Source of the DNA: Candidatus Omnitrophota bacterium
Lineage (GTDB): Bacteria > Omnitrophota > Gorgyraeia > JACQQV01
DNA length: 64,000 nucleotides
Assembly (NCBI GenBank): GCA_016206785.1
Contig: JACQQV010000031.1
Span: 35,860-99,859, forward strand
Reading direction: 5' to 3'
The notes under the pieces were generated by a model. It was not told the DNA's origin. It did no database searches and worked only from the letters and a program-made list of their open reading frames with translations. Positions within the stretch are counted from its first letter, which is position 1. The number at the start of each line of letters is the position of its first letter. This document shows, one piece after another, positions 1-64,000 of the stretch. The position numbers and the translations under genes were made by a program.

Positions 1-1212
<1,212 letters not shown>

Positions 1213-1240
1213 TGGTACCTCCGTTAAAAGTTTACTATAA

Positions 1241-1274
1241 CATAAAAAAGCGCGCCGGTCAATCAAGCGCGCTT
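1241..1274 (-). terminator. Rho-independent terminator downstream of the giant gene
   Basis: Inverted repeat AAGCGCGC(1248-1255)/GCGCGCTT(1267-1274) with an 11-nt loop. On the minus-strand transcript it is followed by CUUUUUUAUG (reverse complement of 1241-1250). Confidence 0.5.
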
Positions 1275-1300
1275 TGAAATGTGAGATTGAATCCTAAAAA

Positions 1301-4300
1301 TTACAGCCCTTTAAGCACCATGGTGGCGATCCGCTTCGCCTCAGCAAGTTCGTTTTGCACCTTTTCGCTTGTCATCAGTTTCCCGGCCTTACCGAATCCC
1401 TGCGTCACCTCGACAAGGAGGAGCTTTGTGGTTGTGTCAAGATCTTCAAGCCGGTCTTCCCTAAGGAGAGACATTTGCGAGGCAAGACTTGTCCCCAGAT
1501 ACACCTCTTTAAGGAAATCGACCGGTGTCTTCAGGGGGACCGTAAAAACCTTCTGCTCATTGATAGAGGAAATAAGGGCTTTGCGGTGGGGCCCAAATGC
1601 GAGAGAAACAGGAGAGAGAAGTCCATGCTTTTCGAGCCCGAACGCTTCTTGATCCGCCGGCGTCAAAAGAAAGACCGCGGATGGCTTTTCAGGGAGTTGA
1701 TCCAAACGGGTCTTGAACCGACCCGCCATCTTGTCGACCAAGGGAGCCCCATAGGCATAGCTCAATTCATCAAAGAGTTTTCTTCCTTCTGGCGTCGAAA
1801 ATTCTGGAGCGGCAAAGAATAAAAACCCTTCTGTCTGTTTTAAAAGGTAGGAAAGGACGTCTGGATTCGATGTTAAGTCCTCATCCAGGAGTCTCGATGC
1901 GCTTAACAACAGGATTGTGGATTGACTGATGTGATCCATCCGGCTTCCAATTTCAAGATGGAGGATGTCTTCCTCAACAGGCATCGGTATCCGTTTCGGA
2001 TCTAATTTTTTATTCTGACGAGAAAAGAGCTCCCGTACCAGGATGGTATAGAGCGTGCGGATCGAACCTCGATGCGCTTCGTCGGTTTTATTGAGTTCAT
2101 CAAGGAGGGGCTCCTCCTCAAACATCTTCGATAGGGTAATTGCTTTGGGACCCACGCTCTTCATAAGCGATGTGACCGCCTCCGCCAGCGAGACCTCTTT
2201 CTTCCCGCCGTCTTGGGCGTAAGATTGGACACGTTCCGCGAATCTGTCATTTTCTGCAAAAATCCAGTCGGGAAGTGGGAATCCTTTATCGACGAATTCC
2301 TCTTTGAGATATTCGGTTCGGCGCTCCGCCTCGGCGCCATAGAAGGCAGCGTCGTATCCGAGGACGGTATCGAGATTCGCACGGATGAGGGCGACGTTCG
2401 CCTTGTCCTCCGCCGTCATCTTCTCCGGTAAAAGATCGTCAAGAATCCGCTCAATTGCGGCACGGGTCGGCATATAACCGAGGGATGTTTCAACCGCCTC
2501 TCCCTTCCCCGTTGTATTCCCCTTGATCCGCTCGGTCGCCCAGATGACCGCAATCGTATTCCATGAATAACCGGGCCATAGGAAATTTCCATCGGCTCCC
2601 TTCTGGAACCAGTTCACATGGAAAAAGAGGGGTTTGTTCTCACCGAGTTTCTCGATCACGGCACGCTGATTGTCCAGATATTCCTTTTCACTGAGTCCAA
2701 AGAAAGGCTTCATCGCCACAGGGTCCGGCTCAACGGCACCCACCTTCACATCACTTGCGGCAGCGGTTGCCTCCCGGATGAGCATAAACTGATCGTAAAG
2801 ACCTGAGTTCAGATCCCGCGACTGATAAATGAGCGGGACCCCTTTGGACATCTTCCCCCCGACGAAGAAGGCATGAACGGTGAGGCCTTTCGGATCGTTC
2901 CATTTTGGCGAACGGTTCGGAACGTTCGTAATCCGGGTGGTAAACCGCGAGTTTGGATGGGCCCATTGGTCCACGTTCGGATGCGTCGCGGGACTTGCCG
3001 GCTCCCGTCTCCAGTTGATCCATCCCTCACCCGTCGGAAGTTCTTTTGTAAGTTTCCTCCACCACACTTCACCCGTAAAAACATTGTAGGCGACATTTGT
3101 AAAGACGGTTCCCGTATTGTCTCCGATCGCCTCCATGGCCACCGCATTGGAACGCTCATTGGTGTCGGGTGCTACCCCAAAAAGCCCACGTTCCGGGTTA
3201 ATGGCATGAAGTCTATGATCCTCTTCATCGACCCACGACCAGGTAATATCATCTCCAAAAAATTCTGTCCCATAGAGATGCTGAAGGGGTGCAGGAACTT
3301 GAAGCATCGCAAAATTGGTTTTGCCTGAAGCGCTCGGTGCCGCATCAAGGATTCCGAAAAGTCCACCGGTTGTTTTGTCACGGAATCCGAGCATCGCCAT
3401 ATGTTCGACAAGCCATCCCTGCTTGGCAGCAAGGTACCCCGCAATACGAAGCGAGACATGTTTTTTGCCGAGGATTGCATTCCCTCCGTACGCCGACCCA
3501 AAAGACCAGACTTCACCCTGATCGACCACATCGACAAAATAGCGATCATCATCTGTCAGTTTTTCAAGATCCCCTGTGGCCTGGACTCCCTCAATAAACT
3601 TTCCACCCTTTTCTTCCAAGGCAACCAACGCCTCCTCGCCCACGATGACCTCACCGACCGCTGCCATAATATCTTGATTGGTGAAAACGTAAGGATTGTC
3701 GGTTAACATCATCATCACTTGAGAAACAGGGGACTTTCTTAGTCCCATGAGGACCGGTACGACATACATCGTCTTCCCGGCATAAGAGCCCTTGACCTTC
3801 GCCTTCACTTCTGGAAGAAATTTCTCCGTGAGTCGATGATTGTTATACCGCCCTTTATCCGCAGGATTACTGGAGAGAACAAAGGTTCTCTTCTCCATCC
3901 GGGCCACATCGTTCACATCGGAGAAGGAAACCGAGGTACCGTTTTTCCGCCGGATGAAGTGCCCCGGACGTACGACCTCTTGGACGGCCTCCGTGAAGGA
4001 GAGGCCGTCGCCCGTAAGCCGCCGGATTTCTACCGCAACTTCTTCTTGCGTCCGCGCCACGCCAGCGATCGCTTCCTGAATGTCGTCCTGATTCAAAATA
4101 ACTTTGATGCTACCGGCGCCGACAAAGTCTACCATCTCCGAAACCCACCCCCGCGCCGCTTCGTTCTGGATTTTGGCTAACTGGATCGCCTGATTCTCTC
4201 TAAATTCTTTCCCACCCCCATCCGCGGCCCTCTTTGGAACATAAACGAGAAAAGCCATGTCCATGATGTTGGTCCCGGTGGGGCCTGTGATGATATGAAT

Positions 4301-7300
4301 TCCCATCTCTTTTGCAAAAGCCCCAGACTTAAAACGGCGAAGAAACTCTTCGGGATCAAGCCCCTTCTTTTGAGCCAAATCTACCGTCTCACTCGTTACA
4401 ACCGCCCCAGCACCCCCCCACCGACCATCCTTCCCATCGGTCGCCCCTGCCAAGAAGGTTGCCTTTCCGAGGTTCCTTTTCTCAAGTTGTAAGGAAGAAA
4501 GGAGATTCGCTACCGTTAAAGCAAGGTGACTATTTCTCCCACCCTCTCCTGCTCCAGGTGGTACCTCCACCTCTGGTTCCCCACCCCAAAGGAGCACGAC
4601 AGGCTCTTTTCCAAGATAGGGGGAGAGGGTTGATACCATTCGATCCGCTTCTTTTTCTACAGATTGGGTAAGGGGCTCGTCAATAATCACTGTCTTGAGT
4701 CCAAAGGAACGAGCCACCTCCGCCGCCCTCTCAAGACCGGGTCTATTTCCAAAGAGGAGCGCTGACTGAAAACGTTTTTGGTCGAGGAAGGTGTCACTAG
4801 GTCGAACCACTTTTTGTGTTTGTTCTTTGATGTTTTGTTCAATATCATCGCGTACCGTAAGAGGAACTTTGTCCCACAGTTTACGTTTTACGAGAATATC
4901 CTTCGCGTCTTGAAAAGTGCTTCTATCCCCAACGGTGTACCCGGAAGCGATATCTTCGAGTCGATCATACGGAACGTCAGACCCAAGGAGATTCACAAAA
5001 TATTTTGCATTTCCACCGAGTTTTAGAATCTCGGTCCGCTGATCGACATGCTTACGGATAATATTTTTGTCATGAATATTCATTCCTGAATCTTCAAGGG
5101 TTTGGTAGAGTTCCCGTAAATCCTTCAATGGAATTTCAGGAACGGGGAGAGCACCGATCGCGCTCCCTCCTCCCGAAATAAGGGTGATCACCATATCCTG
5201 AGGGGTCGCTTTGGCGAGGAGTTTCAATATTGCTTCAGTCCCCTCGGCCCCCTCCAAGCCTGGGGTTGGATGTTGACCGGCATACAGTTGAATGACACCG
5301 ATCTTGCCACGATATTTTTCCTTCTGTTCATGCCCATCGACACTCAACACACCCGCCGTGATCCGGTTCCCAAAAATTTTATGAAGCGCCTCGGCCATCC
5401 CGGCAACCACCTTGCCATATCCAACGACGTAAATATGTTTGACCTCGTTCAAATCATATTCACGTCTTTGGATCGTGAGTTTCTTTGAAAGAGCATCATA
5501 CACGACATTTCTTCTCACCGCATCCGAAGCATTGGCGCTTTGGATCGCCTCAAAGAACATCCGGTTTGCCAAAACCTCTTCAACCGGAACTCCAGGAACG
5601 GGATTCTTGGGAAAGGAGCCATCCAGAATTGCACTTAGGTTTTCAAACGCGATCTCCTGCATCCTGCGGCGGACAGGAATCACCGCGCTTCCTGTATGCC
5701 CTGTGATCTTTACATTGGAAAGTTCAAAAAGACCCTGCTTCGAACTTCCATTTGTATTGCTCTCATCAGTGAGCACATCGAAATGGCCCTGAGCCTCCGG
5801 GTGCTTTTTCAAATGAGCGATCATATCTTCTTCGTTTATAACGCCACCTCTTGAAGTATTGAGGTGGATCGCTTTAGGTTTGGTTTTCGCGAGGAATTCT
5901 CGATTCACCCAATGTTTGGTTTCTGAATTCAGATCAAAGAGGTAAGTGAAGATATCGGGTTCTTTAGCAAGGGTATCTTTATCGACCACTTGAATCCCCT
6001 GTCGAGAGGCGCGCGCGATATTATCGGAATTCTTTTCAAAAGTGAGCATCTTCATTCCCAATGCAGCCGCCCGTGAGGCAACCGCCTGACCGATCCGGCC
6101 GAATCCTGCGATCCCGAGCGTCTGTCCGGCAAGAGTCTTTTCAAACAATGCCCCTTCACGGCCCGATTTTACCCAAAGATCTTCAGGGTCAACAATGGTA
6201 TGGTGAACGCCATCAAGAGGAGTTGTTCCTGGAAGACGAATGACGTAATCTGCTTTCTCACGAAGTTCGTGGAGTTTTGGCACGATGGGAAAGTAGGTTA
6301 AACGAAGTTTCGATTCCTCTTCAGGAGTGAGCCGTTGATCCTCAGGGGCGAAGTAGACAATAGAAGCGATGCCGTGGGCGTTCGCAAATTCTGCAAGACG
6401 CTTACCCACCTCATTCATCCCCACAATCCCAAGAGAAGTTTTGACGCCGACCTCCGGATCGGCTCCCAATTGATCATGAAGAATGGTCGCCTCAGGGCCA
6501 ACACCACATCCACAATACTTCCCATCCCTGACAAACTGGTACATGTCACCCAAACGGAGGGACTGACGCAACAGTTCTCCCCAAAGGATCTCCGCCACCG
6601 CTTGCGGATGTTGGGGAATTGCTGCAAGAAGAACCTCTTCCAATTTCTTCTTTCCAATTTTTTCCTGAGAAATGGAATCGGTAAGGAGGTAGTTTGCGTT
6701 GAGCGCCTTCCCGATATTGAGCTCGGCCATCGCAATCGTTAAGGGGCTCCCGGTAGGCGTCTGTGCATTGGTCACAAAGATCCCCCGCTTCCGCGCCTCT
6801 TCGCGGTCCACATTGTTATACCCGATGCTGAATTGAAGAATCCCTTTTAAATGGGGGGAGGCGTCCATAACCTCTTTGTCAAAACTCAAATTGGTAAATC
6901 CGGTGATGTAGTCATAATCTCCCTTCCGGACAATTTCGAGAAATTGCTTTTGATCGAGGCGTTGATAGTAATCTTCTCCGGCTTTGAAAATTTCAGACCC
7001 GGTCCTCAGGACGTCGACATTAACGTCTCCTCTTTGTCTGTAGAGCTGGCGGACATTCTCATCCAAGGGCTCTATGACCAATACATTTGCTTTTGGATTT
7101 TCAACCCTCGTTCTTCGGACCTCGACTCCCGGCACGACCTCAACGATGGATTCCTCGGTAGGCTCCCGTACAACTTCTCTCCCTCCATCGCGAGAAGCTT
7201 CATAGGTCCCCTGTTCAAAGGAATGGCCTCCTGCACTCGGGTAGAAGCGGGCCATCCGGAATCGGTTCGAACCTTCTTCAATCGGATCAAACCGGTGGAT

Positions 7301-10300
7301 CCCCGTCTCTACAAGAGGTTCTGCGTAAATAGCGACTTCAAAGAGGATTTCATCACCGTCATTGATCACTTGATGAACCGGATTGATGACTCGCGTAATT
7401 TTTGAAATACTTCCCTTCCGAATGGATTCTTCCGAGACCTTTTCCAGAGAGACAATGTTTCCTGCTGTTTGTGAAACCATACGAAAACGCCTCTCCTTCC
7501 CACGCCCTTCACCGACGATGCAGAAGACACAAGCATTTCCACCATGATTATGAATAGGATTCCCTTGACCGGGAAGATACGCGATAATGCTTAATTCAAA
7601 ACGCTTTTGGGGATCGAGGTGAATCACAACGCGGGGGTAATCGGTAGGACCTTTGAGGCCTTGGACCTTTCGCTTGGCAATGATATCGAGGATGCCGATC
7701 TCTTTTAAGAAATCTGGGGAGCGCGGAAGGAGTTCGTCGGTTAAAATCCTTGCCAGGGTATCTGCAAGACTCTTCTGTTCTTTATCCGATAACTTCTGAC
7801 CTTTCTTTAAAGAATCTACCTCAGCCGTCACACGATCCACAACCGCCTGCGTCACAGCGCCATATTTTGTCCCCCCATCCGTTCCAGATTCATACTTGGC
7901 CGATTTTTCCGCCGCCTGAGAGGCCTTCCACTCTTCCACCGTCGGAAGTGGGAAGAAGGCATCGAAAAGCGGTTTCACAATTCGCCCATCCTGAATCGCC
8001 TCGAGAATTTTTTCTTTCTCGGGGCCAGGATCTTTATCGGCATCATTGAATCCAACTTGAAGATCCCGACGGATGAATTCATAAAGCGGTCGTGTGTTCC
8101 CAAGGAGGTGGCCTCCCCCTTGTTGCAAAGCTCTTTCTTTAGCCTGAGGGAGTAACAGATCAAGACGCTTCGCAAGAAGTTCCATAAACACCTTATAATA
8201 TCCAGCGACAGCCTTGGCGTCATTGACAAGGTTGACCTCCACAGACCCAACCGCTTTCGGATCGCTCCGAAGAATATCGTCAATTTCGCCCGCCAGCGGA
8301 TCAAAAAGCGGCTTATATCTTTCAGAAGAAGTAAATGCATAATAATAAGGAGGGATCGTTTTCGCTTTCTTGACCAAGTGCGCGGTCATGAGAGGTGCGA
8401 TGTCCTTCCAATTCGTTACGACACTTGGCAGTGTCTCCTCAACGGTTTTTGCAATCGCTTCCTCTGTGGCGTTCTGGTAGATCCGTTCAATATTCCGGAG
8501 GTCAACCGCCTGAGCCGTGGAATAGAGATGATTTACAAGCATGAGTTGAAGAACTCCAACTGCCTTTTGCGTATACCGCGCAGAAATCAGGGCCAGCGAA
8601 TTGACGTCTTGATTCCCCAGCTCTGCATTTTTGACGTGAGTGGTCACTGGATTCGCCAGATACTCCAGCTCCGATTGGTAACTCGCCATTCCGATTTCTG
8701 AACCCTTATCCCCAAAGTCGAGGTTCGGGTCAGATCCTGCGAGATTTTTAAGGAGGCCGTTGTTGTAGGCGTCGCTGTGAAGTTCGGTATATTGGGCAAA
8801 AAGAATCTGGCCGATCGCGGAGAGGGCAAGACGTGTATTCTCCATGGCGACACCGAGGGGTGTTCCCTGGAAATTCCCTCCGTGAAGCACGCGGTCTCCT
8901 TCAACATCAATAATCGGATTGTCGGTCACAGAGTTCATTTCGGTCGTCACCGCTTCGGTTGCCGCCAAAACGACCTCGAGTTGCGGCCCAATGGCTTGGG
9001 GAGCGGTCCGAATTCCGTAACGGTCTTGCCGCATCCTCCCCCTTTCAATCTTTTCTTTCCCGTCCAGCTCATCCCGTGAGAGCCGACTTCCCTTAAGAAG
9101 ATGCAGAAGGTTTTCACCCACTTCAATCTGTCCTAAGTGTGGTTTGATGGCTTGAATGACCGGATCGTAACTTTGATTCGTGCCGATAAGCGTTTCGACG
9201 CTCAAAGCGGTTGTCGCCTGGGCAAGCAGAGCGAGAATGTTGGCATCATACAACACGTGGGTTGCCAAGGCATTGGCGACAGAGGTGCCATTGACAAAAG
9301 CAAGGCCTTCTTTAGGCCCAAGTGCAATCGGTTCAATGCCGGTGATCTGAAGTGCTTCTCTGGCTGAAATTTCTTTTCCTTGATAGCGTGCCTTTGCCGT
9401 CTCTTTCCCCATGAGCACCGCAAGCATGTGAGAGAGCGGTGAAAGGTCGCCGCTCGCCGTGATCGAGCCTTTATTGGGTACAACAGGGGTAACCCCCTTG
9501 TTAAGGAGTGCCACAAGATTTTCCAAAACAAGCCAACGGAGTCCCGAATATCCTTTAATATTGGAATTGGCGCGGATGAGCATGGCACCACGCACCTCAT
9601 CCTCCGGAAGCGTCGGACCAAAGCTCGAATTCAAGAAACGGATCAGTTCTGCCTGCAGTCTTTGCACTTCATTTGTCTGGGCGCCCGCGCTTCCGCCATA
9701 TCCTCTGTTGACGCCATAAATATCCCTTCCTTCGGCAATCGCTTTCGCAAGCCATTCCACAGAAGCATCGACCTTTGCTCGGACCTTTAGAGAATCCGTC
9801 AAAGAAACCGGTACACCATGCTGAGCCACTGCGGCCACATGGGGAATAGTAAGGTCTTCCCCGGTGACCACAACTTTATCGGTACGTTTCAATCCTTCAG
9901 CAAGGGCAAGTACAAGATCCCGATGCTTCGTCTGTTTGACAATATTTCTGAGTCCTTTCGTGTCTCGATAAGTTTTCTCCACGAGTTGCGCTTTTTCTCT
10001 TTCAACTTGTTTTTCTCTTTCCTTCCGGGTATACAATTCTTCAATCTGTTTTGCGAATCGCTTTTCAATCTGTGGACGAATGAGAGAGCCTTTTGGTGAA
10101 AGCGGAAGCGGTTCTTCGCCTGGCGCCATAATCACAATATTTTCCCGACGGACCCTTGAATAATCAAGGAAGTATTGATTAACATCCTCGAAGAGCCCCC
10201 AGATCGCTTCCTCAATGTCCATCCACTGTTTTCCTTTGAAAGCCGCATAGTTCGGTTGGACAATGGCGATATTGTAGGGTCTCAAATGCCCCACCAAGGC

Positions 10301-13300
10301 AGCCTTTTGAATCAAGGGGCTGTCTTCAAGCGCCATTTCAATTGGAAGCGGATTTGTCTTTTCGCCTGTCGGATGTGCAAAAATTTCGTCGTTCCGACCC
10401 ACATAGACATATCCCCCCTCAACCTCTTGGAAAAGATCTCCCGTATGGAAACGTTCAGGTTCTTTAAAGACATCTTTTGTCGCCTCTTCATTTTTAAGAT
10501 AGCCGGCGGTCACGGTTGGACTATTGTCAAGGACGAGCTCTTTCCCTTCAAGACCCGGGGTAGAAACAAAGTCGGCGTTCACCCCAGGGATCACCCGAAG
10601 AGTCCGCCAATCGCGCTTTTTCGGGTCCCCCAAGAAGATCGCGCCTCCCACATCGGTCATCCCCTCGCCTTGGATGACATTTACCCCCTTCCCTTGGAAA
10701 TATTTTCCAGTCGCTTCTGAAAGAACAACGCCACCTGACATGATAAATTTAAGGCCCCCCAATGTATCAAGTATCGTCGGATCTTTCTCTGCCATTGCCT
10801 GGAATCCTTCGAGCATCCACGGAACGGTGTAGAAAACATTCGCCTTGGTTTCTCTTAAGGAGGCGAGGAGTTGATCGGGCGTCGGCGGTCCCGGTTTTAA
10901 CCGTGGGAAGGCATATTTGGCACCGACGTACAGATTGCCCAAAAACTCAAAAGGGAGCCCCATGACATGAAAGAACGGAAGCCAACCGAGGGTCATATCT
11001 TCGTCGGTAAAATCACCCTCCCAGGCGAGCCGCGAGGCCTCCCGGTTATAGAGGAGATTCTGATGGGTCAGCGGAACTCCTTTTGGCAGTTTGGTGGTTC
11101 CTGAGGTATAAAGGATCAGTGCAACGTCCTCCGGTTTTATATCAACAGGCGGGATTTCGACAGGGGCCTCACCCTCTTGCCAAGTCGCTAAAGAAATTTC
11201 ACCCTCCTGAAGTTTTTCAGGAGGAAGTGCATCCAGTACGAAGATTTTTTTGATGTTTAGATTTTTAGATTTAAGGTCACGGGCGGCCTGAAGGAAAGGA
11301 CCTGCGGAGACAATAAGGGAAGTCGCATCAGAATTGGACACCATATGTTCAAGCACGGGAGGTGGCGCACGAAAGCTCATTGAGACAACCGCCCCTCCCA
11401 ATCCCCAAACCCCCATCGCGGTTTCCACAAATTCAGGACGATTCGGTGAAAGGAACGCGATCCGATCTCCCGGCCGGACCCCTTCGGTATAAAGCGCTTT
11501 CTTCAGCCGTGCCACCTCTTTGTCAACTTGATTGAAGGAGACCTCTTGGTATCCCTGCGTCGATGGAACGACGAGAAATCCCCGATCGCCATATCTCTCC
11601 ACCTGCATCGCCCAAAGATCCGGAATCACTCCCGTCTTCAGGGTCAGTTCTCCAAGGCGAAGGTTCCGGTAGGCACCGTCTTTGGCGAACTTACCCGCAT
11701 GTTTCTTGATGATTTCCTGATGGAGCGCCGGTTCAATATTTTTCCCCGAAATCATCAAAACGACGGTCCTGGCGTTTTCAAAAAGATCGCGATGTGCAAG
11801 AAGTGCTGCCACAGAAAGGACCCCCGCTCCTTCCGCCACAATCCCTTTTCCTTGATAGTGCTCCTGGTGAAGGAGTGCGATGGCGCGTTGGATATCCTCT
11901 TCCGAAACTGACACGACACTTCCAACTTTTTCTTGAAAGATCTTAAAGGGGATGACGCCTGGGCGTTTGACCTTCGCGCCGTCCGCAAGGGTCTCCGGGG
12001 AATCAATTTCAACGATCTTTCCGCTTCTCAGAGAACGAAGCATGCTATCTGATCCGGATGCCTGAACCCCGATTGTTTCTGTCCGCGGAGAGAGGGCACG
12101 GGTCACCGTCGCAATTCCGGCCAGATACCCTCCGGTTCCTACAGGCGCAACGATAACGTCGGGAGTCACTCTGTCTTTTTCGAGAATCTCCAGCGCAACA
12201 GTCCCTTGTCCGGCGATGACCCAAGGTTCAACGGGCGAGATGAAAATATTGCCGCGCCGGAGCGCCTCGTTATACCAGGCTTTCCGGAGGACATCGTCAA
12301 ATTTACCAGTGACCGTTTCCAACCGTCCTCCCAGTCTCTCGATCGCCTGACGCTTCGTAGGAACGATATCCTTCGGAACAAAAATCAGATTGTCGACTCC
12401 AAAGCGGTTCGCAGCAAGGACGACCCCTTGGGCATGATTTCCCTGGGAAGGGGCGATCACGGTGATACCCTTCCGATCAGCGAGCGGAACATTTTCAAGG
12501 ACATGAGCCACTTTCGCAAGTGCCCCGCGCCACTTGTATGAACCGATGGAGGACTCGCTGTCCAGCTTCAGGTAGATGCGTCGGTCGGTTCCTTTTCCAA
12601 AGAAATATTCGCTCAGAACCGGCGAATAAATGAGGGGCGCTTCTTCCAAGTAAGGGCCCATGAGACGATAAACTTCCCGAACCCGATCGATATCCACGTA
12701 TCCGTAGCGGGGCTCAAGACGTGTCCACCGATCCTCTGAAACCGCATGGGGGGAATCGGGAAGGGTGGCAACTTCTTTCAAGGTTACGAAGACTTTCGCA
12801 AGCCGCAGATCGATAAAGTAAGGATCGAGGGTTTCAAGATAGGTCAGGTCGATCGTCTTTTCCGGCACCACGCCCCCCTCCTGCGTCAGAAATCTCACGA
12901 TCTGGATTATTTCTTCGTAAAGGGCTTCCTCATATTGGGTCGGGTCTGACACCTGACGGGACTTAAGGTAAGCAAGTTTATCGATCGGCTCCAAGAGTCT
13001 CAAGGAACCGTTGGGGGTATCCTTGCTCCGACTCATTGTGCCGATGATACGGTCCTGAGCCACCTGACCATCCTGCACGATTTGGAAAACGACCTTCCCG
13101 TCTCCTCGCATCTGGATGGTAAAGGTGACAAATTCATAAGGCCTATTCCCCACGTTGGATTCGAGGAGTCCTGCCACTTCCTGAATCGTTTTTCCTCCAC
13201 CGTCGCGGGCCATGGCAGTGCTGACTAAAAACATTCTTCCTCTCCCTGTCACATCCCCCGAAGGACCGATTGAGACTTCATTAGCCCAACTGCTTCTTCC

Positions 13301-16300
13301 TGTAAAAATATTTCCTTTCCGATCGGTAAGAATACGTAGTCTCCCGTTGACAATCTCAACGTCTGTAATCTTCGGGCCTTTCTTTCCAGAAGGAGGTCGT
13401 GCAAATCGAAGAACAACCACTTCATCTTCTGGGGTCACCACCATGGCCAAAGCGGGATCTAATGCAGAGGTCTTTCTGGATAATCCTCTTATCGGAAAAC
13501 GAATGGGATTCTGCCAATAACTATCTTTCACAATCGCGACCCACTCTTCTCCTGCAAAGATCTTTGTCCCCCCTGTGGCAGGCCTCACTCCTTCTTCCCC
13601 TTGGACTCTGCTTTCATAATAAATAAAAGGCCAACTCCATTTTCGATGCTCCATTTCAATAGAAGCACCTCTTTGAGAAAGGGTCCCAGGATCTGTGTCA
13701 AATGTGGAGTGCGTCAATATCAAGGGAAAACTCTCTGGAGAAGAGATGCTGTCTTGAATTTTTTCTTCAAGGAGGTCATGAAGATGACTGTGTGGAAGGA
13801 CCTGCTGCCCAAATGCGTAGGAAGGGACGTCGACACGGAGTCGATCTCTAAATTGTTCAAGATTTAACCCTAGATTAAAGTGGTATCTGACACCCCCTCC
13901 AATATCTTCTGCAAGGAGAATCCCCTCTTGGACCAAAGGTCTAAGTGCTCCTAAGATCTCTCCTTCGCTCCTGATTTGTTGAAAGACCAAGGCCTCGCGC
14001 AGCCCACCATCCTTCGCAAACTGCGGGGGGGCTTTTTCCACTGCCACAGGCTTCCCGGCCTTTGCAAATGCCGTCGTGATCATGGCGACGACACGTTTCA
14101 GATTTCTGGCGATATCCTCTTCGCTGATCGGGACATTGGGATTGTTCAAATCGGCGGCCAGGTAATTTTGCGCAAGCATCCTGTCATGGATGGAAACGAA
14201 ATCGACCTGATCCGCATAGGAAGTTGCAAAAAGGTATTGGTCGGGATTGTCCGCGCGGACGCCAAGTTTGAATCCCTTGTGACTCCGCCTTAAATCGGTC
14301 TCCTCCAAAAGATCATGGGCGATTTTTAAATGAGTCACGTCACGGACATCGGTGAGTTGTATCAAAATGTTGTCAATGCCACCTCTCCGCGCCTCCTTCA
14401 CCGCCTCAAACTCCCAGCGGAGAAGAGTCCGGTATTCATCACTCGCAACATACCGGTAAAATCCTCCGAAACCGAGGGGGGTGTTTTCTTCCTTCTTGTC
14501 AAAAACAGTTCCATACCGAAGGGAAAGATATCCTTCGCTATCCAAATCGCTGGTCTGATACACAAGCTGCTCGCTCTTTTTCGACGAGACCGCTTTGGCA
14601 AAGAACGCAATGAGTTGGGTGCGGTAGTAATCCTCCGCTTTGATGAACCCCTTCTGGCCGATAAGCGTACGAAGGGTGGTCTGAATCTTCCGGATACCTT
14701 CCAAGTCCCTATTCAGTCTTGTGAGGAGTGCCGCCTTTTCATTGGCTATCTGAAGAAGTTCAATCCTTTTTTGCTCCTGCCCATCACCCAACGACTTGAG
14801 ATTGCGTTCGGCAGCAATTCGATCTTCCCTGGTTGTTTCAATTTGATGCAAGATTTCTTGTTCGATCTGATGGAGTTTCCCGCTGTCATAATAAAGGAAA
14901 GCGAGGGGGTGAATTTTCAGGATGTCACGGTAGAAATCGGAAGCCCGTATCGTCTGGATCTCAAGCCGCTCCGCGGCCACTTCTCTTTCGGGGATTTCGA
15001 TGGCGTCAGGCGTGGTCACCTCTCCACGGGTCAAAGGAAGTCTCCCTTCATAAATTTTTCCGGTCTTAAAATCAGCAGTAACAATTTGTCCTTCCTTCAA
15101 GTCTCCTCGGATACCGACGAGGACCGGTTTCCCTTGCGCTTCAGCTTCTCGGAACCAGGGACGGTCAAGGTCTTGGGCCTCAAAGAAAAATGCCCCCGCT
15201 TGATTGACAACACCGTTGGGAACGGCGATCCTTTCGGAACCCTTTCGAAATAGAACAAAATCGCCGAGTTGGATCCGACGGAGATCTTCCGGATCTTTGA
15301 CCACGACCATGTGACGGTCCCCCGCACCCTGTGTGGCAAGCGTTTTCCCAAAAGCGACCTCATGCGCTTCACGAAGGGATGCTTCTGAAATGGAAGAAAG
15401 ATTTAATTCCGCCTCGGAAATCAGTTTGACGGCTGCAAGGAACCCACGGACGTCTGTTCCGGTTGAATCAAGGAGTACGGCAATCTCGCGGGCCGCCTGA
15501 AGGTTATACCCCGGTTCGCTCGGATTGGTGAGTTTGATGATCGCCTGACCGCAGAGACCGCAGGTAAACTTCACGTTGCGCCTCTGGCGTGCTTCACGTA
15601 CCGCATACACCACATGACGGATGCTATTGACGATAGCAGGATGCGATTCTTGGAAAAGGGCTTTCACCAAAGGTTCTTCACGCCCCGCGCGGCGTGTTGT
15701 TTGTGTTAAGTCATTGGTTCCGAACGAGAAAAAAACATCCTTTCCGGTTTCCTTCGCGTATTGTGCCAAAAGATCCGCAAATTCATCCGCCTGAATCACG
15801 TTTGAAGGGAGCTCAACCATCATGCCGACGGTATGAAGCGGCATTTTGACTTCCTGGAAGCGTTTAAGACCTTTCCGGAGTTCTTCCGGCGTCCGGACAA
15901 AGGCGAAGAAGGCCCCAATATTGGTATAACCGGCCTCGTAGACCCGCTTGAGCGCTTCTAATTCCAAACCGAGAACTTCACGGTTCTCTTCCTTTAATAG
16001 CCAACCTGTTCCACGGTCTCCCAACATCGTTGCGCGCTCACGGGAACCGAAGACACCGCCCCCTGTAATCTGGAGAAGCTCGTTCTGTTTGAAATCGTTG
16101 AATCGGTAGAGAACTTTTTGATGAATCCCATTTGCCGCCGCCATAGAGGCGAGACCTTCATAGAATTTTCGGACGTAATATTCACGGGCACTGGGATAAC
16201 CGGCCACACGCCTCTCGATTTGCGCAACCAACTGGGGATGGGCACGGAGTTTTTCAACGTCTCCGCGCTCATCCATAGTCAGGGAGGTGTTGGAATCTTT

Positions 16301-19300
16301 TTCGAGTCCCTTCAGATTGTCGTAGGCGAGGATCGCCCTCGGATGAATTCCGACGCCGACAAGAATAAATTCTGCCCGGGCAAGACTGATCCCGTAAAAA
16401 GAAGGGTAAAGGGCAAGGTTGGAAACTTCCTGCATCGCCCGGGGATTTGCTACAATCAGTCCCGGTTTTGTGAAATGGGTCTCCGGAAGTTGGTCCACAT
16501 CGATCTCAACCTGCTCGGTTTCGATGGGGAGTGCTCCTTTGTAAATCCTCCCCGTATTGGCATCGACCGTGACCCAGTCATCTTCGGTAAAAAGATAGTC
16601 CCTCGCCTCCCTGTAGTGCGAAGGGGCTTCCTGCCGAAGTCTTTCCAAATCTCCATTAATTCCGGTGATCGTCGCCAGATTCAACTCGCGGCTCACAATT
16701 GCGGCATGAGAGGTGTCTCCTCCCTCTTCAGTAATAAAGCCGCGGACCCCCTCGGTTTTCATGAGCGGTTCCTGTCCGGGGGTCGTAAAGTCTGTCACAA
16801 TGATAGTATCCTCCCCAGACTTTCGGAAGTCAGCGACTTTGTTGCGGATACGGTCCTCTTCCCGGGCATAGTCTCCCTTGAAACTCCTCGCCTCGCGATC
16901 CAGAACGATGACCCGTCCGGTAAACGCATTCCGCCCCTGAACGCCTTTGACCAAAAGTTTCCCTGCCCCTTCCGCCTCCTCCGCCACCTCCTCCGGAACA
17001 AAAGTTCTTTTAATGGAAACATTCCGCGCCCCGATGTCGGAAGGGGTGGTAACGGCTCGCGACTGCACAAGACCCACGGCGGAGCGTTCCATCGCCCCTT
17101 CCATATCGCGGATCCCTCCGTAAAAATCGGTAGCCGCTTTGAGTTGTCGGGTAATTTTGATGATCTCTTCGTCGGTTGCAGCGAATTGATTTCTTTTTTC
17201 AGGAGGGACATGGGTCCAAATGAGCCGCTGTTTCGGATCTTCGAGAAGCGCATGGATCGCGTGGGTCAGTTGCAAAAAGTTTTCTCGCGGAAGGACAAGA
17301 TGTTTTGAAACGGCTGCCGGTAGATGAAGTCCCTCTGCAATCGCCTTCTCGGCCCTCTCTTCAATCTCCTCGTGGATGCGCACAATGGTCCGAAGAAGGG
17401 GAGCGATCTGATTCCCGTTATAAATCTTTCCAAGGAGTTCAGGGGAAAGGGCGACCCCCCTCGGCTGGAACTCTTGCGCGATATAACGGCGGACCGCTTC
17501 CATGAGTTGTGCAAGCTCCTCTTGGGTGATTCCCGCCTTCTCAAGAATCTCCTCCAGATACACCATTTGAGTCCGCTTCGCCCCAAGCTCTGCTTCAATG
17601 ATATTGACATGTTCCCGACCCTCTGCATCCGTGAAGAGATGAACTTTGTAGGCGTCTGGAACCACCATTCCCCCCACAATCGCTTCTCCCAACCCGTAAG
17701 AAGTGGTAATCCGGAAAATCCGTCCTTCGGTGAGTCTTTCTTCGGGGGTATCCTGAAAGCTCCTCGCCGTGAAACCGGTGGTCCGATCGAGGCTGAAAGC
17801 CACAAGGGAGACGTCGCTTCGAATCATTCTTTGAATGGGAACTGCAAGAGAAAGGCGCGTTGGATCAATGTAAGGCTTTCCCGCTTCTTCCAAAAGTTTC
17901 AAGAAACGGTCCGCAATCCTTGGGTGCCCGGTCCGGATTTCCACCAGGGCGTTCCGCATCTTTGCATGGGGAACATACGTTCCCTTTTCAAGATTTTCGC
18001 CGATTTCCCGTACCTGTTGCCGCGGCGTCTCCTTCAATGCCGAAACAAGCTGAGAAAGATCCTGCGGGGTTTCAATGGCGCTGATGAATGCAAGGAAGAT
18101 TTGCGTATCCCGGTAGCTGATGGCGTTCGGTCTAAAAAGACTTGCCAAGACATCCCGATATCGCTCGAGGACAAGGGAGTACCCCCTCACATTCAAAAAG
18201 GTCTCCTGTTGCCCGGCACTGGAACCGGAGGAGATCTCCACTTTCAACCCCGAGCGGAGCGGCTTGGAAGGATCAATCTCCACATCTTCGACGGTGCCGG
18301 AGCTTCGTACGGCGACAGGGAGATTCATATCGGGATAACTGTTTTCCCGGCTGAGGACCATATAATTTCCGACAACCTCCTGTTCAAGATCTTCCGGCAT
18401 CACCGCCTGCTCAATCGCCTTTTGAATCGCCTCTGAAGCATCCTTGAGGGCATGAGGGTCGGTGACATCTAAATCGGAAAGGAGCCGACCGATGGTATCC
18501 CTGATTTCAGGATTTGCATCGAGGAAACGCTGGTATCCTGCTGCCGTGACAATGAATCCTGGTGGGACAGGAACCCCATGACCAAACATTTCCCCAAGAT
18601 TCGCACCCTTCCCGCCCACAATCGCCATATCATGACGCCCTACCTCTTCAAACCACACCGTCAGTCTTTGAGAAATATCTTCAGCCCTTTTGCCTTCGCC
18701 ATCTCTGGCCGCGAGACCCCATTGTTCTCCTCGGGGATGGTTTAGAATGCGCACTTGCGATAAAGTCCTCGGCAGCCTTCCGAAAGCCACCTCATTGACA
18801 AGTTGAAATTCGGCCTTCGATTCTCTATGGTCGATTTCAAACTCTATCACCCAAGAGTCTGCATCCGCTCTTCCCATTTCCCGTAATGCGATGCCCCGAT
18901 GATGACCTTCCGCGATGAAGAAACGGGCCCGTTTGGGTTCCGGCTTAATCACAATAAGCGCTTCACCTTCGCCCTGTTTAATTTCTTTTTTACGTACCTC
19001 AATTTCTTCTCGAAAAGCGGTTGGGGCGGCGGGCGCCAACACACCTAACGAGAGTGTACGACGATAAACCTTCATGGGTACCCCATGAATTCTTTCAAAA
19101 TCTCTTGCTAACCGGTATGCCAAATCTTTGGAGTAATCCGCAACGGGAATTCGGTAAACGCTTCCTCCCGGACGGATTCCCAGTATGATGCGGCGGTCGC
19201 CAATATACAAAGAGACCGCATCATCACCCTTAAAGTATGTGGGTTCATGAATAAATAGTGCGGAGAGCGAGGGATCCTTCGCCCGCGCCTTTTGGAGTGC

Positions 19301-19558
19301 ACGGAGGAGACCCCATCGGCTGGCACCTTTCTTCTTCGCGCCCGTGAGAATTGTTGAAACTTTTCTTAGGAGGGGGCCCGAAAGCTCGTTAAAGAGTTGT
19401 TGCTCGCCTCCGTCCTTTGCGCCGATGACGCTGTGGGTGCGAAGATGTGAAGAAGAAGTGAAGATATCCTGCAAGGCATGTGCAGGCAGGGTATTGGTAC
19501 AAAGGAATGCTTGAAGAATGATCCAACTCGAAACTTTAATCCAAGTTTTAGACTTCAT
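1301..19558 (-). CDS. Giant (6085 aa) signal-peptide-bearing multi-enzyme-domain fusion protein
   Basis: A single stop-free frame spans 18,258 nt. The N-terminus [28 protein letters not shown] looks like a signal peptide. I checked the motif positions against the DNA by back-translation: GGDTSHAAI at 16697-16723, SYKWRGA at 12521-12541 and KGSITASGD at 9446-9472. The sub-domains are listed below as separate features. Confidence 0.85.
   Translation of the reverse strand: [6085 protein letters not shown]
1304..2458 (-). other. C-terminal region (~385 aa) of the giant protein with no recognisable family
   Basis: I recognised no known motifs in this region. It is mixed charged and hydrophobic, and it ends ...[11 protein letters not shown]. 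Confidence 0.3.
2459..4171 (-). other. GTP-dependent phosphoenolpyruvate carboxykinase-like domain (aa ~5130-5700), paralogous to pckG at 55807..57579
   Basis: [38 protein letters not shown] aligns with [37 protein letters not shown] in pckG. The P-loop is [13 protein letters not shown], with Ser in place of the pckG Cys. Other matching segments are [32 protein letters not shown] and [19 protein letters not shown]. Confidence 0.8.
4259..5521 (-). other. Glycerate 2-kinase (DUF4147 + MOFRL family) domain (aa ~4680-5100)
   Basis: [54 protein letters not shown] and [10 protein letters not shown] match the conserved motifs of GckA/TtuD-type glycerate kinases. Confidence 0.65.
5609..6991 (-). other. 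D-isomer-specific 2-hydroxyacid dehydrogenase (glycerate dehydrogenase/hydroxypyruvate reductase-like) domain with a ~170-aa insertion (aa ~4190-4650)
   Basis: The catalytic domain is [42 protein letters not shown]. The NAD-binding motif is [33 protein letters not shown] and ITGHTGSA carry the catalytic His. Confidence 0.7.
7289..7636 (-). other. Cysteine-dioxygenase-like cupin domain (aa ~3975-4090)
   Basis: [25 protein letters not shown] parallels the CDO type-I motif IHDHxxSHCFxKxLxGxLxExxF. Confidence 0.45.
8279..9856 (-). other. Aromatic amino-acid ammonia-lyase (HAL/PAL family) domain with an intact MIO-forming Ala-Ser-Gly triad (aa ~3235-3760)
   Basis: [15 protein letters not shown] carries ASG at aa 3368-3370. 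[26 protein letters not shown] and GIRTAPQ are typical of histidine/phenylalanine ammonia-lyases. Confidence 0.75.
10019..11521 (-). other. Adenylate-forming (AMP-binding, acyl-CoA-synthetase-like) domain (aa ~2680-3180)
   Basis: Core motifs are present: [14 protein letters not shown] (A3), [24 protein letters not shown] (A7/A8) and [15 protein letters not shown] (A10 PxGK). No carrier-protein domain follows. Confidence 0.7.
11609..12631 (-). other. PLP-dependent (fold type II) threonine/serine dehydratase-like domain (aa ~2310-2650)
   Basis: SxKxRGA with the PLP-binding Lys in [15 protein letters not shown]. It also has [11 protein letters not shown], the glycine loop [12 protein letters not shown], and [11 protein letters not shown]...[11 protein letters not shown] at the C-terminal side. 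Confidence 0.7.
14009..15361 (-). other. Degenerate second PEP-utilizer half (mobile-domain-like plus TIM-barrel-like) lacking the catalytic His and with TNDLTQ replaced (aa ~1400-1850)
   Basis: [12 protein letters not shown]...GDFVLF...[15 protein letters not shown]...GKPVLVGI...[10 protein letters not shown] parallels the first swivel domain, but GGDTSHAAI is replaced by [30 protein letters not shown] parallels [10 protein letters not shown]. A coiled-coil-like segment at aa 1550-1640 lies between them. Confidence 0.45.
15524..18661 (-). other. Complete pyruvate-phosphate-dikinase/PEP-synthase-like module (aa ~300-1345): ATP-grasp N-domain, phospho-His swivel domain, PEP-binding TIM barrel
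   Basis: [14 protein letters not shown] matches the PPDK_N nucleotide-binding motif. [21 protein letters not shown] matches the PEP-utilizer mobile domain with the catalytic His. [10 protein letters not shown] plus FTCGLCGQ matches the PEP-utilizer TIM-barrel motif with the catalytic Cys region. The domain order is the same as in PPDK/PpsA. Confidence 0.75.
18839..19201 (-). other. ParB/sulfiredoxin-like nuclease-fold motif region (aa ~120-240)
   Basis: [17 protein letters not shown] resembles the ParB-like nuclease domain signature DGHHRlxAxxxxG. The assignment is tentative. Confidence 0.25.
19475..19558 (-). other. Predicted signal peptide of the giant protein (aa 1-28)
   Basis: Positively charged N-terminus (MKSK), then a hydrophobic core WIILQAFLC, then an AHA-like cleavage motif. 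Confidence 0.5.
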
Positions 19559-19592
19559 GTAAATGTTCCCACGTTATAATCCCTTGAAGACC

Positions 19593-22500
19593 TTAGAGAC
19601 CGCGGTTTTCGCGATAGAACTTGTCAAACTCTTCGAGTTCCTGGCTAACCGGCTGAAGAATGACTGTAAATTCTCTTCCTCCGCTTTGAAGAAGTGCTTC
19701 TTTAGCCACTTGATCCATCCCAAAGATTTCAACCATTTCACGGAGGGCCAAGGCCCCATTGGCAACTCCTGATTCACCCTTTGCTGGATTTCCAGCAACG
19801 AGATAAGCGTAGAGGCGAACCCCTGCTCCCCGATAGAGAGCGACAATCTCTTTCGGAGCGATCAACTCACGAAGTGGGGAGCCCTGGAATTCCAATTCCT
19901 CAGCCACAGCTACAGGATCTGTGACATCGACCTGATCTTTGGTTAAAGTCACCTGGAATGCCCCACGAAGATCGACAACGCCATTGGAATCCTTAAAGAC
20001 CCCTGCAACGACCGCGTTTCCAGATCTCCCTGAGGTTGAGATGAGACTAAATCCAATTTTGGAACCTGAACGCTTCAGTTGACCGGCAAGATGCGCAATC
20101 TGTCGAGCGATTGTGAGATTATTAAGCGCCTCTTCGTAGACGGCCACCGTCCCCAGTTCTTGAGACTGGAGAATGGCGGACGACAAAGGTTGTGACAATG
20201 ACGGGAATGTTCTCGTCAAAATATCCCTCACGGACGCGACATCCGTTCTTGTACTTCCATCGGCAACAGCGATTGGTGAAGCCTGAACCTCCGCATAAGC
20301 CGGTGTCGCCATCGGCGTCGAAACAGGTATGCCAGCCGGCACACCCGAAAGAATGTGGAGCCAATTCGTCTCATAGACAGGCTGATTTGGGGAAAACGCT
20401 TCATCAAGACGTACCGCTACTTCATTCGCCCGCTGTCTTTCTTCTGTGGTCATCTGACGTAAGATTTCCCCTACGGCATCCCGCACCGGCAAATCTACTC
20501 CTGAATTTTGAGAGGTAGTAAGAAGAAGTTGTGCAATATCGGAATCGCTACGCGGTTTGACCCCTGCAATAGCCTTCACCGCGTCCACACTTTGAAGCGG
20601 CTTCGCCTCTTTCCGCCCACCGTCCATCACTCCCGCGAGTTTCTTTGCGATATTGAGAGGCGTGTCAATCATATACTCCCTAAAATCAGGGCCGCGGAAG
20701 GCCATCGCCCCCGCTGGCGGTACTCCCATCCCCACAAGCCGCTCGTAGGCGCGAGTGACCCTTTCGATATCGACCCCCTCTTCTTTCATCTTATTGACCA
20801 CTTGGCGAGCTTTTTCATACTTGACTTCCTCCGCGGCAATCATTTCGAGGCGCTCCTGGGCATATTTCGTAAGAGTTGCATCGTCGTCTTCCGAAAGAGG
20901 TTTAAGGATCCCCTTTACAATATCCGCCACGGACCCGCCCTTTTCCACCTTCCGGAAAGTCTCCTTGTACTGACCTTTAAACCGGTCATCGAGTTCTACC
21001 AGGATATTCATCGCAAGTCTTCTGGCGATATCCTGCTGGGGGGTGAGCGTCAGGGAAAAAGTATTCAAGAGTTCATAACTGGTTCCGGCAAAGAGCCCTT
21101 TCTGCACCACGTGTCCTTCGCGCGCCACGTCCACCATTCCCGTTTCCTGAAGATGGGTGTCGATTTCATCCAGAATCTCAAGGACCTTGTCGAATTTCGC
21201 ATAGGCCGAATAGAGTGTGAACAAATGATCAAACACAGTAGCCATGAGGACTCCGGAGAGAGAATCATCCATCATGGGAAGAGGAATAACGATAGTAGCA
21301 CTTTTGCGAATCCGTTGGTCATTGGCAAGAGATTCATCCACAACAGCAATAACATTTCCTTGGGATCCTCCTTTATCCAGAGGTCCGATACGATCGCGAA
21401 TTTCCCCGAGAGCCTGAACCATCTGTTCCGTGTAACTATCTTTTCCAATATAAAGGATAGTGGTCATCCCGGGTTTTAATTCTGCATAAGGGCCATGTTT
21501 CCCGACATTCGCAGGATAGTTTTTGACCCGTTCATGACGGAGCACTTCCTGAAGTTTCAAGCGGCTTTCTGAAGCGACGACCGCGTAGGAACCCAGCCCC
21601 TCAAACCAGATAAAAGGATTGTCTTCTCGACCAAAAGTGGCTTGGACCGCAGTCATTACTTTTTCAAGAAGGTCGGGGTTCACTTTTCCTCTGTCATCAA
21701 TAAAGATTTTGCTCTGGAGGGCATCGACAACGTCATACAGCCTTTTGACGATGACTCTTACCTGATCCTCTGTGACGCGGTTTGTCTTAAGCATGAAGTC
21801 AGTCAACTGAAGGGTCATTGCGATGATTGCGCCTGTCAGCGATCCTGTCGCGGCAACGGAATTTTCAAAGGTGTTGATCGTGTGTACGCTGTGCGGCGTC
21901 TGGTCCTGGGCGCGGGCTAAGTTATCGATCGGGCTTCCCGGTACGTTGGTAAGTACAGAGACCAGGATGCGATCTTTGGGATTCTCAACTTTTACATTGA
22001 TGTCTTGAATCATTTGAAGCGCCTGCTTTGTTTCTTCGGTCGCTCCACTATTGGAGACACCGATCACCAGATGGCGAGGACCCTGGTGATCGGCATTCTT
22101 CAAAAAATCCTCATAAGAAGCGAGTTCCTTGGGAGGAGAGACCTTGAAATCAAAACCGTTTCGGGGGTGAATGGGAACTTCAAGAACTTTGTCGAAGATA
22201 GAAGCAATCGTCTCGGAGAGATGGGCGCTTGTTCCAACACCGACGAGCCAAATATGACGGATGTTCTTGAGGTCCTCGGCGCCGTAGTTCAGCTGATGAA
22301 GGTAAGGCAATCCATTTCGCGTCAGAGAATTTAATGTTCTCCTCCAAGCGACTCTTTGTGCAAAAATTTCCTGTTCAAGATAAGTGTCCCGCCCGCGCTC
22401 GAGACTTTCAAGATCCACCTGCGGTGTTAAAGTAGGAGGGATGATCGGATCGCCTGTGATATAATTTTTAAATTGGACATCGGTCCCTTTCACGGTGACA

Positions 22501-24008
22501 ATTTGTTCCCGGCCGACGTCACGGACACTGACAATTCCTCTTTTCCAATCCCGGAGTTGCTGAGACAGCTCGTGCTCAGGGTCTTCTGGAGGGGCAACGG
22601 GGTACGGTTCCCCCGTGATACCCGAGAAAGCACGGTTTTCGGACGCACCATAGAGTGCACCTTCTTTAGGAAGAGAAATGGTGATGTCTCCTCCCTCCTG
22701 GCCACGGGCCAATACGATATCAAACCCTGCGTTTGAAACGGCGGCAATAGCAAACGTTGAGGCATTCCCACCCCCATAAAATTCCTTTTGCGCCTGGTTG
22801 ACGAGTTTATTTCGGTCGATAGAAGAGGGGAGCTTCTGTGAAACCTCCTCCAAAAGCCTGTCTCGGAAACGGATATACTTTCCATCATAGTGGTCTGGAT
22901 GTCGCAATCCGTCTTTGATCAGATCAAAGTTATGCTGCCGAACTGCATCCAAGGTTTCTGTCTCTTCGAGAACTTTTAAAGTTTCCCGGACCAACTTTTC
23001 AGCAATGCCCCGCACTGCAGCAAAGGTACTATCCTGGGAGATCAGGAGGCCATGGGTATTATGCCAATCTTCATAATCCTGAACGATCCGAAAGGCTCTC
23101 TGCACCGCTTTCGTCAAATCAACGGAACCGTCAGACTCCCTCGTCGCCATAAGTGCTACCAAATTTGCAAAAATTTCAGAGTCGGTCTGCCCTTTGAAAT
23201 CGGAAGCGAGGCGAAAGGGGCTTTGGGTCCCCGGTCTGGTACTATTCAGCATGCGGTCTTTAAAAGCATCCGCCCCTAAGAAATTCCCATTGTGGACAAG
23301 TGCAACTTGAAATCCGATTTCATCATTGCGCGCCAGAAAAGGATGGGCATTTTCATCAGAAATCACACCAACAGTCGCCCAACGGGTATGCCCGATCCCA
23401 ACCTGTTCAAACTTCACAGTCTCAAGATTGCCGCCCTGCTGTGTAATGATAGCCTGATCTTTTCGTGGGTCGATAGAGACATTGGAAGCCGGAACATGGT
23501 AGAGCCGGGCAATGTCACTTTTCAGGCCCTGATGGAGTTCTGTGCGGATTTTTTCCCTGAGGACCTTCGCATTCCCGGCATACTTGGAAACATGAACAAA
23601 ATAGGCCGCTTTCCTGTCCGGGCCGGGGATTTTGGTTACAATTGCCTGACCGTATCCGTCGTAACCGCCACTTAACAGTTTTTCAGTCTGTGTCTGAAGC
23701 ACTCCAATGGTATCCTGCACGCCAGTGACAAAGCAGAGACGGCACTCTACAGGAGATTTCCGTAGATTCAGAATGTCGTACCCCCGCGCCAGTGATCCGA
23801 ACCGTTTTGCGAAGTCTTTCGCGAGCGGCTCCTCAAGAGAAACGCCTCTTAATTCATCGATTAATTGTTTGCGGTTTCCGTCCTGAGAGTTCATGAGGGT
23901 TGGAGTCCGGAGATGAGAAACTGTGTGGGGGCGAGAAGCCCATGCAACAGTAGAAAAGGTATTGGAAAAAAGGAAAAGTTGTACGGTAAGCACTGCGACG
24001 ATTTTCAT
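19593..24008 (-). CDS. Second giant secreted protein (1471 aa): GlmS-like (class-II amidotransferase-like plus two SIS domains) fused to a ~500-aa Ala/Gly/Val-rich unknown C-terminal region
   Basis: The track ORF 19593..24134 reads through the leader. The start is refined to ATGAAAATC at 24006-24008 ([24 protein letters not shown] signal peptide), with a GGAGGTGAG RBS immediately upstream. Its stop lies only 35 nt before the 6085-aa gene start. Confidence 0.75.
   Translation of the reverse strand: [1471 protein letters not shown]
21129..23756 (-). other. GlmS-like region of the 1471-aa protein (GATase-like aa ~85-470; SIS1 ~560-760; SIS2 ~780-950)
   Basis: [21 protein letters not shown] aligns with [21 protein letters not shown] in glmS (39373..41208). 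The SIS motifs are [12 protein letters not shown] and [41 protein letters not shown] aligns with FLGRGVNFPSALEGALKLKEL in glmS. The N-terminal nucleophile Cys position is internal (ECRLCFVTG), so it is probably not an Ntn-type active amidotransferase. Confidence 0.65.
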
Positions 24009-24100
24009 CTCACTCACCTCCAAATTCGGCTGGGGGTCTTTTGGGTCTCCACCTCTCACCTTGGGAAGAAGGAAGCCAAAGCCCCCGTCGCCGAATCGAA

Positions 24101-24137
24101 ATAAAAAACCAGGTTGCCCTGTTCCTTTAGGCAACCC
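24101..24137 (-). terminator. Intrinsic-terminator-like hairpin plus U-tract inside the 5' leader of the giant-gene operon (attenuator candidate)
   Basis: On the minus-strand RNA the structure is GGUUGCC-uaaaggaacag-GGCAACC followed by UGGUUUUUUAUU. On the plus strand the stems are GGTTGCC (24113-24119) and GGCAACC (24131-24137), with the A-tract at 24101-24110. It sits about 95 nt upstream of the start codon at 24008 and about 180 nt downstream of the predicted promoter. Confidence 0.5.
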
Positions 24138-24317
24138 GGCTGTCTATTCTAGATCCAAGGTTTTGCAGTCCCACCCTCACGGATGGTTTGCTCTTATCTA
24201 GTGAACCATTCGGCTAAAAACAAATTCCGTTTCAAAAGAACTAAACTTATTAACCATTTAAAAAGGCTTAAGTTACGAACGAAAAAAAATACATGGACTC
24301 GTTCCCTTTTGTAACAA

Positions 24318-24346
24318 AGTATACCATTCAACCCGTAGGTTGTCAA
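24318..24346 (-). promoter_or_regulatory. Consensus sigma-70-type promoter for the giant-gene operon (TTGACA-17-TATACT)
   Basis: The minus-strand sequence reads cccTTGACAacctacgggttgaatggTATACTttg. The -35 box is the reverse complement of 24341-24346, the -10 box is the reverse complement of 24318-24323, and the spacer is 17 nt. Confidence 0.55.
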
Positions 24347-24378
24347 GGGAAAATATCTACCTATTGCGTCAACTAATA

Positions 24379-24400
24379 GGGACGCTTTCGGATGCGTCCC
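24379..24400 (-). terminator. Hairpin downstream of the HscB-like gene (weak terminator candidate)
   Basis: GGGACGC-tttcggat-GCGTCCC forms a perfect 7-bp stem. There is no strong U-tract after it on the minus strand. Confidence 0.3.
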
Positions 24401-24435
24401 CTGGGGACGGATTAGAGCCGAATTGGAAAACGTCC

Positions 24436-25077
24436 CTAATGGTGGACTCGCCCGCCGGTCTCGATCGATTGGAGGAGGTTCTTAAGGTAGGTGATTTCAT
24501 CTATCGTCTTGCGGATCGTCTTGGCAAGCGTTTTCTTCTGGGCGGGGTTGTTCTCTAAGTAATCCCATTCCTTTGTATAGGCCTCCAAGGAGAGGTGGCG
24601 CGTTTTCATTTTTGATTCAACCTCCTTCTTGGCTGAAGCAAGTTCCGCTTGGAGTGCCGAATCCTTCGTCCGTTTCTCCTCTTCTATCTTTTCCTGGATT
24701 TCAAAAATCTCCGCCGAAAGCGCGGGGTCTACCTTCGTTCTCTCTTTCTCAGGGGCGGGGACTTCAAGGTCAAGGAGATATTCAACCCGTGCGACCAGGT
24801 TCTTTAAGGTTTTATAGGCGTCGTTGAGAAGAGACGTTTTTTCGAGGCTATAGCGTTTCTCTTTGTCACTTTTCCCTTGAAAAAGATCGGGGTGGAATTT
24901 CCGACTTAATTCATAAAAAGTCTTGTCGAGAAGGGAACTATCAAGTTCCATCCCCCGAGGGAGCCCAAGGAAGGAAAAATAATCTTTTGTAGAAATCGGT
25001 TGGATTTTCTGGCAATGCTGACAGAAATGACTCGGACCCGGATCGTTCTGACAAGACCAGCAGAGAGAAGTTGTCAT
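24436..25077 (-). CDS. J-domain co-chaperone (HscB-like) with an N-terminal CxxC...CxxC zinc finger
   Basis: The J-domain is DYFSFLGLPRGMELDSSLLDKTFYELSRKFHPDLF, carrying the HPD motif. The N-terminal zinc-finger region is CWSCQNDPGPSHFCQHCQ. The C-terminal part is a helical region. The start is uncertain: the track ORF extends to 25152 and abuts tRNA-Asp, so MTTSL is chosen. Confidence 0.5.
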   Translation of the reverse strand: MTTSLCWSCQNDPGPSHFCQHCQKIQPISTKDYFSFLGLPRGMELDSSLLDKTFYELSRKFHPDLFQGKSDKEKRYSLEKTSLLNDAYKTLKNLVARVEYLLDLEVPAPEKERTKVDPALSAEIFEIQEKIEEEKRTKDSALQAELASAKKEVESKMKTRHLSLEAYTKEWDYLENNPAQKKTLAKTIRKTIDEITYLKNLLQSIETGGRVHH

Positions 25078-25154
25078 AGGCGAGAACTTGTAAGGCCTCT
25101 CATCCCGCATAGCGGGATTCGAGGCCATTTTGCCACATCTTGCGCCATTCAAAA

Positions 25155-25233
25155 TGGCGGTCCCGACGAGATTCGAACTCGCGATCTTCAGATTGACAAT
25201 CTGACGTGTTAGACCGGGCTACACCACGGGACC
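25155..25233 (-). tRNA. tRNA-Asp (anticodon GTC), CCA encoded
   Basis: The reverse complement is GGTCCCGTGGTGTAGCCCGGTCTAACACGTCAGATTGTCAATCTGAAG...GGTTCGAATCTCGTCGGGACCGCCA. The anticodon arm is TCAGA/ttGTCaa/TCTGA. The acceptor stem is GGTCCCG/CGGGACC. Confidence 0.8.
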
Positions 25234-25418
25234 TCGCTCGCAAATTCATGGAGAGCGCATTGCTCGCTCTCCAATGGGGAAAACTACGTTTTCCCCCTAT
25301 GGCGTCCGCCAAAGATCGTTGGCGGACTGTTACCCCCTTTCCTAAACATAGAACAGTTTATAACAAAATCCGAGAGAATCGAATAATTTTTGACATGCTC
25401 AGCTTAGTAAGTAACCAA

Positions 25419-25495
25419 TGGTGGGCGAAACAGGACTCGAACCTGTGACCCCGTGGATGTAAGCCACGTGCTCTAACCAACTGAGCTATTCGCCC
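25419..25495 (-). tRNA. tRNA-Val (anticodon TAC), CCA encoded
   Basis: The reverse complement is GGGCGAATAGCTCAGTTGGTTAGAGCACGTGGCTTACATCCACGGGGTCACAGGTTCGAGTCCTGTTTCGCCCACCA. The anticodon loop is cTTACATc. Confidence 0.8.
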
Positions 25496-25776
25496 GTTCG
25501 TTTCAGTTTAATAAACTCGTAGGCGAGAAGTCCAATATACGTGCCGAAGAGTCCTAAAAGCCCCGCCCGGCGGCTCACCCATTTGGCGCTCACGATAACA
25601 AAAATTCCGGCAAAAAGCAAAAGGTATCGGGACGAGAAAGCCAGAAGAAAAGAAAGGTTCGGTTTGCGAAGGCTCCCTAAACGCATGACCCACTTTTTAA
25701 GGAGAAAAAAATTAAAAAAAGAGAGCCCCGCCCCAAAGAAAAGTCCGCCTAAAGAATAGATCGGTTCAGGGAACAT
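25486..25776 (-). CDS. Small hydrophobic membrane protein (hypothetical)
   Basis: This ORF has two or three predicted TM helices (LGGLFFGAGLSFFNFFLL and LLLFAGIFVIVSA...LLGLFGTYIGLLAY). I recognised no family, and its 3' end overlaps tRNA-Val by about 10 nt, so it may be spurious. Confidence 0.3.
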   Translation of the reverse strand: MFPEPIYSLGGLFFGAGLSFFNFFLLKKWVMRLGSLRKPNLSFLLAFSSRYLLLFAGIFVIVSAKWVSRRAGLLGLFGTYIGLLAYEFIKLKRTGE

Positions 25777-26351
25777 CACCGGCTGAGTCCTCGACTTCCC
25801 GGCTTGGTCAAAGGGATCTTCTCCCTGCAGAGGGGGCATTCCCCTTTTGAAAAACTTTCCACCTGAAGTCGTAAAAGTGGCTCAAAGGGGACATCATAAC
25901 GGGCTTCGCCTCCACTTCGATCGACCAAGGCCCCCACGCCAATCACTTCTCCCTCCTCCGAGCGGGCAAGTGAAATCACCTCCTGTGTCGACCCTCCAGT
26001 TGTGACCACATCTTCCACGACAAGAACCTTTTCCCCTTTTCGAATTTCAAAATTTCGACGAAGTCGGAGAACCCCATTTTCCCGTTCTGTGTAAAGGGAG
26101 CGGGCCCCCAGCTGCCGCGCCACTTCAAAAGAGACGATGATCCCTCCTACTGCGGGGCCAATGACAACCGTCGCCCCTTTTCCCCGAAACCTATCCGCAA
26201 GCATCTTGCAAAGTTTCTCTGAAAGTGCCGGATGCTGAAGAAGAAGGGCGCACTGAAAATAAGCACCGCTATGCCGACCGCTCGTCAGCTCAAAGTGCCC
26301 CGTAAGATACGCCCCTGTTTCTTTAAATAGTTGTAAGGTGTCTTCACTCAT
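25776..26351 (-). CDS. pyrE: Orotate phosphoribosyltransferase
   Basis: PRTase motif VLVVEDVVTTGGST. The protein is 191 aa. It overlaps pyrF in an ATGA-type junction. Confidence 0.85.
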   Translation of the reverse strand: MSEDTLQLFKETGAYLTGHFELTSGRHSGAYFQCALLLQHPALSEKLCKMLADRFRGKGATVVIGPAVGGIIVSFEVARQLGARSLYTERENGVLRLRRNFEIRKGEKVLVVEDVVTTGGSTQEVISLARSEEGEVIGVGALVDRSGGEARYDVPFEPLLRLQVESFSKGECPLCREKIPLTKPGSRGLSR

Positions 26352-27061
26352 TGTATTTCCTTAAGAATAAGGTCTACCATCTCCAACGGATTTTGACTCT
26401 CAAGAATGGGGCGGCCGACTACAAGATAATCTGCGCCTGCCTCTATCGCTTCTTTCGGCTGGCTCACCCGCACCTGATCATGAAGAGGTGATCCAAGCGG
26501 CCTGATGCCGGGCACGACAATAAGAAAGTCTTGCCGAAGCGCCTGCCGCACCGAGTGGACTTCTGGGGGGGAACAGACAACCCCATCCAGGCCATTTTCA
26601 CTGGCAATCCTTGCGAGATGAACGACCTCTTCTTCCATATTCCCTGTAAGATCCCACCCTAAATGACCGAGCGTTTCCCTCCCCAAGTGCGTGAGAAGAG
26701 TGACTCCAAGAAGAAGGGACTTGCGTAATTTTCTCTGGGAGGCCTCTTCAGTGACCGCGGCCACACTCTCTCGAAGAACCCTCTCCCCCCCCATGATATG
26801 GAGCGTTAACATAAAAACACCCAAACGGACCGCCGCACGGCAGGCCCCCACAACCGTATTGGGGATATCATGAAATTTAAGATCCAAGAAAACCTCTTTG
26901 TTCTTTTGGCGGATCATTTCAATGACCGGCGTGCCCGCCGCTGTAAAAAGGGTGCTTCCTACCTTGAAGAGGTCTACTTTGGGAGAAAGTCTCTCCACCC
27001 ACTCCTCGGCCTCCTGAAACGTCAACACATCAAGTGCCACGATAAGTTTTGAAGGACTCAT
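26348..27061 (-). CDS. pyrF: Orotidine-5'-phosphate decarboxylase
   Basis: LIVALDV...FLDLKFHDIPNTV...PGIRPLG are the ODCase signature residues. Confidence 0.85.
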   Translation of the reverse strand: MSPSKLIVALDVLTFQEAEEWVERLSPKVDLFKVGSTLFTAAGTPVIEMIRQKNKEVFLDLKFHDIPNTVVGACRAAVRLGVFMLTLHIMGGERVLRESVAAVTEEASQRKLRKSLLLGVTLLTHLGRETLGHLGWDLTGNMEEEVVHLARIASENGLDGVVCSPPEVHSVRQALRQDFLIVVPGIRPLGSPLHDQVRVSQPKEAIEAGADYLVVGRPILESQNPLEMVDLILKEIQ

Positions 27062-27972
27062 GCAACCACCCCCACGATGTCACTTAAACGCTGAAGTCTC
27101 TCTCTTTTGGCATAGGCTTGAAGGCCCCCCAAAATTTCAAGAGGGGCTTTCGGGTTGACGAAATTCGCCGTGCCGACCTGGATCGCGGAAGAGCCGACCA
27201 TCATCATCTCGATCGCATCTTCTGCATTCATGATCCCCCCGATCCCGACGATGGGGCACTTGAGTGCCCGATACACCTGCCAGATCATCCGAAGCGCAAT
27301 CGGTTTAATGGCGGGGCCGCTCAAGCCGCCGGTCACCGTCGACAAAACCGGCCTCCGTCTCTGAACATCCACCGCCATGGCCAGAAAGGTATTGACGAGG
27401 GAGACAGCATCACTCCCGCCCTCCATCGCCGCTTTGGCCATGGTAACGATGTTGGTGACATTCGGCGAAAGTTTCGTGATGACCGGAAGGCGCGTTTCTC
27501 TCCGGACCCTTCGGACGATTTCCGTAATGCATTTTGGATTTGTCCCGAACTCAAGCCCTCCCTCTTTCACATTAGGACAAGAAACATTCAGTTCAAATCC
27601 AGAAATTCCTTTCGCGCCGCTCAAACGGGCGGTAAGCGTGGCGTAATCTTCAATCCGTTTGGCGGCGATATTGACAATAACGGGAACCTTCTCTTTCCTT
27701 AAAAAAGGGAGCTTTTTGCGAAGGAATTCATCGACGCCCACATTTTGAAGACCAATGGAATTAAGCATGCCGGAAGGGGTCTCAAGGACGCGGTAAGGAG
27801 GATTCCCTTGGCGAGGTTTTAAGGTGATGCTTTTTGTGACAAAGGCGCCGAGGCGGTTTAACGGAAAAACACGCGATTGTTCTTCTCCGTAGGAAGCGGT
27901 CCCGGAAGCGACCATGACCGGATTCTTCAGCTTCAGCGGACCGACTTGGACAGAAAGGTCTACATTAGACAT
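27058..27972 (-). CDS. pyrD: Dihydroorotate dehydrogenase catalytic subunit (class 1B)
   Basis: Motifs NPVMVASGT, GFELNVSCPNV and GGIMNAED. The start is refined to MSNVDLSV, because the track N-terminal extension is encoded by GGTCTTT-type repeat sequence. Confidence 0.8.
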   Translation of the reverse strand: MSNVDLSVQVGPLKLKNPVMVASGTASYGEEQSRVFPLNRLGAFVTKSITLKPRQGNPPYRVLETPSGMLNSIGLQNVGVDEFLRKKLPFLRKEKVPVIVNIAAKRIEDYATLTARLSGAKGISGFELNVSCPNVKEGGLEFGTNPKCITEIVRRVRRETRLPVITKLSPNVTNIVTMAKAAMEGGSDAVSLVNTFLAMAVDVQRRRPVLSTVTGGLSGPAIKPIALRMIWQVYRALKCPIVGIGGIMNAEDAIEMMMVGSSAIQVGTANFVNPKAPLEILGGLQAYAKRERLQRLSDIVGVVA

Positions 27973-28014
27973 AAGACTAAAGACCCAAGACAAAAGACTC
28001 TCGAGAAAAACAGA

Positions 28015-28935
28015 CTAATCCCATACAATCTCCTTTGCATCAAACACAGGTCCATCGACACACGCCAGCTTATAGAAAAAGTGGTTTTCGCTCCCTTTTC
28101 CTTGAGGGTCTTGGGTCTTAGGTCTTTGGTCTTTGGTCTGCACCTTCACCGCGCAGCCGAAGCAAATCCCATATCCACACGGCATGTGGGCATCGATGGA
28201 GAGTTCGCAGGGAATTTTAAATTTTTTTGAAAGTTCGGAGACCTTACGAAGCATTAATCTTGGGCCGCAGGCGTACAGTTGCGTCGTGCGTCGTTCGTCC
28301 CTCGTCGCTCGTAAGTGCTTCGCAAGGAGTTCCGTTACAAGTCCTTTGAATCCGTAAGACCCATCGTCGGTGGCGACTTCAAAATGCACACCGAGTCTTC
28401 TAAAATCCTTTTCGCAGAAGACCCTATTTTTGTTTCTCGCCCCCAAAAGGATGATTACATCCTCTTTCCTCTGTTTGCCCCGTTTCGGATCAATGAGCGC
28501 TTCGGCGAGGTCGTAGAAAGGAGCAAGCCCCACCCCCCCGCCAACCAAAATGGACAGATGTTTCGGCCGCGGGTAAGAAAAGGTCACCCCGAGAGGTCCG
28601 AAGAGATTTACGACATCTCCTTTCCGGGTTTCGGACAACATACGTGTCCCACGCCCGACTACCTCATACAGGATATCCAAGATCCGCTTCTCCCGCACAC
28701 GATAAATACTGAAAGGACGGGGAAGGAGAGGGTCGTACCTGGGGATGCATCGGATCTGCACAAACTGCCCCGGCTGGATCGTCTTTGCAATCGAAGGGGC
28801 CTCAAGGCTTAGGATAAAACTTTCCTCCGCCACCTTCGCCTGCTCGATGACCTTGGCATCGAGTTGAAAGATAGGGTTCACCCCGTTAGACCTCCCAGAC
28901 AAGCGATGATTGATTAAAGGTCTAACGGGGTTCAT
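28015..28935 (-). CDS. pyrK: Dihydroorotate dehydrogenase electron-transfer subunit (FAD/NAD-binding, 2Fe-2S)
   Basis: Ferredoxin-reductase-like fold with the C-terminal Cys cluster [11 protein letters not shown]...C. A repeat-encoded insert [16 protein letters not shown] lies between the third and fourth Cys. Confidence 0.75.
28106..28140. repeat. Tandem heptamer array (GGTCTTG GGTCTTA GGTCTTT GGTCTTT GGTCTG)
   Basis: Five GGTCTTN units read directly on the plus strand. The array lies inside the pyrK coding sequence and encodes ...[12 protein letters not shown]... Related copies are at 27973-28000 (inverted orientation) and 41330-41398. Confidence 0.7.
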
Positions 28936-31900
28936 GATACCACTTCGAGTTTTTCTTTAAGAGAATGGTGATATTCCTGAAGACTGCACACTTGAAGGTC
29001 TCCTGAAAGAAAGGCCTCGATGCCCCGCACAGACGCGGCGGCACCGGGGATCGTCGTAATACAAGGAATCCCCCGCTGGACCGCGCGACTCCGGATAAAC
29101 GCCTCGTCTGATTTTGGCTTTTTCCCCGTCGGGGTATTGATAATGAGATGAATTCCATTCTCACGGATGAGATCTAAGGCATTTGGGCTCCCCTCTTTGA
29201 TTTTTAAGATCTTACGTGCCGGAATCTGGTTTTCTGAGAGAACCTTGTGCGTCCCTGCTGTTGCGACCAAGGCATACCCGAGTTCAGCGAGGCGTTTGGC
29301 GATTGGAAGGATCGCTTTTTTGTCCTTATCCTTGACGGTGACAAAAACGGTCCCCTGCTTCGGAAGGATCTGCCCTGCGGCAAGCTGCGATTTGATATAG
29401 GCGTGGCCAAATTCGGAGTCAATTCCCATCACCTCTCCTGTCGATTTCATTTCAGGTCCCAAAATGATATCGACGCCGTGGAATCGCGTGAAAGGAAAGA
29501 CAGATTCTTTCACAGAAATGTATGGAGGGATTCTCTCCTGGGTGAAGCCGAGTTCTTTAAGAGTCTTCCCGACCATGATCTTGGCTGCCAGTTTTGCAAG
29601 AGGGATACCGATTGCTTTACTCACAAAAGGAATCGTCCGTGAGGCGCGGGGGTTGACCTCAAGCACATACACCGTCCCATTTTTTACGGCAAATTGGATA
29701 TTCATGAGGCCGACCACCTGGAGTTCTTTGGCAAGGGCATGGCTATTTTCTCGGATCTTGACGATCGTCTCGGATTTGAGCGAAAAAGGAGGCAATGCCA
29801 TGGCGCTGTCCCCTGAATGGATCCCCGCCTCTTCGATGTGCTCAAGAACTCCCCCGATGACCGTCGTCTCCCCGTCGGAAATAAGATCCACGTCGACCTC
29901 GATCGCATCTTCAAGGAATTGATCAATGAGAACCGGATGGTCTCCCGAGACAAAGACTGCCCGTTCCATGTAGCGCTCAAGGTCTTCTTCATCATAGACG
30001 ATCTCCATCGCCCGCCCTCCCAAAACATAGGAAGGACGGAGAAGGACCGGAAACCCGATCTGTCGGGCAACCTCTTTTGCCTTTTGGAGGGTGGTGGCGG
30101 TTCCGCTCTCCGGCTGCACCAGGTGGAGTTTGTCGACCACCTCTTTAAACCGTTCGCGATCCTCTGCCCGGTCGATCGCATCGGGACTTGTCCCGATAAT
30201 CAGCACCCCCGCCTTTTCAAGAGACTTGGCAAGATTAAGCGGCGTCTGCCCCCCGAACTGAACGATCACCCCCTCCGGTTTCTCACATTCCACAATATTC
30301 AACACGTCCTCCCGGGTGAGCGGTTCAAAGTAGAGTCGGTCAGAGGTGTCATAATCGGTAGAGACCGTTTCAGGGTTTGAATTCACCATAATCGTTTCGT
30401 AGCCGATCTCCTTCAAGGCAAAGGCGGCATGGACGCAACAATAATCAAATTCGATCCCCTGGCCGATCCGGTTCGGCCCTCCGCCGAGGATCATGATTTT
30501 TTTCTTCGAAGAGGGCTGCGCCTCGTTTTCAATTTCATACGTGGAATAGTAATAAGGGGTGAACGCCTCGAATTCTGCAGCACAGGTATCCACCAGTTTA
30601 AAGGTCGCCTCGACCCCCTCTTTCTTCCTCAGCTGTCGCACCGCCTCTTCGTTCATCCGCCAAAATGAAGCGAGTTGCACATCGCTAAATCCATATTGTT
30701 TCGCCTTTTTTAATAACACTGCACTCGGTTTGGAGGTGGTAAGTTCTTTCTCCATCTCGCAAAGTTCCTGAATCTGATGTAAAAACCACGGATCGATTTT
30801 GGTGAGGCCGTAGAGCTCATCGATCGAAAAATGATTTTGAATTGCGGCGCGGAGGTAAAAAATCCGGTCCTGGTTCGGAGAAGAGAGTTTTTTCCGGATT
30901 TCTTCCTTATCTTTAATGGAAAAGTCTTTTCCATCCCCTCCTAATCCAAACCGCCCAATTTCCAACCCCCGCACCCCTTTCTGAAGCGCTTCCTTAAACG
31001 TCCTCCCGATCGCCATCGTCTCCCCGACCGATTTCATTTGGGTCGTGAGGGTGGGATCAGCGGTCGGAAATTTTTCAAACGTCCAACGGGGGATCTTGAC
31101 CACGCAGTAATCGATGGTCGGCTCAAAACAGGCAGGGGTCTTGGCGGTGATGTCGTTCGAAATCTCATCAAGGGTGTAGCCGACGGCGAGTTTTGCAGCG
31201 ATCTTTGCGATCGGGAACCCGGTGGCCTTCGAAGCAAGGGCGCTACTTCTTGAGACCCGCGGATTCATTTCGATAATCACCATCCTCCCGTTTTTGGGAT
31301 CGACGGCAAACTGAATATTGCTTCCTCCCGTCTCTACCCCGATTTTCCGGATGACGGCGATCGCCTGATTACGCATGAGTTGATATTCTTTATCGGTCAA
31401 GGTCTGTGCGGGGGCTACAGTGATTGAGTCTCCGGTATGAACCCCCATCGGATCGAAGTTTTCAATGGAACAGATGATGACGACATTGTCTTTCCTGTCG
31501 CGCATGACCTCCAGTTCAAATTCCTTCCACCCGATCACCGATTCTTCGATCAGCACTTCATGCTTCATGCTCAAATCAAGGCCCCGGGCGGCGATTTCGT
31601 CAAGGTCCTCGAGCGCATAAGCAATGCCTCCCCCCGTCCCCCCCAACGTGAAACTGGGACGGATCACGACGGGGAAGCCGATCTCCTTCGCAAACGTGCG
31701 AGCCTCTCCGACGCTGTGGGCGATGCTGCTTCGAGGAAGGTCCAGACCGATCTCTTGCATCGCTTTTTTGAAAAATTCCCTCTCCTCCGCCATCTTGATC
31801 GCTTGGATATTTGCCCCCAGAACCTCCACGCCGAATTTTTTCAAAACGCCTTTTTCGGAAACTTCCACCGCGACATTCAAGCCCGTCTGGCCTCCCAATG

Positions 31901-32165
31901 TCGGCAAAAGCGCGTCGGGCCTCTCCCGCTCAATAATCTTTTCGATGACCTCTGCCGTGACCGGTTCCAGATAGGTCCGATCCGCAAATTCCGGATCGGT
32001 CATGATCGTAGCGGGGTTAGAGTTGACCAAGACCACCCCATACCCCTCCTCTCGAAGGGCCTTGCAGGCCTGGGTTCCAGAATAATCGAACTCGCAGGCC
32101 TGACCGATAATGATCGGTCCGGATCCGATGATAAGAATCTTTTTGAGTTCCGTTCGTTTAGGCAT
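28932..32165 (-). CDS. carB: Carbamoyl-phosphate synthase large subunit
   Basis: 1077 aa with two ATP-grasp halves and the classic CPSase L-chain sequence ([30 protein letters not shown]...). Confidence 0.9.
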
Positions 32166-32167
32166 GG

Positions 32168-33406
32168 TTAAAAAAGTTCCAGCTGCTTATCCTTCTCCTG
32201 CGCCGCTTCCTCTCCTCCAAAAATCTCTATTTTCCCATATTCTCCGTCGTAGCCGGGATGGATCTTAAGCCTCCCCTCCCGAACACGGAGAATGCCTTCG
32301 GCGACTTTGGGAGGCGCTTGTTTTCGAAGAGCTTCTCCTGACGCCTCAAAGAGGATCAAAAACTCGTTTCCAAATTCCTGAATAAGTCTTTGATATTCCC
32401 TCTCAACGGCCTGGGAAGCAACGCCAACTCCCAGCGCTTCAGAAATAATTTCATCCAACGGAACCATGTTCCGATAAGGAATCGCCCCTCCCAGCCGGAA
32501 CCCCTCAGGTCGATCCGCAAGCGCATCCACCCGATGCATGACCCCAATCGTGACAGGCTTCCCACAGGTCGTGCAGCGCCCCTTGTGCGATTTTGTTTCC
32601 GCAGGAGACCAGACGACGTTGCACTTCCGGTGGCCGTCAAAATGATACTTTCCCTCTTCCGGGAAAAATTCGATGGTGAAAAGAAACCGTTTTGGATCTT
32701 TTCTTTGAATCGCCTCCGCGATCTCGCCATAATCCAGTTCACAGTCAAAACAGTTCGCCTCCCGTCCGAGCCGGCGGGCACTGTGACAATCGGAGTTAGA
32801 AATAAGCGCATACCGATCCAGACGGCTCAAACGCCAATTCATTGCGGGGTCACTGGAGAGCCCTGTCTCGAGGGCGAAAATGTTTTTTGCTTCCTCTTCG
32901 TAACATTCCTCGACGGTATCAAATCCTGACTGAGACCCAAAGATCGCGAAATGGGGCGTCCAGGCATGGGCCGGAATAATCAGCGCACGGGGCTCCACTC
33001 CCAGAACGATCTTCACCAGTTGCCTCGCTTCCATCATGAGAAGCGGTCTTCCGTCACTCCCCAGGTCTCCAAAAGAGGCGAGTTCCTGATTCATCTTCTC
33101 GACCGACTCCAGGCTCGGTGAAAAAATAAGGTGGTGGATATTCTTTGCCTTCCCTCCACGATAGAAAAGGGTGTTGACTTCCGTCGTCAGGATAAAATGA
33201 ACGCCATGGTATTCAAAAAGCCCGCGTCCTGTCGGGGCAAGATCTCTTTTCAGCCCCTCAAACCACAACGGATGGGTAAAATCGCCGGTCCCGATGAGCC
33301 CCACTCCCTTGAGTCGAGCCCACTTGCTCAGTTCCTTAAGATCGAGTTGGTTGCTCGTCGCCCGGCTATATTTGGAGTGAATGTGGAAATCGGCAATAAA
33401 TTTCAT
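32168..33406 (-). CDS. PHP-domain (polymerase/histidinol-phosphatase-like) metal-dependent phosphoesterase family protein
   Basis: The N-terminus is [18 protein letters not shown]. It has multiple His/Asp metal ligands and is embedded within the pyr operon. Confidence 0.55.
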
Positions 33407-33846
33407 AATGTTTTTAGAATTTGTGAAGCGCGCTTCCAGTGAGTCGCCGCCCAGTAAAGACGCTTACACGAAGGACATTGAGAAAAATCCTTTTGGGTTT
33501 TAAACACGTAAGGAGGTACTTTCCTTCCAACCTTTTCCTTGGCAATCCGTTTCACAGGGACATTACAGAGGAGGCATCGCAAAAAAAGCCGCTTCATTGA
33601 AAGACGGATACCGCATGATCTCCGAAGTTCCTTGAGTTGCTCGCCGAATCGATCGTGCCGGATAAGCCAAACCGGTGTCCCCCGATGACCTCTAAGGGCC
33701 AAGTGCCTTGTCAAAATGATCCGCTCATCCGCCGTCGCCTTGGCCAAGAGATCCGCAATGCGCCCCTTGAAAATCTCAGCGTCGTACCCAACAGCCCTAA
33801 GCCACTTGGCTAACCGCCCGAGTTCTGGTGTCAGCAGAAATTTCAC
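33403..33846 (-). CDS. Mut7-C RNase-domain (DUF82) protein
   Basis: [23 protein letters not shown]... plus a C-terminal zinc ribbon CLLCNVPV...CPSCKRLYW. Confidence 0.55.
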
Positions 33847-34928
33847 TTTGCCATCACCCTGATAAATTCGTCGAAAAGATATCGCGCATCATGGGGACCC
33901 GGTGAAGCCTCGGGATGATACTGGACAGAAAAAACAGGAAGTTTTTTATGGCGCATCCCTTCGACGGTTTTGTCGTTCAGATTGACATGCGTCAGTATCA
34001 TTTCCCTGTCCGGGATTGAATCAATATCGACGCAGAATCCATGGTTCTGGGCGGTAATTTCCACTTTTTGACTCGCAAGATGGAGAACCGGATGGTTCCC
34101 CCCATGATGGCCGAACTTGAGTTTAAAGGTCCGCCCGCCGAATGCAAGACCCAGAATCTGGTGACCGAGGCAGATCCCGAAGATCGGAAGTTTGTCTAAA
34201 AGATTCCGCACCGTCTCGATGGCATACGTCACTGCTTCTGGATCACCCGGACCATTTGAAAGGAAGAGCCCAGCCGGCCGATAAGAAAGAACTTCGTCGG
34301 CGGTCGCGGAAGCGGGGAGTACCGTGACGCGGCACCCAAGTGCGGTGAGTTGCCGCAAAATATTCTGCTTAATGCCATAATCCATCGCGACCACAGGATA
34401 CGGGCTGGCCGCCTCTTGAGGGTTCCAGACATACGGTTTTTCACAAGTCACCTCTTTCACAAGGTCCCTTCCCACAAGGCCTGGAGACTCCTGCACTTTC
34501 TTAAGGAGTTCTTTGGGATTGTGTGTTGTTGTGGAAATGATTCCCTTTTTTGCGCCCTGTGTCCGAAGATGCTTGGTGAGCGCTCTGGTATCGACCCCCT
34601 GAATCCCCACAATCCCATATCGCGTTAAATACTCCTTAAGACCCCCCTCGGCGCGGTGGTTACTTGTGATTTGACTGAGTTCCTTGACCACAAATCCCTC
34701 GACAAACGGCCGTCGGGACTCAATATCTTCCTCATTCACTCCGTAATTCCCGATATGCGGATAGGTCATGGTGACTATCTGACCCTTATAGGAAGGATCC
34801 GTAAGGATCTCTTGATAACCGGTCATACTGGTATTAAAGACGACCTCCCCAAAGGCTTCCCCTTCCGAGCCGATCGACTCCCCTTCCAGCAAAAAATTGT
34901 CTTCCAGGCAAAGGGAAGCCTTTTTCAC
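33843..34928 (-). CDS. carA: Carbamoyl-phosphate synthase small (glutamine amidotransferase) subunit
   Basis: The GICLGHQ catalytic Cys motif and the HH...E triad region. 361 aa. Confidence 0.9.
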
Positions 34929-35704
34929 GGTGAGGAATCCTCCTTTAAAATAAGCCTCATTCTCTTTTCCATCTCTTGGGTAATCTCAACGAGTTTCACA
35001 TGCTCCGGCCGAAATTCAAATTCCTCTTCTAAAAGTTCCAAGTTCGGTTGAATGTCCCAAAAATGCTGTCTCATGACCTCCTGACCCGATGCGTCGTACA
35101 GGACAAGGTCCTGAAGGAGCCCATGTTCATCTGAAATTCTCATGCGACAGAGCGCGGGGGTAAGCACCCCTTGATGCCGAATCGCCTTTTTGGGAACCCC
35201 TTCAAAAAGGTATATAGTTTTGCCATCGATTCTCTCTTCATCCAAAAACTGAAGCGTCTTCGTCTCTATGAGATCAAAAGGATTCTGAAGATTAAGAAGA
35301 TCCTGGGATGCAAAGGCATCCGGATATTTCCCCCGAAGGACTTCTTCCTGCTGGCGGAAGGCGATCCTCGCGGAAGGGAGATATTGCCAAACAATCCCCC
35401 CCTTCCAATAGATGACCTGACTCAATTCCTTTGAATCACGAAGGGACATCTCGGTCCGAAGCATCTTCGGCCATTTGAAAAGGGTGACCCCTGTTAAGAA
35501 AAATTCTTTCCCATCGGCGAGGAGCCAAAGATCAAAATTGGCTTTGTAACTCTGGACACCGAGTGCCTTCTGTTCAACTCGTGAAGCGATATGACTTCCA
35601 AGATCTTCTGCCCTCACCATGAAGGAAAGGGCCGACATCCCCACGATGCCGACGGCCACGGCTCTCAGAAAGGAGAAGTTAGTCACCCTTTGTAATTTTC
35701 CCAT
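34925..35704 (-). CDS. Signal-peptide-bearing periplasmic protein, LolA-like/outer-membrane-lipoprotein-sorting fold (tentative)
   Basis: It has an N-terminal hydrophobic signal sequence and its length and composition resemble the LolA/RseB family. The assignment is weak. Confidence 0.3.
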
Positions 35705-36989
35705 CTTTCATCACAATCCGTCCGCTGACCATCGTGATCTTTGCGCGTCCTTTGAGCGTCCGGCCGACAAAGGGAGAATTCTTGCTTTTTGATTCAAAGT
35801 CTTCGCTCCGGAGAGTCCATGTCTCATCGGGATCAATCACAGTAATGTCCGCATCCATCCCGATCGACAACGTCCCCTTTGGAAGCCCGAGGAGTGTGGC
35901 GGGGGCTAAAGACATCCGGCTCACCAGTTCTGAAGGGGTCAATACTCCCGTATGCACAAGAGACAGACAAAGCCCGAGGGAACTTTCAAGGCCGATAATC
36001 CCAAACGGTGCCGCGTCGAACTCTGTATCCTTCTCCTGCTCCGTATGAGGGGCATGGTCGGTGGCAATGCAATCAATCGTTCCATCCTTAAGGGCCTTTT
36101 TCACCGCTTCCACATCCTCCTCCGAGCGGAGAGGTGGATTCATCTTAAAATTGGCATCGAAACAGGAGATGTCTTTATCTGTTAAGGAAAAATAATGGGG
36201 TGCGGTTTCGCAGGTCACGGCCAACCCTTGTCGCTTCGCTTCACGAATGAGTTCGATCGAGCGTTCGCTACTCACATGCGCGAAATGGACTTTCCCTCCC
36301 ACGAACTTCACAAGTTCGATGTCCCGTGCCACCATAATGCTCTCGCAGACTGAAGGGATGCCGCGAAGACCAAGAACCGTCGACGTATACCCTTCGTGCA
36401 TCACCCCTCCTTCAAAAAGGGACGGATCCTGTTCATGGGCGATGATTGGAAGCCCAAACATGGCGGCGTACTCGAGGGCGTGGCGCATCAATTTTGCATT
36501 GTGAATCGGTTTTCCATCATCGGAAAGGGCCACACATCCCACGCTCGCCAGTTCCCCGATTTCTGAAAGTTCTTCTCCTTTAAGCCCCTTGGTGACCGCG
36601 GCAACCGGAAAGACATTCACAAGGCCTACCCGTTTTGCTTCCGAGAGGAGAAATTCAACTGCCCCCCGGTTATCCACCACCGGGTCCGTGTTCGCCATCG
36701 GAAGGACAGAAGTAAATCCTCCCTTGGCCGCTGCACGACTCCCCGTCAGAATCGTTTCTTTATCCTCTCGGCCCGGCTGCCGGAGGTGGACATGCATGTC
36801 CATGAGCCCAGGCACCACCCATAATCCGTCGGCATCGATAACCTGTGAGCCGTTTGGAGAAAGATGCTTCCCGACCTGCACAATCTTTCCCCGTTCAACC
36901 AAAAGATCACACCGCTCATCCCGTTTATTCTTCGGATCAATGACCCGACCCCCTTTAAACAGAAACTTCATCGCGTTCCTCTTTCGCAC
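35679..36989 (-). CDS. pyrC: Dihydroorotase
   Basis: Amidohydrolase motifs [10 protein letters not shown] and DHAPH. The start may instead be the internal MKFLFKGG at 36971. Confidence 0.85.
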
Positions 36990-37911
36990 GATTCACCTGG
37001 GAGACGAGAAATAAAACCGCCATTCTCACCGCGACCCCGTTGGTCACCTGATCGAGAATGACAGAGTAAGGTCCATCGGCCACTTCCGGCGCAATTTCAA
37101 CCCCCCGGTTCATGGGGCCGGGATGAAGGATCAGAAGATCTTTTTTTGCCTTCCGCAACCGCTCGGGGGTGATGCAAAACTTTTGCGCATACTCACGAAT
37201 AGAAGGGAAAAGACACCCCTGCTGCCGTTCCAGCTGCACCCGGAGAATGTTGAGGACATCCGCACCTGCAATCGCCTCTTCGAGGTCGCAGGTGGTCCGG
37301 GCATTGAGCCGCCCACACTCCACCGGGAGAAGCGTCTTGGGTCCGCAGAGGGTGACTTCGGCTCCCAACTTCAAAAGCCCCCAGAGGTTGGACCGTGCAA
37401 CTCTCGAATGAAGAATGTCCCCGATGATGCTGACCTTGAGCCCCTCAAGTTTCCCTTTTTTCTCCTGGATCGTCATCATATCCAGAAGCCCTTGTGTCGG
37501 ATGTTCGTGGGAACCATCCCCTGCATTCACAACGGAACTTTTGAGGGAGCGCGCAAGGAGATGGCAGCTTCCCGGCGACGGGTGGCGCATCACAAGAATA
37601 TCCACCTTCATCGCCTCGATGTTGCGCGCCATGTCCTTCAAGGTCTCTCCCTTTGCAAGACTGGAGCCCTGTACAGCGATATGCATCGCATCGGCACTTA
37701 AGCGTTTCGCAGCGAGCTCAAAACTGACCCGCGTCCTTGTCGAAGGCTCAAAAAAGAGGTTCACCACCGTCTTCCCCCGAAGTGTCGGTACCTTTTTGAT
37801 GGGACGGGCAGAAATTTCTTTAAAGGAGCGGGCCGTTTCCAAGACAAGGCGGATCTCCTTTTCGGAAAGTTCCTCGAGCCCCAAAAGATCTTTTCGGGTC
37901 CATCGCGTCAT
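36955..37911 (-). CDS. pyrB: Aspartate carbamoyltransferase catalytic subunit
   Basis: [13 protein letters not shown] (STRTR), HPTQ and HSRVARS motifs. Confidence 0.9.
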
Positions 37912-38462
37912 CGCTCTGTCTCCTCGATCACGACCTCATCGACCCCATCCGTTTCTTGAAATCGTACCTGTACAATCTCCTGTAGAGAGGTGGGAAGATT
38001 CTTGCCGACGTAGTCGGCTCGAATAGGAAGATCCCGATGCCCTCGATCGATAAGAACCGCAAGTTGTATGGTGCGGGGTCTCCCGAAATCGATCAGTTCA
38101 TCTAAAGCGCAGCGGACGGTGCGGCCTGTAAAAAGAACGTCGTCCACCAAAATAACTTTGCGATCGGTGATGTCAAAATCGATCCGCGTCTCATGCACCA
38201 CAGGGCTTTGGGCCACCTGGGTGAGGTCATCCCGATAAAGGGTGATGTCGAGGGCGCCGAGGGTCAGCGTTGTGTCATTCATCTTGCGGATCGCTCCACT
38301 CAACCGCTGGGCAAGAATCACTCCTCGCGTCATGACCCCGATCAACACAAGGTGCCCTAGGTCCTTCTGGTTTTTCTCGACAATCTCATGGGCAAGACGG
38401 ATCACCACTTTTTCGATCCCCTCGCTGTCCAAAATTTTTGCCTTCTCTCGAAAGGAACTCAT
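37908..38462 (-). CDS. pyrR: Bifunctional pyrimidine operon regulatory protein / uracil phosphoribosyltransferase
   Basis: PRTase motif [19 protein letters not shown]. The start is refined to [12 protein letters not shown]; the track N-extension reads through the leader. Confidence 0.8.
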
Positions 38463-38525
38463 AGGTACTTTCTTAAAAAGAAACCCTCCGGAACCGAATG
38501 TGAAAGTAATTCGGCCAAGGAGGGC

Positions 38526-38556
38526 AAAAAAATAGCCCACCCCGTCATGGGTAGGC
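38526..38556 (-). terminator. Leader terminator/attenuator upstream of pyrR (also downstream of rsmI)
   Basis: Minus-strand RNA: GCCUACCC-augacg-GGGUGGGC followed by UAUUUUUUU. It lies about 65 nt upstream of the pyrR start, consistent with PyrR-dependent attenuation. I could not confirm the PyrR-binding loop motif. Confidence 0.45.
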
Positions 38557-38668
38557 TTCGCTTTCCAAAAACCTTCATGCCTGCTCCTTTACCAACCTCA
38601 CGGGGTTAGTTTAAAAGGTTGCTTGTTGAAGAAGTATACCTTCCCCCTCACCCTTTGTCAAGGATTTT

Positions 38669-39373
38669 TTATGTCTCCTCAGAGGAAGTTTCTCTTTCCA
38701 TACCGATCTCTTTTAAATGAAAGAGGATAACAAATTCTCCTTTCACCCCTTTTTTTTCGAAATGCGCAATCTGTTCACCCACTTTTTTGCGAAGTACCTC
38801 TTCAAATTTCTTGGTCATCTCCCGGACGATCACAACCTCGATATCCCCCAGAACCTCCAAAATATCTTTGAGACTTGAAAGAAGTCGATGCGGCGCCTCA
38901 TAAAAAATGACGGTCCTTTTTTCGGAAGAGAGCCGTCGTAACTTTCTTTGCCTTTGCCCCCTCTTGGGGGGAAGATATCCTTCAAAGACAAAGCGATCCG
39001 GCGGGAGTCCTGAGAGAACGAGGGCTGTGATCGCAGCCGTGGGCCCGGGAATCACGGTAAAGGGGATCCCTTCCCGGATCGCTCCCTGCGTCAGAAAAAA
39101 TCCGGGATCTTGAAGCACGGGGGTCCCCGCATCCGAAATCAGCGCCACATCCTTGCCTTCCTTGAGGCGCTTCAGGATTTCATCTGCACGGATCCGTTCG
39201 TTGTGATCAAAGTAACTCATGAGGGGAGCGGTAATCCCATAGGCGGAGGTCAATTTTCGGGCGTGGCGGGTGTCTTCGCAAGCAATCAAATCGACCGACC
39301 TCAAGACCTCCAAGGCCCTGAGACTAATATCTTTTAAATTTCCGATAGGGGTTGCAACAAGGTACAACACCAT
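38669..39373 (-). CDS. rsmI: 16S rRNA (cytidine1402-2'-O)-methyltransferase
   Basis: Tetrapyrrole-methylase-family N-terminus MVLYLVATPIGNLKDISLRALEVL. The start is refined to MVLY. Confidence 0.75.
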   Translation of the reverse strand: MVLYLVATPIGNLKDISLRALEVLRSVDLIACEDTRHARKLTSAYGITAPLMSYFDHNERIRADEILKRLKEGKDVALISDAGTPVLQDPGFFLTQGAIREGIPFTVIPGPTAAITALVLSGLPPDRFVFEGYLPPKRGQRQRKLRRLSSEKRTVIFYEAPHRLLSSLKDILEVLGDIEVVIVREMTKKFEEVLRKKVGEQIAHFEKKGVKGEFVILFHLKEIGMERETSSEET

Positions 39374-41208
39374 TACTCTACCGTGACACTCTTTGCCAAG
39401 TTTCTCGGCTGATCGACATTGCATCCGCTTTCAATCGCAAGATGGTAGGCCAGAAGCTGCAAGGGGACAACAACGAGGATTGGAGAAAAAAGTTCGCTCA
39501 CCTCAGGAATATAGAAAACATGGTCGGAATACTTGGCAATGGCGGGATCTCCTTTTGTCGCAACGGAAAGGATAATCCCCCTCCGCGCGCGCACCTCCTG
39601 AATATTCGACGCCATCTTGTCATACGTCTCGCTCCGGGGTGCGATGCAGACAACGGGAAGCTTCTCATTGATGAGCGCAATCGGCCCGTGCTTCATCTCC
39701 CCCGCCCCATACCCTTCTGCATGAATATAGGAAAGCTCTTTAAGTTTGAGCGCCCCTTCAAGGGCGCTCGGGAAATTGACCCCCCGCCCGAGAAAAAGGA
39801 AATTGGCCGCCGTGTGGTACCGTTTCCCACATTCCCTTGCCACCTCTTGAATGTGCCGGTCTTTGATCACCTCCTCCAATCTGCGGGGAAGTGAAGCGAG
39901 TTCCTTTAAATACGCTCTCTCCTCCTTGGCGCCCAAGGCCCCCCTCAACCGACCCAGGTAAACCGAGAGAAGATAAAGAGCGGTAAGTTGTGACGTATAC
40001 GCTTTCGTCGACGGAACCGCGATCTCGGGGCCGGCATGCGTATAAAGAACTGTGTCCGATTCCCGAGCGATCGTGCTCCCCACCACATTGCAGATCGAAA
40101 GGACCTTGGCCCCTTTTTCTTTCGCCTCCCGAAGACTCGCAAGGGTGTCTGCCGTTTCCCCCGATTGGGAAATCGGAATAGCCAACGTATCTTTTGCCAC
40201 GATCGGATGGCGATAACGGAATTCGCTTGAGATATCGACTTCCGAGGGAAGCTGGGCAACTCTCTCAAAAAGATACTTCCCGATAAGAGAGGCGTGCCAG
40301 GCGGTTCCGCAACTGAAAAAAATCACCCGTCGGATCCGTTTGAGCAAAGAGGAAGAAAGTTTTTTCTCAAAGGAGAGTGAAAGTTTTTCTTCCTCAAGCC
40401 GACCCGCCAGAGTCCGATGGATCGCCTGGGGTTGTTCATGAATCTCCTTAAGCATGTAATGAGGAAAGCCCCCTTTTTCCGCCAAGGAAACATTCCACTC
40501 GATCCGATGAAAATTTCTATGGACTGGCTTCCCCCGAAAATTCTGGATGGCAATGCGGTTCTTCCGTAAGGTGACGATTTCCCCATCATCCAGATAGAGG
40601 ACTTTCTTGGTATAGGTAAAAAAGGCGAGGACATCACTCGCAAGAAACTGTTCTCCTCCCCCAACGCCGACGACCAGGGGACTTCCTTTCCTCGCGCCGA
40701 GGATCTGGTCCGGATGGTTCTTATGGAGGACGACGATGGCATAGGTGCCCTCAATCTCCTTGAGCGCCCGGCGCACCGCCTGCACCAGATCCCCTTCGTC
40801 GTAACATTCGATCAAATGGCTAATGACTTCCGTATCGGTCTGCGAACGGAAGGTGTGCCCTTGTTGAATCAGTTGCGTCTTAAGGGTCCCGAAATTCTCA
40901 ACGATCCCGTTATGCACAACAGAGATTTTCCCGGAACAATCGAGATGGGGGTGAGCATTTTTTTCATTCGGGAGACCGTGTGTCGCCCAGCGGGTGTGGC
41001 CTATGCCGAGGAGCCCTTGAAGGGGATCGGAGCGGAGAGAGGCGTCCAGCACTGAAAGTTTCCCTTGGCGTTTTCTTAAGGACAGCTTCCCCCCCGAAAG
41101 GACCGCGATCCCTGCCGAGTCATACCCTCGGTATTCAAGGGTCTTGAGCCCCTTCAAAAGGACAGGCACCGCATCCCGCTTGCCGATATAGCCTACGATA
41201 CCGCACAC
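39373..41208 (-). CDS. glmS: Glutamine--fructose-6-phosphate aminotransferase (isomerising)
   Basis: The N-terminal nucleophile MCGIVGYIG, then GIGHTRWATHG, two SIS domains, and the C-terminus ...KSVTVE. Confidence 0.9.
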   Translation of the reverse strand: MCGIVGYIGKRDAVPVLLKGLKTLEYRGYDSAGIAVLSGGKLSLRKRQGKLSVLDASLRSDPLQGLLGIGHTRWATHGLPNEKNAHPHLDCSGKISVVHNGIVENFGTLKTQLIQQGHTFRSQTDTEVISHLIECYDEGDLVQAVRRALKEIEGTYAIVVLHKNHPDQILGARKGSPLVVGVGGGEQFLASDVLAFFTYTKKVLYLDDGEIVTLRKNRIAIQNFRGKPVHRNFHRIEWNVSLAEKGGFPHYMLKEIHEQPQAIHRTLAGRLEEEKLSLSFEKKLSSSLLKRIRRVIFFSCGTAWHASLIGKYLFERVAQLPSEVDISSEFRYRHPIVAKDTLAIPISQSGETADTLASLREAKEKGAKVLSICNVVGSTIARESDTVLYTHAGPEIAVPSTKAYTSQLTALYLLSVYLGRLRGALGAKEERAYLKELASLPRRLEEVIKDRHIQEVARECGKRYHTAANFLFLGRGVNFPSALEGALKLKELSYIHAEGYGAGEMKHGPIALINEKLPVVCIAPRSETYDKMASNIQEVRARRGIILSVATKGDPAIAKYSDHVFYIPEVSELFSPILVVVPLQLLAYHLAIESGCNVDQPRNLAKSVTVE

Positions 41209-41237
41209 TTTACACGTTTCACCTTTCGCTCAATTAT

Positions 41238-41312
41238 TGACCCCGACGGGATTCGAACCCGTGTCGAGAGCTCGAAAGGCTCTTGTCCTAGACCAGGCTA
41301 GACGACGGGGTC
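41238..41312 (-). tRNA. tRNA-Glu (anticodon TTC), no encoded CCA
   Basis: The reverse complement is GACCCCGTCGTCTAGCCTGGTCTAGGACAAGAGCCTTTCGAGCTCTCGACACGGGTTCGAATCCCGTCGGGGTCA. The anticodon loop is cTTTCga. Confidence 0.75.
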
Positions 41313-41329
41313 GTAAACAAAAAGACCTT

Positions 41330-41398
41330 GGACAAAAGACCCGAGACTACAGACCCTGAGGGTCTTTGGTCTTTAGTCTTTGGTCTGAGGTCTATAAT
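41330..41398. repeat. GGTCTTT-family repeat cluster arranged as an inverted repeat (AAGACC...AGACCCTGAGGGTCT...GGTCTTTGGTCTTTAGTCTTTGGTCTGAGGTCT) between tRNA-Glu and the gyrA 3' end
   Basis: The central perfect palindrome AGACCC-TGA-GGGTCT is at 41351-41365. It is flanked by AAGACC units on the left and GGTCTTT units on the right. Confidence 0.6.
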
Positions 41399-41402
41399 TT
41401 TA

Positions 41403-43858
41403 TCAAACAGTCTCCTCTGCTTCCCCTTCAACCTTCGCGACGGAAGTCACCTTATCTTTGGGATCAAGGCGCATGATCCGGACACCGATGGCGCTTCGAC
41501 CGACGGTCCGGATGTCCTTCGTAGGGATCCGAACGATCATCCCGTTCTGAGTCATCACCATAATCTCATCGTCGTCCTCAACCGTCGTAAGACTCACGAC
41601 CTCCCCGTTTTTCTTGGTGGTTTTAATGTTGATGATCCCTTTCCCACCACGTCCCTGAGTGCGATATTGATCCAGACGGGTACGCTTGCCAAACCCCTGC
41701 TCGGTCACGGTGAGAAGTGTGGCCTTCGGTTCCGCGATCTCCATGCCGATGACCTCATCATGCTTTTCGAGCCGAATGCCGCGCACCCCTTTAGCCGACC
41801 GCCCCATATCCCGCACCTGTGTTGCTGCAAAACGGATCGCTTTCCCTTTCCGCGTCGCGAGAACAACCTCATCTTTCTTTGCGCCGATTTCCGCTTCGAC
41901 CAATTCATCCCCCTTCTCGAGGGTAATGGCGATAAGGCCCCCCTTCCGGGGGTTGCTGAAGGCGATGAGGGGTGTTTTCTTCAGGGTCCCCAGTTTCGTC
42001 ACCATCACGAGGGAGGTCTCTTCTGAAAATTCGCTTACCGGAATCATGGAGGTAATCGTTTCGTCTTTAACCTCAAGGACATTGACAATCGGTTTCCCCT
42101 TGGCGGTACGGCTCGCCTGAGGAATTTCATGCACTTTGAGCCAATAGAGCCGACCGCGATTCGTGAAGAAAAGGATATAGTCATGCGTCGAAGCGGTAAA
42201 GAGGTGCTCGATGAAATCCTCTTCCCTCGTCTGCGCCCCGGTTACCCCCTTCCCCCCCCGTCGCTGGCTCCGATAGGTATCCACAGGAAGCCGTTTGATG
42301 TAGCCCGCATGGCTTACCGTAATCACAACGTCTTCTTCCTGAATCAGGTCTTCAATGTCAAGATCGATCTCTTTGGCGACAATCTGCGTTCTTCGCTCGT
42401 CTCCATATTTCTCTTTCGCTTCTTTAAGTTCCTGCTTGATGATCTCGAGGACCTTCTTCTCGCTTTTCAAAATCGATTCGTAAAGCTCGATCTTTTTTAA
42501 GAGTTCCACATACTCCTGATCGATCTTCTCCCGTTCGAGACTCGTGAGGCGTTGGAGTTGAAGATCAAGGATCGCTTGGGCCTGTTCGGCGCTGAAATCG
42601 AACTTTTCCATGAGCGCCGTCTTCGCCGTCTGTGGGTCCTTCGATTTTTTGATCGTCTCGATCACCCGGTCAAGATTCGCAAGGGCCTTCTTAAGCCCCT
42701 CCAAAATATGGGCACGGGCCTGTGCCTTGTTGAGTTCAAAGGTGGTTCGACGGACAATGACTTCTTTCCGATGCCGGATGTATTCCTCGATCATCTGTTT
42801 GAGGTTTAAGACATGCGGGCGGTTATTCACCAGTGCGAGCATAATGACACCGAAGGTCGTCTGCATCTGGGTGTGTTCATACAGCTGGTTAAGGACGATC
42901 TGGGCGTTCGTATCCCGCTTCAGTTCCACGACGATCCGCATCCCCTCTTTGTCCGATTCATCCCGAAGGTCCGAAATCCCCTCAATCTTTTTATCCTGAA
43001 CCAATTTTGCGATCTGCTCAATTAAAGTGGTTTTATTCACCTGATACGGGATCTCGCTAAGAATAACCGCCTCGCGGCCGCCTTTGATCTCCTCGACGTC
43101 GGCCTTGGCATAGACCCGGACGTGGCCCCGCCCCGTGAGATAGGAAGATTCGATCCCTTTTTTCCCTCGAATGATCCCGCCCGTCGGGAAGTCGGGACCC
43201 TTGATGAAGGACATCAGTTCCTTCACAGAGATGTCGGGGTTATCAATCGCGGCGGTAATCCCATCCACCACTTCCCCCAAATGATGCGGGGGAATATTGG
43301 TGGCCATCCCGACCGCGATTCCGCTTGAACCATTCACCAAAAGATTGGGAAGGACGGAAGGGAGAACAACCGGTTCCTTGAGGGTGTCGTCGAAATTGGG
43401 GGTAAAGTCAACCGTCTCTTTATCGATATCGGCAAGCACCAGCTCCGAGATGGAGGCCATCCGCGCTTCGGTATACCGCATCGCAGCCGGCGCGTCTCCG
43501 TCGATGCTCCCGAAATTCCCCTGACCGTCCACGAGGGGATAACGCAGGGAGAAATCCTGCACCATCCGGACAAGGGTGTCGTAGACCGCCGTGTCCCCGT
43601 GGGGATGGTATTTCCCGAGCGTCTCGCCGACGATACGGGCCGATTTTTTGTACGCTTTGGTGTGTTCAAGCCCCAGCTCCCGCATCGCAAAAAGGATCCG
43701 ACGGTGTACCGGTTTAAGACCATCCCGCACATCCGGCAGGGCCCGACCGACGATGACACTCATCGCATAGGAAAGATAAGAGGCCTTCATTTCATCGTCG
43801 ATCCCGACCGGGATCACCCGCTCAACCGCTTTTGTTTCCTCTTTCTTTTTATCCGCCA

Positions 43859-43859
<1 letters not shown>
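41403..43859 (-). CDS. gyrA: DNA gyrase subunit A
   Basis: 818 aa. AAMRYTE with the active-site Tyr, and C-terminal beta-pinwheel repeats. Confidence 0.9.
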
Positions 43860-46638
<2,779 letters not shown>

Positions 46639-46642
46639 GGCC

Positions 46643-47740
46643 CTATGAAGAAATCTGCATCGGGAGAACAATGTAGATGTAATTGTCTTTGGTGCGAATC
46701 ACCCCCGGCTTTTCGGGTCCTTCCAACTCAAAGGCGACGTCCGCCTCCGAAATATTCTTAAGGCCATCGATGATGTAAGTTGGATTAAAGCCGATCGTAA
46801 GTTCCCTTCCCTTATACTCGGCCTCGATCTCCTCCCGCGCCTCACCCACCTCTGCGCTCGTCTTGGAAACCACCACCTTGTCCTTTAATAAATCGAGTTT
46901 GATGGATTGAGATTCTTGGGAGGTGAGAAGGCTCGCCCTTCGTGCGGCCTGGAGAAATTGTTCACGGTTTATCCGGATCTTCTCGCGACCCTCTTTGGGA
47001 ATCACCTGTTTATAATTGGGGAATTCGCCGTCGATGAGTCTTGAGATGATGGAGGTCTCCCCAAGGTCAAAGAGCACCTGGTTTTCTTTTTTGACAATCT
47101 TGATCTCCCCTTCTTCTTGGAGGAGACGATTGAGCTCATGAATGGTTTTGGTGGGGACGATCATCCCATAAGGCTGCTTCCAAATTGTCTCGAGCGCCTT
47201 TTCAATATAAGCGAGCCGGCGGCCATCCGTAGCAACGAGGGTTAGGGACCTCTCCCCTATTTCAAACAAGATCCCATTCAATACATACCGGGTTTCATCG
47301 TGAGACATGGCAAAGGAGGTCATCCGGAGCATGGTTCTGAGCGTTTCTTGGGGGAGTAAATATTTTAATTCGTTCTCAAACGTAGGAAATTTCGGAAAAT
47401 CATCTTTTGAGAGACCGGGGAGACGGAAGAAACATTTCCCGCACTCGATAGTAACCATGTTGTTCTTCTTGGTAGAAAGAACGCATTCCTCTTCCGGAAG
47501 CTCCTTAATGACGTCTCCAAATCTTTTTGCAGGAAGCGTAATGGCGCCCTCTTCCTCAATCTCTACGTCGATCTGTGTGGTAATTCCCACGTCCAAGTCG
47601 GTCCCAGCAAGATAAAGTTTCTTCTTCTGGGTTTCAAGAAGAATGTTTGAAAGAATGGGTAGGGCTGTTCGGGTTGAGATAATGTTTTGGACCGTTTGCA
47701 CCCCTTTCAGTAAAATGTCTTTTTCACATCGTATCTTCAT
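46643..47740 (-). CDS. dnaN: DNA polymerase III beta subunit (sliding clamp)
   Basis: 365 aa starting MKIRCEKDILLKGVQTVQNIIS, with the three-domain clamp pattern. Confidence 0.9.
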   Translation of the reverse strand: MKIRCEKDILLKGVQTVQNIISTRTALPILSNILLETQKKKLYLAGTDLDVGITTQIDVEIEEEGAITLPAKRFGDVIKELPEEECVLSTKKNNMVTIECGKCFFRLPGLSKDDFPKFPTFENELKYLLPQETLRTMLRMTSFAMSHDETRYVLNGILFEIGERSLTLVATDGRRLAYIEKALETIWKQPYGMIVPTKTIHELNRLLQEEGEIKIVKKENQVLFDLGETSIISRLIDGEFPNYKQVIPKEGREKIRINREQFLQAARRASLLTSQESQSIKLDLLKDKVVVSKTSAEVGEAREEIEAEYKGRELTIGFNPTYIIDGLKNISEADVAFELEGPEKPGVIRTKDNYIYIVLPMQISS

Positions 47741-47828
47741 TCTTTCCTCTCTTTCTTTCTAAATAAAGAATCGAAGTAATAAAAGTAACTGTGTGAAGAT
47801 GGGGTATAACTTTCCAACCCCACTTCCT

Positions 47829-49205
47829 TTAAGCCTTAATCTCCAAGATGAGCTTGTGGATAAGACTTCGAGTTGATTCGTTCTTTTCCATCTCCCCGCG
47901 AATACGACTATACGCATGGAGGACCGTGGTGTGGTCTCTTCCTCCAAAGAATTCCCCTATCTCCGGAAGAGAGTGCTCCGTCAGCTCACGCACTAAATAC
48001 ATCGCTACTTGCCTTGGATAAGCGATTGCCTTACTTCTCCGCTTAACCTTCATATCCTGCAAGCGGATATCAAAATAGGCCGCGACTTTCTTTTGTATAA
48101 GATCCACCGTAATCTTCTTCTCTTCCTCAAGCAGCATCTCCTTTAAAATATCCTTTGCCAGATCCAACGTGATCTCTTTTTCAAAGATTGAAGAATAAGC
48201 CACGACCCGCATCAAGGCCCCCTCCAACTCCCGGATGTTGGAGGTAACCTTTTCTGCAATGAATGTGGTGACTTCATCGGGGGCAGAAAGACGGTCAGTC
48301 TCACTTTTTTTCCTTAGAATGGCAATCCGGGTTTCAAGGTCGGGTTTCTGGATGTCGGTAATCAAACCCCACTCAAAACGGGACACGAGCCTTTCTTCCA
48401 ACCCCTGAATCTCTTTGGGAGATCGGTCGCTTGAGAGAACAATCTGTTTATGGGCGTCGTAGAGCGCATTGAACGTATGGAAGAACTCTTCTTGCGTCGC
48501 CTCTTTACCAGCAATAAAGTGAATGTCATCAATGAGAAGGACTTCCAAGTTTCGATACTTCTCTCGGAAGGCAAGGGTCGTCCGATTTTGGATGGCGGTA
48601 ATGAGCTGGTTGGTAAAGCGTTCGCTGGAGATATAGAGGATTTTTGCGTCTCGATTTTTCTTAAGAAGAAACTGTCCAATCGCCTGCATGAGATGCGTTT
48701 TCCCAAGCCCCACCCCCCCATAAATAAAGAGCGGATTATACGAACGGGCTGGGCTTTCAGCCACGGCCAAAGAAGCCGCGTGGGCAAAGCGGTTGCTCGG
48801 TCCCACTACGAAAGAGTCGAACGTATAGCGGGGGTTTAAATTTTCCCCCTTGCGAGGGGCCTCCATTTTCTTTTCCTCTACGATCAAGGCGTCTTTTCTT
48901 TCTTCGAGTTTCTCTTCGGAAACGACGACGCCCCCTCCCGCCTCCACCACGAACTGGACCTCCATTTCCTCAGAGCCAGCCTTCTCAATCACCTCTTTCA
49001 CGATGGGGCCATACTTATCCTCAATCCAGTCTTTACAAAACTTATTAGGGACCGCAACCGTAATCGCCCCTTCCCGAAGAGCGATTCCCCTTGTCCCATG
49101 GAACCACGTTTCGTAGCTACGAGGACCTAATTTGGACTTTAGGAGAGGCAAGGCCTCCTCCCAGATCTCCTGTGCCTTTTTTTGCATATTATCCTTCCAA
49201 TTCAC
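47829..49205 (-). CDS. dnaA: Chromosomal replication initiator DnaA
   Basis: Walker A GGVGLGKTHL, the AAA+ core, and the C-terminal DNA-binding domain. A DnaA box lies directly upstream of its start. Confidence 0.9.
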   Translation of the reverse strand: MNWKDNMQKKAQEIWEEALPLLKSKLGPRSYETWFHGTRGIALREGAITVAVPNKFCKDWIEDKYGPIVKEVIEKAGSEEMEVQFVVEAGGGVVVSEEKLEERKDALIVEEKKMEAPRKGENLNPRYTFDSFVVGPSNRFAHAASLAVAESPARSYNPLFIYGGVGLGKTHLMQAIGQFLLKKNRDAKILYISSERFTNQLITAIQNRTTLAFREKYRNLEVLLIDDIHFIAGKEATQEEFFHTFNALYDAHKQIVLSSDRSPKEIQGLEERLVSRFEWGLITDIQKPDLETRIAILRKKSETDRLSAPDEVTTFIAEKVTSNIRELEGALMRVVAYSSIFEKEITLDLAKDILKEMLLEEEKKITVDLIQKKVAAYFDIRLQDMKVKRRSKAIAYPRQVAMYLVRELTEHSLPEIGEFFGGRDHTTVLHAYSRIRGEMEKNESTRSLIHKLILEIKA

Positions 49206-49480
49206 AGATTATCCACAGCCGTTCCCCATCCTCGGGAGACAAAAATTCACCTTTCTTAACTTTTTGTCGTTAGGAGGAATTGTGTTCGGGATGGAGAGGT
49301 GATTAATTACTCACAAATTATCCACAAGAAGGATCCGGGGAGCTTTCCCCCCCTTCCCTTCTCTATGAAAGGTAAAAATTCCCGATGACGGAGCCTATTA
49401 TAACAACGAGGCAGAGCCCTTTCAAGGAAATTTTTCAAAAAAGTTTTCTCTTGACGAAAAAAGAGAATCTCCCTATAATT
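49206..49480. promoter_or_regulatory. Putative oriC / DnaA-box cluster between dnaA and rpmH
   Basis: Perfect TTATCCACA boxes at 49209-49217 and 49318-49326, in the same orientation. AT-rich tracts lie at 49250-49270 and 49420-49470. Confidence 0.4.
49451..49479 (+). promoter_or_regulatory. Consensus sigma-70 promoter for rpmH (TTGACG-17-TATAAT)
   Basis: TTGACG at 49451-49456, a 17-nt spacer, then TATAAT at 49474-49479. The rpmH ATG is at 49496. Confidence 0.55.
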
Positions 49481-49495
49481 TGGTCACACTTCGCC

Positions 49496-49633
49496 ATGAA
49501 GAAACGACTGACGCGGAAATCCAACTTACGGAGAAAGAGAACTCATGGATTCCGCCGTCGCATGCGGAAACGGGGCGGCCGCCGCCTCTTTGCCCGACGG
49601 CGCCGGAAGGGCCGCCGGGTTCTTTCGCGGTGA
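49496..49633 (+). CDS. rpmH: 50S ribosomal protein L34
   Basis: MKKRLTRKSNLRRKRTHGFRRRMRKRGGRRLFARRRRKGRRVLSR. The start is the internal ATG of track ORF 49385..49633. Confidence 0.85.
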   Translation: MKKRLTRKSNLRRKRTHGFRRRMRKRGGRRLFARRRRKGRRVLSR

Positions 49634-49923
49634 AGGAAGAAACTCCCCCCTCCCACACTTCTCGAGGAGAATGGTTCGCCCTCTCTGCACACCCTCAGAA
49701 AAGAATGCAGGGCAGCATTAAAATTGCGGTTCCGCGGGCCCTCTTTCCACTCAGTACGGCGCGTAACCGTTTAAAACGGCAAATTCGTGAGGCGATCCGC
49801 CTCTCTCACCAAGAGAAGGGGAAAGATATTTTAATCGTTGTCAAGAAAAGGGGTGCACCCTCATTCGGCGCGATTCAAAAAGAGCTATGCGCGCACCTTA
49901 AAAATTTGGGAATCCTTCGGTGA
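49630..49923 (+). CDS. rnpA: Ribonuclease P protein component
   Basis: GTG start overlapping the rpmH stop (GTGA). It contains the RNR motif ARNRLKRQIREAIRL and lies inside track ORF 49480..49923. Confidence 0.6.
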   Translation: MKEETPPSHTSRGEWFALSAHPQKRMQGSIKIAVPRALFPLSTARNRLKRQIREAIRLSHQEKGKDILIVVKKRGAPSFGAIQKELCAHLKNLGILR

Positions 49924-50135
49924 AATCTCTTATCCTTTGGCTCATTACACTTTATCAGAAAGGGATCTCCCCTTGTCTGCCCCGGAGATGCCGTTTTTAT
50001 CCTTCCTGCTCACAGTATGCCTGGATGGCGGTTCAGGCAAACGGGGTCTTTTGGGGGCTTCTTTACACATTCAAACGTCTATTACGCTGCCATCCCTTTT
50101 CAGACGGGGGAGCCGATCCTCCTCCCATCGGTTAA
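49920..50135 (+). CDS. yidD: Membrane protein insertion efficiency factor YidD
   Basis: ISPCLPRRCRFYPSCSQYAWMAV is the conserved YidD motif. Confidence 0.8.
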   Translation: MKSLILWLITLYQKGISPCLPRRCRFYPSCSQYAWMAVQANGVFWGLLYTFKRLLRCHPFSDGGADPPPIG

Positions 50136-50153
50136 ACGCGCTAAGGAGCTCTT

Positions 50154-51725
50154 ATGGAAAGAAGATTCTTACTCGCTTTTGCCCTTTCTTTTGCCATCCT
50201 TTTAGGATACCCATATCTGATGGCGCGTCTTTACGGACCCCCTCCCAAACAAACACCCCTTTCGTCAATTTCACCACAAGAGAAACCTTTACAAGAGGTT
50301 GCAGAAAATGAAGCTATTGCTGTCCCCACCCTCTTTCTAGAAACCGACAAAGTTAAAGTTGGATTTCATCCGGCCGCCGGCTCCATTCAACAGGTCATTT
50401 TAAAGCAACATCTTGATGAAATCAAAGCAGAGCCTCTTGAATTGGTAAAAGTGGAGGATATAGAAGGTTTAATTGGCTCAATATGGATTGAGAATCCCAA
50501 ATTAGAACCAATTTTTTATGAGATAGTGGAGCATAGTGCTCAAAAAGTCAAATTTAGAGCGGAATTACCTGAGAAACTGGTTGTTGAGAAGGCCTATGAG
50601 GTAGACAATGAATCTTACACCCTCCATCTTTACCTAACCTTTAAAAATGAAACGACCTTTTCCCTTCCCCTTTATTACCGCCTCCTCGCCTCCTCCTCCC
50701 TAAAACTTCTTAAGAAAAAAGAGGAAGAGCGGTTCTTCGAAGTTCTCACTTCGGTTCAAGGCAAGAGGAAAAGAATTCATTTGAATCAGGTCAAAAAGGC
50801 CCCTTTCTCGTCGGAGGAGAAGCCGGGATGGGTTGCTTTAAAGGAAAAATATTTTAGCGCCATTCTGAAGCCGGAGACACCCTTCACTCGATATGGGGTC
50901 TTTGCGATCGATGAGAAAGAGAACATGGCCGTTTCGGTCTGGGCAGCCCCTCAAGACATCCCCCCAGGCGGGGAACTTCGAGCCCATTATCTATTTTACT
51001 TTGGGCCAAATGATCTCAGAGAACTACGAAAGGCAGGTCCGTGGGCAGAAGAAACGATCGATTATGGAATGTTCAACAGCCTTGCAAAATTTCTTGTCTG
51101 GGCTCTTACAGCCACTCAAGGGGTGGTGAGAAGTTATGGTCTTTCGATTATTCTCCTTACCTTTTTGATCTCGATATTGTTTCTGCCTCTTACAGGAATA
51201 AGTTATAACTCTATGAAAAGAATGAAGTTACTTCAACCAGAAGTGAATCAGATTCGCACTTTGTATAAGGGCAAACCGCAGAGACTGAATAAGGAACTCA
51301 TGGAGCTTTATAAGCGGCACAAAGTAAACCCCCTTGGGGGCTGTCTCCCAATGCTGATTCAGATGCCGATTTTTATCGCCTTTTATCAGGCGCTCGTCCA
51401 TTCGATCGAACTGAAAGGAGTTTCTTTTCTTTTCATCAAAGATCTCTCCCTCCCAGATCAGGCGATTCCTCTCCCTTTTCATGTTGGCCCTCTCGGGGAC
51501 GCGGTTAACCTTCTCCCGATTCTGATGGCGATCGCGATGTTTATCCAACAAAAAATGACCACCCCCATGGCCTCCTCGGCCTCTGAGGCTGAAACCCAGA
51601 AGATGATGGCTTTCATGCCGCTCCTTTTCGGCTTCATTTTTTACGGTCTCCCTTCCGGCCTTGTGCTCTACTGGCTTACGAACAATATCATCATGATTGT
51701 GAACCAGAAACTTATTTTCAAATAA
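50154..51725 (+). CDS. yidC: Membrane protein insertase YidC
   Basis: 523 aa with an N-terminal TM helix, a periplasmic domain, and the conserved C-terminal 5-TM core (GCLPMLIQMPIFIAFY). Confidence 0.9.
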   Translation: MERRFLLAFALSFAILLGYPYLMARLYGPPPKQTPLSSISPQEKPLQEVAENEAIAVPTLFLETDKVKVGFHPAAGSIQQVILKQHLDEIKAEPLELVKVEDIEGLIGSIWIENPKLEPIFYEIVEHSAQKVKFRAELPEKLVVEKAYEVDNESYTLHLYLTFKNETTFSLPLYYRLLASSSLKLLKKKEEERFFEVLTSVQGKRKRIHLNQVKKAPFSSEEKPGWVALKEKYFSAILKPETPFTRYGVFAIDEKENMAVSVWAAPQDIPPGGELRAHYLFYFGPNDLRELRKAGPWAEETIDYGMFNSLAKFLVWALTATQGVVRSYGLSIILLTFLISILFLPLTGISYNSMKRMKLLQPEVNQIRTLYKGKPQRLNKELMELYKRHKVNPLGGCLPMLIQMPIFIAFYQALVHSIELKGVSFLFIKDLSLPDQAIPLPFHVGPLGDAVNLLPILMAIAMFIQQKMTTPMASSASEAETQKMMAFMPLLFGFIFYGLPSGLVLYWLTNNIIMIVNQKLIFK

Positions 51726-51728
51726 CCC

Positions 51729-51744
51729 TGTTTCACGTGAAACA
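51729..51744. promoter_or_regulatory. Perfect 16-bp palindrome TGTTTCACGTGAAACA overlapping the mnmG start codon
   Basis: Positions 51729-51744 are exactly self-complementary. The mnmG ATG is at 51744-51746. Confidence 0.4.
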
Positions 51745-53585
51745 TGTTTACCTACGATAAACAGTACGACATTATTGTAATAGGAGCGGGTCACGCAGGA
51801 TGCGAAGCGGCCCTTGCGGCAGCCCGGATGGGGTTCCAGACACTTCTTCTTACTATGAACCTAGACAGCATCGCTCAGATGTCCTGTAATCCAGCGATCG
51901 GCGGCCTTGGGAAAGGCCATATTGTGAGGGAAGTGGACGCCCTGGGAGGCGAGATGGCAAGGGTGACCGATCGAACCGGGCTTCAGTTCCGGATGCTCAA
52001 CACCAAAAAAGGGCCGGCCGTTTGGGCTCCACGGGCACAAGCGGATAAGAAACTTTACCAATTCACCATGAAGCATGTTCTGGAAAAGCAAGAACGCCTG
52101 GATATCATGCAGGGGGCTGCAGAAGAGATTTTGATGGAAGGGGGAAGGGTTTGCGGAATTGAGACCGAGATGGGAGTTCGATACCTTTGCCGTGCCGCGG
52201 TGATCACAACCGGCACTTTTCTTAAAGGACTTATCCATGTTGGGGAAAGTCAAACTCAGGGGGGGAGGATGGGAGATCCGCCGAGCAGGACACTTTCAGA
52301 TTCTTTAAGACGGCTCGGGTTTGAGATCGGAAGGCTCAAGACCGGGACCCCTCCTCGGGTCAACCGTCGCTCGATCGATTTTTCAAAACTTGAAGTCCAG
52401 CCGGGGGACCCTCATCCTCTTCCATTTTCTTTCTCAACGGTCAAAATTCGCCAGAAGCAACTGGTTTGTTACATCGGATACACGAACGAGAAGACACATG
52501 GGGTAATCCGAGCAAACCTTCACCGCTCTCCGCTTTATGCGGGGAGGATCAAAGGGATTGGCCCCCGATATTGTCCTTCGATCGAAGACAAGGTGGTTCG
52601 ATTTCCTGAGAAAACGCGGCATCAGATCTTTTTTGAGCCGGAGGGGAGAAACACTGAAGAATATTATCTAAACGGCCTCTCCACAAGTCTTCCTCCCGAC
52701 GTCCAGATCGCTTACGTCAGGACGATAGAAGGGTTGGAAGAGGCTCAAATCATGAGATTTGGGTACGCGGTGGAATACGACTACGTGCCCCCCACGCAGC
52801 TTAAAGAGAGTCTTGAGACCAAGCGGATCGAAAATCTCTTTTTTGCAGGTCAGATCAATGGAACGACAGGGTATGAGGAAGCGGCTTGCCAAGGCTTGAT
52901 GGCAGGGATCAATGCAGGACAAAAGTTGAAAGGGAAGGAACCGCTCATTCTGGGCCGCCATGAATCTTACATCGGGGTTCTGATCGACGACCTTGTGACA
53001 AAGGGGGCGGATGAACCGTATCGGATGTTTACTTCACGCGCAGAGTATCGATTGCTTCTACGCCAAGACAATGCCGATTTACGACTTATGAAGTACGGAC
53101 ACGAGGTGGGTCTCATTTCGGACGCGTATTATGAGGAATGTCTCAAGAAAAAAGAACAGATTCGGGAGATGATGGACTACTTAAAAAATCAGAAGGCAGG
53201 GAATAAACGGTTTGATGCGCTTCTCCGTCGACCAGAGGTAGGGATTGAAGAACTTCCATGGGCCCCAGGCGAACTTCAAACGGTTCCTGAAGCAATCCGC
53301 TCCCACGTGGAACTCGAAGTAAAATATGAGGGATACATTCAGAAAGAGATCGTCTCAGCCAGAAAAATGGTCCGCCTGGAGGAGCGGAAAATTCCTGAAG
53401 ACTTTCCGTTTGAAAAAGTGAGGGGGCTTAAGAAAGAGGCGTATGAGAAGCTTGTGAAAATAAGACCCCGCTCGATCGGACAGGCGGCAAGGATCCAGGG
53501 GATCACACCCTGCGACATTTCGCTTTTGATGGTAGAACTTGTGGCGGCAGGGAAAAGCCTTGACAGATACGATGAGAACACATAA
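51744..53585 (+). CDS. mnmG: tRNA uridine 5-carboxymethylaminomethyl modification enzyme MnmG (GidA)
   Basis: FAD-binding YDIIVIGAGHAGCEAA. 613 aa. Confidence 0.9.
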   Translation: MFTYDKQYDIIVIGAGHAGCEAALAAARMGFQTLLLTMNLDSIAQMSCNPAIGGLGKGHIVREVDALGGEMARVTDRTGLQFRMLNTKKGPAVWAPRAQADKKLYQFTMKHVLEKQERLDIMQGAAEEILMEGGRVCGIETEMGVRYLCRAAVITTGTFLKGLIHVGESQTQGGRMGDPPSRTLSDSLRRLGFEIGRLKTGTPPRVNRRSIDFSKLEVQPGDPHPLPFSFSTVKIRQKQLVCYIGYTNEKTHGVIRANLHRSPLYAGRIKGIGPRYCPSIEDKVVRFPEKTRHQIFFEPEGRNTEEYYLNGLSTSLPPDVQIAYVRTIEGLEEAQIMRFGYAVEYDYVPPTQLKESLETKRIENLFFAGQINGTTGYEEAACQGLMAGINAGQKLKGKEPLILGRHESYIGVLIDDLVTKGADEPYRMFTSRAEYRLLLRQDNADLRLMKYGHEVGLISDAYYEECLKKKEQIREMMDYLKNQKAGNKRFDALLRRPEVGIEELPWAPGELQTVPEAIRSHVELEVKYEGYIQKEIVSARKMVRLEERKIPEDFPFEKVRGLKKEAYEKLVKIRPRSIGQAARIQGITPCDISLLMVELVAAGKSLDRYDENT

Positions 53586-53615
53586 GGTTGACTTAGGAAG
53601 CCAGTTGTGTTAAAA

Positions 53616-53631
53616 TGTTCCACGTGAAACA
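53616..53631. promoter_or_regulatory. Second copy of the CACGTG-centred palindrome (TGTTCCACGTGAAACA, one mismatch), 51 nt upstream of parA
   Basis: Positions 53616-53631. It shares CACGTGAAACA with the site at 51729-51744. Confidence 0.35.
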
Positions 53632-53681
53632 ATTTTGAGAACCGTCAGTATTTTTTATAACTAATTGAAAATAAAAAACTT

Positions 53682-54455
53682 ATGAATGAAATCATTGCGG
53701 TTTGTAATCAAAAGGGGGGAGTAGGGAAAACAACCACCGCCATTAATCTCACCACTTATCTTGCGATGGCTGGGAAAAAAATTCTTCTTGTGGATATTGA
53801 TCCCCAGGCGAATGCAACAAGCGGTCTCGGGATCGACAAAACTTCTGTAGAAGAAGGAACCTATCAGGTGTTGTTGGAAGAGGTTAGACTTGAGAAGATC
53901 GTGCGGCCCACTGAAGTGTCAGGTCTTTTCATCGCTCCTTCGAATCAGGATCTCATGGGGGCAGAGGTAGAACTGGTCGCGGAACTTGGGAGGGAGGGGA
54001 GGCTTAAAAAAGCGCTTCTTCCTTTTGTGGATCAGTATGATTTTATTTTCATCGATTCTCCACCTTCCTTGGGGCTTTTGACGGTGAATGCCCTCGTCGC
54101 AGCGCATTCGATTCTCATCCCGATGCAATGTGAATATTTTGCACTGGAGGGCTTAAGCCAACTCATGCAGACGATTCAGTTGGTGCATGACCGGCTGAAT
54201 TCATCGCTGCATTTACGAGGCGTCCTTTTGACAATGGCCGATTTTCGGACGAACCTGACAGAAGAAGTGATCCGAGAAGCGAGAGATTACTTTAAAGAAA
54301 AGGTGTACCAGACCGTCATTCCTCGCAGCATCCGTTTGAGCGAAGCGCCCGGGTTCGGGAAGCCGATTGCACTTTATGATAAAAGTTGTCCTGGTGCACA
54401 AAAATATGAAGAATTGAGTCGAGAAATTTTGGCGATGAAAGTGGAGGCGGTCTAG
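53682..54455 (+). CDS. parA: Chromosome partitioning ATPase ParA
   Basis: Deviant Walker A AVCNQKGGVGKTTTAINL. Confidence 0.9.
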   Translation: MNEIIAVCNQKGGVGKTTTAINLTTYLAMAGKKILLVDIDPQANATSGLGIDKTSVEEGTYQVLLEEVRLEKIVRPTEVSGLFIAPSNQDLMGAEVELVAELGREGRLKKALLPFVDQYDFIFIDSPPSLGLLTVNALVAAHSILIPMQCEYFALEGLSQLMQTIQLVHDRLNSSLHLRGVLLTMADFRTNLTEEVIREARDYFKEKVYQTVIPRSIRLSEAPGFGKPIALYDKSCPGAQKYEELSREILAMKVEAV

Positions 54456-55297
54456 TGGCAGAGCGAAAAGTGCTGGGTCGTGGGTTGCGGGCGCTGATTC
54501 CAGAAGCGGCAGAAGGAAAGGAAGTGGAACCTTCCTTTTTGTTGCGGATGGACAAAATTCAGTCGAACCCGCGACAACCCCGTCAAATTTTCAATTCCGA
54601 AACACTCGCAGAACTCACGGGCTCGATCCGGAAAAATGGGGTGGTACAACCGATCCTGGTCAGGCCCAAAGGAAACGGGTATGAGGTGGTCTGCGGGGAG
54701 CGCCGATTTCGCGCGGCCCAGGCGGCCGGGCTTACGGAGATTCCCGCCGTGGTGCGCCCCATGAGCGACGAAGGCGCGTTCGAGTGTTCCATCGTCGAGA
54801 ATGTTCAGCGCAGCGACCTTAACCCGATTGAAGAAGCGAAAGCGTATCAGAGACTCATGAATGAATTTACAATGACGCAGGAGAAGGTTGCGGATGTGGT
54901 CGGGAAAGATCGCTCCTCCGTCGCAAATACGATCCGCCTTTTGGGGCTCCCAAAGGCCATTCAGGATGAACTGATCCGCGGACGCCTCACCATGGGCCAT
55001 GCCCGTGCGATCCTTGCGGTTTCCAGCGAGGCAGAACAACTGGCCCTTTGCAAACGGATTCTCTCTTCAAACCTTTCTGTTCGGGAAACGGAACGGATGG
55101 GCCGTGCTAAGGCGGGAGGGAAAATTTCCCGACGCGATGAAGCGGTGCGGCATGTTGAGGAGGAACTCCAACACCTGTTAGGGACCAAGGTGCGCATCAC
55201 CGACCGGAAGGGAAAGGGGAAGATCGTTCTGGAATACTTTTCTCCGGCGGAGCGGGAACGGCTTGTCCGTCTCTTAAAAGAAAGGACACGGGGGTGA
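54455..55297 (+). CDS. parB: Chromosome partitioning protein ParB
   Basis: GERRFRAAQ ParB box and a helix-turn-helix. Overlapping start/stop junctions with parA (54455) and ndk (55294). Confidence 0.9.
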   Translation: MAERKVLGRGLRALIPEAAEGKEVEPSFLLRMDKIQSNPRQPRQIFNSETLAELTGSIRKNGVVQPILVRPKGNGYEVVCGERRFRAAQAAGLTEIPAVVRPMSDEGAFECSIVENVQRSDLNPIEEAKAYQRLMNEFTMTQEKVADVVGKDRSSVANTIRLLGLPKAIQDELIRGRLTMGHARAILAVSSEAEQLALCKRILSSNLSVRETERMGRAKAGGKISRRDEAVRHVEEELQHLLGTKVRITDRKGKGKIVLEYFSPAERERLVRLLKERTRG

Positions 55298-55803
55298 TCG
55301 TGGCGGAGCAACAGACCCTTGTACTCATCAAACCGGATGGTTTGAAAAAATCGCTCACAGGCAATGTGCTGACGCGGCTTTCCGAGACGAAGCTGACGAT
55401 TATAGGCGCTAAGATTGTGAAACCGACAAGGGATCTTTCCGTGGCGCATTACAGTCATATGAAGGATAAACCTTTTTTCGAAGAACTCATCCGGTATCTC
55501 ATGGGAGAGTTTCATACCCCAAGGGTCATGGCGCTCGTCTATCATGGCGAGGATGCGATTGAGAAAGTGCGGGGGATTTGCGGTTCGACCAATCCTGAGG
55601 AGGCCGATCCGGTATCGATCCGCGGGGCGTATGGTCGGATTACCACCAAAGGGGTTTATGAAAACGTGATCCACGCCTCTACCAATGAGGAGGAGGCGGA
55701 GCGGGAAATTAAACTCTGGTTTAAGCCCGGTGAACTGATTCTTGAACCTTATCCCGTCAAAGAAGAAGTGGCTTCAAATTACAGAAGGAAAGTGTGGGCA
55801 TAG
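55294..55803 (+). CDS. ndk: Nucleoside diphosphate kinase
   Basis: LVLIKPDG and NVIHAST, the latter containing the catalytic His region. Confidence 0.8.
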   Translation: MIVAEQQTLVLIKPDGLKKSLTGNVLTRLSETKLTIIGAKIVKPTRDLSVAHYSHMKDKPFFEELIRYLMGEFHTPRVMALVYHGEDAIEKVRGICGSTNPEEADPVSIRGAYGRITTKGVYENVIHASTNEEEAEREIKLWFKPGELILEPYPVKEEVASNYRRKVWA

Positions 55804-55806
55804 AAA

Positions 55807-57579
55807 ATGACAGTAGTGGCGCAAGCAGGAACAACCAATAAGCATGTGCTTCTCTGGATAGAGGAGATGGTAAAACTGTGTAAGCCGGATCGCGTTCATT
55901 GGTGCAACGGCTCGGAAGAAGAGAAGGCAGAACTTCTCAAAGAGGCGGTCCGGGTCGGGGACTTCGAGGCCTTAAACCAAGAAAAACTTCCCGGCTGTTA
56001 TCTGCACCGTTCAGCGCCCAATGACGTGGCACGGACGGAACACCTCACTTTCATCTGCACAAGAAATAAGGACGATGCGGGTCCGACAAATAATTGGATG
56101 GAACCCAAAGAGGCCTACCAAAAACTGGAGGCGATTTTCGACGGGGCCATGCGGGGCCGCACCCTTTACGTGGTACCATTTATCATGGGGCAGCCCGGTT
56201 CTCCTTTTAGCAAAGTAGGGATTGAAGTGACGGACAGTCTCTACGTCGCCTTAAACATGCGGATCATGACGCGGATGGGGAGTGTTGCTTGGAAGCAGTT
56301 GGGGGATTCCAACGATTTCACACGCGGCCTTCACAGTAAGGCAGATCTCAACGAGAACCGCCGCTACATCTGTCATTTCCCAGAGGACAACACCATCTGG
56401 AGCGTTGGTTCAGGATATGGTGGGAATGCCCTCCTCGGGAAAAAATGTTTGGCCCTTCGAATTGCCAGCTGGCTCGGAAGGCAGGAAGGGTGGATGGCAG
56501 AACATATGCTCATTATTGGGGTGGAAGATCCGCAAGGGGAGGTCACTTATCTGACCGGCGCTTTCCCGAGCCAGTGCGGGAAAACGAATCTGGCGATGCT
56601 TATTCCTCCCGCTTCTCAAAAGGGGTATAAGGTCTGGACGGTCGGGGATGATATTGCATGGCTTAGGATCGGTCCTGATGGGAGACTTTGGGCAACGAAT
56701 CCCGAAGCCGGTTTTTTTGGAGTCGCCCCAGGAACAAATACCCTCTCCAATCCGAATGCGATGGCAACGATCCGGCGGGATACGTTTTATACCAATGTCC
56801 TTAAAAAACCGGATGGGACCGTCTGGTGGGAAGGGATGGACGGAGAAACGCCCCGAGAGGGGGTCGATTGGCGGGGGAACCGTTGGACCCCTGATTCGAA
56901 AGAGAAAGGGGCCCATCCGAACAGCCGTTTTACTGCACCGGCATCGCAATGCCCGTCGATTTCACCGCAGTGGGAGGACCCCAAGGGGGTACCGATTAGC
57001 GGCATCCTTTTCGGAGGACGACGTGCAAAAGTTGCGCCGCTTGTAGTTCAGGCGCGCAACTGGCAACATGGCGTTTTTGTAGCGGCCACAATGGCCTCTG
57101 AGACAACGGCCGCTGCGACAGGGAAAGTGGGGGTCATCCGGCGCGATCCGATGGCGATGCTCCCATTTTGCGGTTACCATATGGGGGATTATTTTAGTCA
57201 TTGGCTTGCGATGGGGAAGCGCCTTGCCAACCCTCCGAAAATTTTCCATGTGAACTGGTTCCGGACCGGAGAGGATGGAAAATTTCTTTGGCCAGGATAT
57301 GGTGAAAATCTCCGGGCACTCCGGTGGGTCGTAGATCGTTGCCAGGGACGGGGGGAGGCTGTTGAGAACCCGATCGGATTTCTCCCTCCTGCTTCTGCAA
57401 TCGACAGGACCGGTCTTTCTTTGACGGAAGAAGCCCTTAAGGCATTACTGAGTATTGACCGATCCTCCTGGGAAGAGGAATTGCAGTTACAATCCGAATT
57501 TTTTCATTCGCTCGGCGAAAGGGTGCCGCAGGCGCTTTGGGAGGAGCATGCCGCTCTTTCGAAACGTTTGGACCTGTAA
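55807..57579 (+). CDS. pckG: Phosphoenolpyruvate carboxykinase (GTP)
   Basis: YGGNALLGKKCLALRIAS, the kinase-1a loop FPSQCGKTNLAML, and FHVNWFRTGEDGKFLWPGYGEN. Confidence 0.9.
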   Translation: MTVVAQAGTTNKHVLLWIEEMVKLCKPDRVHWCNGSEEEKAELLKEAVRVGDFEALNQEKLPGCYLHRSAPNDVARTEHLTFICTRNKDDAGPTNNWMEPKEAYQKLEAIFDGAMRGRTLYVVPFIMGQPGSPFSKVGIEVTDSLYVALNMRIMTRMGSVAWKQLGDSNDFTRGLHSKADLNENRRYICHFPEDNTIWSVGSGYGGNALLGKKCLALRIASWLGRQEGWMAEHMLIIGVEDPQGEVTYLTGAFPSQCGKTNLAMLIPPASQKGYKVWTVGDDIAWLRIGPDGRLWATNPEAGFFGVAPGTNTLSNPNAMATIRRDTFYTNVLKKPDGTVWWEGMDGETPREGVDWRGNRWTPDSKEKGAHPNSRFTAPASQCPSISPQWEDPKGVPISGILFGGRRAKVAPLVVQARNWQHGVFVAATMASETTAAATGKVGVIRRDPMAMLPFCGYHMGDYFSHWLAMGKRLANPPKIFHVNWFRTGEDGKFLWPGYGENLRALRWVVDRCQGRGEAVENPIGFLPPASAIDRTGLSLTEEALKALLSIDRSSWEEELQLQSEFFHSLGERVPQALWEEHAALSKRLDL

Positions 57580-57593
57580 CGGAAGGGGAAGAT

Positions 57594-58472
57594 ATGGCCG
57601 TTAGCATGACAGGGTTCGGGCGGGGTGAAGCGAAAGGAAAGTGGGGGACGATTGTTATCGAGGCCAGAAGCCTCAATCACCGCTATCTGGAGGTGAGCAG
57701 CCGTTTACCTTTAGTACTGGTCTCTTTGGAAGAACGGATCCGCGAGCATGTCTCGAAGAAAGTGAAAAGAGGCCGCATCACTCTTTCAGTTTCATTGGAT
57801 CGAGATGGAGAGCTCGGGGGACTTATCCGGGTCGATGAAAAACGGGCCAGACGGTATTATGAAGTTCTTCTTTCCTTGAAAAAAGAGCTGGACATGGGAG
57901 GGGAAATTCGGATGGAAGAAATCCTCTCCTTGCCAGATGTGGTGAAGGCTGAAACGACTCCGTCAGAACTCGAAGAGATCTGGTCGCAGATGCGTGAGGC
58001 CCTTGAGAAAGCGATGAACCAGTTAGTCGAAATGAGGGAAGCGGAAGGAAAGGTGCTCACCAATGATCTACTCCGTCGGGTAGCCCTGGTCGAAAAGGAA
58101 CTTGCAAAGATCGCGAAACGCGGCCCTTCCGCGCTTAAACATTATCGTACGCGACTGTTGGAGCGAGTGAAAGAGCTCACGAGCGCCGAAAAGGTGGATC
58201 GGGATCGTTTAGAGCAGGAAATCGTCTTTTTTGCGGAGAACTCAGACATTACCGAAGAGGTGACCCGCACCAAATCGCACCTCGAGACCTTCCAGAAGGC
58301 TCTTTCGATGAAGGAAGAAGTGGGCCGCAAACTCGATTTTATCGCACAAGAGTTACAGCGGGAGGCGAATACCATCGGACAGAAGTCTCGCGATTTCGAA
58401 ATTTCCCAAAGTGTCATCCAAATGAAAGGGGAAATCGAACGGATGCGCGAACAGGTTCAGAATGTTGAGTAA
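57594..58472 (+). CDS. yicC: YicC-family stress-induced protein (endoribonuclease YicC-like)
   Basis: The N-terminus MAVSMTGFGRGEA is the hallmark of YicC_N. The DUF1732 C-terminal domain is present. The track ORF starts at 57537; the start is refined here. Confidence 0.75.
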   Translation: MAVSMTGFGRGEAKGKWGTIVIEARSLNHRYLEVSSRLPLVLVSLEERIREHVSKKVKRGRITLSVSLDRDGELGGLIRVDEKRARRYYEVLLSLKKELDMGGEIRMEEILSLPDVVKAETTPSELEEIWSQMREALEKAMNQLVEMREAEGKVLTNDLLRRVALVEKELAKIAKRGPSALKHYRTRLLERVKELTSAEKVDRDRLEQEIVFFAENSDITEEVTRTKSHLETFQKALSMKEEVGRKLDFIAQELQREANTIGQKSRDFEISQSVIQMKGEIERMREQVQNVE

Positions 58473-58474
58473 CC

Positions 58475-58717
58475 ATGGGGCTCGTCGTCAACCTCGGGTT
58501 TAATAATATTGTCATGCGGGATCGGATCATCGCCGTGGTGGCCTCTGAGGCGGCACCGATGAAACGGATGCGGGAGGAGGCACGGCGGAGCCGGAAGCTT
58601 ATTGATGCGACGCATGGGCGTCGGACGCGGGCCATTGTGATTACGGACAGTGATCATGTGATCCTCTCAAGCGCCCAACCCGAGACGATTGTGCAGCGGA
58701 TTACTGAGAAACTTTGA
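58475..58717 (+). CDS. DUF370 / RemA-like protein
   Basis: NLGFNNIVMRDRIIAVVASEAAPMKR...LIDATHGRRTRAIVITDSDHVILSSAQPETI is the DUF370 signature. It sits in the usual yicC-DUF370-gmk-rpoZ position. Confidence 0.75.
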   Translation: MGLVVNLGFNNIVMRDRIIAVVASEAAPMKRMREEARRSRKLIDATHGRRTRAIVITDSDHVILSSAQPETIVQRITEKL

Positions 58718-59271
58718 TGCGGGGGCGTCTTTATATTCTTTCCGCACCGTCGGGGACCGGGAAGACAACCCTCTGCAATAGACTTCTTCACGCAACGCCA
58801 AGACTGGTTCGATCCGTGTCGGTCACGACCCGCCCTCCTCGGCGGGGGGAGGCGGATGGAAAAGATTATCTGTTCATTTCGCCGGAGGCCTTTCGACGTC
58901 TTAAAAGGACCGGTGGACTTTTGGAGTGGACAAAGTACGCTCATGCATTTTATGGCACACCCCTTTCGCCGTTAAAGCGTTTCCTGGCTGACGGGAAAGA
59001 CGTCATACTCCTCTTGGATGTCCGGGGTGCGCGCGAGGTCAAGAAACATTTTAAGGAAGCAACGACCATTTTTCTTCTTCCCCCTTCGTTTGAGGATTTG
59101 AAGAAGAGACTTTCAAGGCGTCGGACCGAGAAGGGGGTAGAAATTGAAAAGCGGTTGCGTCTTGCAAAACGGGAAATGACGCAGGTGGACTGGTACGATT
59201 ACGTCATCGTCAACGACGATCTTCGTCAGGCCGTACGTGCGTTAAAAAGGATTATCAGAAAGAGTGGATAG
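58714..59271 (+). CDS. gmk: Guanylate kinase
   Basis: P-loop SAPSGTGKTT and the GMP-binding region. Confidence 0.85.
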   Translation: MMRGRLYILSAPSGTGKTTLCNRLLHATPRLVRSVSVTTRPPRRGEADGKDYLFISPEAFRRLKRTGGLLEWTKYAHAFYGTPLSPLKRFLADGKDVILLLDVRGAREVKKHFKEATTIFLLPPSFEDLKKRLSRRRTEKGVEIEKRLRLAKREMTQVDWYDYVIVNDDLRQAVRALKRIIRKSG

Positions 59272-59277
59272 AAACTC

Positions 59278-59475
59278 ATGATCAACATTCCTATCGAAGA
59301 ACTGTCCAAGCAGACAGGGAGCATCTATAAGCTGGTGGTTCTCGCCGCTCGCAGAGCAGCGGAACTGAATGAGGGGGCCGCCCCGTTGGTTCAGGTGAGT
59401 TCGAAAAAGGTGGCAACAATCGCCCTAGAGGAAATTCGGCAGGGACTGGTCACTTACAAACAAAAAGGAAAATAG
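59278..59475 (+). CDS. rpoZ: DNA-directed RNA polymerase subunit omega
   Basis: 65 aa with KLVVLAARRAAELN. Confidence 0.75.
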   Translation: MINIPIEELSKQTGSIYKLVVLAARRAAELNEGAAPLVQVSSKKVATIALEEIRQGLVTYKQKGK

Positions 59476-59476
59476 A

Positions 59477-60016
59477 TTGGCAAAGCCCAAAATCCTCCTT
59501 GGCGTCACGGGGAGCATCGCTTGTTACATGGCCTGCGATCTTGTGAATCGTCTTGTCGAGGAAAAACTTCAGGTCCGGTGTGTGATGACCCAAGAGGCGC
59601 AGGAGTTTGTGCGCCCCTTGTCCTTCGAAGTCCTTTCTGGGCATGAGGTTTATACGGATCTTTTCCGCAGCGGTCAGGTGGAGGGGCCGCTCCATACCGT
59701 TCTTGCCCAATGGGCGGATCTTATCCTCATTTCACCCTGTTCGGCGAATGTGATCGGGAAGCTCGCCCATGGCATTTATGATGACCTCTTGACCTGCATC
59801 GTCTCTGCTACCGAGGCGAAAGTCGTGCTCTGTCCTGCCATGAGCGAGGTGATGTACCAAAAGCCGATCGTCCAGGCCAATATCGCTTCGCTTAAAAAAT
59901 GGGGCTGTCATTTTGTCGGTCCGATCAAGGGCCATCTCACCTGTAAGATTGAAGGAGTTGGGCATATTACAAAAACGGAAGAGATCGTAGCCGCTGTGAA
60001 AAGGTTGATTCGGTGA
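59477..60016 (+). CDS. coaC: Phosphopantothenoylcysteine decarboxylase (flavoprotein) — the CoaC half, encoded separately
   Basis: ILLGVTGSIACYMACDLVNRL flavoprotein motif. The TGA stop is at 60014-60016, and the next ORF starts at 60018 in a different frame. Confidence 0.7.
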   Translation: MAKPKILLGVTGSIACYMACDLVNRLVEEKLQVRCVMTQEAQEFVRPLSFEVLSGHEVYTDLFRSGQVEGPLHTVLAQWADLILISPCSANVIGKLAHGIYDDLLTCIVSATEAKVVLCPAMSEVMYQKPIVQANIASLKKWGCHFVGPIKGHLTCKIEGVGHITKTEEIVAAVKRLIR

Positions 60017-60017
60017 C

Positions 60018-60689
60018 ATGTCGATCTCTCGGAAGAAACTCCACATCCTTGTCACCCTCGGTCCCACCTGGGAATTCATCGACCCTATACGATTTATTAC
60101 CAATCGCGCGACCGGTATACTGGGGTATTTTATTGCTCAAGAAGGACTTCGCCGGGGGCATCGGGTGACCTGTGTGGCGGGTCCTTCGGCCCTCTGCCCT
60201 CTTCCGGGCGCCCGTTGGATGAATGTGGTGGGGGCAGAAGAGATGCGTAGGGCGGTGCAAGTGATTTTTCCGAAGGTGGATGCGTTGGTGATGAGTGCGG
60301 CGGTGTCTGATTATCGGGTAAAGAAACCTTTTCTCTCGAAACTAAAACGGCGCGGTCGGTCTTTCCCCCTTTTCTTAGAAGAAAACCCGGACATCCTCGA
60401 TGGGGTGAGCCGCGGGAAAGGGGGTCGGGTTCTCGTCGGATTCGCTCTGGAGACCGAAAATCTCATCAAAAGCGCTTTGAAGAAACTTAAAGAGAAGAAA
60501 CTTGACCTTATCATCGCCAATCTGGTCAGTGGCGATAAGGATCCCTTTGGCAACCGGAAGGTCGATGTCCATTTTCTCTGGAAAGATGGGCGCCAGCGAT
60601 TTTATGTCGACATTTCGAAATCACAACTTGCAAAAGTGCTCCTCGACGCTGTTGAGGATCTCGCCCTCACAAGGATTTCGGAAAGGTAA
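60018..60689 (+). CDS. coaB: Phosphopantothenate--cysteine ligase — the CoaB half, encoded separately
   Basis: FITNRATGILG corresponds to the ITNRSSG motif, and it has the CTP-binding region. Confidence 0.7.
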   Translation: MSISRKKLHILVTLGPTWEFIDPIRFITNRATGILGYFIAQEGLRRGHRVTCVAGPSALCPLPGARWMNVVGAEEMRRAVQVIFPKVDALVMSAAVSDYRVKKPFLSKLKRRGRSFPLFLEENPDILDGVSRGKGGRVLVGFALETENLIKSALKKLKEKKLDLIIANLVSGDKDPFGNRKVDVHFLWKDGRQRFYVDISKSQLAKVLLDAVEDLALTRISER

Positions 60690-60786
60690 AAGAATTGTTG
60701 TTTTAGGTTTTCCCCATTGGGGAGTGAAGGCCGAGCAGCGACATCTCTTGTTGTTATCTATTTGGTCGCGCGGAGGCCGAAGCGAC

Positions 60787-60861
60787 GGCGACGTAGCCAA
60801 ATGGTAAGGCGGGAGTCTGCAAAACTCCTATGCGTCGGTTCGATTCCGACCGTCGCCTCCA
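60787..60861 (+). tRNA. tRNA-Cys (anticodon GCA), CCA encoded
   Basis: GGCGACGTAGCCAAATGGTAAGGCGGGAGTCTGCAAAACTCCTATGCGTCGGTTCGATTCCGACCGTCGCCTCCA. The anticodon loop is cTGCAaa. Confidence 0.8.
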
Positions 60862-60888
60862 ATTCAGCATATGCCATACGCTATTGAG

Positions 60889-60969
60889 GGGCGAGTGGCG
60901 GAACGGCATACGCGACGGACTTAAAATCCGTTGCCGAAAGGCTTGAGGGTTCAAATCCCTCCTCGCCCA
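60889..60969 (+). tRNA. tRNA-Leu (anticodon TAA), type II with a GCC-GAAA-GGC variable arm
   Basis: GGGCGAGTGGCGGAACGGCATACGCGACGGACTTAAAATCCGTTGCCGAAAGGCTTGAGGGTTCAAATCCCTCCTCGCCCA. The 5'/3' boundaries are plus or minus 1 nt. Confidence 0.65.
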
Positions 60970-60977
60970 TACGTTCG

Positions 60978-61107
60978 GTGTAAAGTGAAAAGTGTAAGGG
61001 GGGCTCATAGCTCAGTTGGTTAGAGCGCTTCCTTGACATGGAAGAGGTCAGAGGTTCGAGTCCTCTTGGGCCCACCATCACTTCAGTGTAAAGTGAAAAG
61101 TGTAAGG
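60978..61107 (+). repeat. Perfect 22-bp direct repeat GTGTAAAGTGAAAAGTGTAAGG flanking tRNA-Val(GAC)
   Basis: The copies are at 60978-60999 and 61086-61107. The second copy ends at the thrS start codon. Confidence 0.7.
61001..61077 (+). tRNA. tRNA-Val (anticodon GAC), CCA encoded
   Basis: GGGCTCATAGCTCAGTTGGTTAGAGCGCTTCCTTGACATGGAAGAGGTCAGAGGTTCGAGTCCTCTTGGGCCCACCA. Confidence 0.8.
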
Positions 61108-62843
61108 TGTATGGGAAAGAGATGGATCCGAAACTTGAACGGTTAAGACATTCCGCCAGTCACGTGATGGCGCAGGCCATCAAAAGGCTTTGGCCTGAGA
61201 CGAGACTGGACGACGGCCCTGCGACAGAAGAGGGATTTTTCTACGACCTCGACTGCCCTGTAACGATTACCGAAGAACATTTTCCTCAGATTGAAGCGGA
61301 GATGGGGAAAATTATCAAGGAAAACCATTCCTTTACGCAATCGTTTATGTCGCGGAAAGAGGCGGCCGAGTTTTTCAAAAAGCGGGGGGAGATCTACAAA
61401 GAGGATCGGATTTTAAACCGCATTCAAGACGACCGAGTTTCCATTTTTACCGATGGGGATTTCATTGATCTGTGCCAAGGGCCCCATATTGCCAAAACAG
61501 GAGAGGTCGCTGCTTTCAAGCTATTGAGTGTGGCGGGGGCCTATTGGTACGGCAAGGAATCGAACAAGATGCTTCAGCGTATTTACGGAACCGCTTTTGC
61601 ATCACAAAAAGAACTGGATCAATTCCTCAAAATGAGAGAAGAAGCAAAAAAGCGTGATCACCGTAAACTCGGGCCGGCCCTCGGGTTTTTTACCATCGAG
61701 GAGGAAGCGGGGGCAGGACTTGTTTTCTATCATCCGAAGGGGGCACTCCTCCGGAAGATGATCGAAGATTATGTAAGGGAACAACACCTTGCCCGGGGCT
61801 ACCAATTTGTCGGCACACCCCATCTTTTGCGGAGTAACATTTGGAAACAGTCGGGGCACCTCGATTATTACAAAGAGCATATGTTTCTTTTTGAGGTCGA
61901 AGGGCAGTCCTTTGGAGTAAAACCGATGAACTGCCCGGGGCACGTTTTGATTTACAAGTCGCGTCTACGGAGTTACCGGGAACTCCCCATCCGCTTTTTT
62001 GAACTTGGCACCGTCTATCGCAATGAGCGGGTGGGGGTCTTACATGGGCTCCTTCGGGTTCGCGGGTTTACGCAGGACGATGCGCATATTTTTTGTGCGG
62101 AAGATCAGCTGGTCGGGGAAATCGAACAAGTCCTTTCATTTACCTTTCAAGTCATGAAAGATTTTGGATTCCGCGATTGGGATATTGAACTTTCCACCCG
62201 TCCTGAAAAATTCGTGGGGGAGATTCAAGATTGGGACAAGGCAGAATCTGCCTTGACCGAAGCGGCCCGAAAAAAATTTGGTGAGATGAAGATCGCCAAG
62301 GGGGGAGGCGCTTTTTATGGACCGAAGATTGATATTAAACTGAAAGATGTATTGGGACGACTCTGGCAGTGTGCGACCATCCAGTGCGACTTCGCTCTTC
62401 CGGTCCGTTTTAACCTTTCCTATGCAGGCTCGGACGGAAAGGGGCACCGCCCCATCATGATCCATCGCGCCATCCTTGGGAGTCTTGAGCGTTTCTTGGG
62501 CGTTTTGATCGAGCAGTATGCAGGGGCGTTTCCCCTTTGGCTTTCACCCGTACAGGTTGTGGTCATCCCCATTTCAGAGGACCAGATTCCTTATGCGAAG
62601 CAATTGACAGAAACCTTCAAGACGCATGGGATTCGTGTTGCGCTCGACGACCGGAATGCAAAAATGCAGTATCGGATTCGAGAGGCACAGACCGACCAGG
62701 TTCCTTATATGGTGGTTGTTGGAACAAAAGAGGCGCAGGAAGGAGTCCTCGCCGTACGCGAACGGAGGGCTGGCGATTTAGGGAAAATGACGCTTGAGGC
62801 GTTCATTCAGAAGTTGAGAAAAGAAGTTGAGGAGAAAACGTGA
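61107..62843 (+). CDS. thrS: Threonine--tRNA ligase (begins at the N2/editing domain and lacks an N-terminal TGS domain)
   Basis: RHSASHVMAQAIKRLWP (N2 domain), class-II synthetase motifs and a C-terminal anticodon-binding domain. 578 aa. There is no room upstream for a longer N-terminus because the tRNA ends at 61077. Confidence 0.85.
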   Translation: MYGKEMDPKLERLRHSASHVMAQAIKRLWPETRLDDGPATEEGFFYDLDCPVTITEEHFPQIEAEMGKIIKENHSFTQSFMSRKEAAEFFKKRGEIYKEDRILNRIQDDRVSIFTDGDFIDLCQGPHIAKTGEVAAFKLLSVAGAYWYGKESNKMLQRIYGTAFASQKELDQFLKMREEAKKRDHRKLGPALGFFTIEEEAGAGLVFYHPKGALLRKMIEDYVREQHLARGYQFVGTPHLLRSNIWKQSGHLDYYKEHMFLFEVEGQSFGVKPMNCPGHVLIYKSRLRSYRELPIRFFELGTVYRNERVGVLHGLLRVRGFTQDDAHIFCAEDQLVGEIEQVLSFTFQVMKDFGFRDWDIELSTRPEKFVGEIQDWDKAESALTEAARKKFGEMKIAKGGGAFYGPKIDIKLKDVLGRLWQCATIQCDFALPVRFNLSYAGSDGKGHRPIMIHRAILGSLERFLGVLIEQYAGAFPLWLSPVQVVVIPISEDQIPYAKQLTETFKTHGIRVALDDRNAKMQYRIREAQTDQVPYMVVVGTKEAQEGVLAVRERRAGDLGKMTLEAFIQKLRKEVEEKT

Positions 62844-62875
62844 GAGAAAGGCGGTGATGTCCAATTATTAAAAGA

Positions 62876-63370
62876 GTGAGGGTCAATGAGAAGATTCGAG
62901 TAGAGAAGGTGCGGTTGATTGGAGCCGCAGGGGAACAATTGGGTGTGGTCGATATGCAGGAAGCGCTCAAGCGCGCGGTGGAAAGCGGGTTGGACTTGGT
63001 CGAAGTGGCCCCGCAGGCAGCGCCCCCTGTTTGCCGCATCATGAATTTCAGCAAGTTTAAATATGATCAGGAAAAGAAGGAAAAGGAAGCCCGTAAAAGA
63101 CAGCGGGTGATCCATGTCAAAGAAATTCGGCTTAAGCCGAAAATCGGAGAGCACGATTATCAGGTCAAACTCCACCAGGCGCAGAAGTTTTTAACACGCG
63201 GGGATCGGATCAAGGTGAGCCTTGTCTTCCGCGGTCGGGAGATGGCTCATCAGGAATTGGGTCGTTTCGTACTCGATCGGTTTGCGAAGGAGATTTCCGA
63301 TATCGGTGAGATTGAAAAAGGGCCCTTCTCCGAGGGGCGCAATATTATTTTGATTGTTCGAGCGAAGTAA
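62876..63370 (+). CDS. infC: Translation initiation factor IF-3
   Basis: (M)RVNEKIRVEKVRLIGAAGEQLGVV...CRIMNFSKFKY. The track start at 62876 is a GTG codon. Confidence 0.85.
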   Translation: MRVNEKIRVEKVRLIGAAGEQLGVVDMQEALKRAVESGLDLVEVAPQAAPPVCRIMNFSKFKYDQEKKEKEARKRQRVIHVKEIRLKPKIGEHDYQVKLHQAQKFLTRGDRIKVSLVFRGREMAHQELGRFVLDRFAKEISDIGEIEKGPFSEGRNIILIVRAK

Positions 63371-63382
63371 AAGGGGAAAGCG

Positions 63383-63586
63383 ATGCCGAAATTAAAAACG
63401 AGAAAAGCCGTTGCGAAACGGATTAGGATGACCAAGCGTGGAAAACTTAAAAGGTTCAGGGTCGGCACCAGCCACCTGTTGGGGCATAAATCCTCGAAGC
63501 GGAAAAGACAGCTTCGACGAAGCGCTTTTGTCTCAGCAGCGGACAGGAAGGTGATTATAAAACTCTTACCTTATGGGAGGGGATAA
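63383..63586 (+). CDS. rpmI: 50S ribosomal protein L35
   Basis: MPKLKTRKAVAKRIRMTKRGKLKR. Confidence 0.85.
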   Translation: MPKLKTRKAVAKRIRMTKRGKLKRFRVGTSHLLGHKSSKRKRQLRRSAFVSAADRKVIIKLLPYGRG

Positions 63587-63940
63587 ATGCCAAGGGCACG
63601 TCATGGAGTGACCGCTCACAAGAAGCGGCGCAAGTATCTTAAGCAAGCGGAAGGAACGTGGGGAGGCCGTCACCGTCTTTATACGGTAGCCCGCGACACC
63701 GTCAAACGGAGCATGGCCTACGCGACACGGGATCGCAAAACGCGCAAGCGCGATTTCCGGAGACTATGGGTTGTGCGGATCAATGCCGCCTGCCGCGCCG
63801 AAGGGCTCTCCTATTCCAATTTTATCAAAGGACTCAAAGAGGCGAAGGTGTCTTTGGACCGGAAGGTCCTCGCGGACATTGCGCTACATGACGCAGGGGC
63901 TTTTCAGGAATTGGTGAAAACTGCTAAAGCGAGTCTATGA
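63587..63940 (+). CDS. rplT: 50S ribosomal protein L20
   Basis: MPRARHGVTAHKKRRKYLKQAEG... Confidence 0.9.
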   Translation: MPRARHGVTAHKKRRKYLKQAEGTWGGRHRLYTVARDTVKRSMAYATRDRKTRKRDFRRLWVVRINAACRAEGLSYSNFIKGLKEAKVSLDRKVLADIALHDAGAFQELVKTAKASL

Positions 63941-64000
63941 AAGAATCTCTTGAGGCATTGGAGCGATCTGCCTTCTCAGCCATTGAAGAGGCGACGACCC
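63937..64000 (+). CDS. pheS: Phenylalanine--tRNA ligase alpha subunit, 5' fragment (continues beyond the window)
   Basis: The ATG at 63937 overlaps the rplT stop (ATGA). MKESLEALERSAFSAIEEATT is a typical PheS N-terminal helix. The call rests on position in the infC-rpmI-rplT-pheS operon. Confidence 0.5.
   Translation, partial: MKESLEALERSAFSAIEEATT

Follow-up and report, generated by a model that had tools for sequence, protein, structure and literature searches.

The window analyzed here (the whole 64,000-nucleotide stretch of DNA) encodes a 6085-amino-acid (aa) protein in which metabolic enzymes are tiled as cassettes between a conserved leader and a conserved tail. The interpretation that we prefer, and to which we give about an even chance, is that this giant is a pre-pro-polyprotein that would be induced by a c-di-GMP-type signal, exported, and processed at recurrent DGG sites into enzymes acting outside the producer's cytoplasm.

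A single ORF encoding a chain of enzyme units

The giant ORF (1301-19558, minus strand) starts with ATG and has no internal stops. It is the second gene of an operon and begins after a 34-nt gap from the first, a 1471-aa ORF (ORF2). A Logan contig from the same run, i.e., an independent assembly, matches window positions 1-11212 with 0 mismatches, and within it the ORF is unbroken over 4114 aa, as far as the contig reaches. The GC content of the ORF agrees with that of the rest of the window, no DNA repeats were found at its cassette junctions, and multi-module ORFs are seen again when relatives are assembled independently (L007/L008, L009/L010, and L011/L012). These data uphold the single 18.3-kb gene and the one stop-free frame of the initial annotation, which had left the strand unstated. 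The DNA belongs to a tiny uncultured Omnitrophota bacterium, whose GyrB and Iso_dh match Candidatus Omnitrophica MAG proteins at NCBI with 100% identity and have all their near matches in Omnitrophota.

With Pfam matches taken at E <= 0.01 and the dark segments rescanned at E <= 1, the giant contains 14 distinct Pfam families at their cut-offs, each once or twice. From the N to the C terminus, it is laid out as follows:

19475..19558, minus: Sec-type signal peptide (aa 1-28, MKSK...PAHA/LQ), judged by sequence features and kept in relatives
19406..19474, minus: leader (aa 29-51) with SHLRT motif, ends AKDGG
18695..19405, minus: Unit 1 (aa 52-288), no known family, ends in the degenerate junction ARDGEGK
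14003..18694, minus: Unit 2 (aa 289-1852), PEP synthase plus degenerate duplicate, ends FAKDGG; PPDK_N at aa 313-671 (E 1e-61), PEP-utilizers at aa 916-1003, PEP-utilizers_C at aa 1050-1339 and again at aa ~1599-1840
13196..14002, minus: Unit 3 (aa 1853-2121), no known family, ends MARDGG
11672..13195, minus: Unit 4 (aa 2122-2629), N-terminal extension plus PLP Ser/Thr dehydratase, degenerate junction FAKDGAYR; PALP at aa 2307-2605 (E 1e-63)
7871..11671, minus: Unit 5 (aa 2630-3896), aryl/acyl-CoA ligase plus plant-type phenylalanine ammonia-lyase (PAL), ends SGTDGG; AMP-binding at aa 2651-2996 with AMP-binding_C_3, Lyase_aromatic at aa 3236-3703 (E 2e-145)
7181..7870, minus: Unit 6 (aa 3897-4126), thiol-dioxygenase-like cupin, ends ASRDGG; CDO_I at aa 3986-4091 (weak, 6e-4)
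4214..7180, minus: Unit 7 (aa 4127-5115), glyoxylate/hydroxypyruvate reductase plus glycerate 2-kinase, ends RAADGG; 2-Hacid_dh at aa 4190-4654, DUF4147 and MOFRL (glycerate kinase) at aa 4664-5100
2204..4213, minus: Unit 8 (aa 5116-5785), Cys-free GTP-dependent PEP carboxykinase (PEPCK), ends YAQDGG; PEPCK_N and PEPCK_GTP at aa 5188-5751 (E 2e-88)
1301..2203, minus: tail (aa 5786-6085 plus stop), family-specific C-terminal domain, ends VLKGL

Every domain assignment of the initial annotation was confirmed, and the catalytic signatures that it considered retained were located in the chain (TSHAAI at 949, CGLCGQ at 1333, SYKWRGA at 2340, TASGDL at 3367, GFGRIG at 4485, and SGKTN at 5411). The count of nine complete modules has to be lowered to eight catalytic-type modules and one degenerate duplicate. 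The latter, originally called a degenerate second PEP-utilizer half, is indeed degenerate, yet it holds a genuine second PEP-utilizers_C domain (47 bits, E 2e-12). The label "central metabolism" does not suit the PAL, the CoA ligase, or the cupin. That the protein is not an NRPS/PKS is borne out by the Pfam scan, in which no carrier (PP-binding), condensation, KS, or AT domain was matched and only the stand-alone AMP-binding and AMP-binding_C_3 were present.

Unit 2 comprises an ATP-grasp domain, the His swivel with TSHAAI, and the TIM barrel with CGLCGQ, followed by a degenerate duplicate swivel and the second PEP-utilizers_C; it is also kept in P0001-P0005, just as Unit 4 in its N-extended form is also present in P0016 and P0112. 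The PAL of Unit 5, with its ASG (MIO) triad in TASGDL, scores 634 bits against TIGR01226 (cut-off 519) over profile positions 13-678 of 680 and 452 bits against parsley PAL1 over residues 53-704, while the adjoining ligase matches feruloyl-CoA synthetase and 4CL. The weak CDO_I match of Unit 6 is also supported by thiol-dioxygenase PDB matches (4e-5) and a retained His triad. No family match was obtained for Unit 1, for which the AF2 pLDDT was 49.5 and fold comparison was without a match. Likewise, the tail matched no known family and its AF2 model was uninformative.

A DGG motif separates the cassettes

Together with its relatives, the giant follows a common grammar: a Sec signal peptide, an SHLRT leader, DGG, cassettes, a final DGG, and a tail of ~300 aa ending in GL. 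The cassettes, one to about nine in number, are parted by A-x-D-G-G-x-K/R (more generally, small-x-D-G-G-x-K/R). The initial annotation had described the linkers as charged and coiled-coil-like and had missed that they delimit conserved cassettes by DGG between a conserved leader and tail.

Across nine relatives, DGG was observed 23 times against 6.0 expected, and DGGx[KR] 19 times against 0.73 expected (P 9e-21), with no enrichment of control tripeptides. K or R stands second after GG (+4) at 19/23 sites, and position -2 is A, S, or G in 20/23 (A in 13). The remaining proteins of the window have 1 DGG in 11,265 aa. None of the giant's DGG sites falls within a Pfam domain, and their codons vary from site to site. 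In the giant, L009g2, and L011g2, the leader closes with DGG, which stands 20-45 residues past the signal-peptidase site; the leader of ORF2 closes with DGN. The tail is conserved in L003, L007, L009 (both genes), and L011. If the junctions are cut, the scissile bond could lie after GG or after Asp.

A two-gene operon preceded by a riboswitch

The operon reads promoter, c-di-GMP-I riboswitch plus terminator, ORF2, and giant:

24318..24346, minus: sigma-70-type promoter, TTGACA-17 nt-TATACT with extended -10 TG (11/12 matches)
24126..24202, minus: c-di-GMP-I (GEMM-I) riboswitch aptamer, RF01051 (52.5 bits, gathering score 35, E 2e-7)
24100..24141, minus: intrinsic terminator with 13-bp stem, 9-nt loop, and U6 (-26.9 kcal/mol, z -4.65)
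19593..24008, minus: ORF2, 1471 aa, first operon gene, ATG at 24008, GGAGG Shine-Dalgarno
20616-20624, minus: VMDGGRK junction of ORF2

The terminator is present in the MFE structure computed for the entire leader and, because its 5′ arm is the aptamer's 3′ strand, can be taken as the expression platform of what we predict to be an ON switch. The aptamer also scores 50.6 bits against the clan variant RF03167, under the gathering score of 59 for that model; given this likeness to a GEMM-I variant, the ligand could be another cyclic dinucleotide. Relatives carry more copies of the riboswitch.

ORF2 consists of a signal peptide, an SHLRT leader homologous to that of the giant (E 7e-6), a diverged GlmS-like module (GATase-II plus SIS), the VMDGGRK junction, and a 340-aa tail ending in RGL. 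It has two cysteines (C89 and C92), the second of which, in our own reading of the alignment, would correspond to the Ntn Cys1 of GlmS. Neither this upstream member of the same family and operon nor the riboswitch ahead of it had been noticed in the initial annotation.

Signal peptides and cysteine depletion

At the N terminus of the giant, a basic n-region is followed by a hydrophobic core and then by an A-H-A site. The same features recur in ORF2 and L009g2, which like the giant have AxA sites, and in L011g2, where the site is VSA. Further TM-like segments are absent from the giant, no 19-aa window of which has a mean Kyte-Doolittle value >1.8. The signal peptide proposed at the outset is thus sustained, on the basis of sequence features, as Sec-type and conserved in relatives.

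A near-absence of cysteine, previously overlooked, accompanies the signal peptide. The 6085 aa of the giant include 7 Cys, where the composition of the other 26 ORFs would predict 63.9 (P 2e-19), a depletion of about nine-fold, and the family as a whole has 16 in 17,384 aa. One of the seven lies in the signal peptide and the rest form three pairs, the mature-chain cysteines of both the giant and ORF2 sitting in CxxC/CxC pairs. The survivors include the catalytic CGLCGQ of the PEP synthase (PEPS) and the predicted GlmS Ntn Cys, i.e., two predicted catalytic positions; the conserved P-loop Cys of PEPCK is replaced by Ser in Unit 8 (APSASGKTN). Cys amounts to 0.08-0.17% in more distant relatives with a signal peptide versus 0.55% in relatives without one.

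The genome also encodes a canonical GTP-PEPCK (55807-57579), 38% identical to the giant's PEPCK module, and a canonical glmS (39373-41208), both of normal Cys content, and the corresponding modules of the giant and ORF2 are therefore extra copies. These two genes, which lie in the window, had gone unremarked.

Cassette turnover among relatives

The family grammar, and synteny upstream of Iso_dh, are found in L003, L007, L009, L011, and L013, and relatives add GAPDH-like, PGK, PGAM-like/PGM, His phosphatase, and PEPCK_ATP units. Cassettes turn over at DGG boundaries and are exchanged between lineages. L009g2 and aa 3891-5119 of the giant share 64% identity, the homology ending 6 residues past AADGGGKEF, after which ATP-PEPCK, PGK, and PGAM replace the GTP-PEPCK. 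Two genes of L009 (PAL-DGG-tail and signal peptide-leader-DGG-cupin) correspond to one ORF in the giant. A block of 94% nucleotide identity shared with L007 ends 10 residues before DGG3894. The ligase-PAL pair is under purifying selection relative to L007 (dN/dS 0.22, dS 0.14; dS of the adjacent Iso_dh, 1.78). Variable cassettes exchanged by recombination between conserved termini make up an effector-like pattern, by analogy with MARTX toxins only.

Interpretation

In the processed-polyprotein reading, we infer the following sequence of events. A high level of c-di-GMP, which usually signals the attached state, or of a related cyclic dinucleotide would block the leader terminator and turn the operon on; the Cys-free chain would pass Sec unfolded; and a Gly-Gly-directed or Asp-directed protease would cut at or beside DGG, removing leader and tail and freeing the units. 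These would be extra, diverged copies of PEP synthase, Ser/Thr dehydratase, CoA ligase plus PAL, thiol dioxygenase, hydroxypyruvate reductase plus glycerate kinase, PEPCK, and a GlmS-like enzyme and, in relatives, of GAPDH-like, PGK, PGAM-like, and ATP-PEPCK enzymes. Their place of action would be beyond the producer's cytoplasm, most plausibly the surface or interior of a host or prey cell with these nanobacteria attached to it, because only there would ATP, GTP, NAD(P)H, and CoA be available.

Several observations count against this reading. The modules depend on ATP, GTP, NAD(P)H, CoA, and PLP, none of which is available outside cells or in an ordinary periplasm. The window encodes neither a protease nor a secretion system nor a C39 domain. 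The DGG motif is limited to the giant's subclade, being absent from the distant signal peptide-bearing P0002-P0005, P0016, and P0112 except for a single occurrence in P0003, within the second half of its PEPS, and position -4 of the sites is K, R, T, A, or Q, unlike the hydrophobic double-glycine pattern. Unit 8 carries GGKM where GTP-PEPCKs carry GGRR, the GlmS-like module of ORF2 is strongly diverged, the dN/dS of the ligase-PAL pair is looser than the 0.04 of a housekeeping control, and L003 has a frameshift inside its GAPDH-like module.

The chain might instead be exported and remain an uncut 650-kDa multi-enzyme scaffold in the periplasm or at the surface, with DGGxK as a hinge or helix-cap linker and neutral splice point, which we deem unlikely. 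It would account for the lack of a protease in the window; helix-prone sequence follows DGG, Gly-rich linkers are common, and the ligase-PAL and reductase-kinase pairs, fused without DGG, clearly work as consecutive-step fusions. Omnitrophota giants of up to 147 kaa have, moreover, been discussed as intact membrane-associated proteins in a 2026 preprint (10.64898/2026.06.07.730766). A passive linker is, however, unlikely to hold D, G, G, a small residue at -2, and K/R at +4 while its codons differ, and the use of the same motif to close the leader shortly past the signal-peptidase site and to precede the tail resembles pro-peptide removal. In addition, the GlmS-like module would, in our reading of its sequence, need a free N-terminal Cys for activity.

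A membrane-tethered or soluble cytoplasmic metabolon, the hydrophobic N-terminal segment being an uncleaved anchor or non-functional, appears improbable. It would supply the cytoplasmic cofactors that every module needs, and the cassettes do line up as plausible successive steps that lead to PEP and phosphoglycerates. West-Roberts et al. suspected mislocalization calls for the glycolytic domains of Omnitrophota giants (10.1101/2023.11.21.568195), and nearly half of long Omnitrophota proteins are predicted to face the cytoplasm according to the 2026 preprint (10.64898/2026.06.07.730766). Yet a basic n-region before the hydrophobic core and AxA predict an N-in/C-out topology and cleavage, the Cys purge, extending to the conserved PEPCK Cys, has no cytoplasmic rationale when the canonical copies are Cys-normal, and at least two of the enzymes already exist in the genome in canonical form.

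Reuse of the enzyme folds at the surface without catalysis, whether in adhesion, as decoys, or in a structural coat, we regard as quite improbable. Surface GAPDH, PGK, and enolase are established adhesins in pathogens, and such moonlighting would suit an exported location without cofactors. It would also suit the divergence of several modules below NCBIfam equivalog cut-offs, the clear degeneration of one PEPS half, and the GGKM of the PEPCK. Nearly every module nevertheless retains its catalytic motifs, two surviving cysteines occupy predicted catalytic positions, and dN/dS is 0.22. The replacement of GTP-PEPCK by ATP-PEPCK, of another family, in the same slot points to selection on the reaction and not on surface shape.

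Although the source is a metagenome-assembled genome and frameshifts occur in L003 and, near the contig end, in L007, an assembly chimera or decaying pseudogene fusion is most improbable given 18.3 kb without stops, the identical second assembly, the repeat-free junctions, the matching GC content of the ORF, the relatives' independently assembled ORFs, and purifying selection.

Of the roles offered in the initial annotation (an extracellular or periplasmic scaffold, a structural surface protein, or a fused metabolon), the evidence favors an exported enzyme set, intact or cut, over a purely structural use.

Comparison with known systems

The statement in the initial annotation that no protein family of this architecture had been described does not hold, as Omnitrophota giants combining signal peptides or TM segments with metabolic enzymes are on record (10.1101/2023.11.21.568195; also 10.64898/2026.06.07.730766). 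Among these, the "Archaeovorins" carry PPDK and glycolytic domains for which an extracellular location is predicted (West-Roberts et al. 2023, 10.1101/2023.11.21.568195). The same authors report C39 (double-glycine) peptidase domains, frequent also in the 2026 preprint (10.64898/2026.06.07.730766), and PilZ genes downstream; they suspected cleavage, further analysis being blocked by missing cleavage points (10.1101/2023.11.21.568195). Among the long proteins of Omnitrophota, the 2026 preprint also defines a "multi-enzyme metabolic cluster" class (10.64898/2026.06.07.730766), which the present giant resembles in its set of Pfam families, each used once or twice. The catalog threshold there is apparently at least 10 kaa, so that our 6085-aa protein probably falls below it.

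The giant shares with these proteins the phylum, the tiling of many enzyme Pfams, the N-terminal signal peptide, suspected cleavage, and a c-di-GMP link (PilZ genes there, a riboswitch here); with the Archaeovorins, it shares PPDK_N and glycolysis/gluconeogenesis domains behind a signal peptide. It differs in size (6 kaa versus 10-147 kaa). Archaeovorins, at tens of thousands of residues, have numerous TM segments, of which the giant has none beyond the signal peptide, and their HEAT/TPR, GT5/GT1, N-terminal C39 or S8, and SecA-related domains were not matched in it by Pfam. The leader/DGG/tail grammar, cysteine purge, riboswitch, and cassette exchange are apparently new, being mentioned in neither preprint.

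MARTX toxins of Vibrio and relatives are secreted by type I systems without a Sec signal, have glycine-rich repeats and their own cysteine protease domain, which cleaves after Leu, and carry toxin cassettes that are freed by proteolysis at interdomain linkers and act in another cell. The likeness lies in a very large polypeptide with enzymatic cassettes between conserved ends and a repertoire that varies by recombination, even between close strains. In contrast, Pfam matched neither RtxA repeats nor a cysteine protease domain in the giant, the signal is of the Sec type, and the cassettes are metabolic enzymes.

Gly-Gly processing is widespread: double-glycine leaders are cut by C39 peptidases, and viral polyproteins and ubiquitin-like precursors are cut after GG. 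An invariant GG similarly marks the leader end and every cassette boundary here. Classical double-glycine leaders (C39/PCAT substrates) have no Sec signal, hydrophobic residues at -4/-7/-12, and an adjacent C39-ABC transporter, whereas here a Sec signal precedes the leader, small-x-D lies upstream of GG, K/R follows at +2 after it, and no C39 or ABC transporter gene is found in the window.

The riboswitch is a typical c-di-GMP-I element (RF01051) in scoring above the gathering threshold and in its canonical aptamer with overlapping intrinsic terminator. The usual targets of the class are pili, adhesins, chemotaxis, and signaling, unlike the predicted-exported enzyme polyproteins here. Finally, eukaryotic multifunctional enzymes (AROM, CAD, and FAS) and bacterial fusions of successive steps resemble the ligase-PAL and hydroxypyruvate reductase-glycerate kinase pairs, which are fused without a cleavage motif. 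These comparators are, in contrast, cytoplasmic, fixed in architecture, and devoted to a single pathway, while the giant is export-tagged, mixes pathways, and varies among close relatives.

Implications

The giant multi-enzyme proteins of Omnitrophota are a recognized puzzle, with cytoplasm-type enzymes predicted outside the cell in two preprints. For these proteins, the DGG motif provides the first concrete candidate cut sites, in a representative that at 6 kaa is small enough to work with. Its family adds a candidate processing motif, a defining leader and tail, a compositional export signature (the Cys purge), the sharing of one slot by GTP- and ATP-PEPCK as a sign of selection on the reaction, cassette exchange at the motif, and a riboswitch input.

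A further possibility, which we put forward tentatively, is exported metabolism. Attachment-triggered polyproteins would be cut at A-x-D-G-G-x-K into active Cys-free enzymes (PEPS, PEPCK, PGK, GAPDH, PGAM, glycerate kinase, Ser/Thr dehydratase, and PAL) that carry out ATP/GTP-linked steps of lower glycolysis/gluconeogenesis and amino acid deamination. Working in the host or prey cell or on its surface, they would channel its carbon to PEP and phosphoglycerates, or produce nucleotide triphosphate, to feed the symbiont. The cassettes would form a mobile set of effectors passed horizontally from lineage to lineage, a metabolic counterpart to MARTX toxins. KEGG-style reconstructions of such genomes may count exported modules as steps of cytoplasmic pathways.

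Genomic context and integrity of the giant ORF

The window is ordinary chromosome surrounding the replication origin, carrying dnaA, dnaN, gyrB, and gyrA together with yidC, gidA, parAB, tRNAs, and a complete pyr operon; the GC skew switches near 52 kb. The proteins GyrB and Iso_dh, the latter encoded downstream of the giant ORF, are 100% identical to proteins of an NCBI "Candidatus Omnitrophica bacterium" MAG, and the near relatives identified by these two proteins are all Omnitrophota. A planctomycete origin with anammoxosome targeting, a lead taken from a single "uncultured Planctomycetia" title, was therefore dropped. The record of one relative (contig L002) carries the label Planctomycetia, possibly owing to an error of binning or of taxonomic labeling. 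Two Pfam-less ORFs of 412 and 259 aa (32168-33406 and 34925-35704, both minus strand) lie inside the pyr operon, the rest of which is canonical (pyrR-pyrB-pyrC-carA-carB-pyrK-pyrD-pyrF). Several Omnitrophota GyrB homologues, including P0158, P0167, and P0169, have 970 to 1245 aa with an intein domain (PF14890); the GyrB of the window has 819 aa and no such domain.

Genes considered here
1301-19558, minus strand: giant multi-enzyme ORF, ATG start, no stops, 6085 aa
19593-24134, minus strand: ORF2, upstream gene of the same operon, as called mechanically (TTG at 24134; 1513 aa)
39373-41208, minus strand: canonical GlmS
55807-57579, plus strand: canonical stand-alone GTP-PEPCK (550 bits; 10 Cys; 1.7% Cys and 3.7% Trp)

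The domains claimed for the giant by the initial annotation, and their N-to-C order, were all borne out by Pfam, and every catalytic motif that it had quoted was found.

Catalytic-type modules of the giant, N to C
PEP synthase (PEPS): PPDK_N, PEP-utilizers, and PEP-utilizers_C (NCBIfam PRK06464, 556 bits)
Ser/Thr dehydratase: PALP
Acyl-CoA ligase: AMP-binding and AMP-binding_C_3
Ammonia-lyase (PAL): Lyase_aromatic
Cupin: CDO_I (weak match)
Reductase: 2-Hacid_dh
Glycerate 2-kinase: DUF4147 and MOFRL
GTP-PEPCK: PEPCK_N and PEPCK_GTP

The weak cupin match is backed by thiol-dioxygenase structures, and its His triad is retained. What had been described as a degenerate second PEP-utilizer half is a genuine second PEP-utilizers_C domain (47 bits, permissive Pfam rescan), preceded by a swivel-like domain that, by reading of the sequence, has lost its His; internal similarity supports duplication of the PEPS half. 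The count of nine complete central-metabolism modules had to be revised: eight modules are of catalytic type and one more is a degenerate duplicate, and the PAL, CoA ligase, and cupin do not belong to central metabolism. An NRPS/PKS was ruled out, as Pfam matches to PP-binding, condensation, KS, and AT domains were all absent from the giant.

The Logan assembly of run SRR12113385 matches window positions 1-11212 with no mismatches, and its contig carries the ORF unbroken over 4114 aa, up to the contig end. This rules out an assembly chimera across positions 1-11212. DNA-level repeats at the junctions between modules were also ruled out, the codons differing between sites. The stop-free ORF, the Pfam order, the matching Logan assembly, and the absence of DNA repeats at junctions together confirm the observation.

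The segments without a known family yielded little. PDB sequence searches gave no significant match for unit U1, U3 with the U4 extension, or the C-terminal tail, and only the second PEP-utilizers_C emerged from the permissive Pfam rescan of these dark segments. A single-sequence AlphaFold model of the tail was uninformative (pLDDT 35); in that of U1 only the first ~90 residues were usable, with no Foldseek match in the PDB below E 0.03.

Export signals and cysteine-purged extra copies

The giant begins with MKSKTWIK followed by a hydrophobic core and PAHA|LQ, and no second TM-like segment was found in it. The signal peptide and leader of ORF2 are homologous to those of the giant (E 7e-6). ORF2 starts at the ATG at 24008, after a GGAGG Shine-Dalgarno sequence, and has 1471 aa; the mechanical call overlaps the riboswitch terminator (see below). 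A lipoprotein signal was ruled out by reading of the alignment, as the signal-peptide Cys has no lipobox around it and no counterpart in ORF2.

The giant contains 7 Cys in 6085 residues versus 63.9 expected from the window's other 26 ORFs (P 2e-19). One lies in the signal peptide, and the other six form three closely spaced pairs: one in the PEPS catalytic motif CGLCGQ, one in the cupin (CVFC), and one in the reductase (CGC). ORF2, which has a GlmS-like module, contains only C89 and C92, the latter placed by our own alignment at the apparent position of the GlmS Ntn Cys1. This GATase-II nucleophile-like residue lies 68 residues past the predicted signal-peptidase site, and activity would thus need further proteolytic or autocatalytic exposure of the Cys.

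In the Cys-free GTP-PEPCK module of the giant, which is 38% identical to the stand-alone enzyme, the P-loop Cys is replaced by Ser. Because canonical PEPCK and GlmS genes are present in the same window, the modules represent additional, diverged, Cys-purged copies.

A junction motif and a shared family grammar

All 7 DGG tripeptides of the giant lie outside Pfam domains, at module boundaries, and two further junctions are degenerate (ARDGEGK and AKDGAYR). In nine clade proteins pooled for motif statistics (17,384 aa), DGG was observed 23 times versus 6.0 expected and DGGx[KR] 19 times versus 0.73 expected (P 9e-21), some sites being orthologous and the counts thus not fully independent. A small residue (A, S, or G) occupies position -2 at 20 of the 23 DGG sites. 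Six control tripeptides showed no enrichment in the same nine proteins, and a single DGG occurs in the 11,265 aa of the remaining window proteins.

The units delimited by DGG are biochemically sensible. In two cases, enzymes fused with no DGG between them catalyze consecutive steps: a feruloyl/4-coumarate-CoA-ligase-like domain with a plant-type PAL (TIGR01226, 634 bits versus a cut-off of 519), and a glyoxylate/hydroxypyruvate reductase with glycerate 2-kinase. The PAL of the former unit (U5; 7871-11671, minus strand) is a full-length plant/fungal-type enzyme, down to the C-terminal domain that PALs of eukaryotes typically carry. Its top match is parsley PAL1; here it is found in a bacterium, joined to a 4CL/feruloyl-CoA-synthetase-like ligase.

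Relatives were gathered by exhaustive search with a Pfam-dark stretch and by Iso_dh-anchored contig look-ups. Where Iso_dh is 83 to 92% identical, the locus lies upstream of Iso_dh-Mdh-SucCD and encodes proteins with one grammar: a signal peptide comes first, then a leader with the SHLRT motif that closes with DGG; DGGxK/R separates successive cassettes, and a final DGG precedes a tail of ~300 aa. The last residues of the tail are V(L/V)xGL, or YRENRGL in the GlmS-like genes. Cys content is 0 to 0.17% throughout these grammar-bearing relatives. In a relative with 80% Iso_dh identity, the locus was absent upstream of Iso_dh.

Gene content of the locus in related contigs
L003: three unknown units, GAPDH-like unit, tail
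L007: ligase+PAL, tail
L009, two genes: ligase+PAL and tail at the end of the first; signal peptide, leader, cupin, reductase+kinase, PEPCK_ATP, PGK+His-phosphatase, tail in the second
L011: GlmS-like gene; then signal peptide, leader, cupin, reductase+kinase, methyltransferase, tail
L013: PAL-containing gene, then an inserted Tc/RHS toxin gene

BLAST detected no similarity among the tails of ORF2, the giant, and the L002 protein; a later alignment resolved tails into two subtypes with only the C-terminal end in common. When a five-tail alignment was run against metagenomes as a degenerate pattern, the already-known L007 contig was the only one among the matches listed.

On L013, a 2172-aa SpvB/TcdB/RHS (Tc-toxin-like) gene (3137-9655, minus strand), a DegT aminotransferase gene, and an unknown gene lie between the PAL-containing gene and Iso_dh, so this variable locus also hosts classical toxin cargo. 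The giant gene of L003 is broken in the GAPDH-like module at ~4030-4100 (HVSCNTPG, then a stop) and resumes in another frame, reflecting either a sequencing frameshift or cassette decay; a similar frameshift occurs near the start of the L007 contig.

The double PEPS unit or the N-extended dehydratase of the giant also occurs in more distant proteins with a signal peptide, fused there to phosphoglucomutase, a His phosphatase, proline dehydrogenase, or an ARMT1-like phosphatase. Cys is just as scarce in these proteins, and the DGG grammar is absent from them. The PEP synthases P0013 and P0018, with no signal peptide, an extra degenerate C-terminal PEP-utilizers_C barrel, and 0.55% Cys, resemble cytoplasmic proteins from which the exported double PEPS unit could have descended. 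A protein of L002 (5244-13037, plus strand), P0004, and P0005 have in common an N-terminal domain of ~700 aa in which the motifs HxQDxH and GG(F/Y)H are conserved. The motifs are reminiscent of TIKI/TraB/ChaN-type proteins, so this domain may be a protease. Directly upstream of P0004, L004 carries a second giant gene (1-9208, plus strand; >3508 aa), in which matches to TPR, acetyltransferase, and ATP-grasp domains are faint, indicating that giants cluster there too.

Cassette turnover and selection

The second L009 gene is 64% identical to residues 3891-5119 of the giant, the alignment ending six residues past a shared AADGGGKEF. Downstream of this sequence, the slot is occupied by GTP-PEPCK in the window and by ATP-PEPCK, then PGK and a PGAM-like unit, in L009; homology returns ~20 residues ahead of the last DGG. 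Use of a different enzyme family for the same reaction at this position speaks for activity being under selection. The L009 gene pair (PAL-DGG-tail, stop, signal peptide-leader-DGG-cupin) corresponds to a single ORF in the window, joined at one DGG.

Ligase+PAL shares 94.2% DNA identity with L007 across 3.4 kb versus 75.9% for the adjacent Iso_dh, and the high-identity block stops ten residues short of DGG3894. By the Nei-Gojobori method, dN was 0.032 and dS 0.144 for ligase+PAL (dN/dS 0.22), with a dS of 0.048 for the PAL part; the corresponding values for Iso_dh were dS 1.78 and dN/dS 0.04. The ratio of 0.22 indicates that the cassettes are under purifying selection. By these sequence comparisons, cassette exchange is far more recent than the divergence of the host genomes.

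A predicted c-di-GMP-I riboswitch upstream of the operon

Regulatory elements upstream of ORF2
24346-24318, minus strand: near-consensus promoter (11/12 matches)
24202-24126, minus strand: c-di-GMP-I riboswitch aptamer (RF01051, 52.5 bits versus a gathering score of 35)
Directly after the aptamer, minus strand: terminator (13-bp stem, U6 tract; -26.9 kcal/mol, z -4.65)

The 5' arm of the terminator is the 3' strand of the aptamer. Since the two structures are mutually exclusive, we infer that the ligand should permit read-through. ORF2 and the giant are 34 nt apart, and no promoter or terminator was found between them. Further c-di-GMP-I riboswitches occur near the locus in relatives, and cyclic-dinucleotide riboswitches seem common in the clade; none was found before the more distant giants (L002, L004-L006). 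Those of L009 (14472-14567) and L011 (15146-15346 and 15510-15647, in tandem) lie just downstream of sucCD, upstream of a response-regulator/GAF-PAS histidine-kinase/response-regulator cluster. Between the giant stop and the NCBI start of Iso_dh (359 aa), a promoter-like TTGACC-17 nt-TATAGT with TG (1234-1262, minus strand) was also noted; it is probable that Iso_dh is transcribed from a promoter of its own and that the TTG start at 1266 was miscalled.

Discussion

The giant is a real feature of a kind already known yet unexplained. The closest known proteins are the Omnitrophota giant multi-enzyme proteins, with which it has in common the phylum, enzyme tiling, a signal peptide, PPDK, and a c-di-GMP theme. 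Among these, the Archaeovorins have PPDK, TPI, GPI, FBPase, PGM, and aldolase domains, all with a predicted location outside the cell, as well as C39/S8 peptidase domains; cleavage is suspected, the cleavage points not being known, and PilZ genes lie downstream of most Omnitrophota giants (West-Roberts et al. 2023, 10.1101/2023.11.21.568195). The giant lacks the Archaeovorin hallmarks of length, TM helices, HEAT/TPR, GT5, C39, and SecA. A 2026 preprint (10.64898/2026.06.07.730766) describes a "multi-enzyme metabolic cluster" class, 94% of whose members carry either a signal peptide or TM helices, leaving their function open. Both studies are silent on junction motifs, on riboswitches and PEPCK, and on any depletion of cysteine or exchange of cassettes. 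Functional likenesses also exist to MARTX toxins, with variable cassettes between conserved ends and proteolytic release, and to Gly-Gly-processed polyproteins and leaders, although the giant is a member of neither.

Our overall reading, to which we give an even chance, is that of a cyclic-dinucleotide-induced, exported, protease-cut polyprotein with enzymes active outside the producer's cytoplasm. The ligand would induce an operon for Sec-exported pre-pro-polyproteins; a protease recognizing A-x-D-G-G-x-K/R junctions, where the scissile bond presumably lies, would cut the chain, removing leader and tail and freeing the enzyme units, which would then act outside that cytoplasm. Given the need for ATP, GTP, NAD(P)H, CoA, and PLP, a host or prey cell would be the most plausible site, and Omnitrophota are thought to attach to host or prey cells (10.1101/2023.11.21.568195 and 10.64898/2026.06.07.730766). 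The enzyme set converges on PEP, phosphoglycerates, and amino-acid deamination, which is compatible with diverting carbon from the host or with making NTP at the substrate level. The gene anatomy, the motif statistics, the composition, the paralogy, the turnover and selection of cassettes, and the RNA architecture rest directly on the sequences, and export, cleavage and its scissile bond, the ON logic of the riboswitch, and the site of action are inferred.

Set against the recurrent junctions between units, an exported scaffold that remains uncut is in our view rather unlikely. A metabolon facing the cytoplasm, where the cofactors are at hand and consecutive-step fusions would make sense, is harder to reconcile with the export signs and is distinctly improbable. 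That the modules are noncatalytic surface elements accords with the lost swivel His; retained motifs and the like-for-like PEPCK replacement speak for activity, and we regard this as improbable too. An artefact is highly improbable given the independent assembly that matches positions 1-11212.

Under the polyprotein reading, KO-based metabolic reconstructions of such genomes could tally exported modules as cytoplasmic steps. As a tractable protein of 6 kaa, the giant opens the way to specific experiments on whether the Omnitrophota giants are cut, where, and where their enzymes work.

Follow-up and report, generated by a model that had tools for sequence, protein, structure and literature searches.

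A serine-type GTP-PEPCK module, distinct from the resident pckG, in a giant multi-enzyme protein of an Omnitrophota bacterium

The window analysed here, the whole stretch of 64,000 nucleotides from a Candidatus Omnitrophota bacterium, contains two sequences related to GTP-PEPCK. One is the canonical housekeeping gene pckG (55807..57579, + strand), located directly downstream of ndk, whose product of 590 aa has an intact GGRR motif and 10 Cys. The other is a full PEPCK_N+PEPCK_GTP module carried by a giant ORF (1301..19558, - strand) that encodes a protein of 6,085 aa. The P-loop of this module holds a serine where that of pckG holds a cysteine. Is the module an old duplicate of pckG that has adapted to an oxidising compartment, as the original prediction proposed, or a cassette with a history of its own?

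The giant protein is a succession of unrelated units. From its N-terminus, these are a predicted signal peptide, a ParB-like N-domain, a PPDK/PEP-utiliser unit, an unknown unit, a PLP dehydratase, an acyl-AMP ligase, an aromatic ammonia-lyase, a cupin, a 2-hydroxyacid dehydrogenase, a glycerate kinase (DUF4147+MOFRL), the PEPCK unit and a C-domain. Pfam assigns 17 families to it at E <= 1e-15, none being dominant by copy number, and the signatures read in other modules are intact (ASG of the MIO triad, TSHAAI, SYKWRG, TSGTTKLPKG). The PPDK/PEP-utiliser unit includes a second PEP-binding domain; this PEP-utilizers_C domain was the sole gain when the N-domain, the C-domain and the inter-module stretches were searched against Pfam at E <= 1. 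The N-domain weakly resembles small ParB-like proteins. Scanning GTDB genomes with it led to a single relative (L001), and scanning metagenome contigs to none. The conserved C-domain, which terminates in VLKGL, found no match in a word-indexed search. Upstream, separated from the giant ORF by 34 nt, lies a co-oriented gene (19593..24008, - strand; probable start M43) encoding a divergent GlmS-like GATase+SIS module behind a predicted signal peptide and a leader of the same type as those of the giant protein.

The complete PEPCK unit spans 2204..4222 (- strand; aa 5113-5785), between two DGG junctions. It contains both Pfam domains in the right order, PEPCK_N (PF17297; 3428..3997, - strand; aa 5188-5377; 138.3 bits) and the P-loop domain PEPCK_GTP (PF00821; 2306..3415, - strand; aa 5382-5751; 296.9 bits), each far above its gathering cutoff of 23.8 bits. 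The span initially attributed to the module, 2459..4171 (aa 5130-5700), lies inside it but stops about 80 aa short of its C-terminal end. On the - strand, PEPCK_N carries the R-loop DVARMEKRT (DVARM at 3896..3910) and YGGNAILGKK (LGKK at 3461..3472). PEPCK_GTP carries EHM (3398..3406), the P-loop or kinase-1a motif APSASGKTN (3314..3340; Ser5411 at 3326..3328, and an Ala at the usual first Phe), GDDITW (3239..3256), HPNSRF (2942..2959), GGKM replacing GGRR (2849..2860), NWFQ (2603..2614) and FLWPGY (2567..2584). Furthermore, an AF2 model of the unit (pLDDT 86.3, pTM 0.89) retrieves with Foldseek only GTP-PEPCKs among its top 50 PDB matches, including Polaromonas, Mtb and rat structures (best E 5e-57, TM 0.79/0.88).

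Aligned by BLASTP, the module and pckG give one collinear alignment with 215 identities over 567 positions (38%, E 6e-112), a similarity that, judged by this score, is far beyond chance. The pair of PEPCKs predicted in the window is thus real, and all the motifs quoted for it are found in both sequences: YGGNAILGKK in the module vs YGGNALLGKK in pckG, GDDITW vs GDDIAW, and FHVNWFQKGADGNFLWPGY vs FHVNWFRTGEDGKFLWPGY. In the same way, the P-loop difference was correctly read, with APSASGKTN in the module and FPSQCGKTN in pckG (56563..56589, + strand). The divergence, estimated at roughly half of the positions, is substantial but somewhat higher than stated, reaching 62% overall. The two sequences also differ in their standing among known proteins: pckG is 90% identical to MBI4436731.1, from a Candidatus Omnitrophota MAG, and scores 901.5 bits with the NCBIfam model NF003253, whereas the best match of the module anywhere is only 42-46% identical and its NF003253 score is 470.5 bits.

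In a neighbour-joining tree of 61 sequences, chosen because they resemble one of the two queries (the module and pckG), the module and the homologues with a Ser P-loop are separated from pckG and the homologues with a Cys P-loop in 100/100 bootstraps. Inside the Ser-type side, the module stands on a long branch and forms a clade with the homologues P0001-3 in 2/100 bootstraps. Residue states at Lys244, His264, Cys288, Arg435 and Arg436 define three types: type A (KHCRR; 121 sequences, pckG among them), type B (KHSRL; 4 sequences) and type C (IQSR[TVCA]; 116 sequences), the module itself being KHSKM. Since 116 of the 120 Ser-type matches lack two Mn ligands (type C, with actinobacterial proteins carrying Ile244 and Gln264) and only four (type B) resemble the module, treating all 120 as one functional family was rejected. 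The module scores best with the type B profile (554 bits), ahead of type C (484) and of canonical type A (410).

The bootstrap split and the type B preference both separate the module from pckG, which bears out the claim that it is old and not a recent copy; a recent duplication of pckG is rejected by the same tree and profile scores. A recent horizontal import is rejected as well, because the GC content (0.529) and GC3 (0.578) of the module equal the genome values. Among 5.8 billion clustered proteins, no other giant protein with such a PEPCK was found, the best matches being 43-44% identical and all of about 610 aa, and JGI metagenome contigs provided no such giant protein either (best locus, 42% identity). 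On the tree and the profiles, the two lineages appear to have parted long before the present genome existed, and the module is not a duplicate of pckG.

The homologues also shed light on the serine. Ser5411 occupies the position of the reactive Cys (rat C288, Mtb C273), and the 120 nearest homologues of the module all have PSASGKT. All of them are stand-alone proteins of about 610 aa; the leader is absent from the five that were inspected, and the one whose locus was looked up, P0002, has a housekeeping context (nadC-pck-uvrB). Thermoplasma PCKs are tabulated with SASGKTN (PMC2684135). As the serine is invariant in these 120 stand-alone proteins and present in Thermoplasma, it predates the fusion. 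It is thus best read, from this distribution, as a lineage marker inherited with the cassette, not as a new adaptation to export. It is also compatible with catalysis: mutagenesis of C273 in Mtb Pck indicated that the Cys is not essential (PMC5279734), and a C273S crystal structure, 5i67, is among those matched with Foldseek.

These results bear directly on the explanation initially put forward, namely that the module derives from an old in-genome duplication of pckG and that its P-loop Cys became Ser as an adaptation to an oxidising extracytoplasmic compartment. The Cys-to-Ser difference does exist, the N-terminus of the carrier resembles a signal peptide, its cysteines are strongly depleted, and canonical GTP-PEPCKs are redox-sensitive via their cysteines (PMC4370629, PMC5279734). 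However, an adaptive origin in this protein is hardly compatible with a serine found in 120/120 nearest stand-alone homologues and in Thermoplasma, with the 100/100 placement of the module on the Ser-type side, apart from pckG, or with stand-alone type B relatives that are already Cys-free. This explanation thus appears highly improbable.

Lys244, His264 and Asp311 (rat/human numbering) are the Mn ligands of GTP-PEPCK. All three positions are retained in the module, as K5366, H5386 and D5437. Compared with the published list of GTP-PEPCK active-site residues in this numbering (PMC4631375), the module keeps 22 of 25 positions, the exceptions being C288S, R435K and R436M. The substrate positions R5220 (Arg87), Y5357 (Tyr235), N5536 (Asn403) and R5538 (Arg405) are retained, as are the GKT of the P-loop and the DD pair. 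The guanine pocket comprises W5650, F5651, F5659, Y5664 and N5667 (Mtb W501, F502, F510, F515 and N518), the Tyr at the third position of the pocket being common to the module, pckG and PnPEPCK.

Other positions have changed. The replacement of GGRR by GGKM removes both arginines, including the one contacting the ribose (Mtb R420, rat R436), for which a hydrogen bond is described in Mtb (PMC4370629); the second of these arginines is absent from all Ser-type homologues too (GGR[TVLCA]). The pair of arginines at the lid hinge is lost (RRDP to EPDP). In PnPEPCK, R473 fastens the omega-loop to the R-loop (PMC12529880). Phe284 of the P-loop is replaced by Ala and eight residues are inserted before the R-loop. 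The ligands, on which the original prediction made the function depend, are thus mostly preserved: those of the metal and most of those of GTP remain in place, whereas the Arg that binds the ribose is gone.

The extent of change is also seen in the universal columns, i.e., those at least 95% conserved both in the Ser-type set and in the Cys-type set. The module deviates in 30 of 135, the other sequences in 0.9 on average and 20 at most. The catalytic columns are less affected (1/19) than the others (29/116; Fisher one-sided P 0.043). The NF003253 score of the module falls below the equivalog cutoff (504 bits), above which stand-alone homologues are found: P0001 (type B) with 677 bits, P0024 (type C) with 644 and P0044 (type B) with 608.

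Could the module be a degenerating or repurposed fold, serving as a pseudoenzyme, as a ligand-binding or scaffolding unit, or for another reaction or phosphoryl donor, instead of a working GTP-PEPCK? The altered universal columns, the score below the cutoff, the GGKM and EP replacements, the Ala of the P-loop and the insertion would all suit this explanation. So would the large sister group, type C, whose lack of two Mn ligands indicates that the PEPCK fold does get repurposed. Nevertheless, the three Mn ligands, R87, R405, Y235, GKT, the DD pair and the entire guanine pocket are kept, the catalytic columns are preferentially conserved and confidence in the predicted fold is high. Decay is also at odds with an 18-kb ORF devoid of stop codons and with the intact signatures of the other modules. 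Repurposing or degeneration therefore seems unlikely; from its residues, the module looks enzymatic but unusual and fast-evolving.

It is probable that the module is a complete type B GTP-PEPCK cassette, not a duplicate of pckG, whose serine was inherited and which is housed in a multi-enzyme Omnitrophota protein bearing a Sec-type leader. It would come from a rare lineage in which Lys244, His264 and Asp311 are kept, Ser stands for Cys and the second GGRR Arg is lost, and would have been captured, or retained, in the present lineage only. The unit is predicted to bind Mn2+, oxaloacetate/PEP and a guanine nucleotide and to catalyse OAA + GTP <-> PEP + GDP + CO2, its nucleotide affinity and lid dynamics being probably altered. 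It shares the protein with other units working around PEP and pyruvate: PPDK, Ser/Thr dehydratase, hydroxyacid dehydrogenase and glycerate kinase. Export of the carrier via Sec would explain the loss of cysteines throughout the family, save a few paired or catalytic ones. The homology, the placement in a lineage, the residue states, the fold, the cysteine counts, the junction motif and the synteny are results of the analysis, and the activity, the export and the site of action are inferred from them.

This loss is pronounced. The giant protein contains 7 Cys in 6,085 residues (0.12%) vs 128 in 11,746 (1.09%) for 29 neighbouring genes, an approximately 9-fold depletion (binomial P 1.5e-20). It is uniform across all eleven segments of the giant protein, including the family-specific N- and C-domains. 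Similar values are found in the product of the upstream gene, a paralogue (19593..24008; 2 Cys, 0.14%), and in an orthologue, P0241 (0.15%). The surviving cysteines of the giant protein form C-x-x-C or C-x-C pairs; among them are the Cys of CG(E/Q) in the PEP-utiliser and that of the cupin, both kept in P0241. The PEPCK unit has no Cys. When cysteines were compared with those of stand-alone homologues, which was done for PEPCK and roughly for GlmS, P0001-3 had none either. The suspected avoidance of cysteine therefore holds for the giant protein as a whole, but a Cys-free PEPCK is common to these stand-alone relatives. The depletion thus belongs to the carrier protein and its relatives, and is consistent with export.

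The predicted signal peptide itself, MKSKTWIKVSSWIILQAFLCTNTLPAHA (19475..19558, - strand), was recognised by eye from its n/h/c layout; it ends in AHA, with LQ following the predicted cleavage site. Its n-region holds three positive charges (K2, K4 and K8), its h-region is short, with a mean Kyte-Doolittle hydropathy of 0.94, and its site is of the A-x-A type, a pattern kept in the orthologue and in the paralogue. Predicted cleavage sites are likewise kept, between LPAYA and LS in P0241 and between VAWA and SR in the paralogue. A conserved leader, SSHLRT...KDGG..QL..EL, comes after the predicted signal peptide. No transmembrane helix was detected beyond the N-terminus, no internal 19-residue window exceeding a mean Kyte-Doolittle value of 1.53, and internal anchors were rejected on this hydropathy scan. 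Together, the Sec-type leader, even if identified by eye, the absence of transmembrane helices and the low cysteine content fit export.

Export nevertheless sits awkwardly with the enzymatic content of the protein, because GTP-, ATP-, NAD- and CoA-dependent enzymes have no obvious substrates outside the cytoplasm; the two would be compatible mainly if a second cell were the destination. Alternatively, the giant protein may not be exported at all. The N-terminal stretch would then be an uncleaved anchor or irrelevant, the protein would work next to pckG as a cytoplasmic PEP/pyruvate metabolon tethered to the membrane, and the cysteine depletion would have another cause, e.g., a Cys-poor origin of the cassettes. 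Consistent with this, all the modules require cytoplasmic cofactors, the relatives of the PEPCK cassette are Cys-poor without being exported, and most long multi-enzyme proteins of Omnitrophota are predicted to be membrane-associated, many of them facing the cytoplasm (10.64898/2026.06.07.730766). However, the positive n-region and the A-x-A site, kept in orthologue and paralogue, predict an N-in, C-out topology with cleavage, and the short, moderately hydrophobic h-region is typical of a signal peptide, not of an anchor. Moreover, the depletion extends evenly over the eleven segments and is common to the neighbouring leader-bearing protein. Retention in the cytoplasm is thus considered rather unlikely.

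The limits between units provide further information. Unit boundaries of the giant protein are marked by [KR]-D-G-G junctions. Around the PEPCK unit, the junction motif reads RAA-DGG-GKE between glycerate kinase and PEPCK (DGG at 4214..4222, - strand; aa 5113-5115) and YAQ-DGG-KKE between PEPCK and the C-domain (DGG at 2204..2212, - strand; aa 5783-5785). The broader motif [KRQAT]DG[GA] occurs nine times in the giant protein vs 0 in 11,775 aa of neighbouring proteins, none of the seven DGG falls within a Pfam envelope (P about 0.001), and the motif is kept at the junctions of P0241. A scan of the giant protein and of 31 other ORFs of the window for a cognate peptidase revealed no peptidase domain. 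P0241 (2,596 aa; JBDRBD010000219.1, Candidatus Omnitrophota) shares with the giant protein the N- and C-domains and a downstream Iso_dh gene (80% identity). It is devoid of the PEPCK, PLP, ligase, lyase, dehydrogenase and kinase units. As this syntenic Omnitrophota orthologue lacks PEPCK, the PEPCK unit is, as far as this comparison indicates, a variable cassette.

A more far-reaching proposal is that both the giant protein and the neighbouring one are polyproteins exported via Sec, cleaved at [KR]-D-G-G, with exchangeable cassettes and perhaps delivered to a partner cell. Complete central-carbon enzymes would lie between the conserved leader/N-domain and the VLKGL C-domain, with processing sites between them, and cleavage would free cysteine-free, oxidation-proof PEP/pyruvate enzymes, PEPCK included. 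Their transfer to a host or prey cell could be envisaged for an Omnitrophota bacterium that is presumably host-dependent, and the cassette content might be exchangeable among lineages, as in modular effector toxins. If true, the freed enzymes would redirect the carbon flux of the partner cell. This proposal remains speculative and, taken as a whole, quite improbable.

Concerning PEPCK, the outcome is mostly corrective: the Cys-to-Ser change marks a lineage, and the module belongs, as a divergent member, to a Ser-type branch that has attracted little notice. Its context is more interesting, with boundaries marked by D-G-G, an approximately 9-fold cysteine depletion and a cassette content unlike that of the syntenic orthologue. 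Compact (6 kAA) and readable throughout, the giant protein exemplifies the recently catalogued multi-enzyme long proteins of Omnitrophota. It offers testable handles on cleavage and on where cofactor-dependent enzymes act, namely candidate cleavage sites, a small PEPCK unit tractable as a recombinant protein and the resident pckG as an internal control.

Among known systems, canonical GTP-PEPCKs (rat/human cPEPCK, M. tuberculosis Pck, pckG; EC 4.1.1.32) have the same two-domain architecture and fold as the module, and share with it the R-loop Arg, YGGN...GKK, EHM, GKTN, GDD, HPNSRF and the NWF/FLWPGY/N guanine pocket. The module differs from them by its 35-38% identity, its 0 Cys vs about 10, and its embedding in a protein of 6,085 aa. 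Type B PEPCKs (P0001-P0003, P0044) are closer, providing its best profile (554 bits) and its best pairwise matches (42-46%); like the module, they have K244, H264 and PSASGKTN, lack the second GGRR Arg and are Cys-free. Their motif pattern is that of Thermoplasma PCKs (PMC2684135). Unlike the module, they are free-standing proteins of 614-627 aa (P0001-3 without leader) that still have the P-loop Phe, the first Arg of GGR and one of the hinge arginines, with few changes in universal columns.

The organisation of the carrier recalls that of MARTX-type toxins. In these toxins, conserved N- and C-terminal regions flank variable enzymatic cassettes separated by short conserved sites, and cassette content varies between close relatives. 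By analogy, the giant protein would resemble them in its conserved ends, variable enzyme cassettes and short inter-cassette sites. Unlike them, it has neither an autoprocessing protease domain nor repeat regions, and it carries central-metabolism enzymes, not toxins; a MARTX-like delivery into another cell is, for this protein, purely hypothetical.

The closest parallels come from the long multi-enzyme proteins and Archaeovorins described in Omnitrophota (10.64898/2026.06.07.730766; 10.1101/2023.11.21.568195). As in the giant protein, which comes from the same phylum, many unrelated metabolic Pfams are tiled behind an N-terminal signal peptide, a predicted one in the giant protein; PPDK domains, also present here, have been reported and post-translational cleavage is suspected. 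The giant protein, with its 6,085 aa, is well under the 10,000-aa threshold of the catalogue (10.64898/2026.06.07.730766) and, unlike these long proteins, has no transmembrane helices, repeats, C39/S8 peptidase, SecA or adhesion domains. It also contains a PEPCK, which was not found in the text of either preprint. Finally, whereas West-Roberts et al. call the cleavage points of long proteins unknown, the giant protein has a recurring junction motif.

The phosphoenolpyruvate carboxykinase (PEPCK) part of the giant protein, hereafter the module, and pckG, an ordinary GTP-PEPCK gene (55807..57579, + strand; 590 aa) located directly after ndk, are collinear over 567 residues with 38% identity (BLASTP, E 6e-112), and every shared motif block quoted in the original prediction was found. 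The P-loop difference described there is also real, as the module carries APSASGKTN (nt 3314..3340) and pckG FPSQCGKTN (nt 56563..56589). The segment initially delimited, aa 5130-5700 of the giant protein, falls short of the PEPCK unit, which reaches aa 5785.

Among 5.8 billion clustered proteins, the module matches only stand-alone proteins of 591-647 aa, with 43-44% identity at best; in all 120 matches listed, PSASGKT is present and the second Arg of GGRR is absent. The matches of pckG in the same set reach 90% identity. All of them have PS[AQM]CGKT and almost all have GGRR where this motif can be located, and the cluster of the best one (P0121) includes MBI4436731.1, from a Candidatus Omnitrophota MAG. 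An NJ tree (61 sequences, 583 columns, Kimura distances) separates the module and proteins with a P-loop Ser (Ser-type) from pckG and those with a Cys (Cys-type) in 100/100 bootstraps, the module being a long branch whose exact place within the Ser-type side is not settled by the tree. Column analysis of 242 sequences, based on the residues at Lys244, His264, Cys288, Arg435 and Arg436 (rat/human numbering), distinguishes three classes: the canonical type A (K-H-C-R-R; 121 sequences including pckG), type B (K-H-S-R-L; P0001-3 and P0044) and type C (I-Q-S-R-[TVCA]; 116 sequences, two of the three Mn ligands missing). The module displays K-H-S-K-M, and its profile-HMM scores (554 bits for type B, 484 for type C and 410 for type A) agree with a placement near type B. 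The type B genes are free-standing, P0002 lying between nadC and uvrB, and no leader sequence was found in the three type B proteins read (P0001-3). The bootstrap split and the profile scores rule out that the module is a diverged copy of pckG. As initially proposed, the pair is old and not a recent copy: judged from these sequences, they are paralogues or xenologues of ancient origin, and the module does not derive from the resident pckG. Since the GC and GC3 of the module equal those of the genome, any transfer was old.

It should be added that, in 116 of the 120 nearest homologues (among P0004-P0120), Lys244 is replaced by Ile, His264 by Gln and Cys288 by Ser. Many of them are annotated “phosphoenolpyruvate carboxykinase (GTP)”, the named members belong to Actinomycetota and Dehalococcoidia, and P0024, the one type C protein scanned, passes NF003253. 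With one Mn ligand of three present, type C proteins are probably not canonical PEPCKs.

The original prediction was that the Cys-to-Ser change could reflect an adaptation to an oxidising, extracytoplasmic environment. It is not supported as an adaptation of the giant protein, as the Ser is invariant in the near relatives of the module (120/120 of the matches listed). Furthermore, SASGKTN was tabulated for Thermoplasma PCKs in 2007 (PMC2684135). In M. tuberculosis Pck, mutagenesis shows that the corresponding Cys, C273, is dispensable (PMC5279734), and a C273S structure, found in the Foldseek match list, is deposited as 5i67. Together, these data indicate that the serine of the module is inherited, the change being a lineage character older than the fusion and compatible with activity.

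In favour of a functional enzyme, the module keeps 22 of the 25 listed active-site positions (R87, Y235, G236, G237, N238, K243, K244, H264, S286, G289, K290, T291, N292, D310, D311, N403, R405, W516, F517, F525, Y530 and N533; roles from PMC4370629, PMC4631375 and general knowledge of the rat enzyme). One of the 19 catalytic universal columns is altered versus 29 of the 116 other universal columns (one-sided P 0.043). Its AF2 model (pLDDT 86.3, pTM 0.89) has low confidence in the omega-loop only, and the top 50 Foldseek matches are all GTP-PEPCK structures (best TM 0.79/0.88). Other features count against activity. The module differs at 30 of the 135 columns with at least 95% conservation in the Ser-type and the Cys-type sets alike (mean of 0.9 for the other sequences) and scores 470.5 bits with NF003253, under the 504-bit cutoff. 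GGKM replaces the GGRR of canonical PEPCKs, whose second Arg contacts the ribose in M. tuberculosis Pck (PMC4370629). The P-loop Phe is replaced by Ala and the hinge pair RR by EP; R473 of PnPEPCK, counterpart of the hinge Arg, latches the lid (PMC12529880). More likely than not, the module still functions as a PEPCK, with a changed way of handling nucleotides. On sequence grounds, it is a divergent serine-type GTP-PEPCK cassette, belonging to a known enzyme family and held by a recently described kind of carrier.

This carrier (6,085 aa; 1301..19558, - strand) includes ten enzyme regions according to Pfam. These are, in order, PPDK_N, a PEP-utiliser mobile domain and two PEP-binding domains, then a PLP-dependent dehydratase, an AMP-binding ligase, an aromatic ammonia-lyase, a cupin, a D-2-hydroxyacid dehydrogenase, DUF4147 plus MOFRL (glycerate kinase family) and finally PEPCK_N plus PEPCK_GTP (aa 5188-5751). 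Its N-terminus, MKSKTWIKVSSWIILQAFLCTNTLPAHA|LQ, shows signal-peptide features, as does that of the upstream gene (19593..24008, - strand), MKIVAVLTVQLFLFSNTFSTVAWA|SR; in both proteins, SHLRT...DG[GN]..QL..EL follows the leader. The giant protein has no internal TM segments. The N-domain located behind its leader (aa 50-312; 18623..19411, - strand) has no Pfam match and a weak likeness to small ParB/Srx-like proteins (AEGHHR motif); outside P0241, the Omnitrophota orthologue, its best match among 1.84 billion representatives has E 2.9e-10. A family-specific C-terminal domain of ~300 aa, also without Pfam match, is found at 1304..2212 (- strand) in the window and at 3..782 and 7696..8583 in L001, the P0241 locus. 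Its extreme C-terminus, VLKGL before the stop, is invariant in three proteins, and the upstream window protein ends in NRGL. This domain could be a sorting or recognition signal.

Cys represents 7 of the 6,085 aa of the giant protein (0.12%), 2 of 1,471 in the upstream leader-bearing protein and 4 of 2,596 in P0241, versus 1.09% in the other 29 window genes pooled (P 1.5e-20 for the giant protein, and 1.5e-5). In its mature form, the giant protein has six Cys, arranged as three C-x(1-2)-C pairs; among them are a cupin Cys and the CG(Q/E) Cys of the PEP-utiliser, each of which is conserved in the orthologue. This scarcity supports the idea of cysteine avoidance for the whole protein, but not for the PEPCK unit, whose stand-alone type B relatives are already Cys-free (mean Cys of 1.5 in Ser-type homologues versus 9.9 in type A). 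The original prediction is confirmed as an observation and supported in part as an interpretation.

The giant protein contains nine copies of the motif [KRQAT]-D-G-[GA] and its neighbours (11,775 aa) none; the seven DGG are all located outside the Pfam envelopes (P ~0.001). These junction sites and a DGE (aa 286) mark off whole enzymes, and the PEPCK unit extends exactly from DGG5113 to DGG5783. Boundary sites are found at aa 49, 286, 1850, 2119, 2627, 3894, 4124, 5113 and 5783 of the giant protein and at aa 50, 287, 2056, 2090 and 2333 of P0241. Almost all boundaries of enzyme units carry the motif (once D-G-E), frequently followed by Lys or Arg at most three residues downstream, and it is conserved at equivalent junctions in the orthologue. 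The sites are candidates for proteolytic processing; no protease was found in the giant protein or the window ORFs scanned. The giant protein would be exported, processed at the DGG junctions and active outside the cytoplasm of its producer.

Among 1.84 billion representative proteins, the N-terminal 312 aa have a single relative, P0241 (2,596 aa, 44% identical; JBDRBD010000219.1, a Candidatus Omnitrophota MAG). P0241 shares with the giant protein the leader, the N-domain, the PPDK unit, the cupin, the C-domain ending in VLKGL and the junction motif at equivalent places, and it is syntenic, the downstream Iso_dh gene being 80% identical; the PEPCK, PLP, ligase, lyase, dehydrogenase and kinase units are all missing. 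As P0241 lacks PEPCK despite this synteny and shared framework, PEPCK is one exchangeable cassette of a fast-evolving modular family. This C-domain (41% identical) is also found at the end of a truncated gene 5' of P0241. In both genomes, an isocitrate/isopropylmalate dehydrogenase gene lies 3' of the giant gene (133..1266, - strand, in the window; 8748..9824 in L001). Between these conserved flanks, the giant proteins are 29-44% identical and differ 2.3-fold in length, so that the locus is a fast-evolving hot spot.

The window holds a second paralogue pair (19593..24008 and 39373..41208, both - strand). The upstream 1,471-aa protein includes a GATase+SIS module that resembles GlmS but is very divergent; it is collinear with canonical glmS in two blocks (31% and 23% identity). 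The two sole Cys of this protein (CRLC) sit at the GlmS N-terminal nucleophile Cys in a weak alignment segment (E 5.0); to function, an Ntn Cys in such an internal position would have to be exposed by proteolysis.

The window, of uniform GC (~51%), corresponds to the region around the replication origin of a bacterial chromosome, with dnaA, dnaN, gyrB, gyrA, yidC, mnmG, parA, parB, ndk, pckG and a pyrimidine-biosynthesis cluster. At 47829..51725, dnaA and dnaN diverge from yidC and mnmG, and near 50-52 kb the GC skew switches sign, which indicates that the window spans the origin; the giant gene lies ~30 kb from it. The ndk gene (nucleoside diphosphate kinase) precedes pckG with a 3-nt gap (55294..57579 for the pair, + strand), a sensible pairing in view of GTP supply.

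Giant proteins of Omnitrophota that carry signal peptides, C39/S8 peptidases, and glycolytic-enzyme and PPDK domains were described by West-Roberts et al., who suspected cleavage and stated that the cleavage points were unknown (10.1101/2023.11.21.568195). A 2026 preprint defined a “multi-enzyme metabolic cluster” class among proteins of at least 10 kAA and reported TM helices or a signal peptide in 94% of the long proteins (10.64898/2026.06.07.730766). Text searches of both found no mention of PEPCK. The giant protein can be regarded as a small representative of this class, one that has a predicted signal peptide and is devoid of TM helices.

Follow-up and report, generated by a model that had tools for sequence, protein, structure and literature searches.

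A putatively exported multi-enzyme giant protein of an Omnitrophota bacterium keeps a dehydrogenase-glycerate kinase-PEPCK block between candidate cleavage motifs

In the giant proteins of Omnitrophota ("Archaeovorins," West-Roberts et al. 2023, 10.1101/2023.11.21.568195; "multi-enzyme metabolic cluster," 10.64898/2026.06.07.730766), many enzyme Pfam domains tile one polypeptide. Their predicted extracellular parts often contain PPDK_N and sugar-phosphate enzymes, and cleavage has been proposed, with "information about cleavage points" lacking (10.1101/2023.11.21.568195). A "multi-enzyme metabolic" class of giants mostly carries signal peptides or transmembrane helices (10.64898/2026.06.07.730766). 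Here we describe a related protein encoded in a window of 64,000 nucleotides, the whole stretch analyzed, from a Candidatus Omnitrophota bacterium. Like the described giants, it combines an N-terminal signal peptide with a PPDK_N-type dikinase and central-carbon enzymes in predicted exported parts; SecA domains, which those giants carry, occur in one of its relatives (P0013), and posttranslational cleavage is suspected in both cases. Unlike them, it is 6.1 kaa rather than at least 10 kaa long and has no transmembrane helices, C39 or S8 peptidase, or HEAT, TPR, or dockerin repeats. The MAGs nearest to it carry the labels Planctomycetia or "uncultured bacterium." Junction motifs, cassettes of consecutive enzymes, a conserved C-terminal domain, and a c-di-GMP riboswitch, all found at this locus, are described in neither study (10.1101/2023.11.21.568195, 10.64898/2026.06.07.730766).

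The giant open reading frame (ORF) (1301..19558; minus strand, as are all features below unless stated) starts with an ATG a few bases downstream of a Shine-Dalgarno-like sequence (AGGGGA) and runs for 18,258 nt without an internal stop codon, encoding 6,085 aa with an intact mass of about 670 kDa. Compared with its relative L011 (1,099 aa compared, 92% identity), dN/dS was ∼0.20. The protein begins with a Sec-type signal peptide (19475..19558, aa 1 to 28), read from the translation as MKSK..., a hydrophobic core, and A-H-A followed by LQ, with positive charges on the N-terminal side only. The same n-h-c/AxA layout was seen in the neighboring gene and in P0001 to P0004, P0007, P0008, and P0010. 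No hydrophobic helices were found in the giant protein beyond the signal peptide. A conserved leader (19406..19474, aa 29 to 51; ..SSSHLRTHSVIGAK-DGG), 33% identical to that of the neighboring gene and 34% to that of P0003, is followed by nine cassettes (S1 to S9), the last being a conserved C-terminal domain ending in GL. Pfam envelopes cover 62% of the protein. The preliminary description had claimed a module set, order, and adjacencies over positions 2459 to 12631 (about aa 2310 to 5700), and these were borne out by Pfam matches along the 6,085-aa ORF.

No family was recognizable in S1 (18704..19405, aa 52 to 285) by Pfam, NCBIfam, PDB, or homologue searches, and S3 (13205..14002, aa 1853 to 2118) had no matches. 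Between them, S2 (14012..18694, aa 289 to 1849) comprises a dikinase (PPDK_N, PEP-utilizers, and PEP-utilizers_C, aa 313 to 1339) with ATP-grasp, a mobile His domain (GGDTSHAAI), and a PEP-binding barrel, and, farther along, a second PEP-utilizers_C barrel (aa ∼1599 to 1840). Previously called PPDK, the dikinase scored 562 bits against PpsA (PEP synthase; cutoff, 598 bits) versus 106 bits against pyruvate,phosphate dikinase in NCBIfam, and we correct its name to PEP-synthase-like. In S4 (11681..13195, aa 2122 to 2626), ∼170 residues without a family precede a Thr/Ser ammonia-lyase-like PLP enzyme (PALP, aa 2307 to 2605), whose PLP lysine (GSYKWRGA) and GTGG loop aligned and whose best PDB match was catabolic threonine dehydratase 2gn0.

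S5 (7880..11671, aa 2630 to 3893) fuses, without a junction motif between them, an acyl/aryl-CoA-ligase-like adenylating enzyme (AMP-binding and AMP-binding_C_3, aa 2651 to 3179; best PDB matches, feruloyl-CoA synthetase 8wev and 4CL 3a9u) and a plant-type PAL (about aa 3209 to 3867; Lyase_aromatic, aa 3236 to 3703). The PAL carries the ASG MIO triad and the "FL" switch (ELIRFLN), passes the NCBIfam phenylalanine ammonia-lyase equivalog TIGR01226 (637 bits; cutoff, 519), and has plant PAL 6f6t as its best solved relative in the PDB (452 bits, nearly the whole chain matched). We correct the earlier label HAL/PAL to plant-type PAL. The HAL/PAL and adenylating modules had also been placed outside the C3 scheme, but they fit one of their own: PAL and a 4CL/feruloyl-CoA-synthetase-like ligase make a phenylpropanoid-type pair in one cassette, predicted to form a second pathway pair. 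S6 (7190..7870, aa 3897 to 4123) is a thiol-dioxygenase-like cupin (CDO/3-mercaptopropionate dioxygenase type) with a weak CDO_I match (aa 3986 to 4091; 19.8 bits in the full protein, 25.2 bits when the segment was searched alone), in which the thiol-dioxygenase metal-binding His residues aligned.

S7 (4223..7180, aa 4127 to 5112) joins a long-form D-2-hydroxyacid dehydrogenase (2-Hacid_dh, aa 4190 to 4654) to a glycerate 2-kinase (DUF4147 and MOFRL, aa 4664 to 5100) through a linker of ∼10 aa that lacks a junction motif. The dehydrogenase is glyoxylate/hydroxypyruvate-reductase-like, with an invariant Arg-Glu-His triad and an insertion of ∼250 aa found in only ∼20 representative proteins. Among solved structures, S7 was best matched by glyoxylate/hydroxypyruvate reductases and by glycerate kinases 1x3l and 2b8n. 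The S7 dehydrogenase, S5 ligase, and S6 cupin all scored below NCBIfam equivalog cutoffs, and we infer their substrate specificities from the nearest families alone. S8 (2213..4213, aa 5116 to 5782) is a GTP-type PEPCK (PEPCK_N and PEPCK_GTP, aa 5188 to 5751), a divergent paralogue that has retained the P-loop along with further sequence motifs conserved in PEPCKs and scored 472 bits (cutoff, 504). Catalytic or active-site residues are kept in the S7 dehydrogenase, the S8 PEPCK, the S6 cupin, and the S4 PLP enzyme.

The adjacency of a hydroxypyruvate reductase (HPR)-type dehydrogenase and glycerate kinase (GK) had been judged unlikely to be coincidental. In agreement with this, the two enzymes are fused in P0003 as well (64% identity, 1,241 aa), and also in P0011, a distant relative with a different junction motif. 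The order GK then PEPCK is also kept in P0003, where the slot after GK is taken by a PEPCK of the ATP type, whose sequence shows no detectable relation to the giant's GTP type; PGK and then a phosphoglycerate-mutase-type domain follow. Refilling of this slot by an unrelated PEPCK type points to selection on function. A second, independent contig (P0003/L010) shows the same block order. Conservation extends over the C-terminal block cupin-(HPR+GK)-PEPCK, which on paper would lead from hydroxypyruvate to 2-phosphoglycerate and from oxaloacetate to PEP. The C3-biased, pathway-like order proposed in the preliminary description is upheld for these two adjacencies, but not as a housekeeping pathway. 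Module content varies across the wider family, and the C3 theme belongs to the giant's own sub-lineage only. S7 matches the serine-cycle/glycerate-pathway pair (GhrB/HprA-type HPR and MOFRL glycerate 2-kinase) in families and consecutive-reaction order; it differs in fusing both in one cassette of a putatively exported protein and in the insertion and sub-cutoff score of its dehydrogenase. Rosetta-stone fusions (PGK-TIM in Thermotoga, eukaryotic AROM, CAD) likewise place consecutive steps on one polypeptide, but are cytoplasmic, without a signal peptide, repeated junction motif, or rapid cassette turnover.

Nine junctions of the giant carry the motif A-[KR]-D-G-G-x-[KR]. The GK/PEPCK junction (4208..4228) reads RAA-DGG-GKE; the others lie at 19400-19420, 18689-18709 (DGE), 13997-14017, 13190-13210, 11666-11686 (DGA), 7865-7885, 7175-7195, and 2198-2218. 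The pattern A[KRQA]DG[GAE].[KR] occurs 6 times versus 0.014 expected from shuffles. Since the count of DGG alone is modest (7 versus 2.3 expected) and another k-mer ranked first when the protein was scanned without bias, we base the case for junctions on where the motifs lie, on their sequence context, and on the relatives. All seven DGG tripeptides lie outside Pfam envelopes, five of them at most ∼35 aa past the point where an enzyme domain ends. In P0003, all four DGG sites (1.1 expected) lie between domains, two of them at junctions absent from the window (PEPCK_ATP/PGK and PGM/C-terminal domain), and its 64%-identity alignment with the window stops just past AADGGGKEF, beyond which the PEPCK types are unrelated.

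The same position, ahead of the homologous long-form 2-HADH module, is occupied, depending on the lineage, by RESSTGK, RSEVR, RSEMR, SPSG, SAASSS, AGAEE, or DAAM. Related giants have RSEAR, SPAG, and SSAGK as junction motifs, and lineage motifs recur within their own proteins (RSEAR 11 times, P about 1e-30; SPAG/SPSG 10 times; SSAG and DAAM enriched). RSEAR codons differ at third positions, and synonymous codon variation across the giant's own junction motifs indicates constraint on the peptide. A cassette holds one enzyme or two that would catalyze consecutive steps (CoA-ligase and PAL, HPR-like dehydrogenase and glycerate 2-kinase, and, in P0003, PGK and phosphoglycerate mutase). That consecutive enzymes are unseparated, whereas unrelated neighbors are always separated, suggests the cassette as the functional unit.

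Upstream of the giant lies a second family member (19593..24008; 1,471 aa from the ATG at 24008) with a signal peptide, an SHLRT leader, a divergent GlmS-like module, one MDGGRK junction, and a C terminus ending in RGL. The operon 5' untranslated region (UTR) contains a c-di-GMP-I riboswitch aptamer (24127..24202; RF01051, 52.5 bits; gathering score, 35) and a terminator hairpin (24096..24143; 13-bp stem, then UUUUUUAUUU; -26.9 kcal/mol, z = -4.65) whose 5' arm shares nucleotides with the 3' strand of aptamer helix P2. A promoter-like site (TTGACA-17-TATACT, extended TG; 11/12 matches) lies at 24318..24346. The riboswitch was absent in P0001 and P0002 and was seen in the window only, L010 and L011 lacking their 5' ends. 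Downstream, 34 nt past the giant's stop codon, an isocitrate-dehydrogenase-family gene (133..1266) is followed by the first 45 codons of a malate dehydrogenase gene (1..136), whose ATG overlaps the icd stop codon (136-134). This confirms the icd-family and mdh genes noted earlier, and icd-mdh(-sucCD) is syntenic in three loci (window, L010, and L011). The window also holds a canonical stand-alone GTP-PEPCK as housekeeping comparator (55807..57579, plus strand; 901.5 bits; cutoff, 504), to which the giant's PEPCK is 38% identical, and a canonical stand-alone glmS gene; the modules of the giant and its neighbor are therefore divergent paralogues. Judged by sequence, the giant's modules are divergent extra copies and not the cell's ordinary metabolism. 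The giant gene is chromosomal and adjoins the replication origin and housekeeping genes.

We favor, with a probability of roughly 0.5, the reading that the giant belongs to the Omnitrophota/PVC type of giants, a Sec-exported chain of enzymes built from cassettes and a putative polyprotein carrying c-di-GMP-controlled accessory enzymes. Cleavage, export, and enzyme activities of its modules are all putative. The giant is probably cut at the junction motifs, which would be recognition sites for a lineage-specific protease; the chain would then act as a polyprotein from which enzymes of cassette size are freed once it has been exported. c-di-GMP would turn on transcription of the operon (GlmS-like member, giant, icd, and mdh) via the 5' riboswitch and terminator, and the enzymes may be accessory copies for a c-di-GMP-controlled surface or contact-dependent lifestyle rather than for central metabolism. 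Neither the predicted Sec signal peptide nor the candidate riboswitch fits an ordinary cytoplasmic C3 pathway. Against cleavage, searches of the giant, its neighbor, and the rest of the window turned up no protease domain. Against export, the giant is tightly linked in an operon with the cytoplasmic icd-mdh-sucCD genes, which speaks for an intracellular role, and it is not obvious how reactions that need ATP, GTP, NAD(P)H, CoA, and PLP would be supplied with cofactors outside the cytoplasm. MARTX toxins are large secreted carriers with conserved ends and variable, strain-specific enzyme or effector modules that are released by cleavage between modules. The giant would resemble them as a carrier with conserved ends, variable modules, and putative release by cleavage, but no RTX repeats, cysteine protease domain, or type I secretion signal was detected in it, its cargo is metabolic enzymes and not toxins, and it is not a member. 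With viral and retroelement polyproteins it shares several complete enzymes per ORF and a short junction motif that is conserved within and differs between lineages; unlike them, it is chromosomal, with no embedded protease found and with cleavage only putative.

An exported chain that is never cleaved, its modules arranged like beads on a string and its motifs acting as spacers or docking sites (for a chaperone, translocase, or scaffold) and recombination points, seems unlikely to us. It would accord with the failure of the searches to reveal a protease domain. Junctions, in line with the cassette architecture of the favored reading as well, are also points of gene split or fusion: in L010, the chain is split into two genes exactly at the PAL/cupin junction, and in L011 (92% identical in ligase-PAL), PAL leads via DGS/DGG directly to the C-terminal domain. 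The SecA domains of some relatives, moreover, might engage the repeated motifs. However, mere spacing would not require an exact, lineage-specific pentapeptide to be retained 11 times while its codons vary synonymously, and the fact that unrelated neighbors are always separated but consecutive enzymes are not suggests the cassette as the functional unit. We likewise doubt that the N terminus merely anchors or targets a cytoplasmic or membrane-tethered metabolon that channels C3/C4 acids together with Icd, Mdh, and SucCD. The dependence of the modules on nucleotide and nicotinamide cofactors, the synteny with icd-mdh-sucCD, the intact catalytic residues, and the functionally coherent cassette content would all suit such a complex. 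Against it stand the conservation of n-h-c signal peptides with AxA sites even among family members that have diverged strongly, the restriction of positive charges to the N-terminal side, the presence of canonical cytoplasmic PEPCK and GlmS, and the predicted c-di-GMP control, which would be unusual for a central-metabolism operon.

Much less probable is that the module set lacks functional coherence, enzyme genes having been captured arbitrarily as in other giants, and that the pathway-like order arose by chance. The wider family does carry heterogeneous, unrelated modules (PCMT, amylase, HATPase, GT2, HD, HTH, SecA, and ELFV dehydrogenase), and content shifts between close relatives. This reading is already weakened by P0003, with its non-orthologous PEPCK in the same slot and its added PGK and PGM; in addition, the HPR+GK fusion is kept in three proteins, and ligase and PAL are paired. 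We give hardly any credence to an artifact, be it misassembly into a chimera or the reading of a decaying pseudogene as a single ORF. The window does come from a metagenome assembly, and the PAL/cupin fusion occurs in this window only, but the stop-free ORF and its dN/dS, junction codons that are not repeated DNA able to mislead an assembler, and conserved flanking synteny all speak against it.

The C-terminal domain S9 (1304..2203, aa 5786 to 6085), which ends in ...KGL, has as homologues only two further fragments among 5.8 billion proteins, besides the C termini of P0003 and L010 gene A (31 to 34% identity) and that of L011 (about 34%).

The modules named in the preliminary description belong to a single ORF of 6,085 codons (window 1301..19558, minus strand), here called the giant, which a Pfam scan tiled with 14 families of 8 enzyme types, none of them dominant. 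From the N terminus, Pfam placed a PEP-utilizing dikinase (aa 313-1339) and a second PEP-binding barrel (aa ~1599-1840), a PLP-dependent Thr/Ser dehydratase (aa 2307-2605), an adenylating enzyme (aa 2651-3179), an aromatic amino-acid lyase (aa 3236-3703), a CDO-like cupin (aa 3986-4091), a D-2-hydroxyacid dehydrogenase (aa 4190-4654), a glycerate kinase with DUF4147 and MOFRL domains (GK; aa 4664-5100), and a GTP-type PEPCK (aa 5188-5751). This placement bore out the order from dehydratase to PEPCK, at the position first described. The genes reported downstream were likewise found: an icd-family gene occupies 133-1266, and its stop codon is overlapped by the ATG of mdh, of which the window includes the beginning. 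In contrast, the label "PPDK" did not hold, as the dikinase scored 105.6 bits against TIGR01828 versus 562 bits against PEP synthase NF005057 (cutoff, 598) and is predicted to be PEP-synthase-like. The "HAL/PAL" assignment was narrowed by NCBIfam and PDB searches to a plant-type phenylalanine ammonia-lyase (PAL): the lyase reached 636.6 bits against TIGR01226, passing the equivalog cutoff of 519, and matched parsley PAL over residues 53 to 704 of 716. Its translation contains the MIO-forming Ala-Ser-Gly (GSITASGDLSPL) as well as ELIRFLN, whose Phe-Leu pair we take to be the selectivity pair. The PAL module (window 7958-9934, minus strand) is of the long plant/fungal type with an extra C-terminal domain, unusual in bacteria, and is fused behind a 4CL/feruloyl-CoA-synthetase-like ligase.

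PAL was the only module of the giant that reached an NCBIfam cutoff. The dehydrogenase scored 171 bits versus a cutoff of 455, below the glyoxylate/hydroxypyruvate reductase equivalog, with an invariant Arg-Glu-His catalytic triad (R444/E473/H495, module numbering) and GFGRIG NAD site. PEPCK remained under the cutoff of NF003253 (472 versus 504 bits), its Pfam domains being well above their own cutoffs, and in alignment with the canonical paralogue it kept SGKTN, GDDI.W, YGGN..LGKK, and HPNSRFT. GK covered both Pfam profiles in full (DUF4147, 171.5 bits; MOFRL, 94.4 bits) and matched PDB 1x3l over residues 10 to 437, but missed the NCBIfam equivalog cutoffs. The dehydratase retained its PLP lysine and glycine loop, and the cupin its metal-binding His residues. 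Active-site residues are kept in the dehydrogenase, PEPCK, dehydratase, cupin, and PAL, and the modules have the appearance of paralogues that diverged without losing activity. The window also encodes a canonical stand-alone GTP-PEPCK (55807-57579, plus strand; 901 bits in NCBIfam), to which the giant's module is 38% identical, and a canonical glmS (39373-41208, minus strand), 15 kb from a GlmS-like member of the giant's family. The modules of the giant are accessory, paralogous copies and not housekeeping enzymes.

A short motif, consensus A-[KR]-D-G-G-x-[KR], marks nine module borders of the giant (aa 49, 286 [DGE], 1850, 2119, 2627 [DGA], 3894, 4124, 5113, and 5783), dividing the protein into cassettes S1 to S9. 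DGG alone occurred 7 times versus 2.3 expected and was not the top k-mer of the giant in an unbiased scan. However, although Pfam envelopes take up 62% of the chain, none of the seven DGG fell inside one; most lay within ~35 residues past the end of an enzyme domain, and the seven-residue junction pattern occurred 6 times versus 0.014 times in shuffled sequences. Junction codons vary synonymously, which indicates constraint on the peptide rather than on the DNA. Because the count of DGG by itself is statistically modest, the case for junctions rests on position, the seven-residue pattern, and codon variation. No junction motif separates ligase from PAL (S5) or dehydrogenase from GK (S7). Two other origins of the motif were considered: a recombination scar or repeated DNA was ruled out by the synonymous codon variation, and translational restart from internal Shine-Dalgarno sequences formed by the G-rich DGG codons was rejected, as no consistent in-frame start codon lies downstream and other lineages have motifs unlike a Shine-Dalgarno sequence. 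Cassettes S1, S3, and S9 had no matches in Pfam, NCBIfam, or PDB, and a homology search detected no homologues of the N-terminal 300 aa. A guessed ParB-like identity of S1 was unsupported when checked, and an AlphaFold2 model of the C-terminal domain, built on a 4-sequence alignment, was unusable (pLDDT, 44).

An insertion of ~250 aa makes the giant's dehydrogenase an unusual long form, for which ~20 full-length matches were found among 1.84 billion representative proteins, mostly in proteins of 1.7 to 5 kaa with signal peptides. The closest relative, P0003 (2,981 aa, contig L010), shared 64% identity with the giant across 1,241 aa comprising the cupin, dehydrogenase, and GK, and the alignment ended immediately past the common junction AADGGGKEF. 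Beyond this junction, the PEPCK of P0003 is of the ATP type, and its sequence had no similarity detectable to the giant's GTP-type PEPCK in this comparison, which suggests that the slot after GK takes a PEPCK activity of either type. The ATP-type PEPCK is followed by a DGG junction, a PGK and a phosphoglycerate-mutase-type histidine phosphatase (PGM) fused without a motif, a further DGG junction, and lastly a C-terminal domain sharing 34% identity with the final 300 aa of the giant. The block of cupin, hydroxypyruvate-reductase-like dehydrogenase (HPR) with GK, and PEPCK is conserved, and judged by domain identity, two-enzyme cassettes appear to carry consecutive steps (HPR+GK, PGK+PGM, and ligase+PAL). 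In the distant relative P0011 (junctions S[SA]ASS), the long-form dehydrogenase is also joined directly to GK; in P0010, it precedes a PfkB-family kinase. The recurrence of the fusion in P0003 and P0011 supports the earlier suggestion that the adjacency of HPR and GK is no coincidence. Four other proteins (P0004, P0005, P0006, and P0009) contain two tandem long-form dehydrogenase modules and a large common domain, with no junction motif detected, and in P0007 and P0016 PCMT modules recur near the long-form dehydrogenase.

The corresponding region of L010 consists of two genes. Gene A ends with PAL, the junction ATDGGTK, and a C-terminal domain terminating in KGL, and P0003 begins 1 nt past it, bearing a separate signal peptide and leader. 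The close relative L011 shares 92% identity with the window in its ligase-PAL part (dN/dS, 0.20), and there PAL leads through DGS/DGG junctions directly to a C-terminal domain and then to icd-mdh-sucCD. The two-gene layout of L010 and the short layout of L011 suggest that the giant is a fusion, at a junction, of two chains, "A" and "B." All three loci (window, L010, and L011) have kept icd-mdh(-sucCD) downstream.

Lineage-specific motifs were found at the same alignment position, 10 to 25 residues ahead of the homologous dehydrogenase module: SRDGGRE in the giant, ARDANGGK in P0003, RESSTGK in P0002, RSEVR in P0016, RSEMR in P0013, NSPSG in P0010, PSAASSS in P0011, AAGAEE in P0069, and DAAMAGGK in P0008. 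In those relatives the protein's own motif recurs and ranked top in unbiased k-mer scans: P0013 contains 11 copies of RSEAR (P about 1e-30) and P0010 contains 10 of SPAG/SPSG; SSAG, DAAM, and RSE[VM]R were also enriched, and third-codon positions vary in the relatives' motifs as well. Modules of the wider family are heterogeneous (PCMT, amylase, HATPase, GT2, HD, HTH repeats, and ELFV dehydrogenase), so the C3 theme belongs to the sub-lineage of the window and L010. On contig L009, a gene at 25-7227 (plus strand), upstream of that for the RSEAR-bearing P0013, encodes 2,400 aa in which Xre-like HTH repeats (KSGDRLK.LREQLGM...) stand in tandem, about ten in number, and which shares the RSEAR/RAEVR junctions.

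Read from the sequence, the N terminus of the giant (MKSK, a hydrophobic core, and AHA followed by LQ) has the n-h-c layout of a classical Sec signal peptide, and the protein contains no further hydrophobic or transmembrane helix. The gene directly upstream (19593-24008, minus strand, start ATG at 24008) belongs to the same family and encodes a signal peptide, an "SHLRT" leader 33% identical to that of the giant, a very divergent GlmS-like module, a single MDGGRK junction, and a C terminus ending in GL; beyond this ending, the C-terminal domains of the two proteins had no detectable relation. The putative nucleophile Cys of the GlmS-like module lies ~88 residues in, counted from the ATG at 24008, so an Ntn amidotransferase of this kind would need N-terminal processing for activity. 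As signal peptides are conserved across the family, the giant is probably exported. Many family members share a motif ~10 to 20 residues past the signal-peptide cleavage site (TLAP.S, YLAP.[ST], NLATPS, or HLRT.[ST]) and end in AA, or in GL in the window's clade; both features could be sorting signals.

The operon comprising the giant gene is headed by a promoter-like site, a riboswitch aptamer, and a terminator (window 24096-24346, minus strand). The c-di-GMP-I aptamer (RF01051; 24202-24127, minus strand) scored 52.5 bits versus a gathering score of 35 over model positions 1 to 87 and is located in the 5' untranslated region, downstream of the strong promoter-like site (24346-24318) and ahead of the point where the upstream family member starts. 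Directly after it follow a 13-bp terminator hairpin and a U-tract. Because aptamer helix P2 contributes its 3' strand as the 5' arm of the hairpin, ligand binding would stop termination, i.e., the element is likely an ON switch, and the operon would be induced by c-di-GMP. Riboswitches of this kind typically govern surface, secreted, or motility functions, which fits a signal peptide better than a housekeeping C3 pathway. No riboswitch was found upstream of the relatives P0001 or P0002. L011 contains a c-di-GMP-I-GGC variant aptamer (8805-8955, plus strand) downstream of sucD, not before the giant; the product of the gene after it resembles, by eye, a sensor histidine kinase.

The pathway-like reading of the module order proposed before is partly supported: the adjacency exists and has been conserved, but seeing in it an ordinary C3 pathway is probably mistaken given the divergent accessory copies, the signal peptide, and the c-di-GMP riboswitch. 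Coincidental order is unlikely: the wider family is varied in content, but the HPR-GK fusion recurs in distant proteins. An artefactual ORF is also improbable. By analogy with polyproteins and MARTX toxins, the junctions may be sites of cleavage, as the motifs are conserved within lineages yet differ between them and the cassettes evolve as independent units. We tentatively propose, with a probability of about 0.3, that these proteins are "metabolic polyproteins" encoded on bacterial chromosomes: chains of enzyme cassettes that would be exported, would be cut at lineage-specific junctions (DGG here; RSEAR, SPAG, and SSAGK elsewhere) by a coevolving protease, and would deliver complete, cofactor-dependent pathway fragments outside the producer's cytoplasm under c-di-GMP control. 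The fragments would be hydroxypyruvate to 2-PG, OAA to PEP, and Phe to cinnamoyl-CoA, and the destination might be, e.g., a prey cell, a host cell, or a shared compartment.

Several observations are difficult to reconcile with this proposal. Protease-processed polyproteins possess a conserved short junction motif, which the DGG-type motif and its equivalents in relatives match, and a protease encoded within or nearby; however, profile scans of the giant, its neighbor, and the other genes of the 64-kb window found no peptidase family, and hence no cognate protease. The giant may accordingly be exported yet stay one uncleaved chain. Export itself would require cofactor-dependent enzymes to act outside the cytoplasm, and the operon is tightly linked to cytoplasmic TCA genes. 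Both points would suit a cytoplasmic or membrane-tethered metabolon, which the giant may instead be, with the family-wide signal peptides speaking against it. MARTX toxins, for their part, carry RTX/GD-rich repeats along with a cysteine protease domain activated by InsP6; Pfam detected neither in the giant.

Omnitrophota-type giants have been catalogued from at least 10,000 aa and termed "giant" from at least 30,000 aa; at 6,085 aa, the present protein is under the catalogue threshold but passes the 5,000 aa set for a "huge protein" (PMC11573180). Published Omnitrophota giants are reported to combine PPDK_N and sugar-phosphate enzymes in predicted extracellular regions with signal peptides and SecA domains, and their cleavage has been suspected, with information on cleavage points stated to be lacking (10.1101/2023.11.21.568195). 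A 2026 preprint recognizes a "multi-enzyme metabolic cluster" class, mostly with signal peptides or transmembrane helices (10.64898/2026.06.07.730766). The window giant shares the tiling by many enzyme Pfams and the signal peptide, but lacks the embedded C39/S8 peptidase or SecA domains, SecA being present only in the relative P0013 on L009; it is a short variant of this kind that has neither transmembrane helices nor a peptidase domain. Neither account (10.1101/2023.11.21.568195; 10.64898/2026.06.07.730766) describes junction motifs, consecutive-enzyme cassettes, non-orthologous slot refilling, a conserved C-terminal domain, or c-di-GMP control, and a literature search found no described bacterial polyprotein or junction motif of such kind. 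Descriptions of giant multi-enzyme proteins from uncultured PVC bacteria exist, but the way in which these proteins work is not understood. The 6-kaa locus is a small, readable example, in which unit borders, regulation, and unit logic (consecutive enzymes stay together, and a non-orthologous PEPCK refills the same slot) are all visible, and it offers a testable cleavage map. Its lineage-specific motifs yield concrete proteomics predictions and indicate how much larger giants could be divided into units whose structures are then predicted. If the metabolic-polyprotein reading is true, they would be the missing cleavage map for giants of Omnitrophota and other PVC bacteria, and enzymes acting outside the cytoplasm would represent a new way of deploying central metabolism.

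The window adjoins the replication origin, with dnaA, dnaN, gyrB, gyrA, and parAB and a sign change of GC skew near 52 kb; it contains no rRNA, and its nearest genome matches were MAGs labelled "uncultured Planctomycetia bacterium" or "uncultured bacterium." Within ~46,600-54,500, dnaA, dnaN, gyrB, and gyrA lie on the minus strand and yidC, mnmG, parA, and parB on the plus strand, and a 950-nt gap (49205-50154) is a candidate oriC. On the source contig (L001), a DciA gene follows dnaN. Two genes (32168-33406 and 34925-35704, both minus strand) are inserted in the carB/carA and carA/pyrC gaps of the carAB-pyr operon, one belonging to the TIGR00375 family (189 bits, below cutoff) and the other a 259-aa ORF with zero matches. 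Directly upstream of the riboswitch-controlled operon (24436-25152, minus strand) lies a gene for an HscB-like J-domain cochaperone with an N-terminal CxxC...CxxC extension.

What the first reader, a model, noticed from the sequence alone, without database searches (positions are those of the whole stretch)
14009..15361. Catalytically dead repeat of the PEP-utilizer swivel and TIM-barrel halves immediately after the intact PPDK-like module
Residues ~1400-1500 reproduce the swivel-domain scaffold (TQGAGDRHMVVV / GDFVLF / GKPVLVGI / DFKTGKIYEG) but replace the phospho-histidine motif GGDTSHAAI with AGAFFFEAQ. Residues ~1690-1810 reproduce the TIM-barrel region with FSFGTNDLTQ degenerated to FVSIHDRMLAQ.

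An intact unit followed by a pseudo-unit suggests internal duplication followed by neofunctionalisation, for example into a regulatory or scaffolding role.
Basis: partly seen in the sequence, partly recalled or inferred. Interest (0 to 1): 0.55.

Follow-up and report, generated by a model that had tools for sequence, protein, structure and literature searches.

The report
Conserved dead duplicate inside PEP synthase
Right after a normal-looking PEP synthase, a 6,085-residue multi-enzyme protein of an Omnitrophota bacterium carries a second copy of that enzyme's last two domains; the copy has lost every catalytic residue yet is conserved in dozens of related proteins, so it is probably a built-in structural partner and not a decaying relic.

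Summary
Residues 1390-1841 of the giant ORF (window 1301-19558, minus strand) form a second swivel-like domain and a second PEP-binding TIM barrel directly after an intact PEP synthase (PPS) unit.

- **The barrel** passes Pfam's own threshold.
- **The swivel copy** is invisible to Pfam. A family profile and an AlphaFold2/Foldseek comparison recover it.
- **Catalysis** is lost: the phospho-histidine and all PEP/Mg-binding residues are gone.

The interpretation needs correcting. This is not a private or recent duplication. About 30 of the best 150 relatives, mostly Omnitrophota proteins with generic annotations, carry an intact PPS followed by a degenerate second barrel. Catalytic columns are kept in 27 of 28 first barrels and lost in all 34 second barrels. 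The copy has its own conserved motifs.

An AlphaFold2 model of active barrel plus pseudo-unit gives pTM 0.88, against 0.69 for the pseudo-unit alone. That suggests one rigid body. My best reading is a built-in structural partner for the active barrel, possibly mimicking the homodimer these enzymes need. That step is inferred, not shown.

In passing, a D-G-G motif marks module boundaries in the giant protein.

The parts
1301..19558 (-). Giant ORF, 6,085 aa. It has a signal-peptide-like N-terminus and then tiled enzyme domains: PPS, PLP-dependent enzyme, AMP-binding ligase, aromatic amino-acid lyase, cupin, 2-hydroxyacid dehydrogenase, glycerate-kinase-like domain and GTP-PEPCK.
   Evidence: ORF list and translation. 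Pfam hits run from 1e-16 to 2e-145 in one frame. No internal TM-like segment was found. The signal peptide was judged by eye only.
17459..18661 (-). Unit 1, ATP-grasp (PPDK_N) domain, aa ~300-700
   Evidence: Pfam PF01326 at 209 bits. NCBIfam PEP synthase NF005057 at 559 bits, below its cut-off of 598.
16514..16876 (-). Unit 1, intact swivel (phospho-histidine) domain, aa ~895-1015, with GGDTSHAAI at aa 946-954 (16697-16723)
   Evidence: Pfam PF00391 at 66 bits. Motif position.
15404..16513 (-). Unit 1, intact PEP/pyruvate-binding TIM barrel, aa ~1016-1385, with all catalytic columns present (R1061, E1063, R1152, R1182, E1249, N1282, D1283, R1293, C1336)
   Evidence: Pfam PF02896 at 130.8 bits. 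Catalytic-column table. Foldseek TM 0.81 (normalised by target) to PPS C-terminal domains 8a8e and 9dae.
15035..15391 (-). Pseudo-unit, degenerate swivel domain (swivel'), aa ~1390-1508. The phospho-His position is occupied by Pro1467 within QDLDRPWFR.
   Evidence: No Pfam hit. Family profile alignment to PPS 8a8e 376-485. Swivel-only profile at E 1.4e-5. AF2 pLDDT 76-95. Foldseek match to 2e28 over 117 columns at rmsd 2.6.
14036..14968 (-). Pseudo-unit, degenerate TIM barrel (TIM'), aa ~1531-1841. Substitutions against the catalytic residues are R->Q1668, R->G1699, E->D1770, N,D->R1793,M1794 and R->L1804. The Cys strand is replaced by VAVE, and the last helix is missing.
   Evidence: Pfam PF02896 at 47.6 bits. 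PDB PPS at E 4e-12 with residue alignment. Catalytic-column table. AF2 and Foldseek rmsd 3.0-4.2 to PPS and Enzyme I barrels.
14654..14878 (-). Long two-helix hairpin inserted in TIM' (aa ~1561-1635). It is the counterpart of the helical lid between strands 2 and 3 of the canonical barrel. This long form is seen only in this protein and in P0002.
   Evidence: AF2 helices 177-204 and 211-251 of model 1 with pLDDT >= 95. Alignment A1, columns 340-430.
14003..14011 (-). D-G-G junction (aa 1850-1852) that ends the pseudo-unit and the whole PPS module
   Evidence: Similarity to the 60%-identical relative P0002 stops here, and P0002 also has DGG at this point. P0059 has DGG at the same alignment columns.

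Best explanation
**What it is (shown).** Residues 1390-1841 are an old, inherited and catalytically dead duplicate of the last two domains of PEP synthase: a swivel domain without the phospho-histidine, and a PEP-binding TIM barrel without its Arg, Mg-ligand or Cys residues. It sits directly after an intact PPS in one D-G-G-delimited module.

**How it works (inferred).** The dead barrel, with the dead swivel as a connector, packs against the active barrel as one rigid body. It serves as a built-in structural partner. The most likely role is to stand in for the second subunit of the barrel-to-barrel homodimer that PEP-utilising enzymes need, so that a PPS embedded in a long fusion protein can work without finding a second copy. 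It neither carries phosphate nor binds PEP.
For: **Homology and fold**
-, as detailed in the observation check.

**Loss of catalysis**
- Catalytic columns are R,E,R,GRG,E,GND,Q,R,CG in 27 of 28 first barrels. They are lost in all 34 second barrels.
- No conserved His occurs in the swivel' column across 17 second units.

**Conserved, not decaying**
- 372 HMMER hits, with about 30 tandem-barrel proteins among the best 150.
- Pfam reports two PEP-utilizers_C stretches in P0003, P0005, P0006 and P0018.
- The copy has its own motifs: VYxTxDLxSxD, ExNPPLGxxG, PxNYLF and FVxxDERRLAQxYLAAD.
- Identity to four relatives is 34-40% in TIM' against 54-70% in TIM1.
- The AF2 model has pLDDT 88.
- First- and second-barrel subtrees run in parallel.

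**Rigid body**
- AF2 of aa 1010-1852 gives pLDDT 89.2 and pTM 0.88. The pseudo-unit alone gives pTM 0.69.

**The barrel is the constant part**
- One subgroup (P0005, P0006, P0018 and others) has the second barrel 45-100 residues after the first, with no room for a swivel'.

**Background**
- Enzyme I autophosphorylates only as a dimer formed through its barrel domain (PMC5537066).
- From my own knowledge, PPDK and bacterial PPS are also barrel-mediated dimers.
Against: - No coordinates or PAE were returned. I could not check that the TIM1-TIM' contact resembles the known homodimer interface.
- pTM 0.88 rests on a 13-sequence alignment and may be over-confident.
- The neighbour-joining tree is rough, and degenerate domains attract each other.
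- Nothing here excludes that the full protein still dimerises or that the pseudo-unit binds something else.
- The N-terminus looks like a signal peptide. If so, the whole ATP-dependent module may sit outside the cytoplasm, where its function is unclear.
Confidence: 0.55

Rival explanations
1. Regulatory module. The dead barrel, or the dead swivel, binds a metabolite, or docks on the active barrel or ATP-grasp domain as a decoy, and so tunes the activity of the intact PPS.
For: - The loops of the former active-site face keep a recognisable conserved shape (ExNPPLGxxG, TxDLxSxD, DERRLAQ), so a pocket may persist.
- The compact AF2 arrangement would also fit a docked regulator.
Against: - All three phosphate-binding Arg residues, both Mg ligands and the Cys are gone.
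- The nearly invariant residues of the family are those also conserved for fold reasons in canonical barrels.
- No new invariant polar cluster is seen.
- The swivel' is dispensable in one subgroup.
Confidence: 0.2
2. Functionless relic. A duplicated half-enzyme that lost activity and is drifting, kept only because deleting it from a long ORF is not selected for.
For: - It evolves faster than the active barrel: 34-40% against 54-70% identity.
- The swivel' varies much in length and is absent in some relatives.
- The last helix of the barrel is missing.
Against: - It is retained in frame, with a confidently predicted fold and family-specific motifs, across relatives down to 22-30% identity and in at least two subgroups.
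- A drifting domain would not keep pLDDT 88 or a Pfam score above threshold in 11 of 17 members.
Confidence: 0.1
3. A still-active enzyme with different chemistry. The second barrel has been recruited to another reaction of the pyruvate-kinase-like barrel superfamily, using new residues.
For: Weak Foldseek matches of the barrel to citrate-lyase-like and pyruvate kinase barrels. Some conserved Asp, Glu and Arg residues in DERRL and TxDLxSxD.
Against: - Those matches are far weaker than the matches to PPS and Enzyme I.
- The candidate residues vary across the family (HDRM here; DERR, IRRK, NRRK, DQRR, DEGR elsewhere).
- No metal-binding pair is conserved.
Confidence: 0.05

Closest known systems
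PEP synthase (pyruvate, water dikinase; PpsA), e.g. PDB 2OLS, 8A8E, 9DAE
   Same: Unit 1 has the full ATP-grasp, swivel and TIM-barrel order with every catalytic residue. The pseudo-unit is most similar to PPS among solved structures, by both sequence and fold.
   Different: Described PPS has one swivel and one barrel. Here a second, dead swivel and barrel follow. Unit 1 carries large insertions and scores below NCBIfam's equivalog cut-off (559 against 598). The whole thing is one module of a 6,085-aa fusion.
Extra C-terminal swivel-type (PEP-utilizers) domain of Bacillus/Geobacillus pyruvate kinase, PDB 2E28
   Same: A swivel-fold domain appended to an enzyme where it is not the phospho-carrier of the main reaction. 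It is the best isolated structural match of swivel', at 117 columns and rmsd 2.6, and the profile also hits it at E 0.0014.
   Different: It is attached to pyruvate kinase, not to a PPS, and has no companion dead barrel. Its role is recalled from memory and was not tested here.
Enzyme I of the sugar phosphotransferase system: barrel-mediated homodimer required for autophosphorylation
   Same: Same swivel and barrel folds. Activity depends on barrel-barrel dimerisation (PMC5537066), which is the model for the proposed role of TIM'.
   Different: Enzyme I pairs two active chains. Here the proposed partner is a dead barrel in the same chain. The interface was not examined.
Omnitrophota long 'multi-enzyme metabolic cluster' proteins and Archaeovorins
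   Same: The window comes from an Omnitrophota MAG (GyrB 100% identical). Many distinct enzyme domains are tiled in one ORF. PPDK-type domains are reported as frequent in such proteins (bioRxiv 10.1101/2023.11.21.568195; bioRxiv 10.64898/2026.06.07.730766).
   Different: At 6,085 aa it is below the 10,000-aa cut-off used in those surveys. No TM helices were found. Neither paper, in the passages I read or searched, describes a dead second swivel and barrel or a D-G-G junction.

Membership tests
PEP-utilising enzyme, PEP-binding TIM-barrel domain (Pfam PF02896), applied to aa 1531-1841 | Profile match above Pfam's gathering score | tested here: met
   47.6 bits against a cut-off of 22.8, profile positions 20-252 of 293. 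11 of 17 related second units also match.
PEP-utilising enzyme, PEP-binding TIM-barrel domain (Pfam PF02896), applied to aa 1531-1841 | TIM-barrel fold superposable on PPS and Enzyme I C-terminal domains | tested here: met
   AF2 pLDDT 88. Foldseek gives 9dae at rmsd 4.2, 8a8e at 3.4 and 2xz7 at 3.0 over about 200-220 columns. The last helix after strand 8 is absent.
PEP-utilising enzyme, PEP-binding TIM-barrel domain (Pfam PF02896), applied to aa 1531-1841 | Catalytic set: three phosphate-binding Arg, Glu and Asp Mg ligands with Asn, and the proton-donor Cys (residue roles from my own knowledge of PPDK and Enzyme I) | tested here: not met
   The columns read Q, G, D, R, M, L and a gap, where unit 1 has R, R, E, N, D, R and C.
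PEP-utilising enzyme mobile (swivel) domain (Pfam PF00391), applied to aa 1390-1508 | Profile match to the Pfam model | tested here: not met
   No hit even at E <= 10. 0 of 17 related second units hit at E <= 0.01.
PEP-utilising enzyme mobile (swivel) domain (Pfam PF00391), applied to aa 1390-1508 | Homology detectable with a family profile, and the swivel fold | tested here: met
   The A1 profile aligns through 8a8e residues 376-485 within an E 9e-41 match. A swivel-only profile reaches E 1.4e-5 at the swivel position of canonical PPS. Foldseek matches 2e28 over 117 columns at rmsd 2.6.
PEP-utilising enzyme mobile (swivel) domain (Pfam PF00391), applied to aa 1390-1508 | Phospho-acceptor His in a G-G-x-T-S-H motif | tested here: not met
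   The His column is Pro1467. No conserved His occurs in this column in 17 relatives.
PEP synthase as a working enzyme (NCBIfam NF005057 / TIGR01418), applied to unit 1, aa 300-1385 | Score above the curated equivalog cut-off | tested here: not met
   559.4 against 598, and 513 against 739.75, with the match split into four stretches by insertions.
PEP synthase as a working enzyme (NCBIfam NF005057 / TIGR01418), applied to unit 1, aa 300-1385 | Three-domain order with catalytic His and barrel residues | tested here: met
   PPDK_N, PEP-utilizers and PEP-utilizers_C in order. GGDTSHAAI at aa 946-954. All barrel columns conserved. Enzyme activity cannot be tested with these tools.
Omnitrophota multi-enzyme giant proteins (bioRxiv 10.64898/2026.06.07.730766) | Omnitrophota origin, with many distinct enzyme Pfams tiled and no single Pfam dominating | tested here: met
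   GyrB is 100% identical to a Candidatus Omnitrophica MAG protein. 16 Pfam families were reported across the ORF, with only the PEP-binding barrel occurring twice.
Omnitrophota multi-enzyme giant proteins (bioRxiv 10.64898/2026.06.07.730766) | Length >= 10,000 aa, the catalogue threshold used there | tested here: not met
   6,085 aa.

The most novel reading that the evidence does not exclude
The D-G-G / D-G-A motifs are the boundaries, and perhaps the double-glycine-type cleavage sites, of exchangeable enzyme cassettes in Omnitrophota long proteins. Under this reading the giant ORF is a polyprotein. The PPS cassette (aa ~52-1850) carries its own dead barrel so that, once released or held as a single chain, it works as a self-contained pseudo-dimer.
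Probability: 0.15. Interest if true: 0.75.

Novelty: new variant of a known kind. Interest (0 to 1): 0.42.

Why it matters
PEP synthase, PPDK and Enzyme I are textbook swivelling-domain enzymes that act as barrel-mediated dimers. A widespread, conserved form in which a dead copy of the barrel is fused behind the live one would be a natural single-chain version of that dimer. It would offer a handle for asking what dimerisation contributes to catalysis.

It also shows that the enzyme domains of Omnitrophota long proteins are not all equal. At least one is a pseudo-domain that annotation pipelines label simply as PEP-binding.

The D-G-G junctions, if they are real boundaries, would give the first sequence-level rule for cutting these giant proteins into units. 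The published surveys say such a rule is missing.

Tried and rejected
- **Word-indexed protein search.** The pseudo-unit found only one weak Enzyme-I-like hit, and the 17-sequence alignment found nothing. This is a prefilter failure, likely from the coiled-coil insert, not absence. The full HMMER scan found 372 relatives.
- **Genome-collection scans.** The single-protein scan found nothing. The first alignment was too diverse to search with. A tighter alignment found one locus, the contig of P0004.
- **Pfam at relaxed threshold on the swivel copy.** Nothing apart from a weak coiled-coil IFT20 match on the helical insert.
- **AFDB search.** I wanted to look for other tandem-barrel models, but the library was not available.
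- **Foldseek of the 843-residue model.** It only re-found single barrels, so it says nothing about the interface.
- **Chance similarity.** Rejected.
- **A gene on the opposite strand.** The ORFs at 14330-15253 and 13976-14293 (+) have no family hit and lie antisense to a well-supported coding frame.
- **D-G-G enrichment by count alone.** This is weak: 7 observed against 2.25 expected, and other tripeptides are more enriched. The case rests on position and on conservation in relatives.
- **Literature searches.** Searches for a duplicated PEP-binding domain, or for PPS in Omnitrophica, gave nothing relevant.
Full report
**Where the finding sits.** The coordinates 14009-15361 are residues 1400-1850 of a single 6,085-aa ORF on the minus strand (1301-19558). 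Pfam tiles this ORF with unrelated enzymes in one frame:
- a PEP synthase-type unit: PPDK_N aa 313-671, swivel aa 916-1003, PEP-binding barrel aa 1050-1339
- a PLP-dependent enzyme
- an AMP-binding ligase
- an aromatic amino-acid lyase
- a cupin
- a 2-hydroxyacid dehydrogenase
- a DUF4147/MOFRL pair
- a GTP-dependent PEP carboxykinase

The window is chromosomal and lies next to the replication origin. On the minus strand it holds dnaA, dnaN, gyrB, gyrA and a pyrimidine operon. On the plus strand it holds yidC, mnmG and parAB. GyrB is 100% identical to a protein of an NCBI MAG named Candidatus Omnitrophica bacterium, and the next best hits are Omnitrophota.

**Checking the observation.** The similarity is not chance:
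- BLASTP of the intact unit against aa 1381-1851 gives E 9e-8 over about 290 residues.
- Against shuffles, the barrel-barrel score has z = 10 and the swivel-swivel score z = 5.5. The latter comes only from the last strand: VTVDANTGRIYKG against VTADFKTGKIYEG.
- Pfam's PEP-utilizers_C model matches aa ~1600-1841 at 47.6 bits, above its cut-off of 22.8.
- Solved PEP synthases match at E 4e-12, with SIGSNDLTQ aligned to SIHDRMLAQ.

The swivel copy is beyond Pfam, with no hit at E <= 10. It needed relatives.

**Relatives.** The word-indexed search failed. A full HMMER scan of 1.84 billion representatives with aa 1385-1905 found 372 proteins at E <= 0.001. The best is P0002, a fragment 60% identical. 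Then come long proteins P0003, P0004, P0007 and P0008 of 1.7-3.7 kaa.

I mapped the five domains of the giant protein onto the best 150 hits with local phmmer. About 30 of them have an intact ATP-grasp, swivel and barrel followed by a second barrel-like domain. Pfam independently reports two PEP-utilizers_C stretches and one swivel in P0003, P0005, P0006 and P0018.

The named members are almost all Omnitrophota MAG proteins with generic labels: PEP-utilizing enzyme, PEP/pyruvate-binding domain-containing protein, putative PEP-binding protein, or hypothetical protein. One is annotated as phosphoenolpyruvate synthase of Candidatus Desulforudis.

**Dead, but conserved.** I aligned 28 first barrels and 34 second barrels to one profile and read the columns of the catalytic residues. 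The residue roles are from my own knowledge of PPDK and Enzyme I. The columns are the two strand-end Arg, the Arg of LGxRG, the Glu and the Asn-Asp of GTNDLTQ, the Arg of the following DR, and the Cys of CGQ.
- 27 of 28 first barrels have all of them.
- No second barrel does.
- The second barrels keep only fold-type residues: the Gly residues of LGxxG, and the Leu and Gln.

In this protein the substitutions are R->Q1668, R->G1699, E->D1770, N,D->R1793,M1794 and R->L1804, and the Cys strand reads VAVE.

An alignment of 17 second units (A1) shows motifs of their own:
- GAAxR
- GDF
- RxGA
- VTIDFxxGxIYxG
- HPLAF
- VYxTxDLxSxD
- ExNPPLGxxG
- PxNYLF
- FVxxDERRLAQxYLAAD

The first four are the skeleton of a swivel domain. 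A profile of A1 aligns in one piece to PEP synthase 8a8e residues 376-744, covering swivel plus barrel, at E 9e-41. A profile of the swivel columns alone finds the swivel position of canonical PPS at E down to 1.4e-5.

The His column holds no conserved His. In this protein it is Pro1467.

**Structure.** AlphaFold2 on A1 gives pLDDT 88.2 and pTM 0.69 for aa 1385-1852. Foldseek against the PDB returns these matches:
- PPS 2ols at E 1e-14 over 469 columns
- PPDK and Enzyme I chains
- isolated PPS and Enzyme I barrels at rmsd 3.0-4.2
- for the small domain, the swivel-type C-terminal domain of pyruvate kinase 2e28, at 117 columns and rmsd 2.6

The barrel copy is complete up to strand 8 and then stops. 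The final helix is missing. The helical lid between strands 2 and 3 has become a long two-helix hairpin, seen in this long form only here and in P0002.

**Age of the duplication.** In a rough neighbour-joining tree, all first barrels form one group and all second barrels lie outside it. Sub-groups recur in both halves: the giant protein with P0003, P0004, P0007 and P0008; P0005 with P0006; P0012 with P0015; and the P0016/18/20/21/24/26/84 set. That pattern is what an old duplication inherited together would give, but degenerate domains can attract each other in such a tree.

Against four relatives, the active barrel is 54-70% identical and the dead barrel 34-40%. The copy evolves faster but is clearly constrained.

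One subgroup (P0005, P0006, P0018 and others) has the second barrel 45-100 residues after the first, with no swivel copy. In P0003, P0004, P0007 and P0008 the swivel copy carries a helical insert of about 100 residues. The barrel is therefore the constant element, and the swivel copy is variable.

**How it most likely works.**
- **Shown:** it is a conserved non-catalytic duplicate that always follows an intact PPS.
- **Supporting but indirect:** an AlphaFold2 model of active barrel plus pseudo-unit (aa 1010-1852, 13-sequence alignment A3) has pLDDT 89.2 and pTM 0.88. That is well above the 0.69 of the pseudo-unit alone, which points to a confident, compact arrangement of the three domains.
- **Inferred:** the dead barrel supplies, within one chain, the partner that the active barrel otherwise finds in a second subunit. 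Enzyme I autophosphorylates only as a barrel-mediated dimer (PMC5537066). From my own knowledge, PPDK and bacterial PPS are also barrel-mediated dimers.

I could not inspect the interface, because no coordinates or PAE were returned and Foldseek on the large model only re-found single barrels. This step therefore remains a hypothesis.

The rivals are listed with their tests in the rival explanations: a ligand-sensing or decoy regulator, a drifting relic, and a barrel recruited to new chemistry. The loss of every phosphate and metal ligand without a new invariant polar cluster argues against the first and the third. The depth of conservation argues against the second.

**Comparison with what is known.** The parts are ordinary PEP-utilising-enzyme domains, and Pfam detects the second barrel. 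The host protein belongs to the recently described class of Omnitrophota long multi-enzyme proteins, in which PPDK-type domains are reported as frequent. It is shorter than the 10,000-aa cut-off used there and has no TM-like segment.

I did not find any description of a PPS with an appended dead swivel and barrel. Source annotations do not mark it either. I therefore rate it a new variant of a known kind, of moderate interest.

**Seen on the way.** The pseudo-unit ends exactly at a D-G-G (aa 1850-1852).
- The same tripeptide, or D-G-A, occurs at aa 49, 2119, 2627, 3894, 4124, 5113 and 5783. Each time it lies outside Pfam domains, in a loosely similar context ([FY]-A-[KRQ]-D-G-G-x-[KR]-E), and with varying codons.
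- The 60%-identical relative P0002 shares the pseudo-unit up to its own D-G-G and is unrelated afterwards.
- P0059 has D-G-G at the same alignment columns.
- By count alone the enrichment is weak.

West-Roberts et al. note that cleavage points of such proteins are unknown and that double-glycine-type C39 peptidase domains are common in them. Whether D-G-G is a cleavage site or only a cassette seam is untested.

Noticed in passing
window 19406-19414, 14003-14011, 13196-13204, 11672-11680 (D-G-A), 7871-7879, 7181-7189, 4214-4222, 2204-2212 (aa 49, 1850, 2119, 2627, 3894, 4124, 5113, 5783 of the giant ORF): A D-G-G (once D-G-A) tripeptide sits at every recognisable module boundary, in a loosely conserved context and with varying codons. 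Relative P0002 shares sequence only up to its own D-G-G, and P0059 has D-G-G at the same alignment position. This is possibly a cassette seam or a double-glycine-type processing site.
   Followed up: partly
window 19593-24134 (-): The neighbouring 1,513-aa ORF is a sibling of the giant protein. It has a hydrophobic N-terminus, the same leader (SHLRTP...DGN..QLIDELRG), a GlmS-like amidotransferase and SIS region scoring far below the glmS cut-off (140.7 bits against 381), and a D-G-G at aa 1171. A genuine glmS lies at 39373-41208 (-).
   Followed up: partly
window 2306-3997 (-) and 55807-57579 (+): The giant ORF ends with a GTP-PEPCK-like region (aa ~5188-5751), while a separate stand-alone PEPCK gene sits 52 kb away in the same window. 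The fused enzymes are therefore extra copies, not the cell's only ones. By eye, the fused copy keeps the P-loop but has Ser where the stand-alone copy has Cys.
   Followed up: no
window 19385-19474 (-), aa 29-58; also P0059, P0016, P0018, P0020, P0024, P0026, P0032: After the hydrophobic N-terminus, many PPS-bearing long proteins share a short [S/D]-x-L-R leader. In this protein and P0059 it reads SHLRT......KDGG.
   Followed up: no
window 18659-19411 (-), aa 50-300: An N-terminal domain of the PPS module has an EGHHRG motif and no Pfam hit. Among the 150 relatives it is shared with P0059 (aa 53-275, E 7e-47), with weaker partial matches in P0012 and P0015.
   Followed up: partly
window 13202-14002 (-), aa 1853-2119: The module between two D-G-G motifs, directly after the pseudo-unit, has no Pfam family and no relative among the 150 proteins examined.
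   Followed up: partly
window 47829-53585: Likely replication origin. dnaA and dnaN run leftwards and yidC and mnmG rightwards. Gene orientation and GC skew both switch sign near 50-52 kb.
   Followed up: no
window 25776-38540 (-): A pyrimidine biosynthesis gene run, judged from the translations by eye: pyrR-like, pyrB, pyrC, carA, carB, pyrK-like, pyrD, pyrF and pyrE. It is interrupted by two ORFs with no Pfam hit (32168-33406 and 34925-35704).
   Followed up: no
P0003 aa ~1250-1345, P0004 aa ~1745-1820, P0007 and P0008 equivalents (alignment A1, columns 70-160): In the closest long relatives, the dead swivel domain carries a helical insert of about 100 residues between GDFLVL and DRAGAV. This protein lacks it.
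   Followed up: no
window 14330-15253 (+): A 307-aa ORF lies antisense to the pseudo-unit. It has no family hit and is most likely a by-product of the coding frame opposite.
   Followed up: yes
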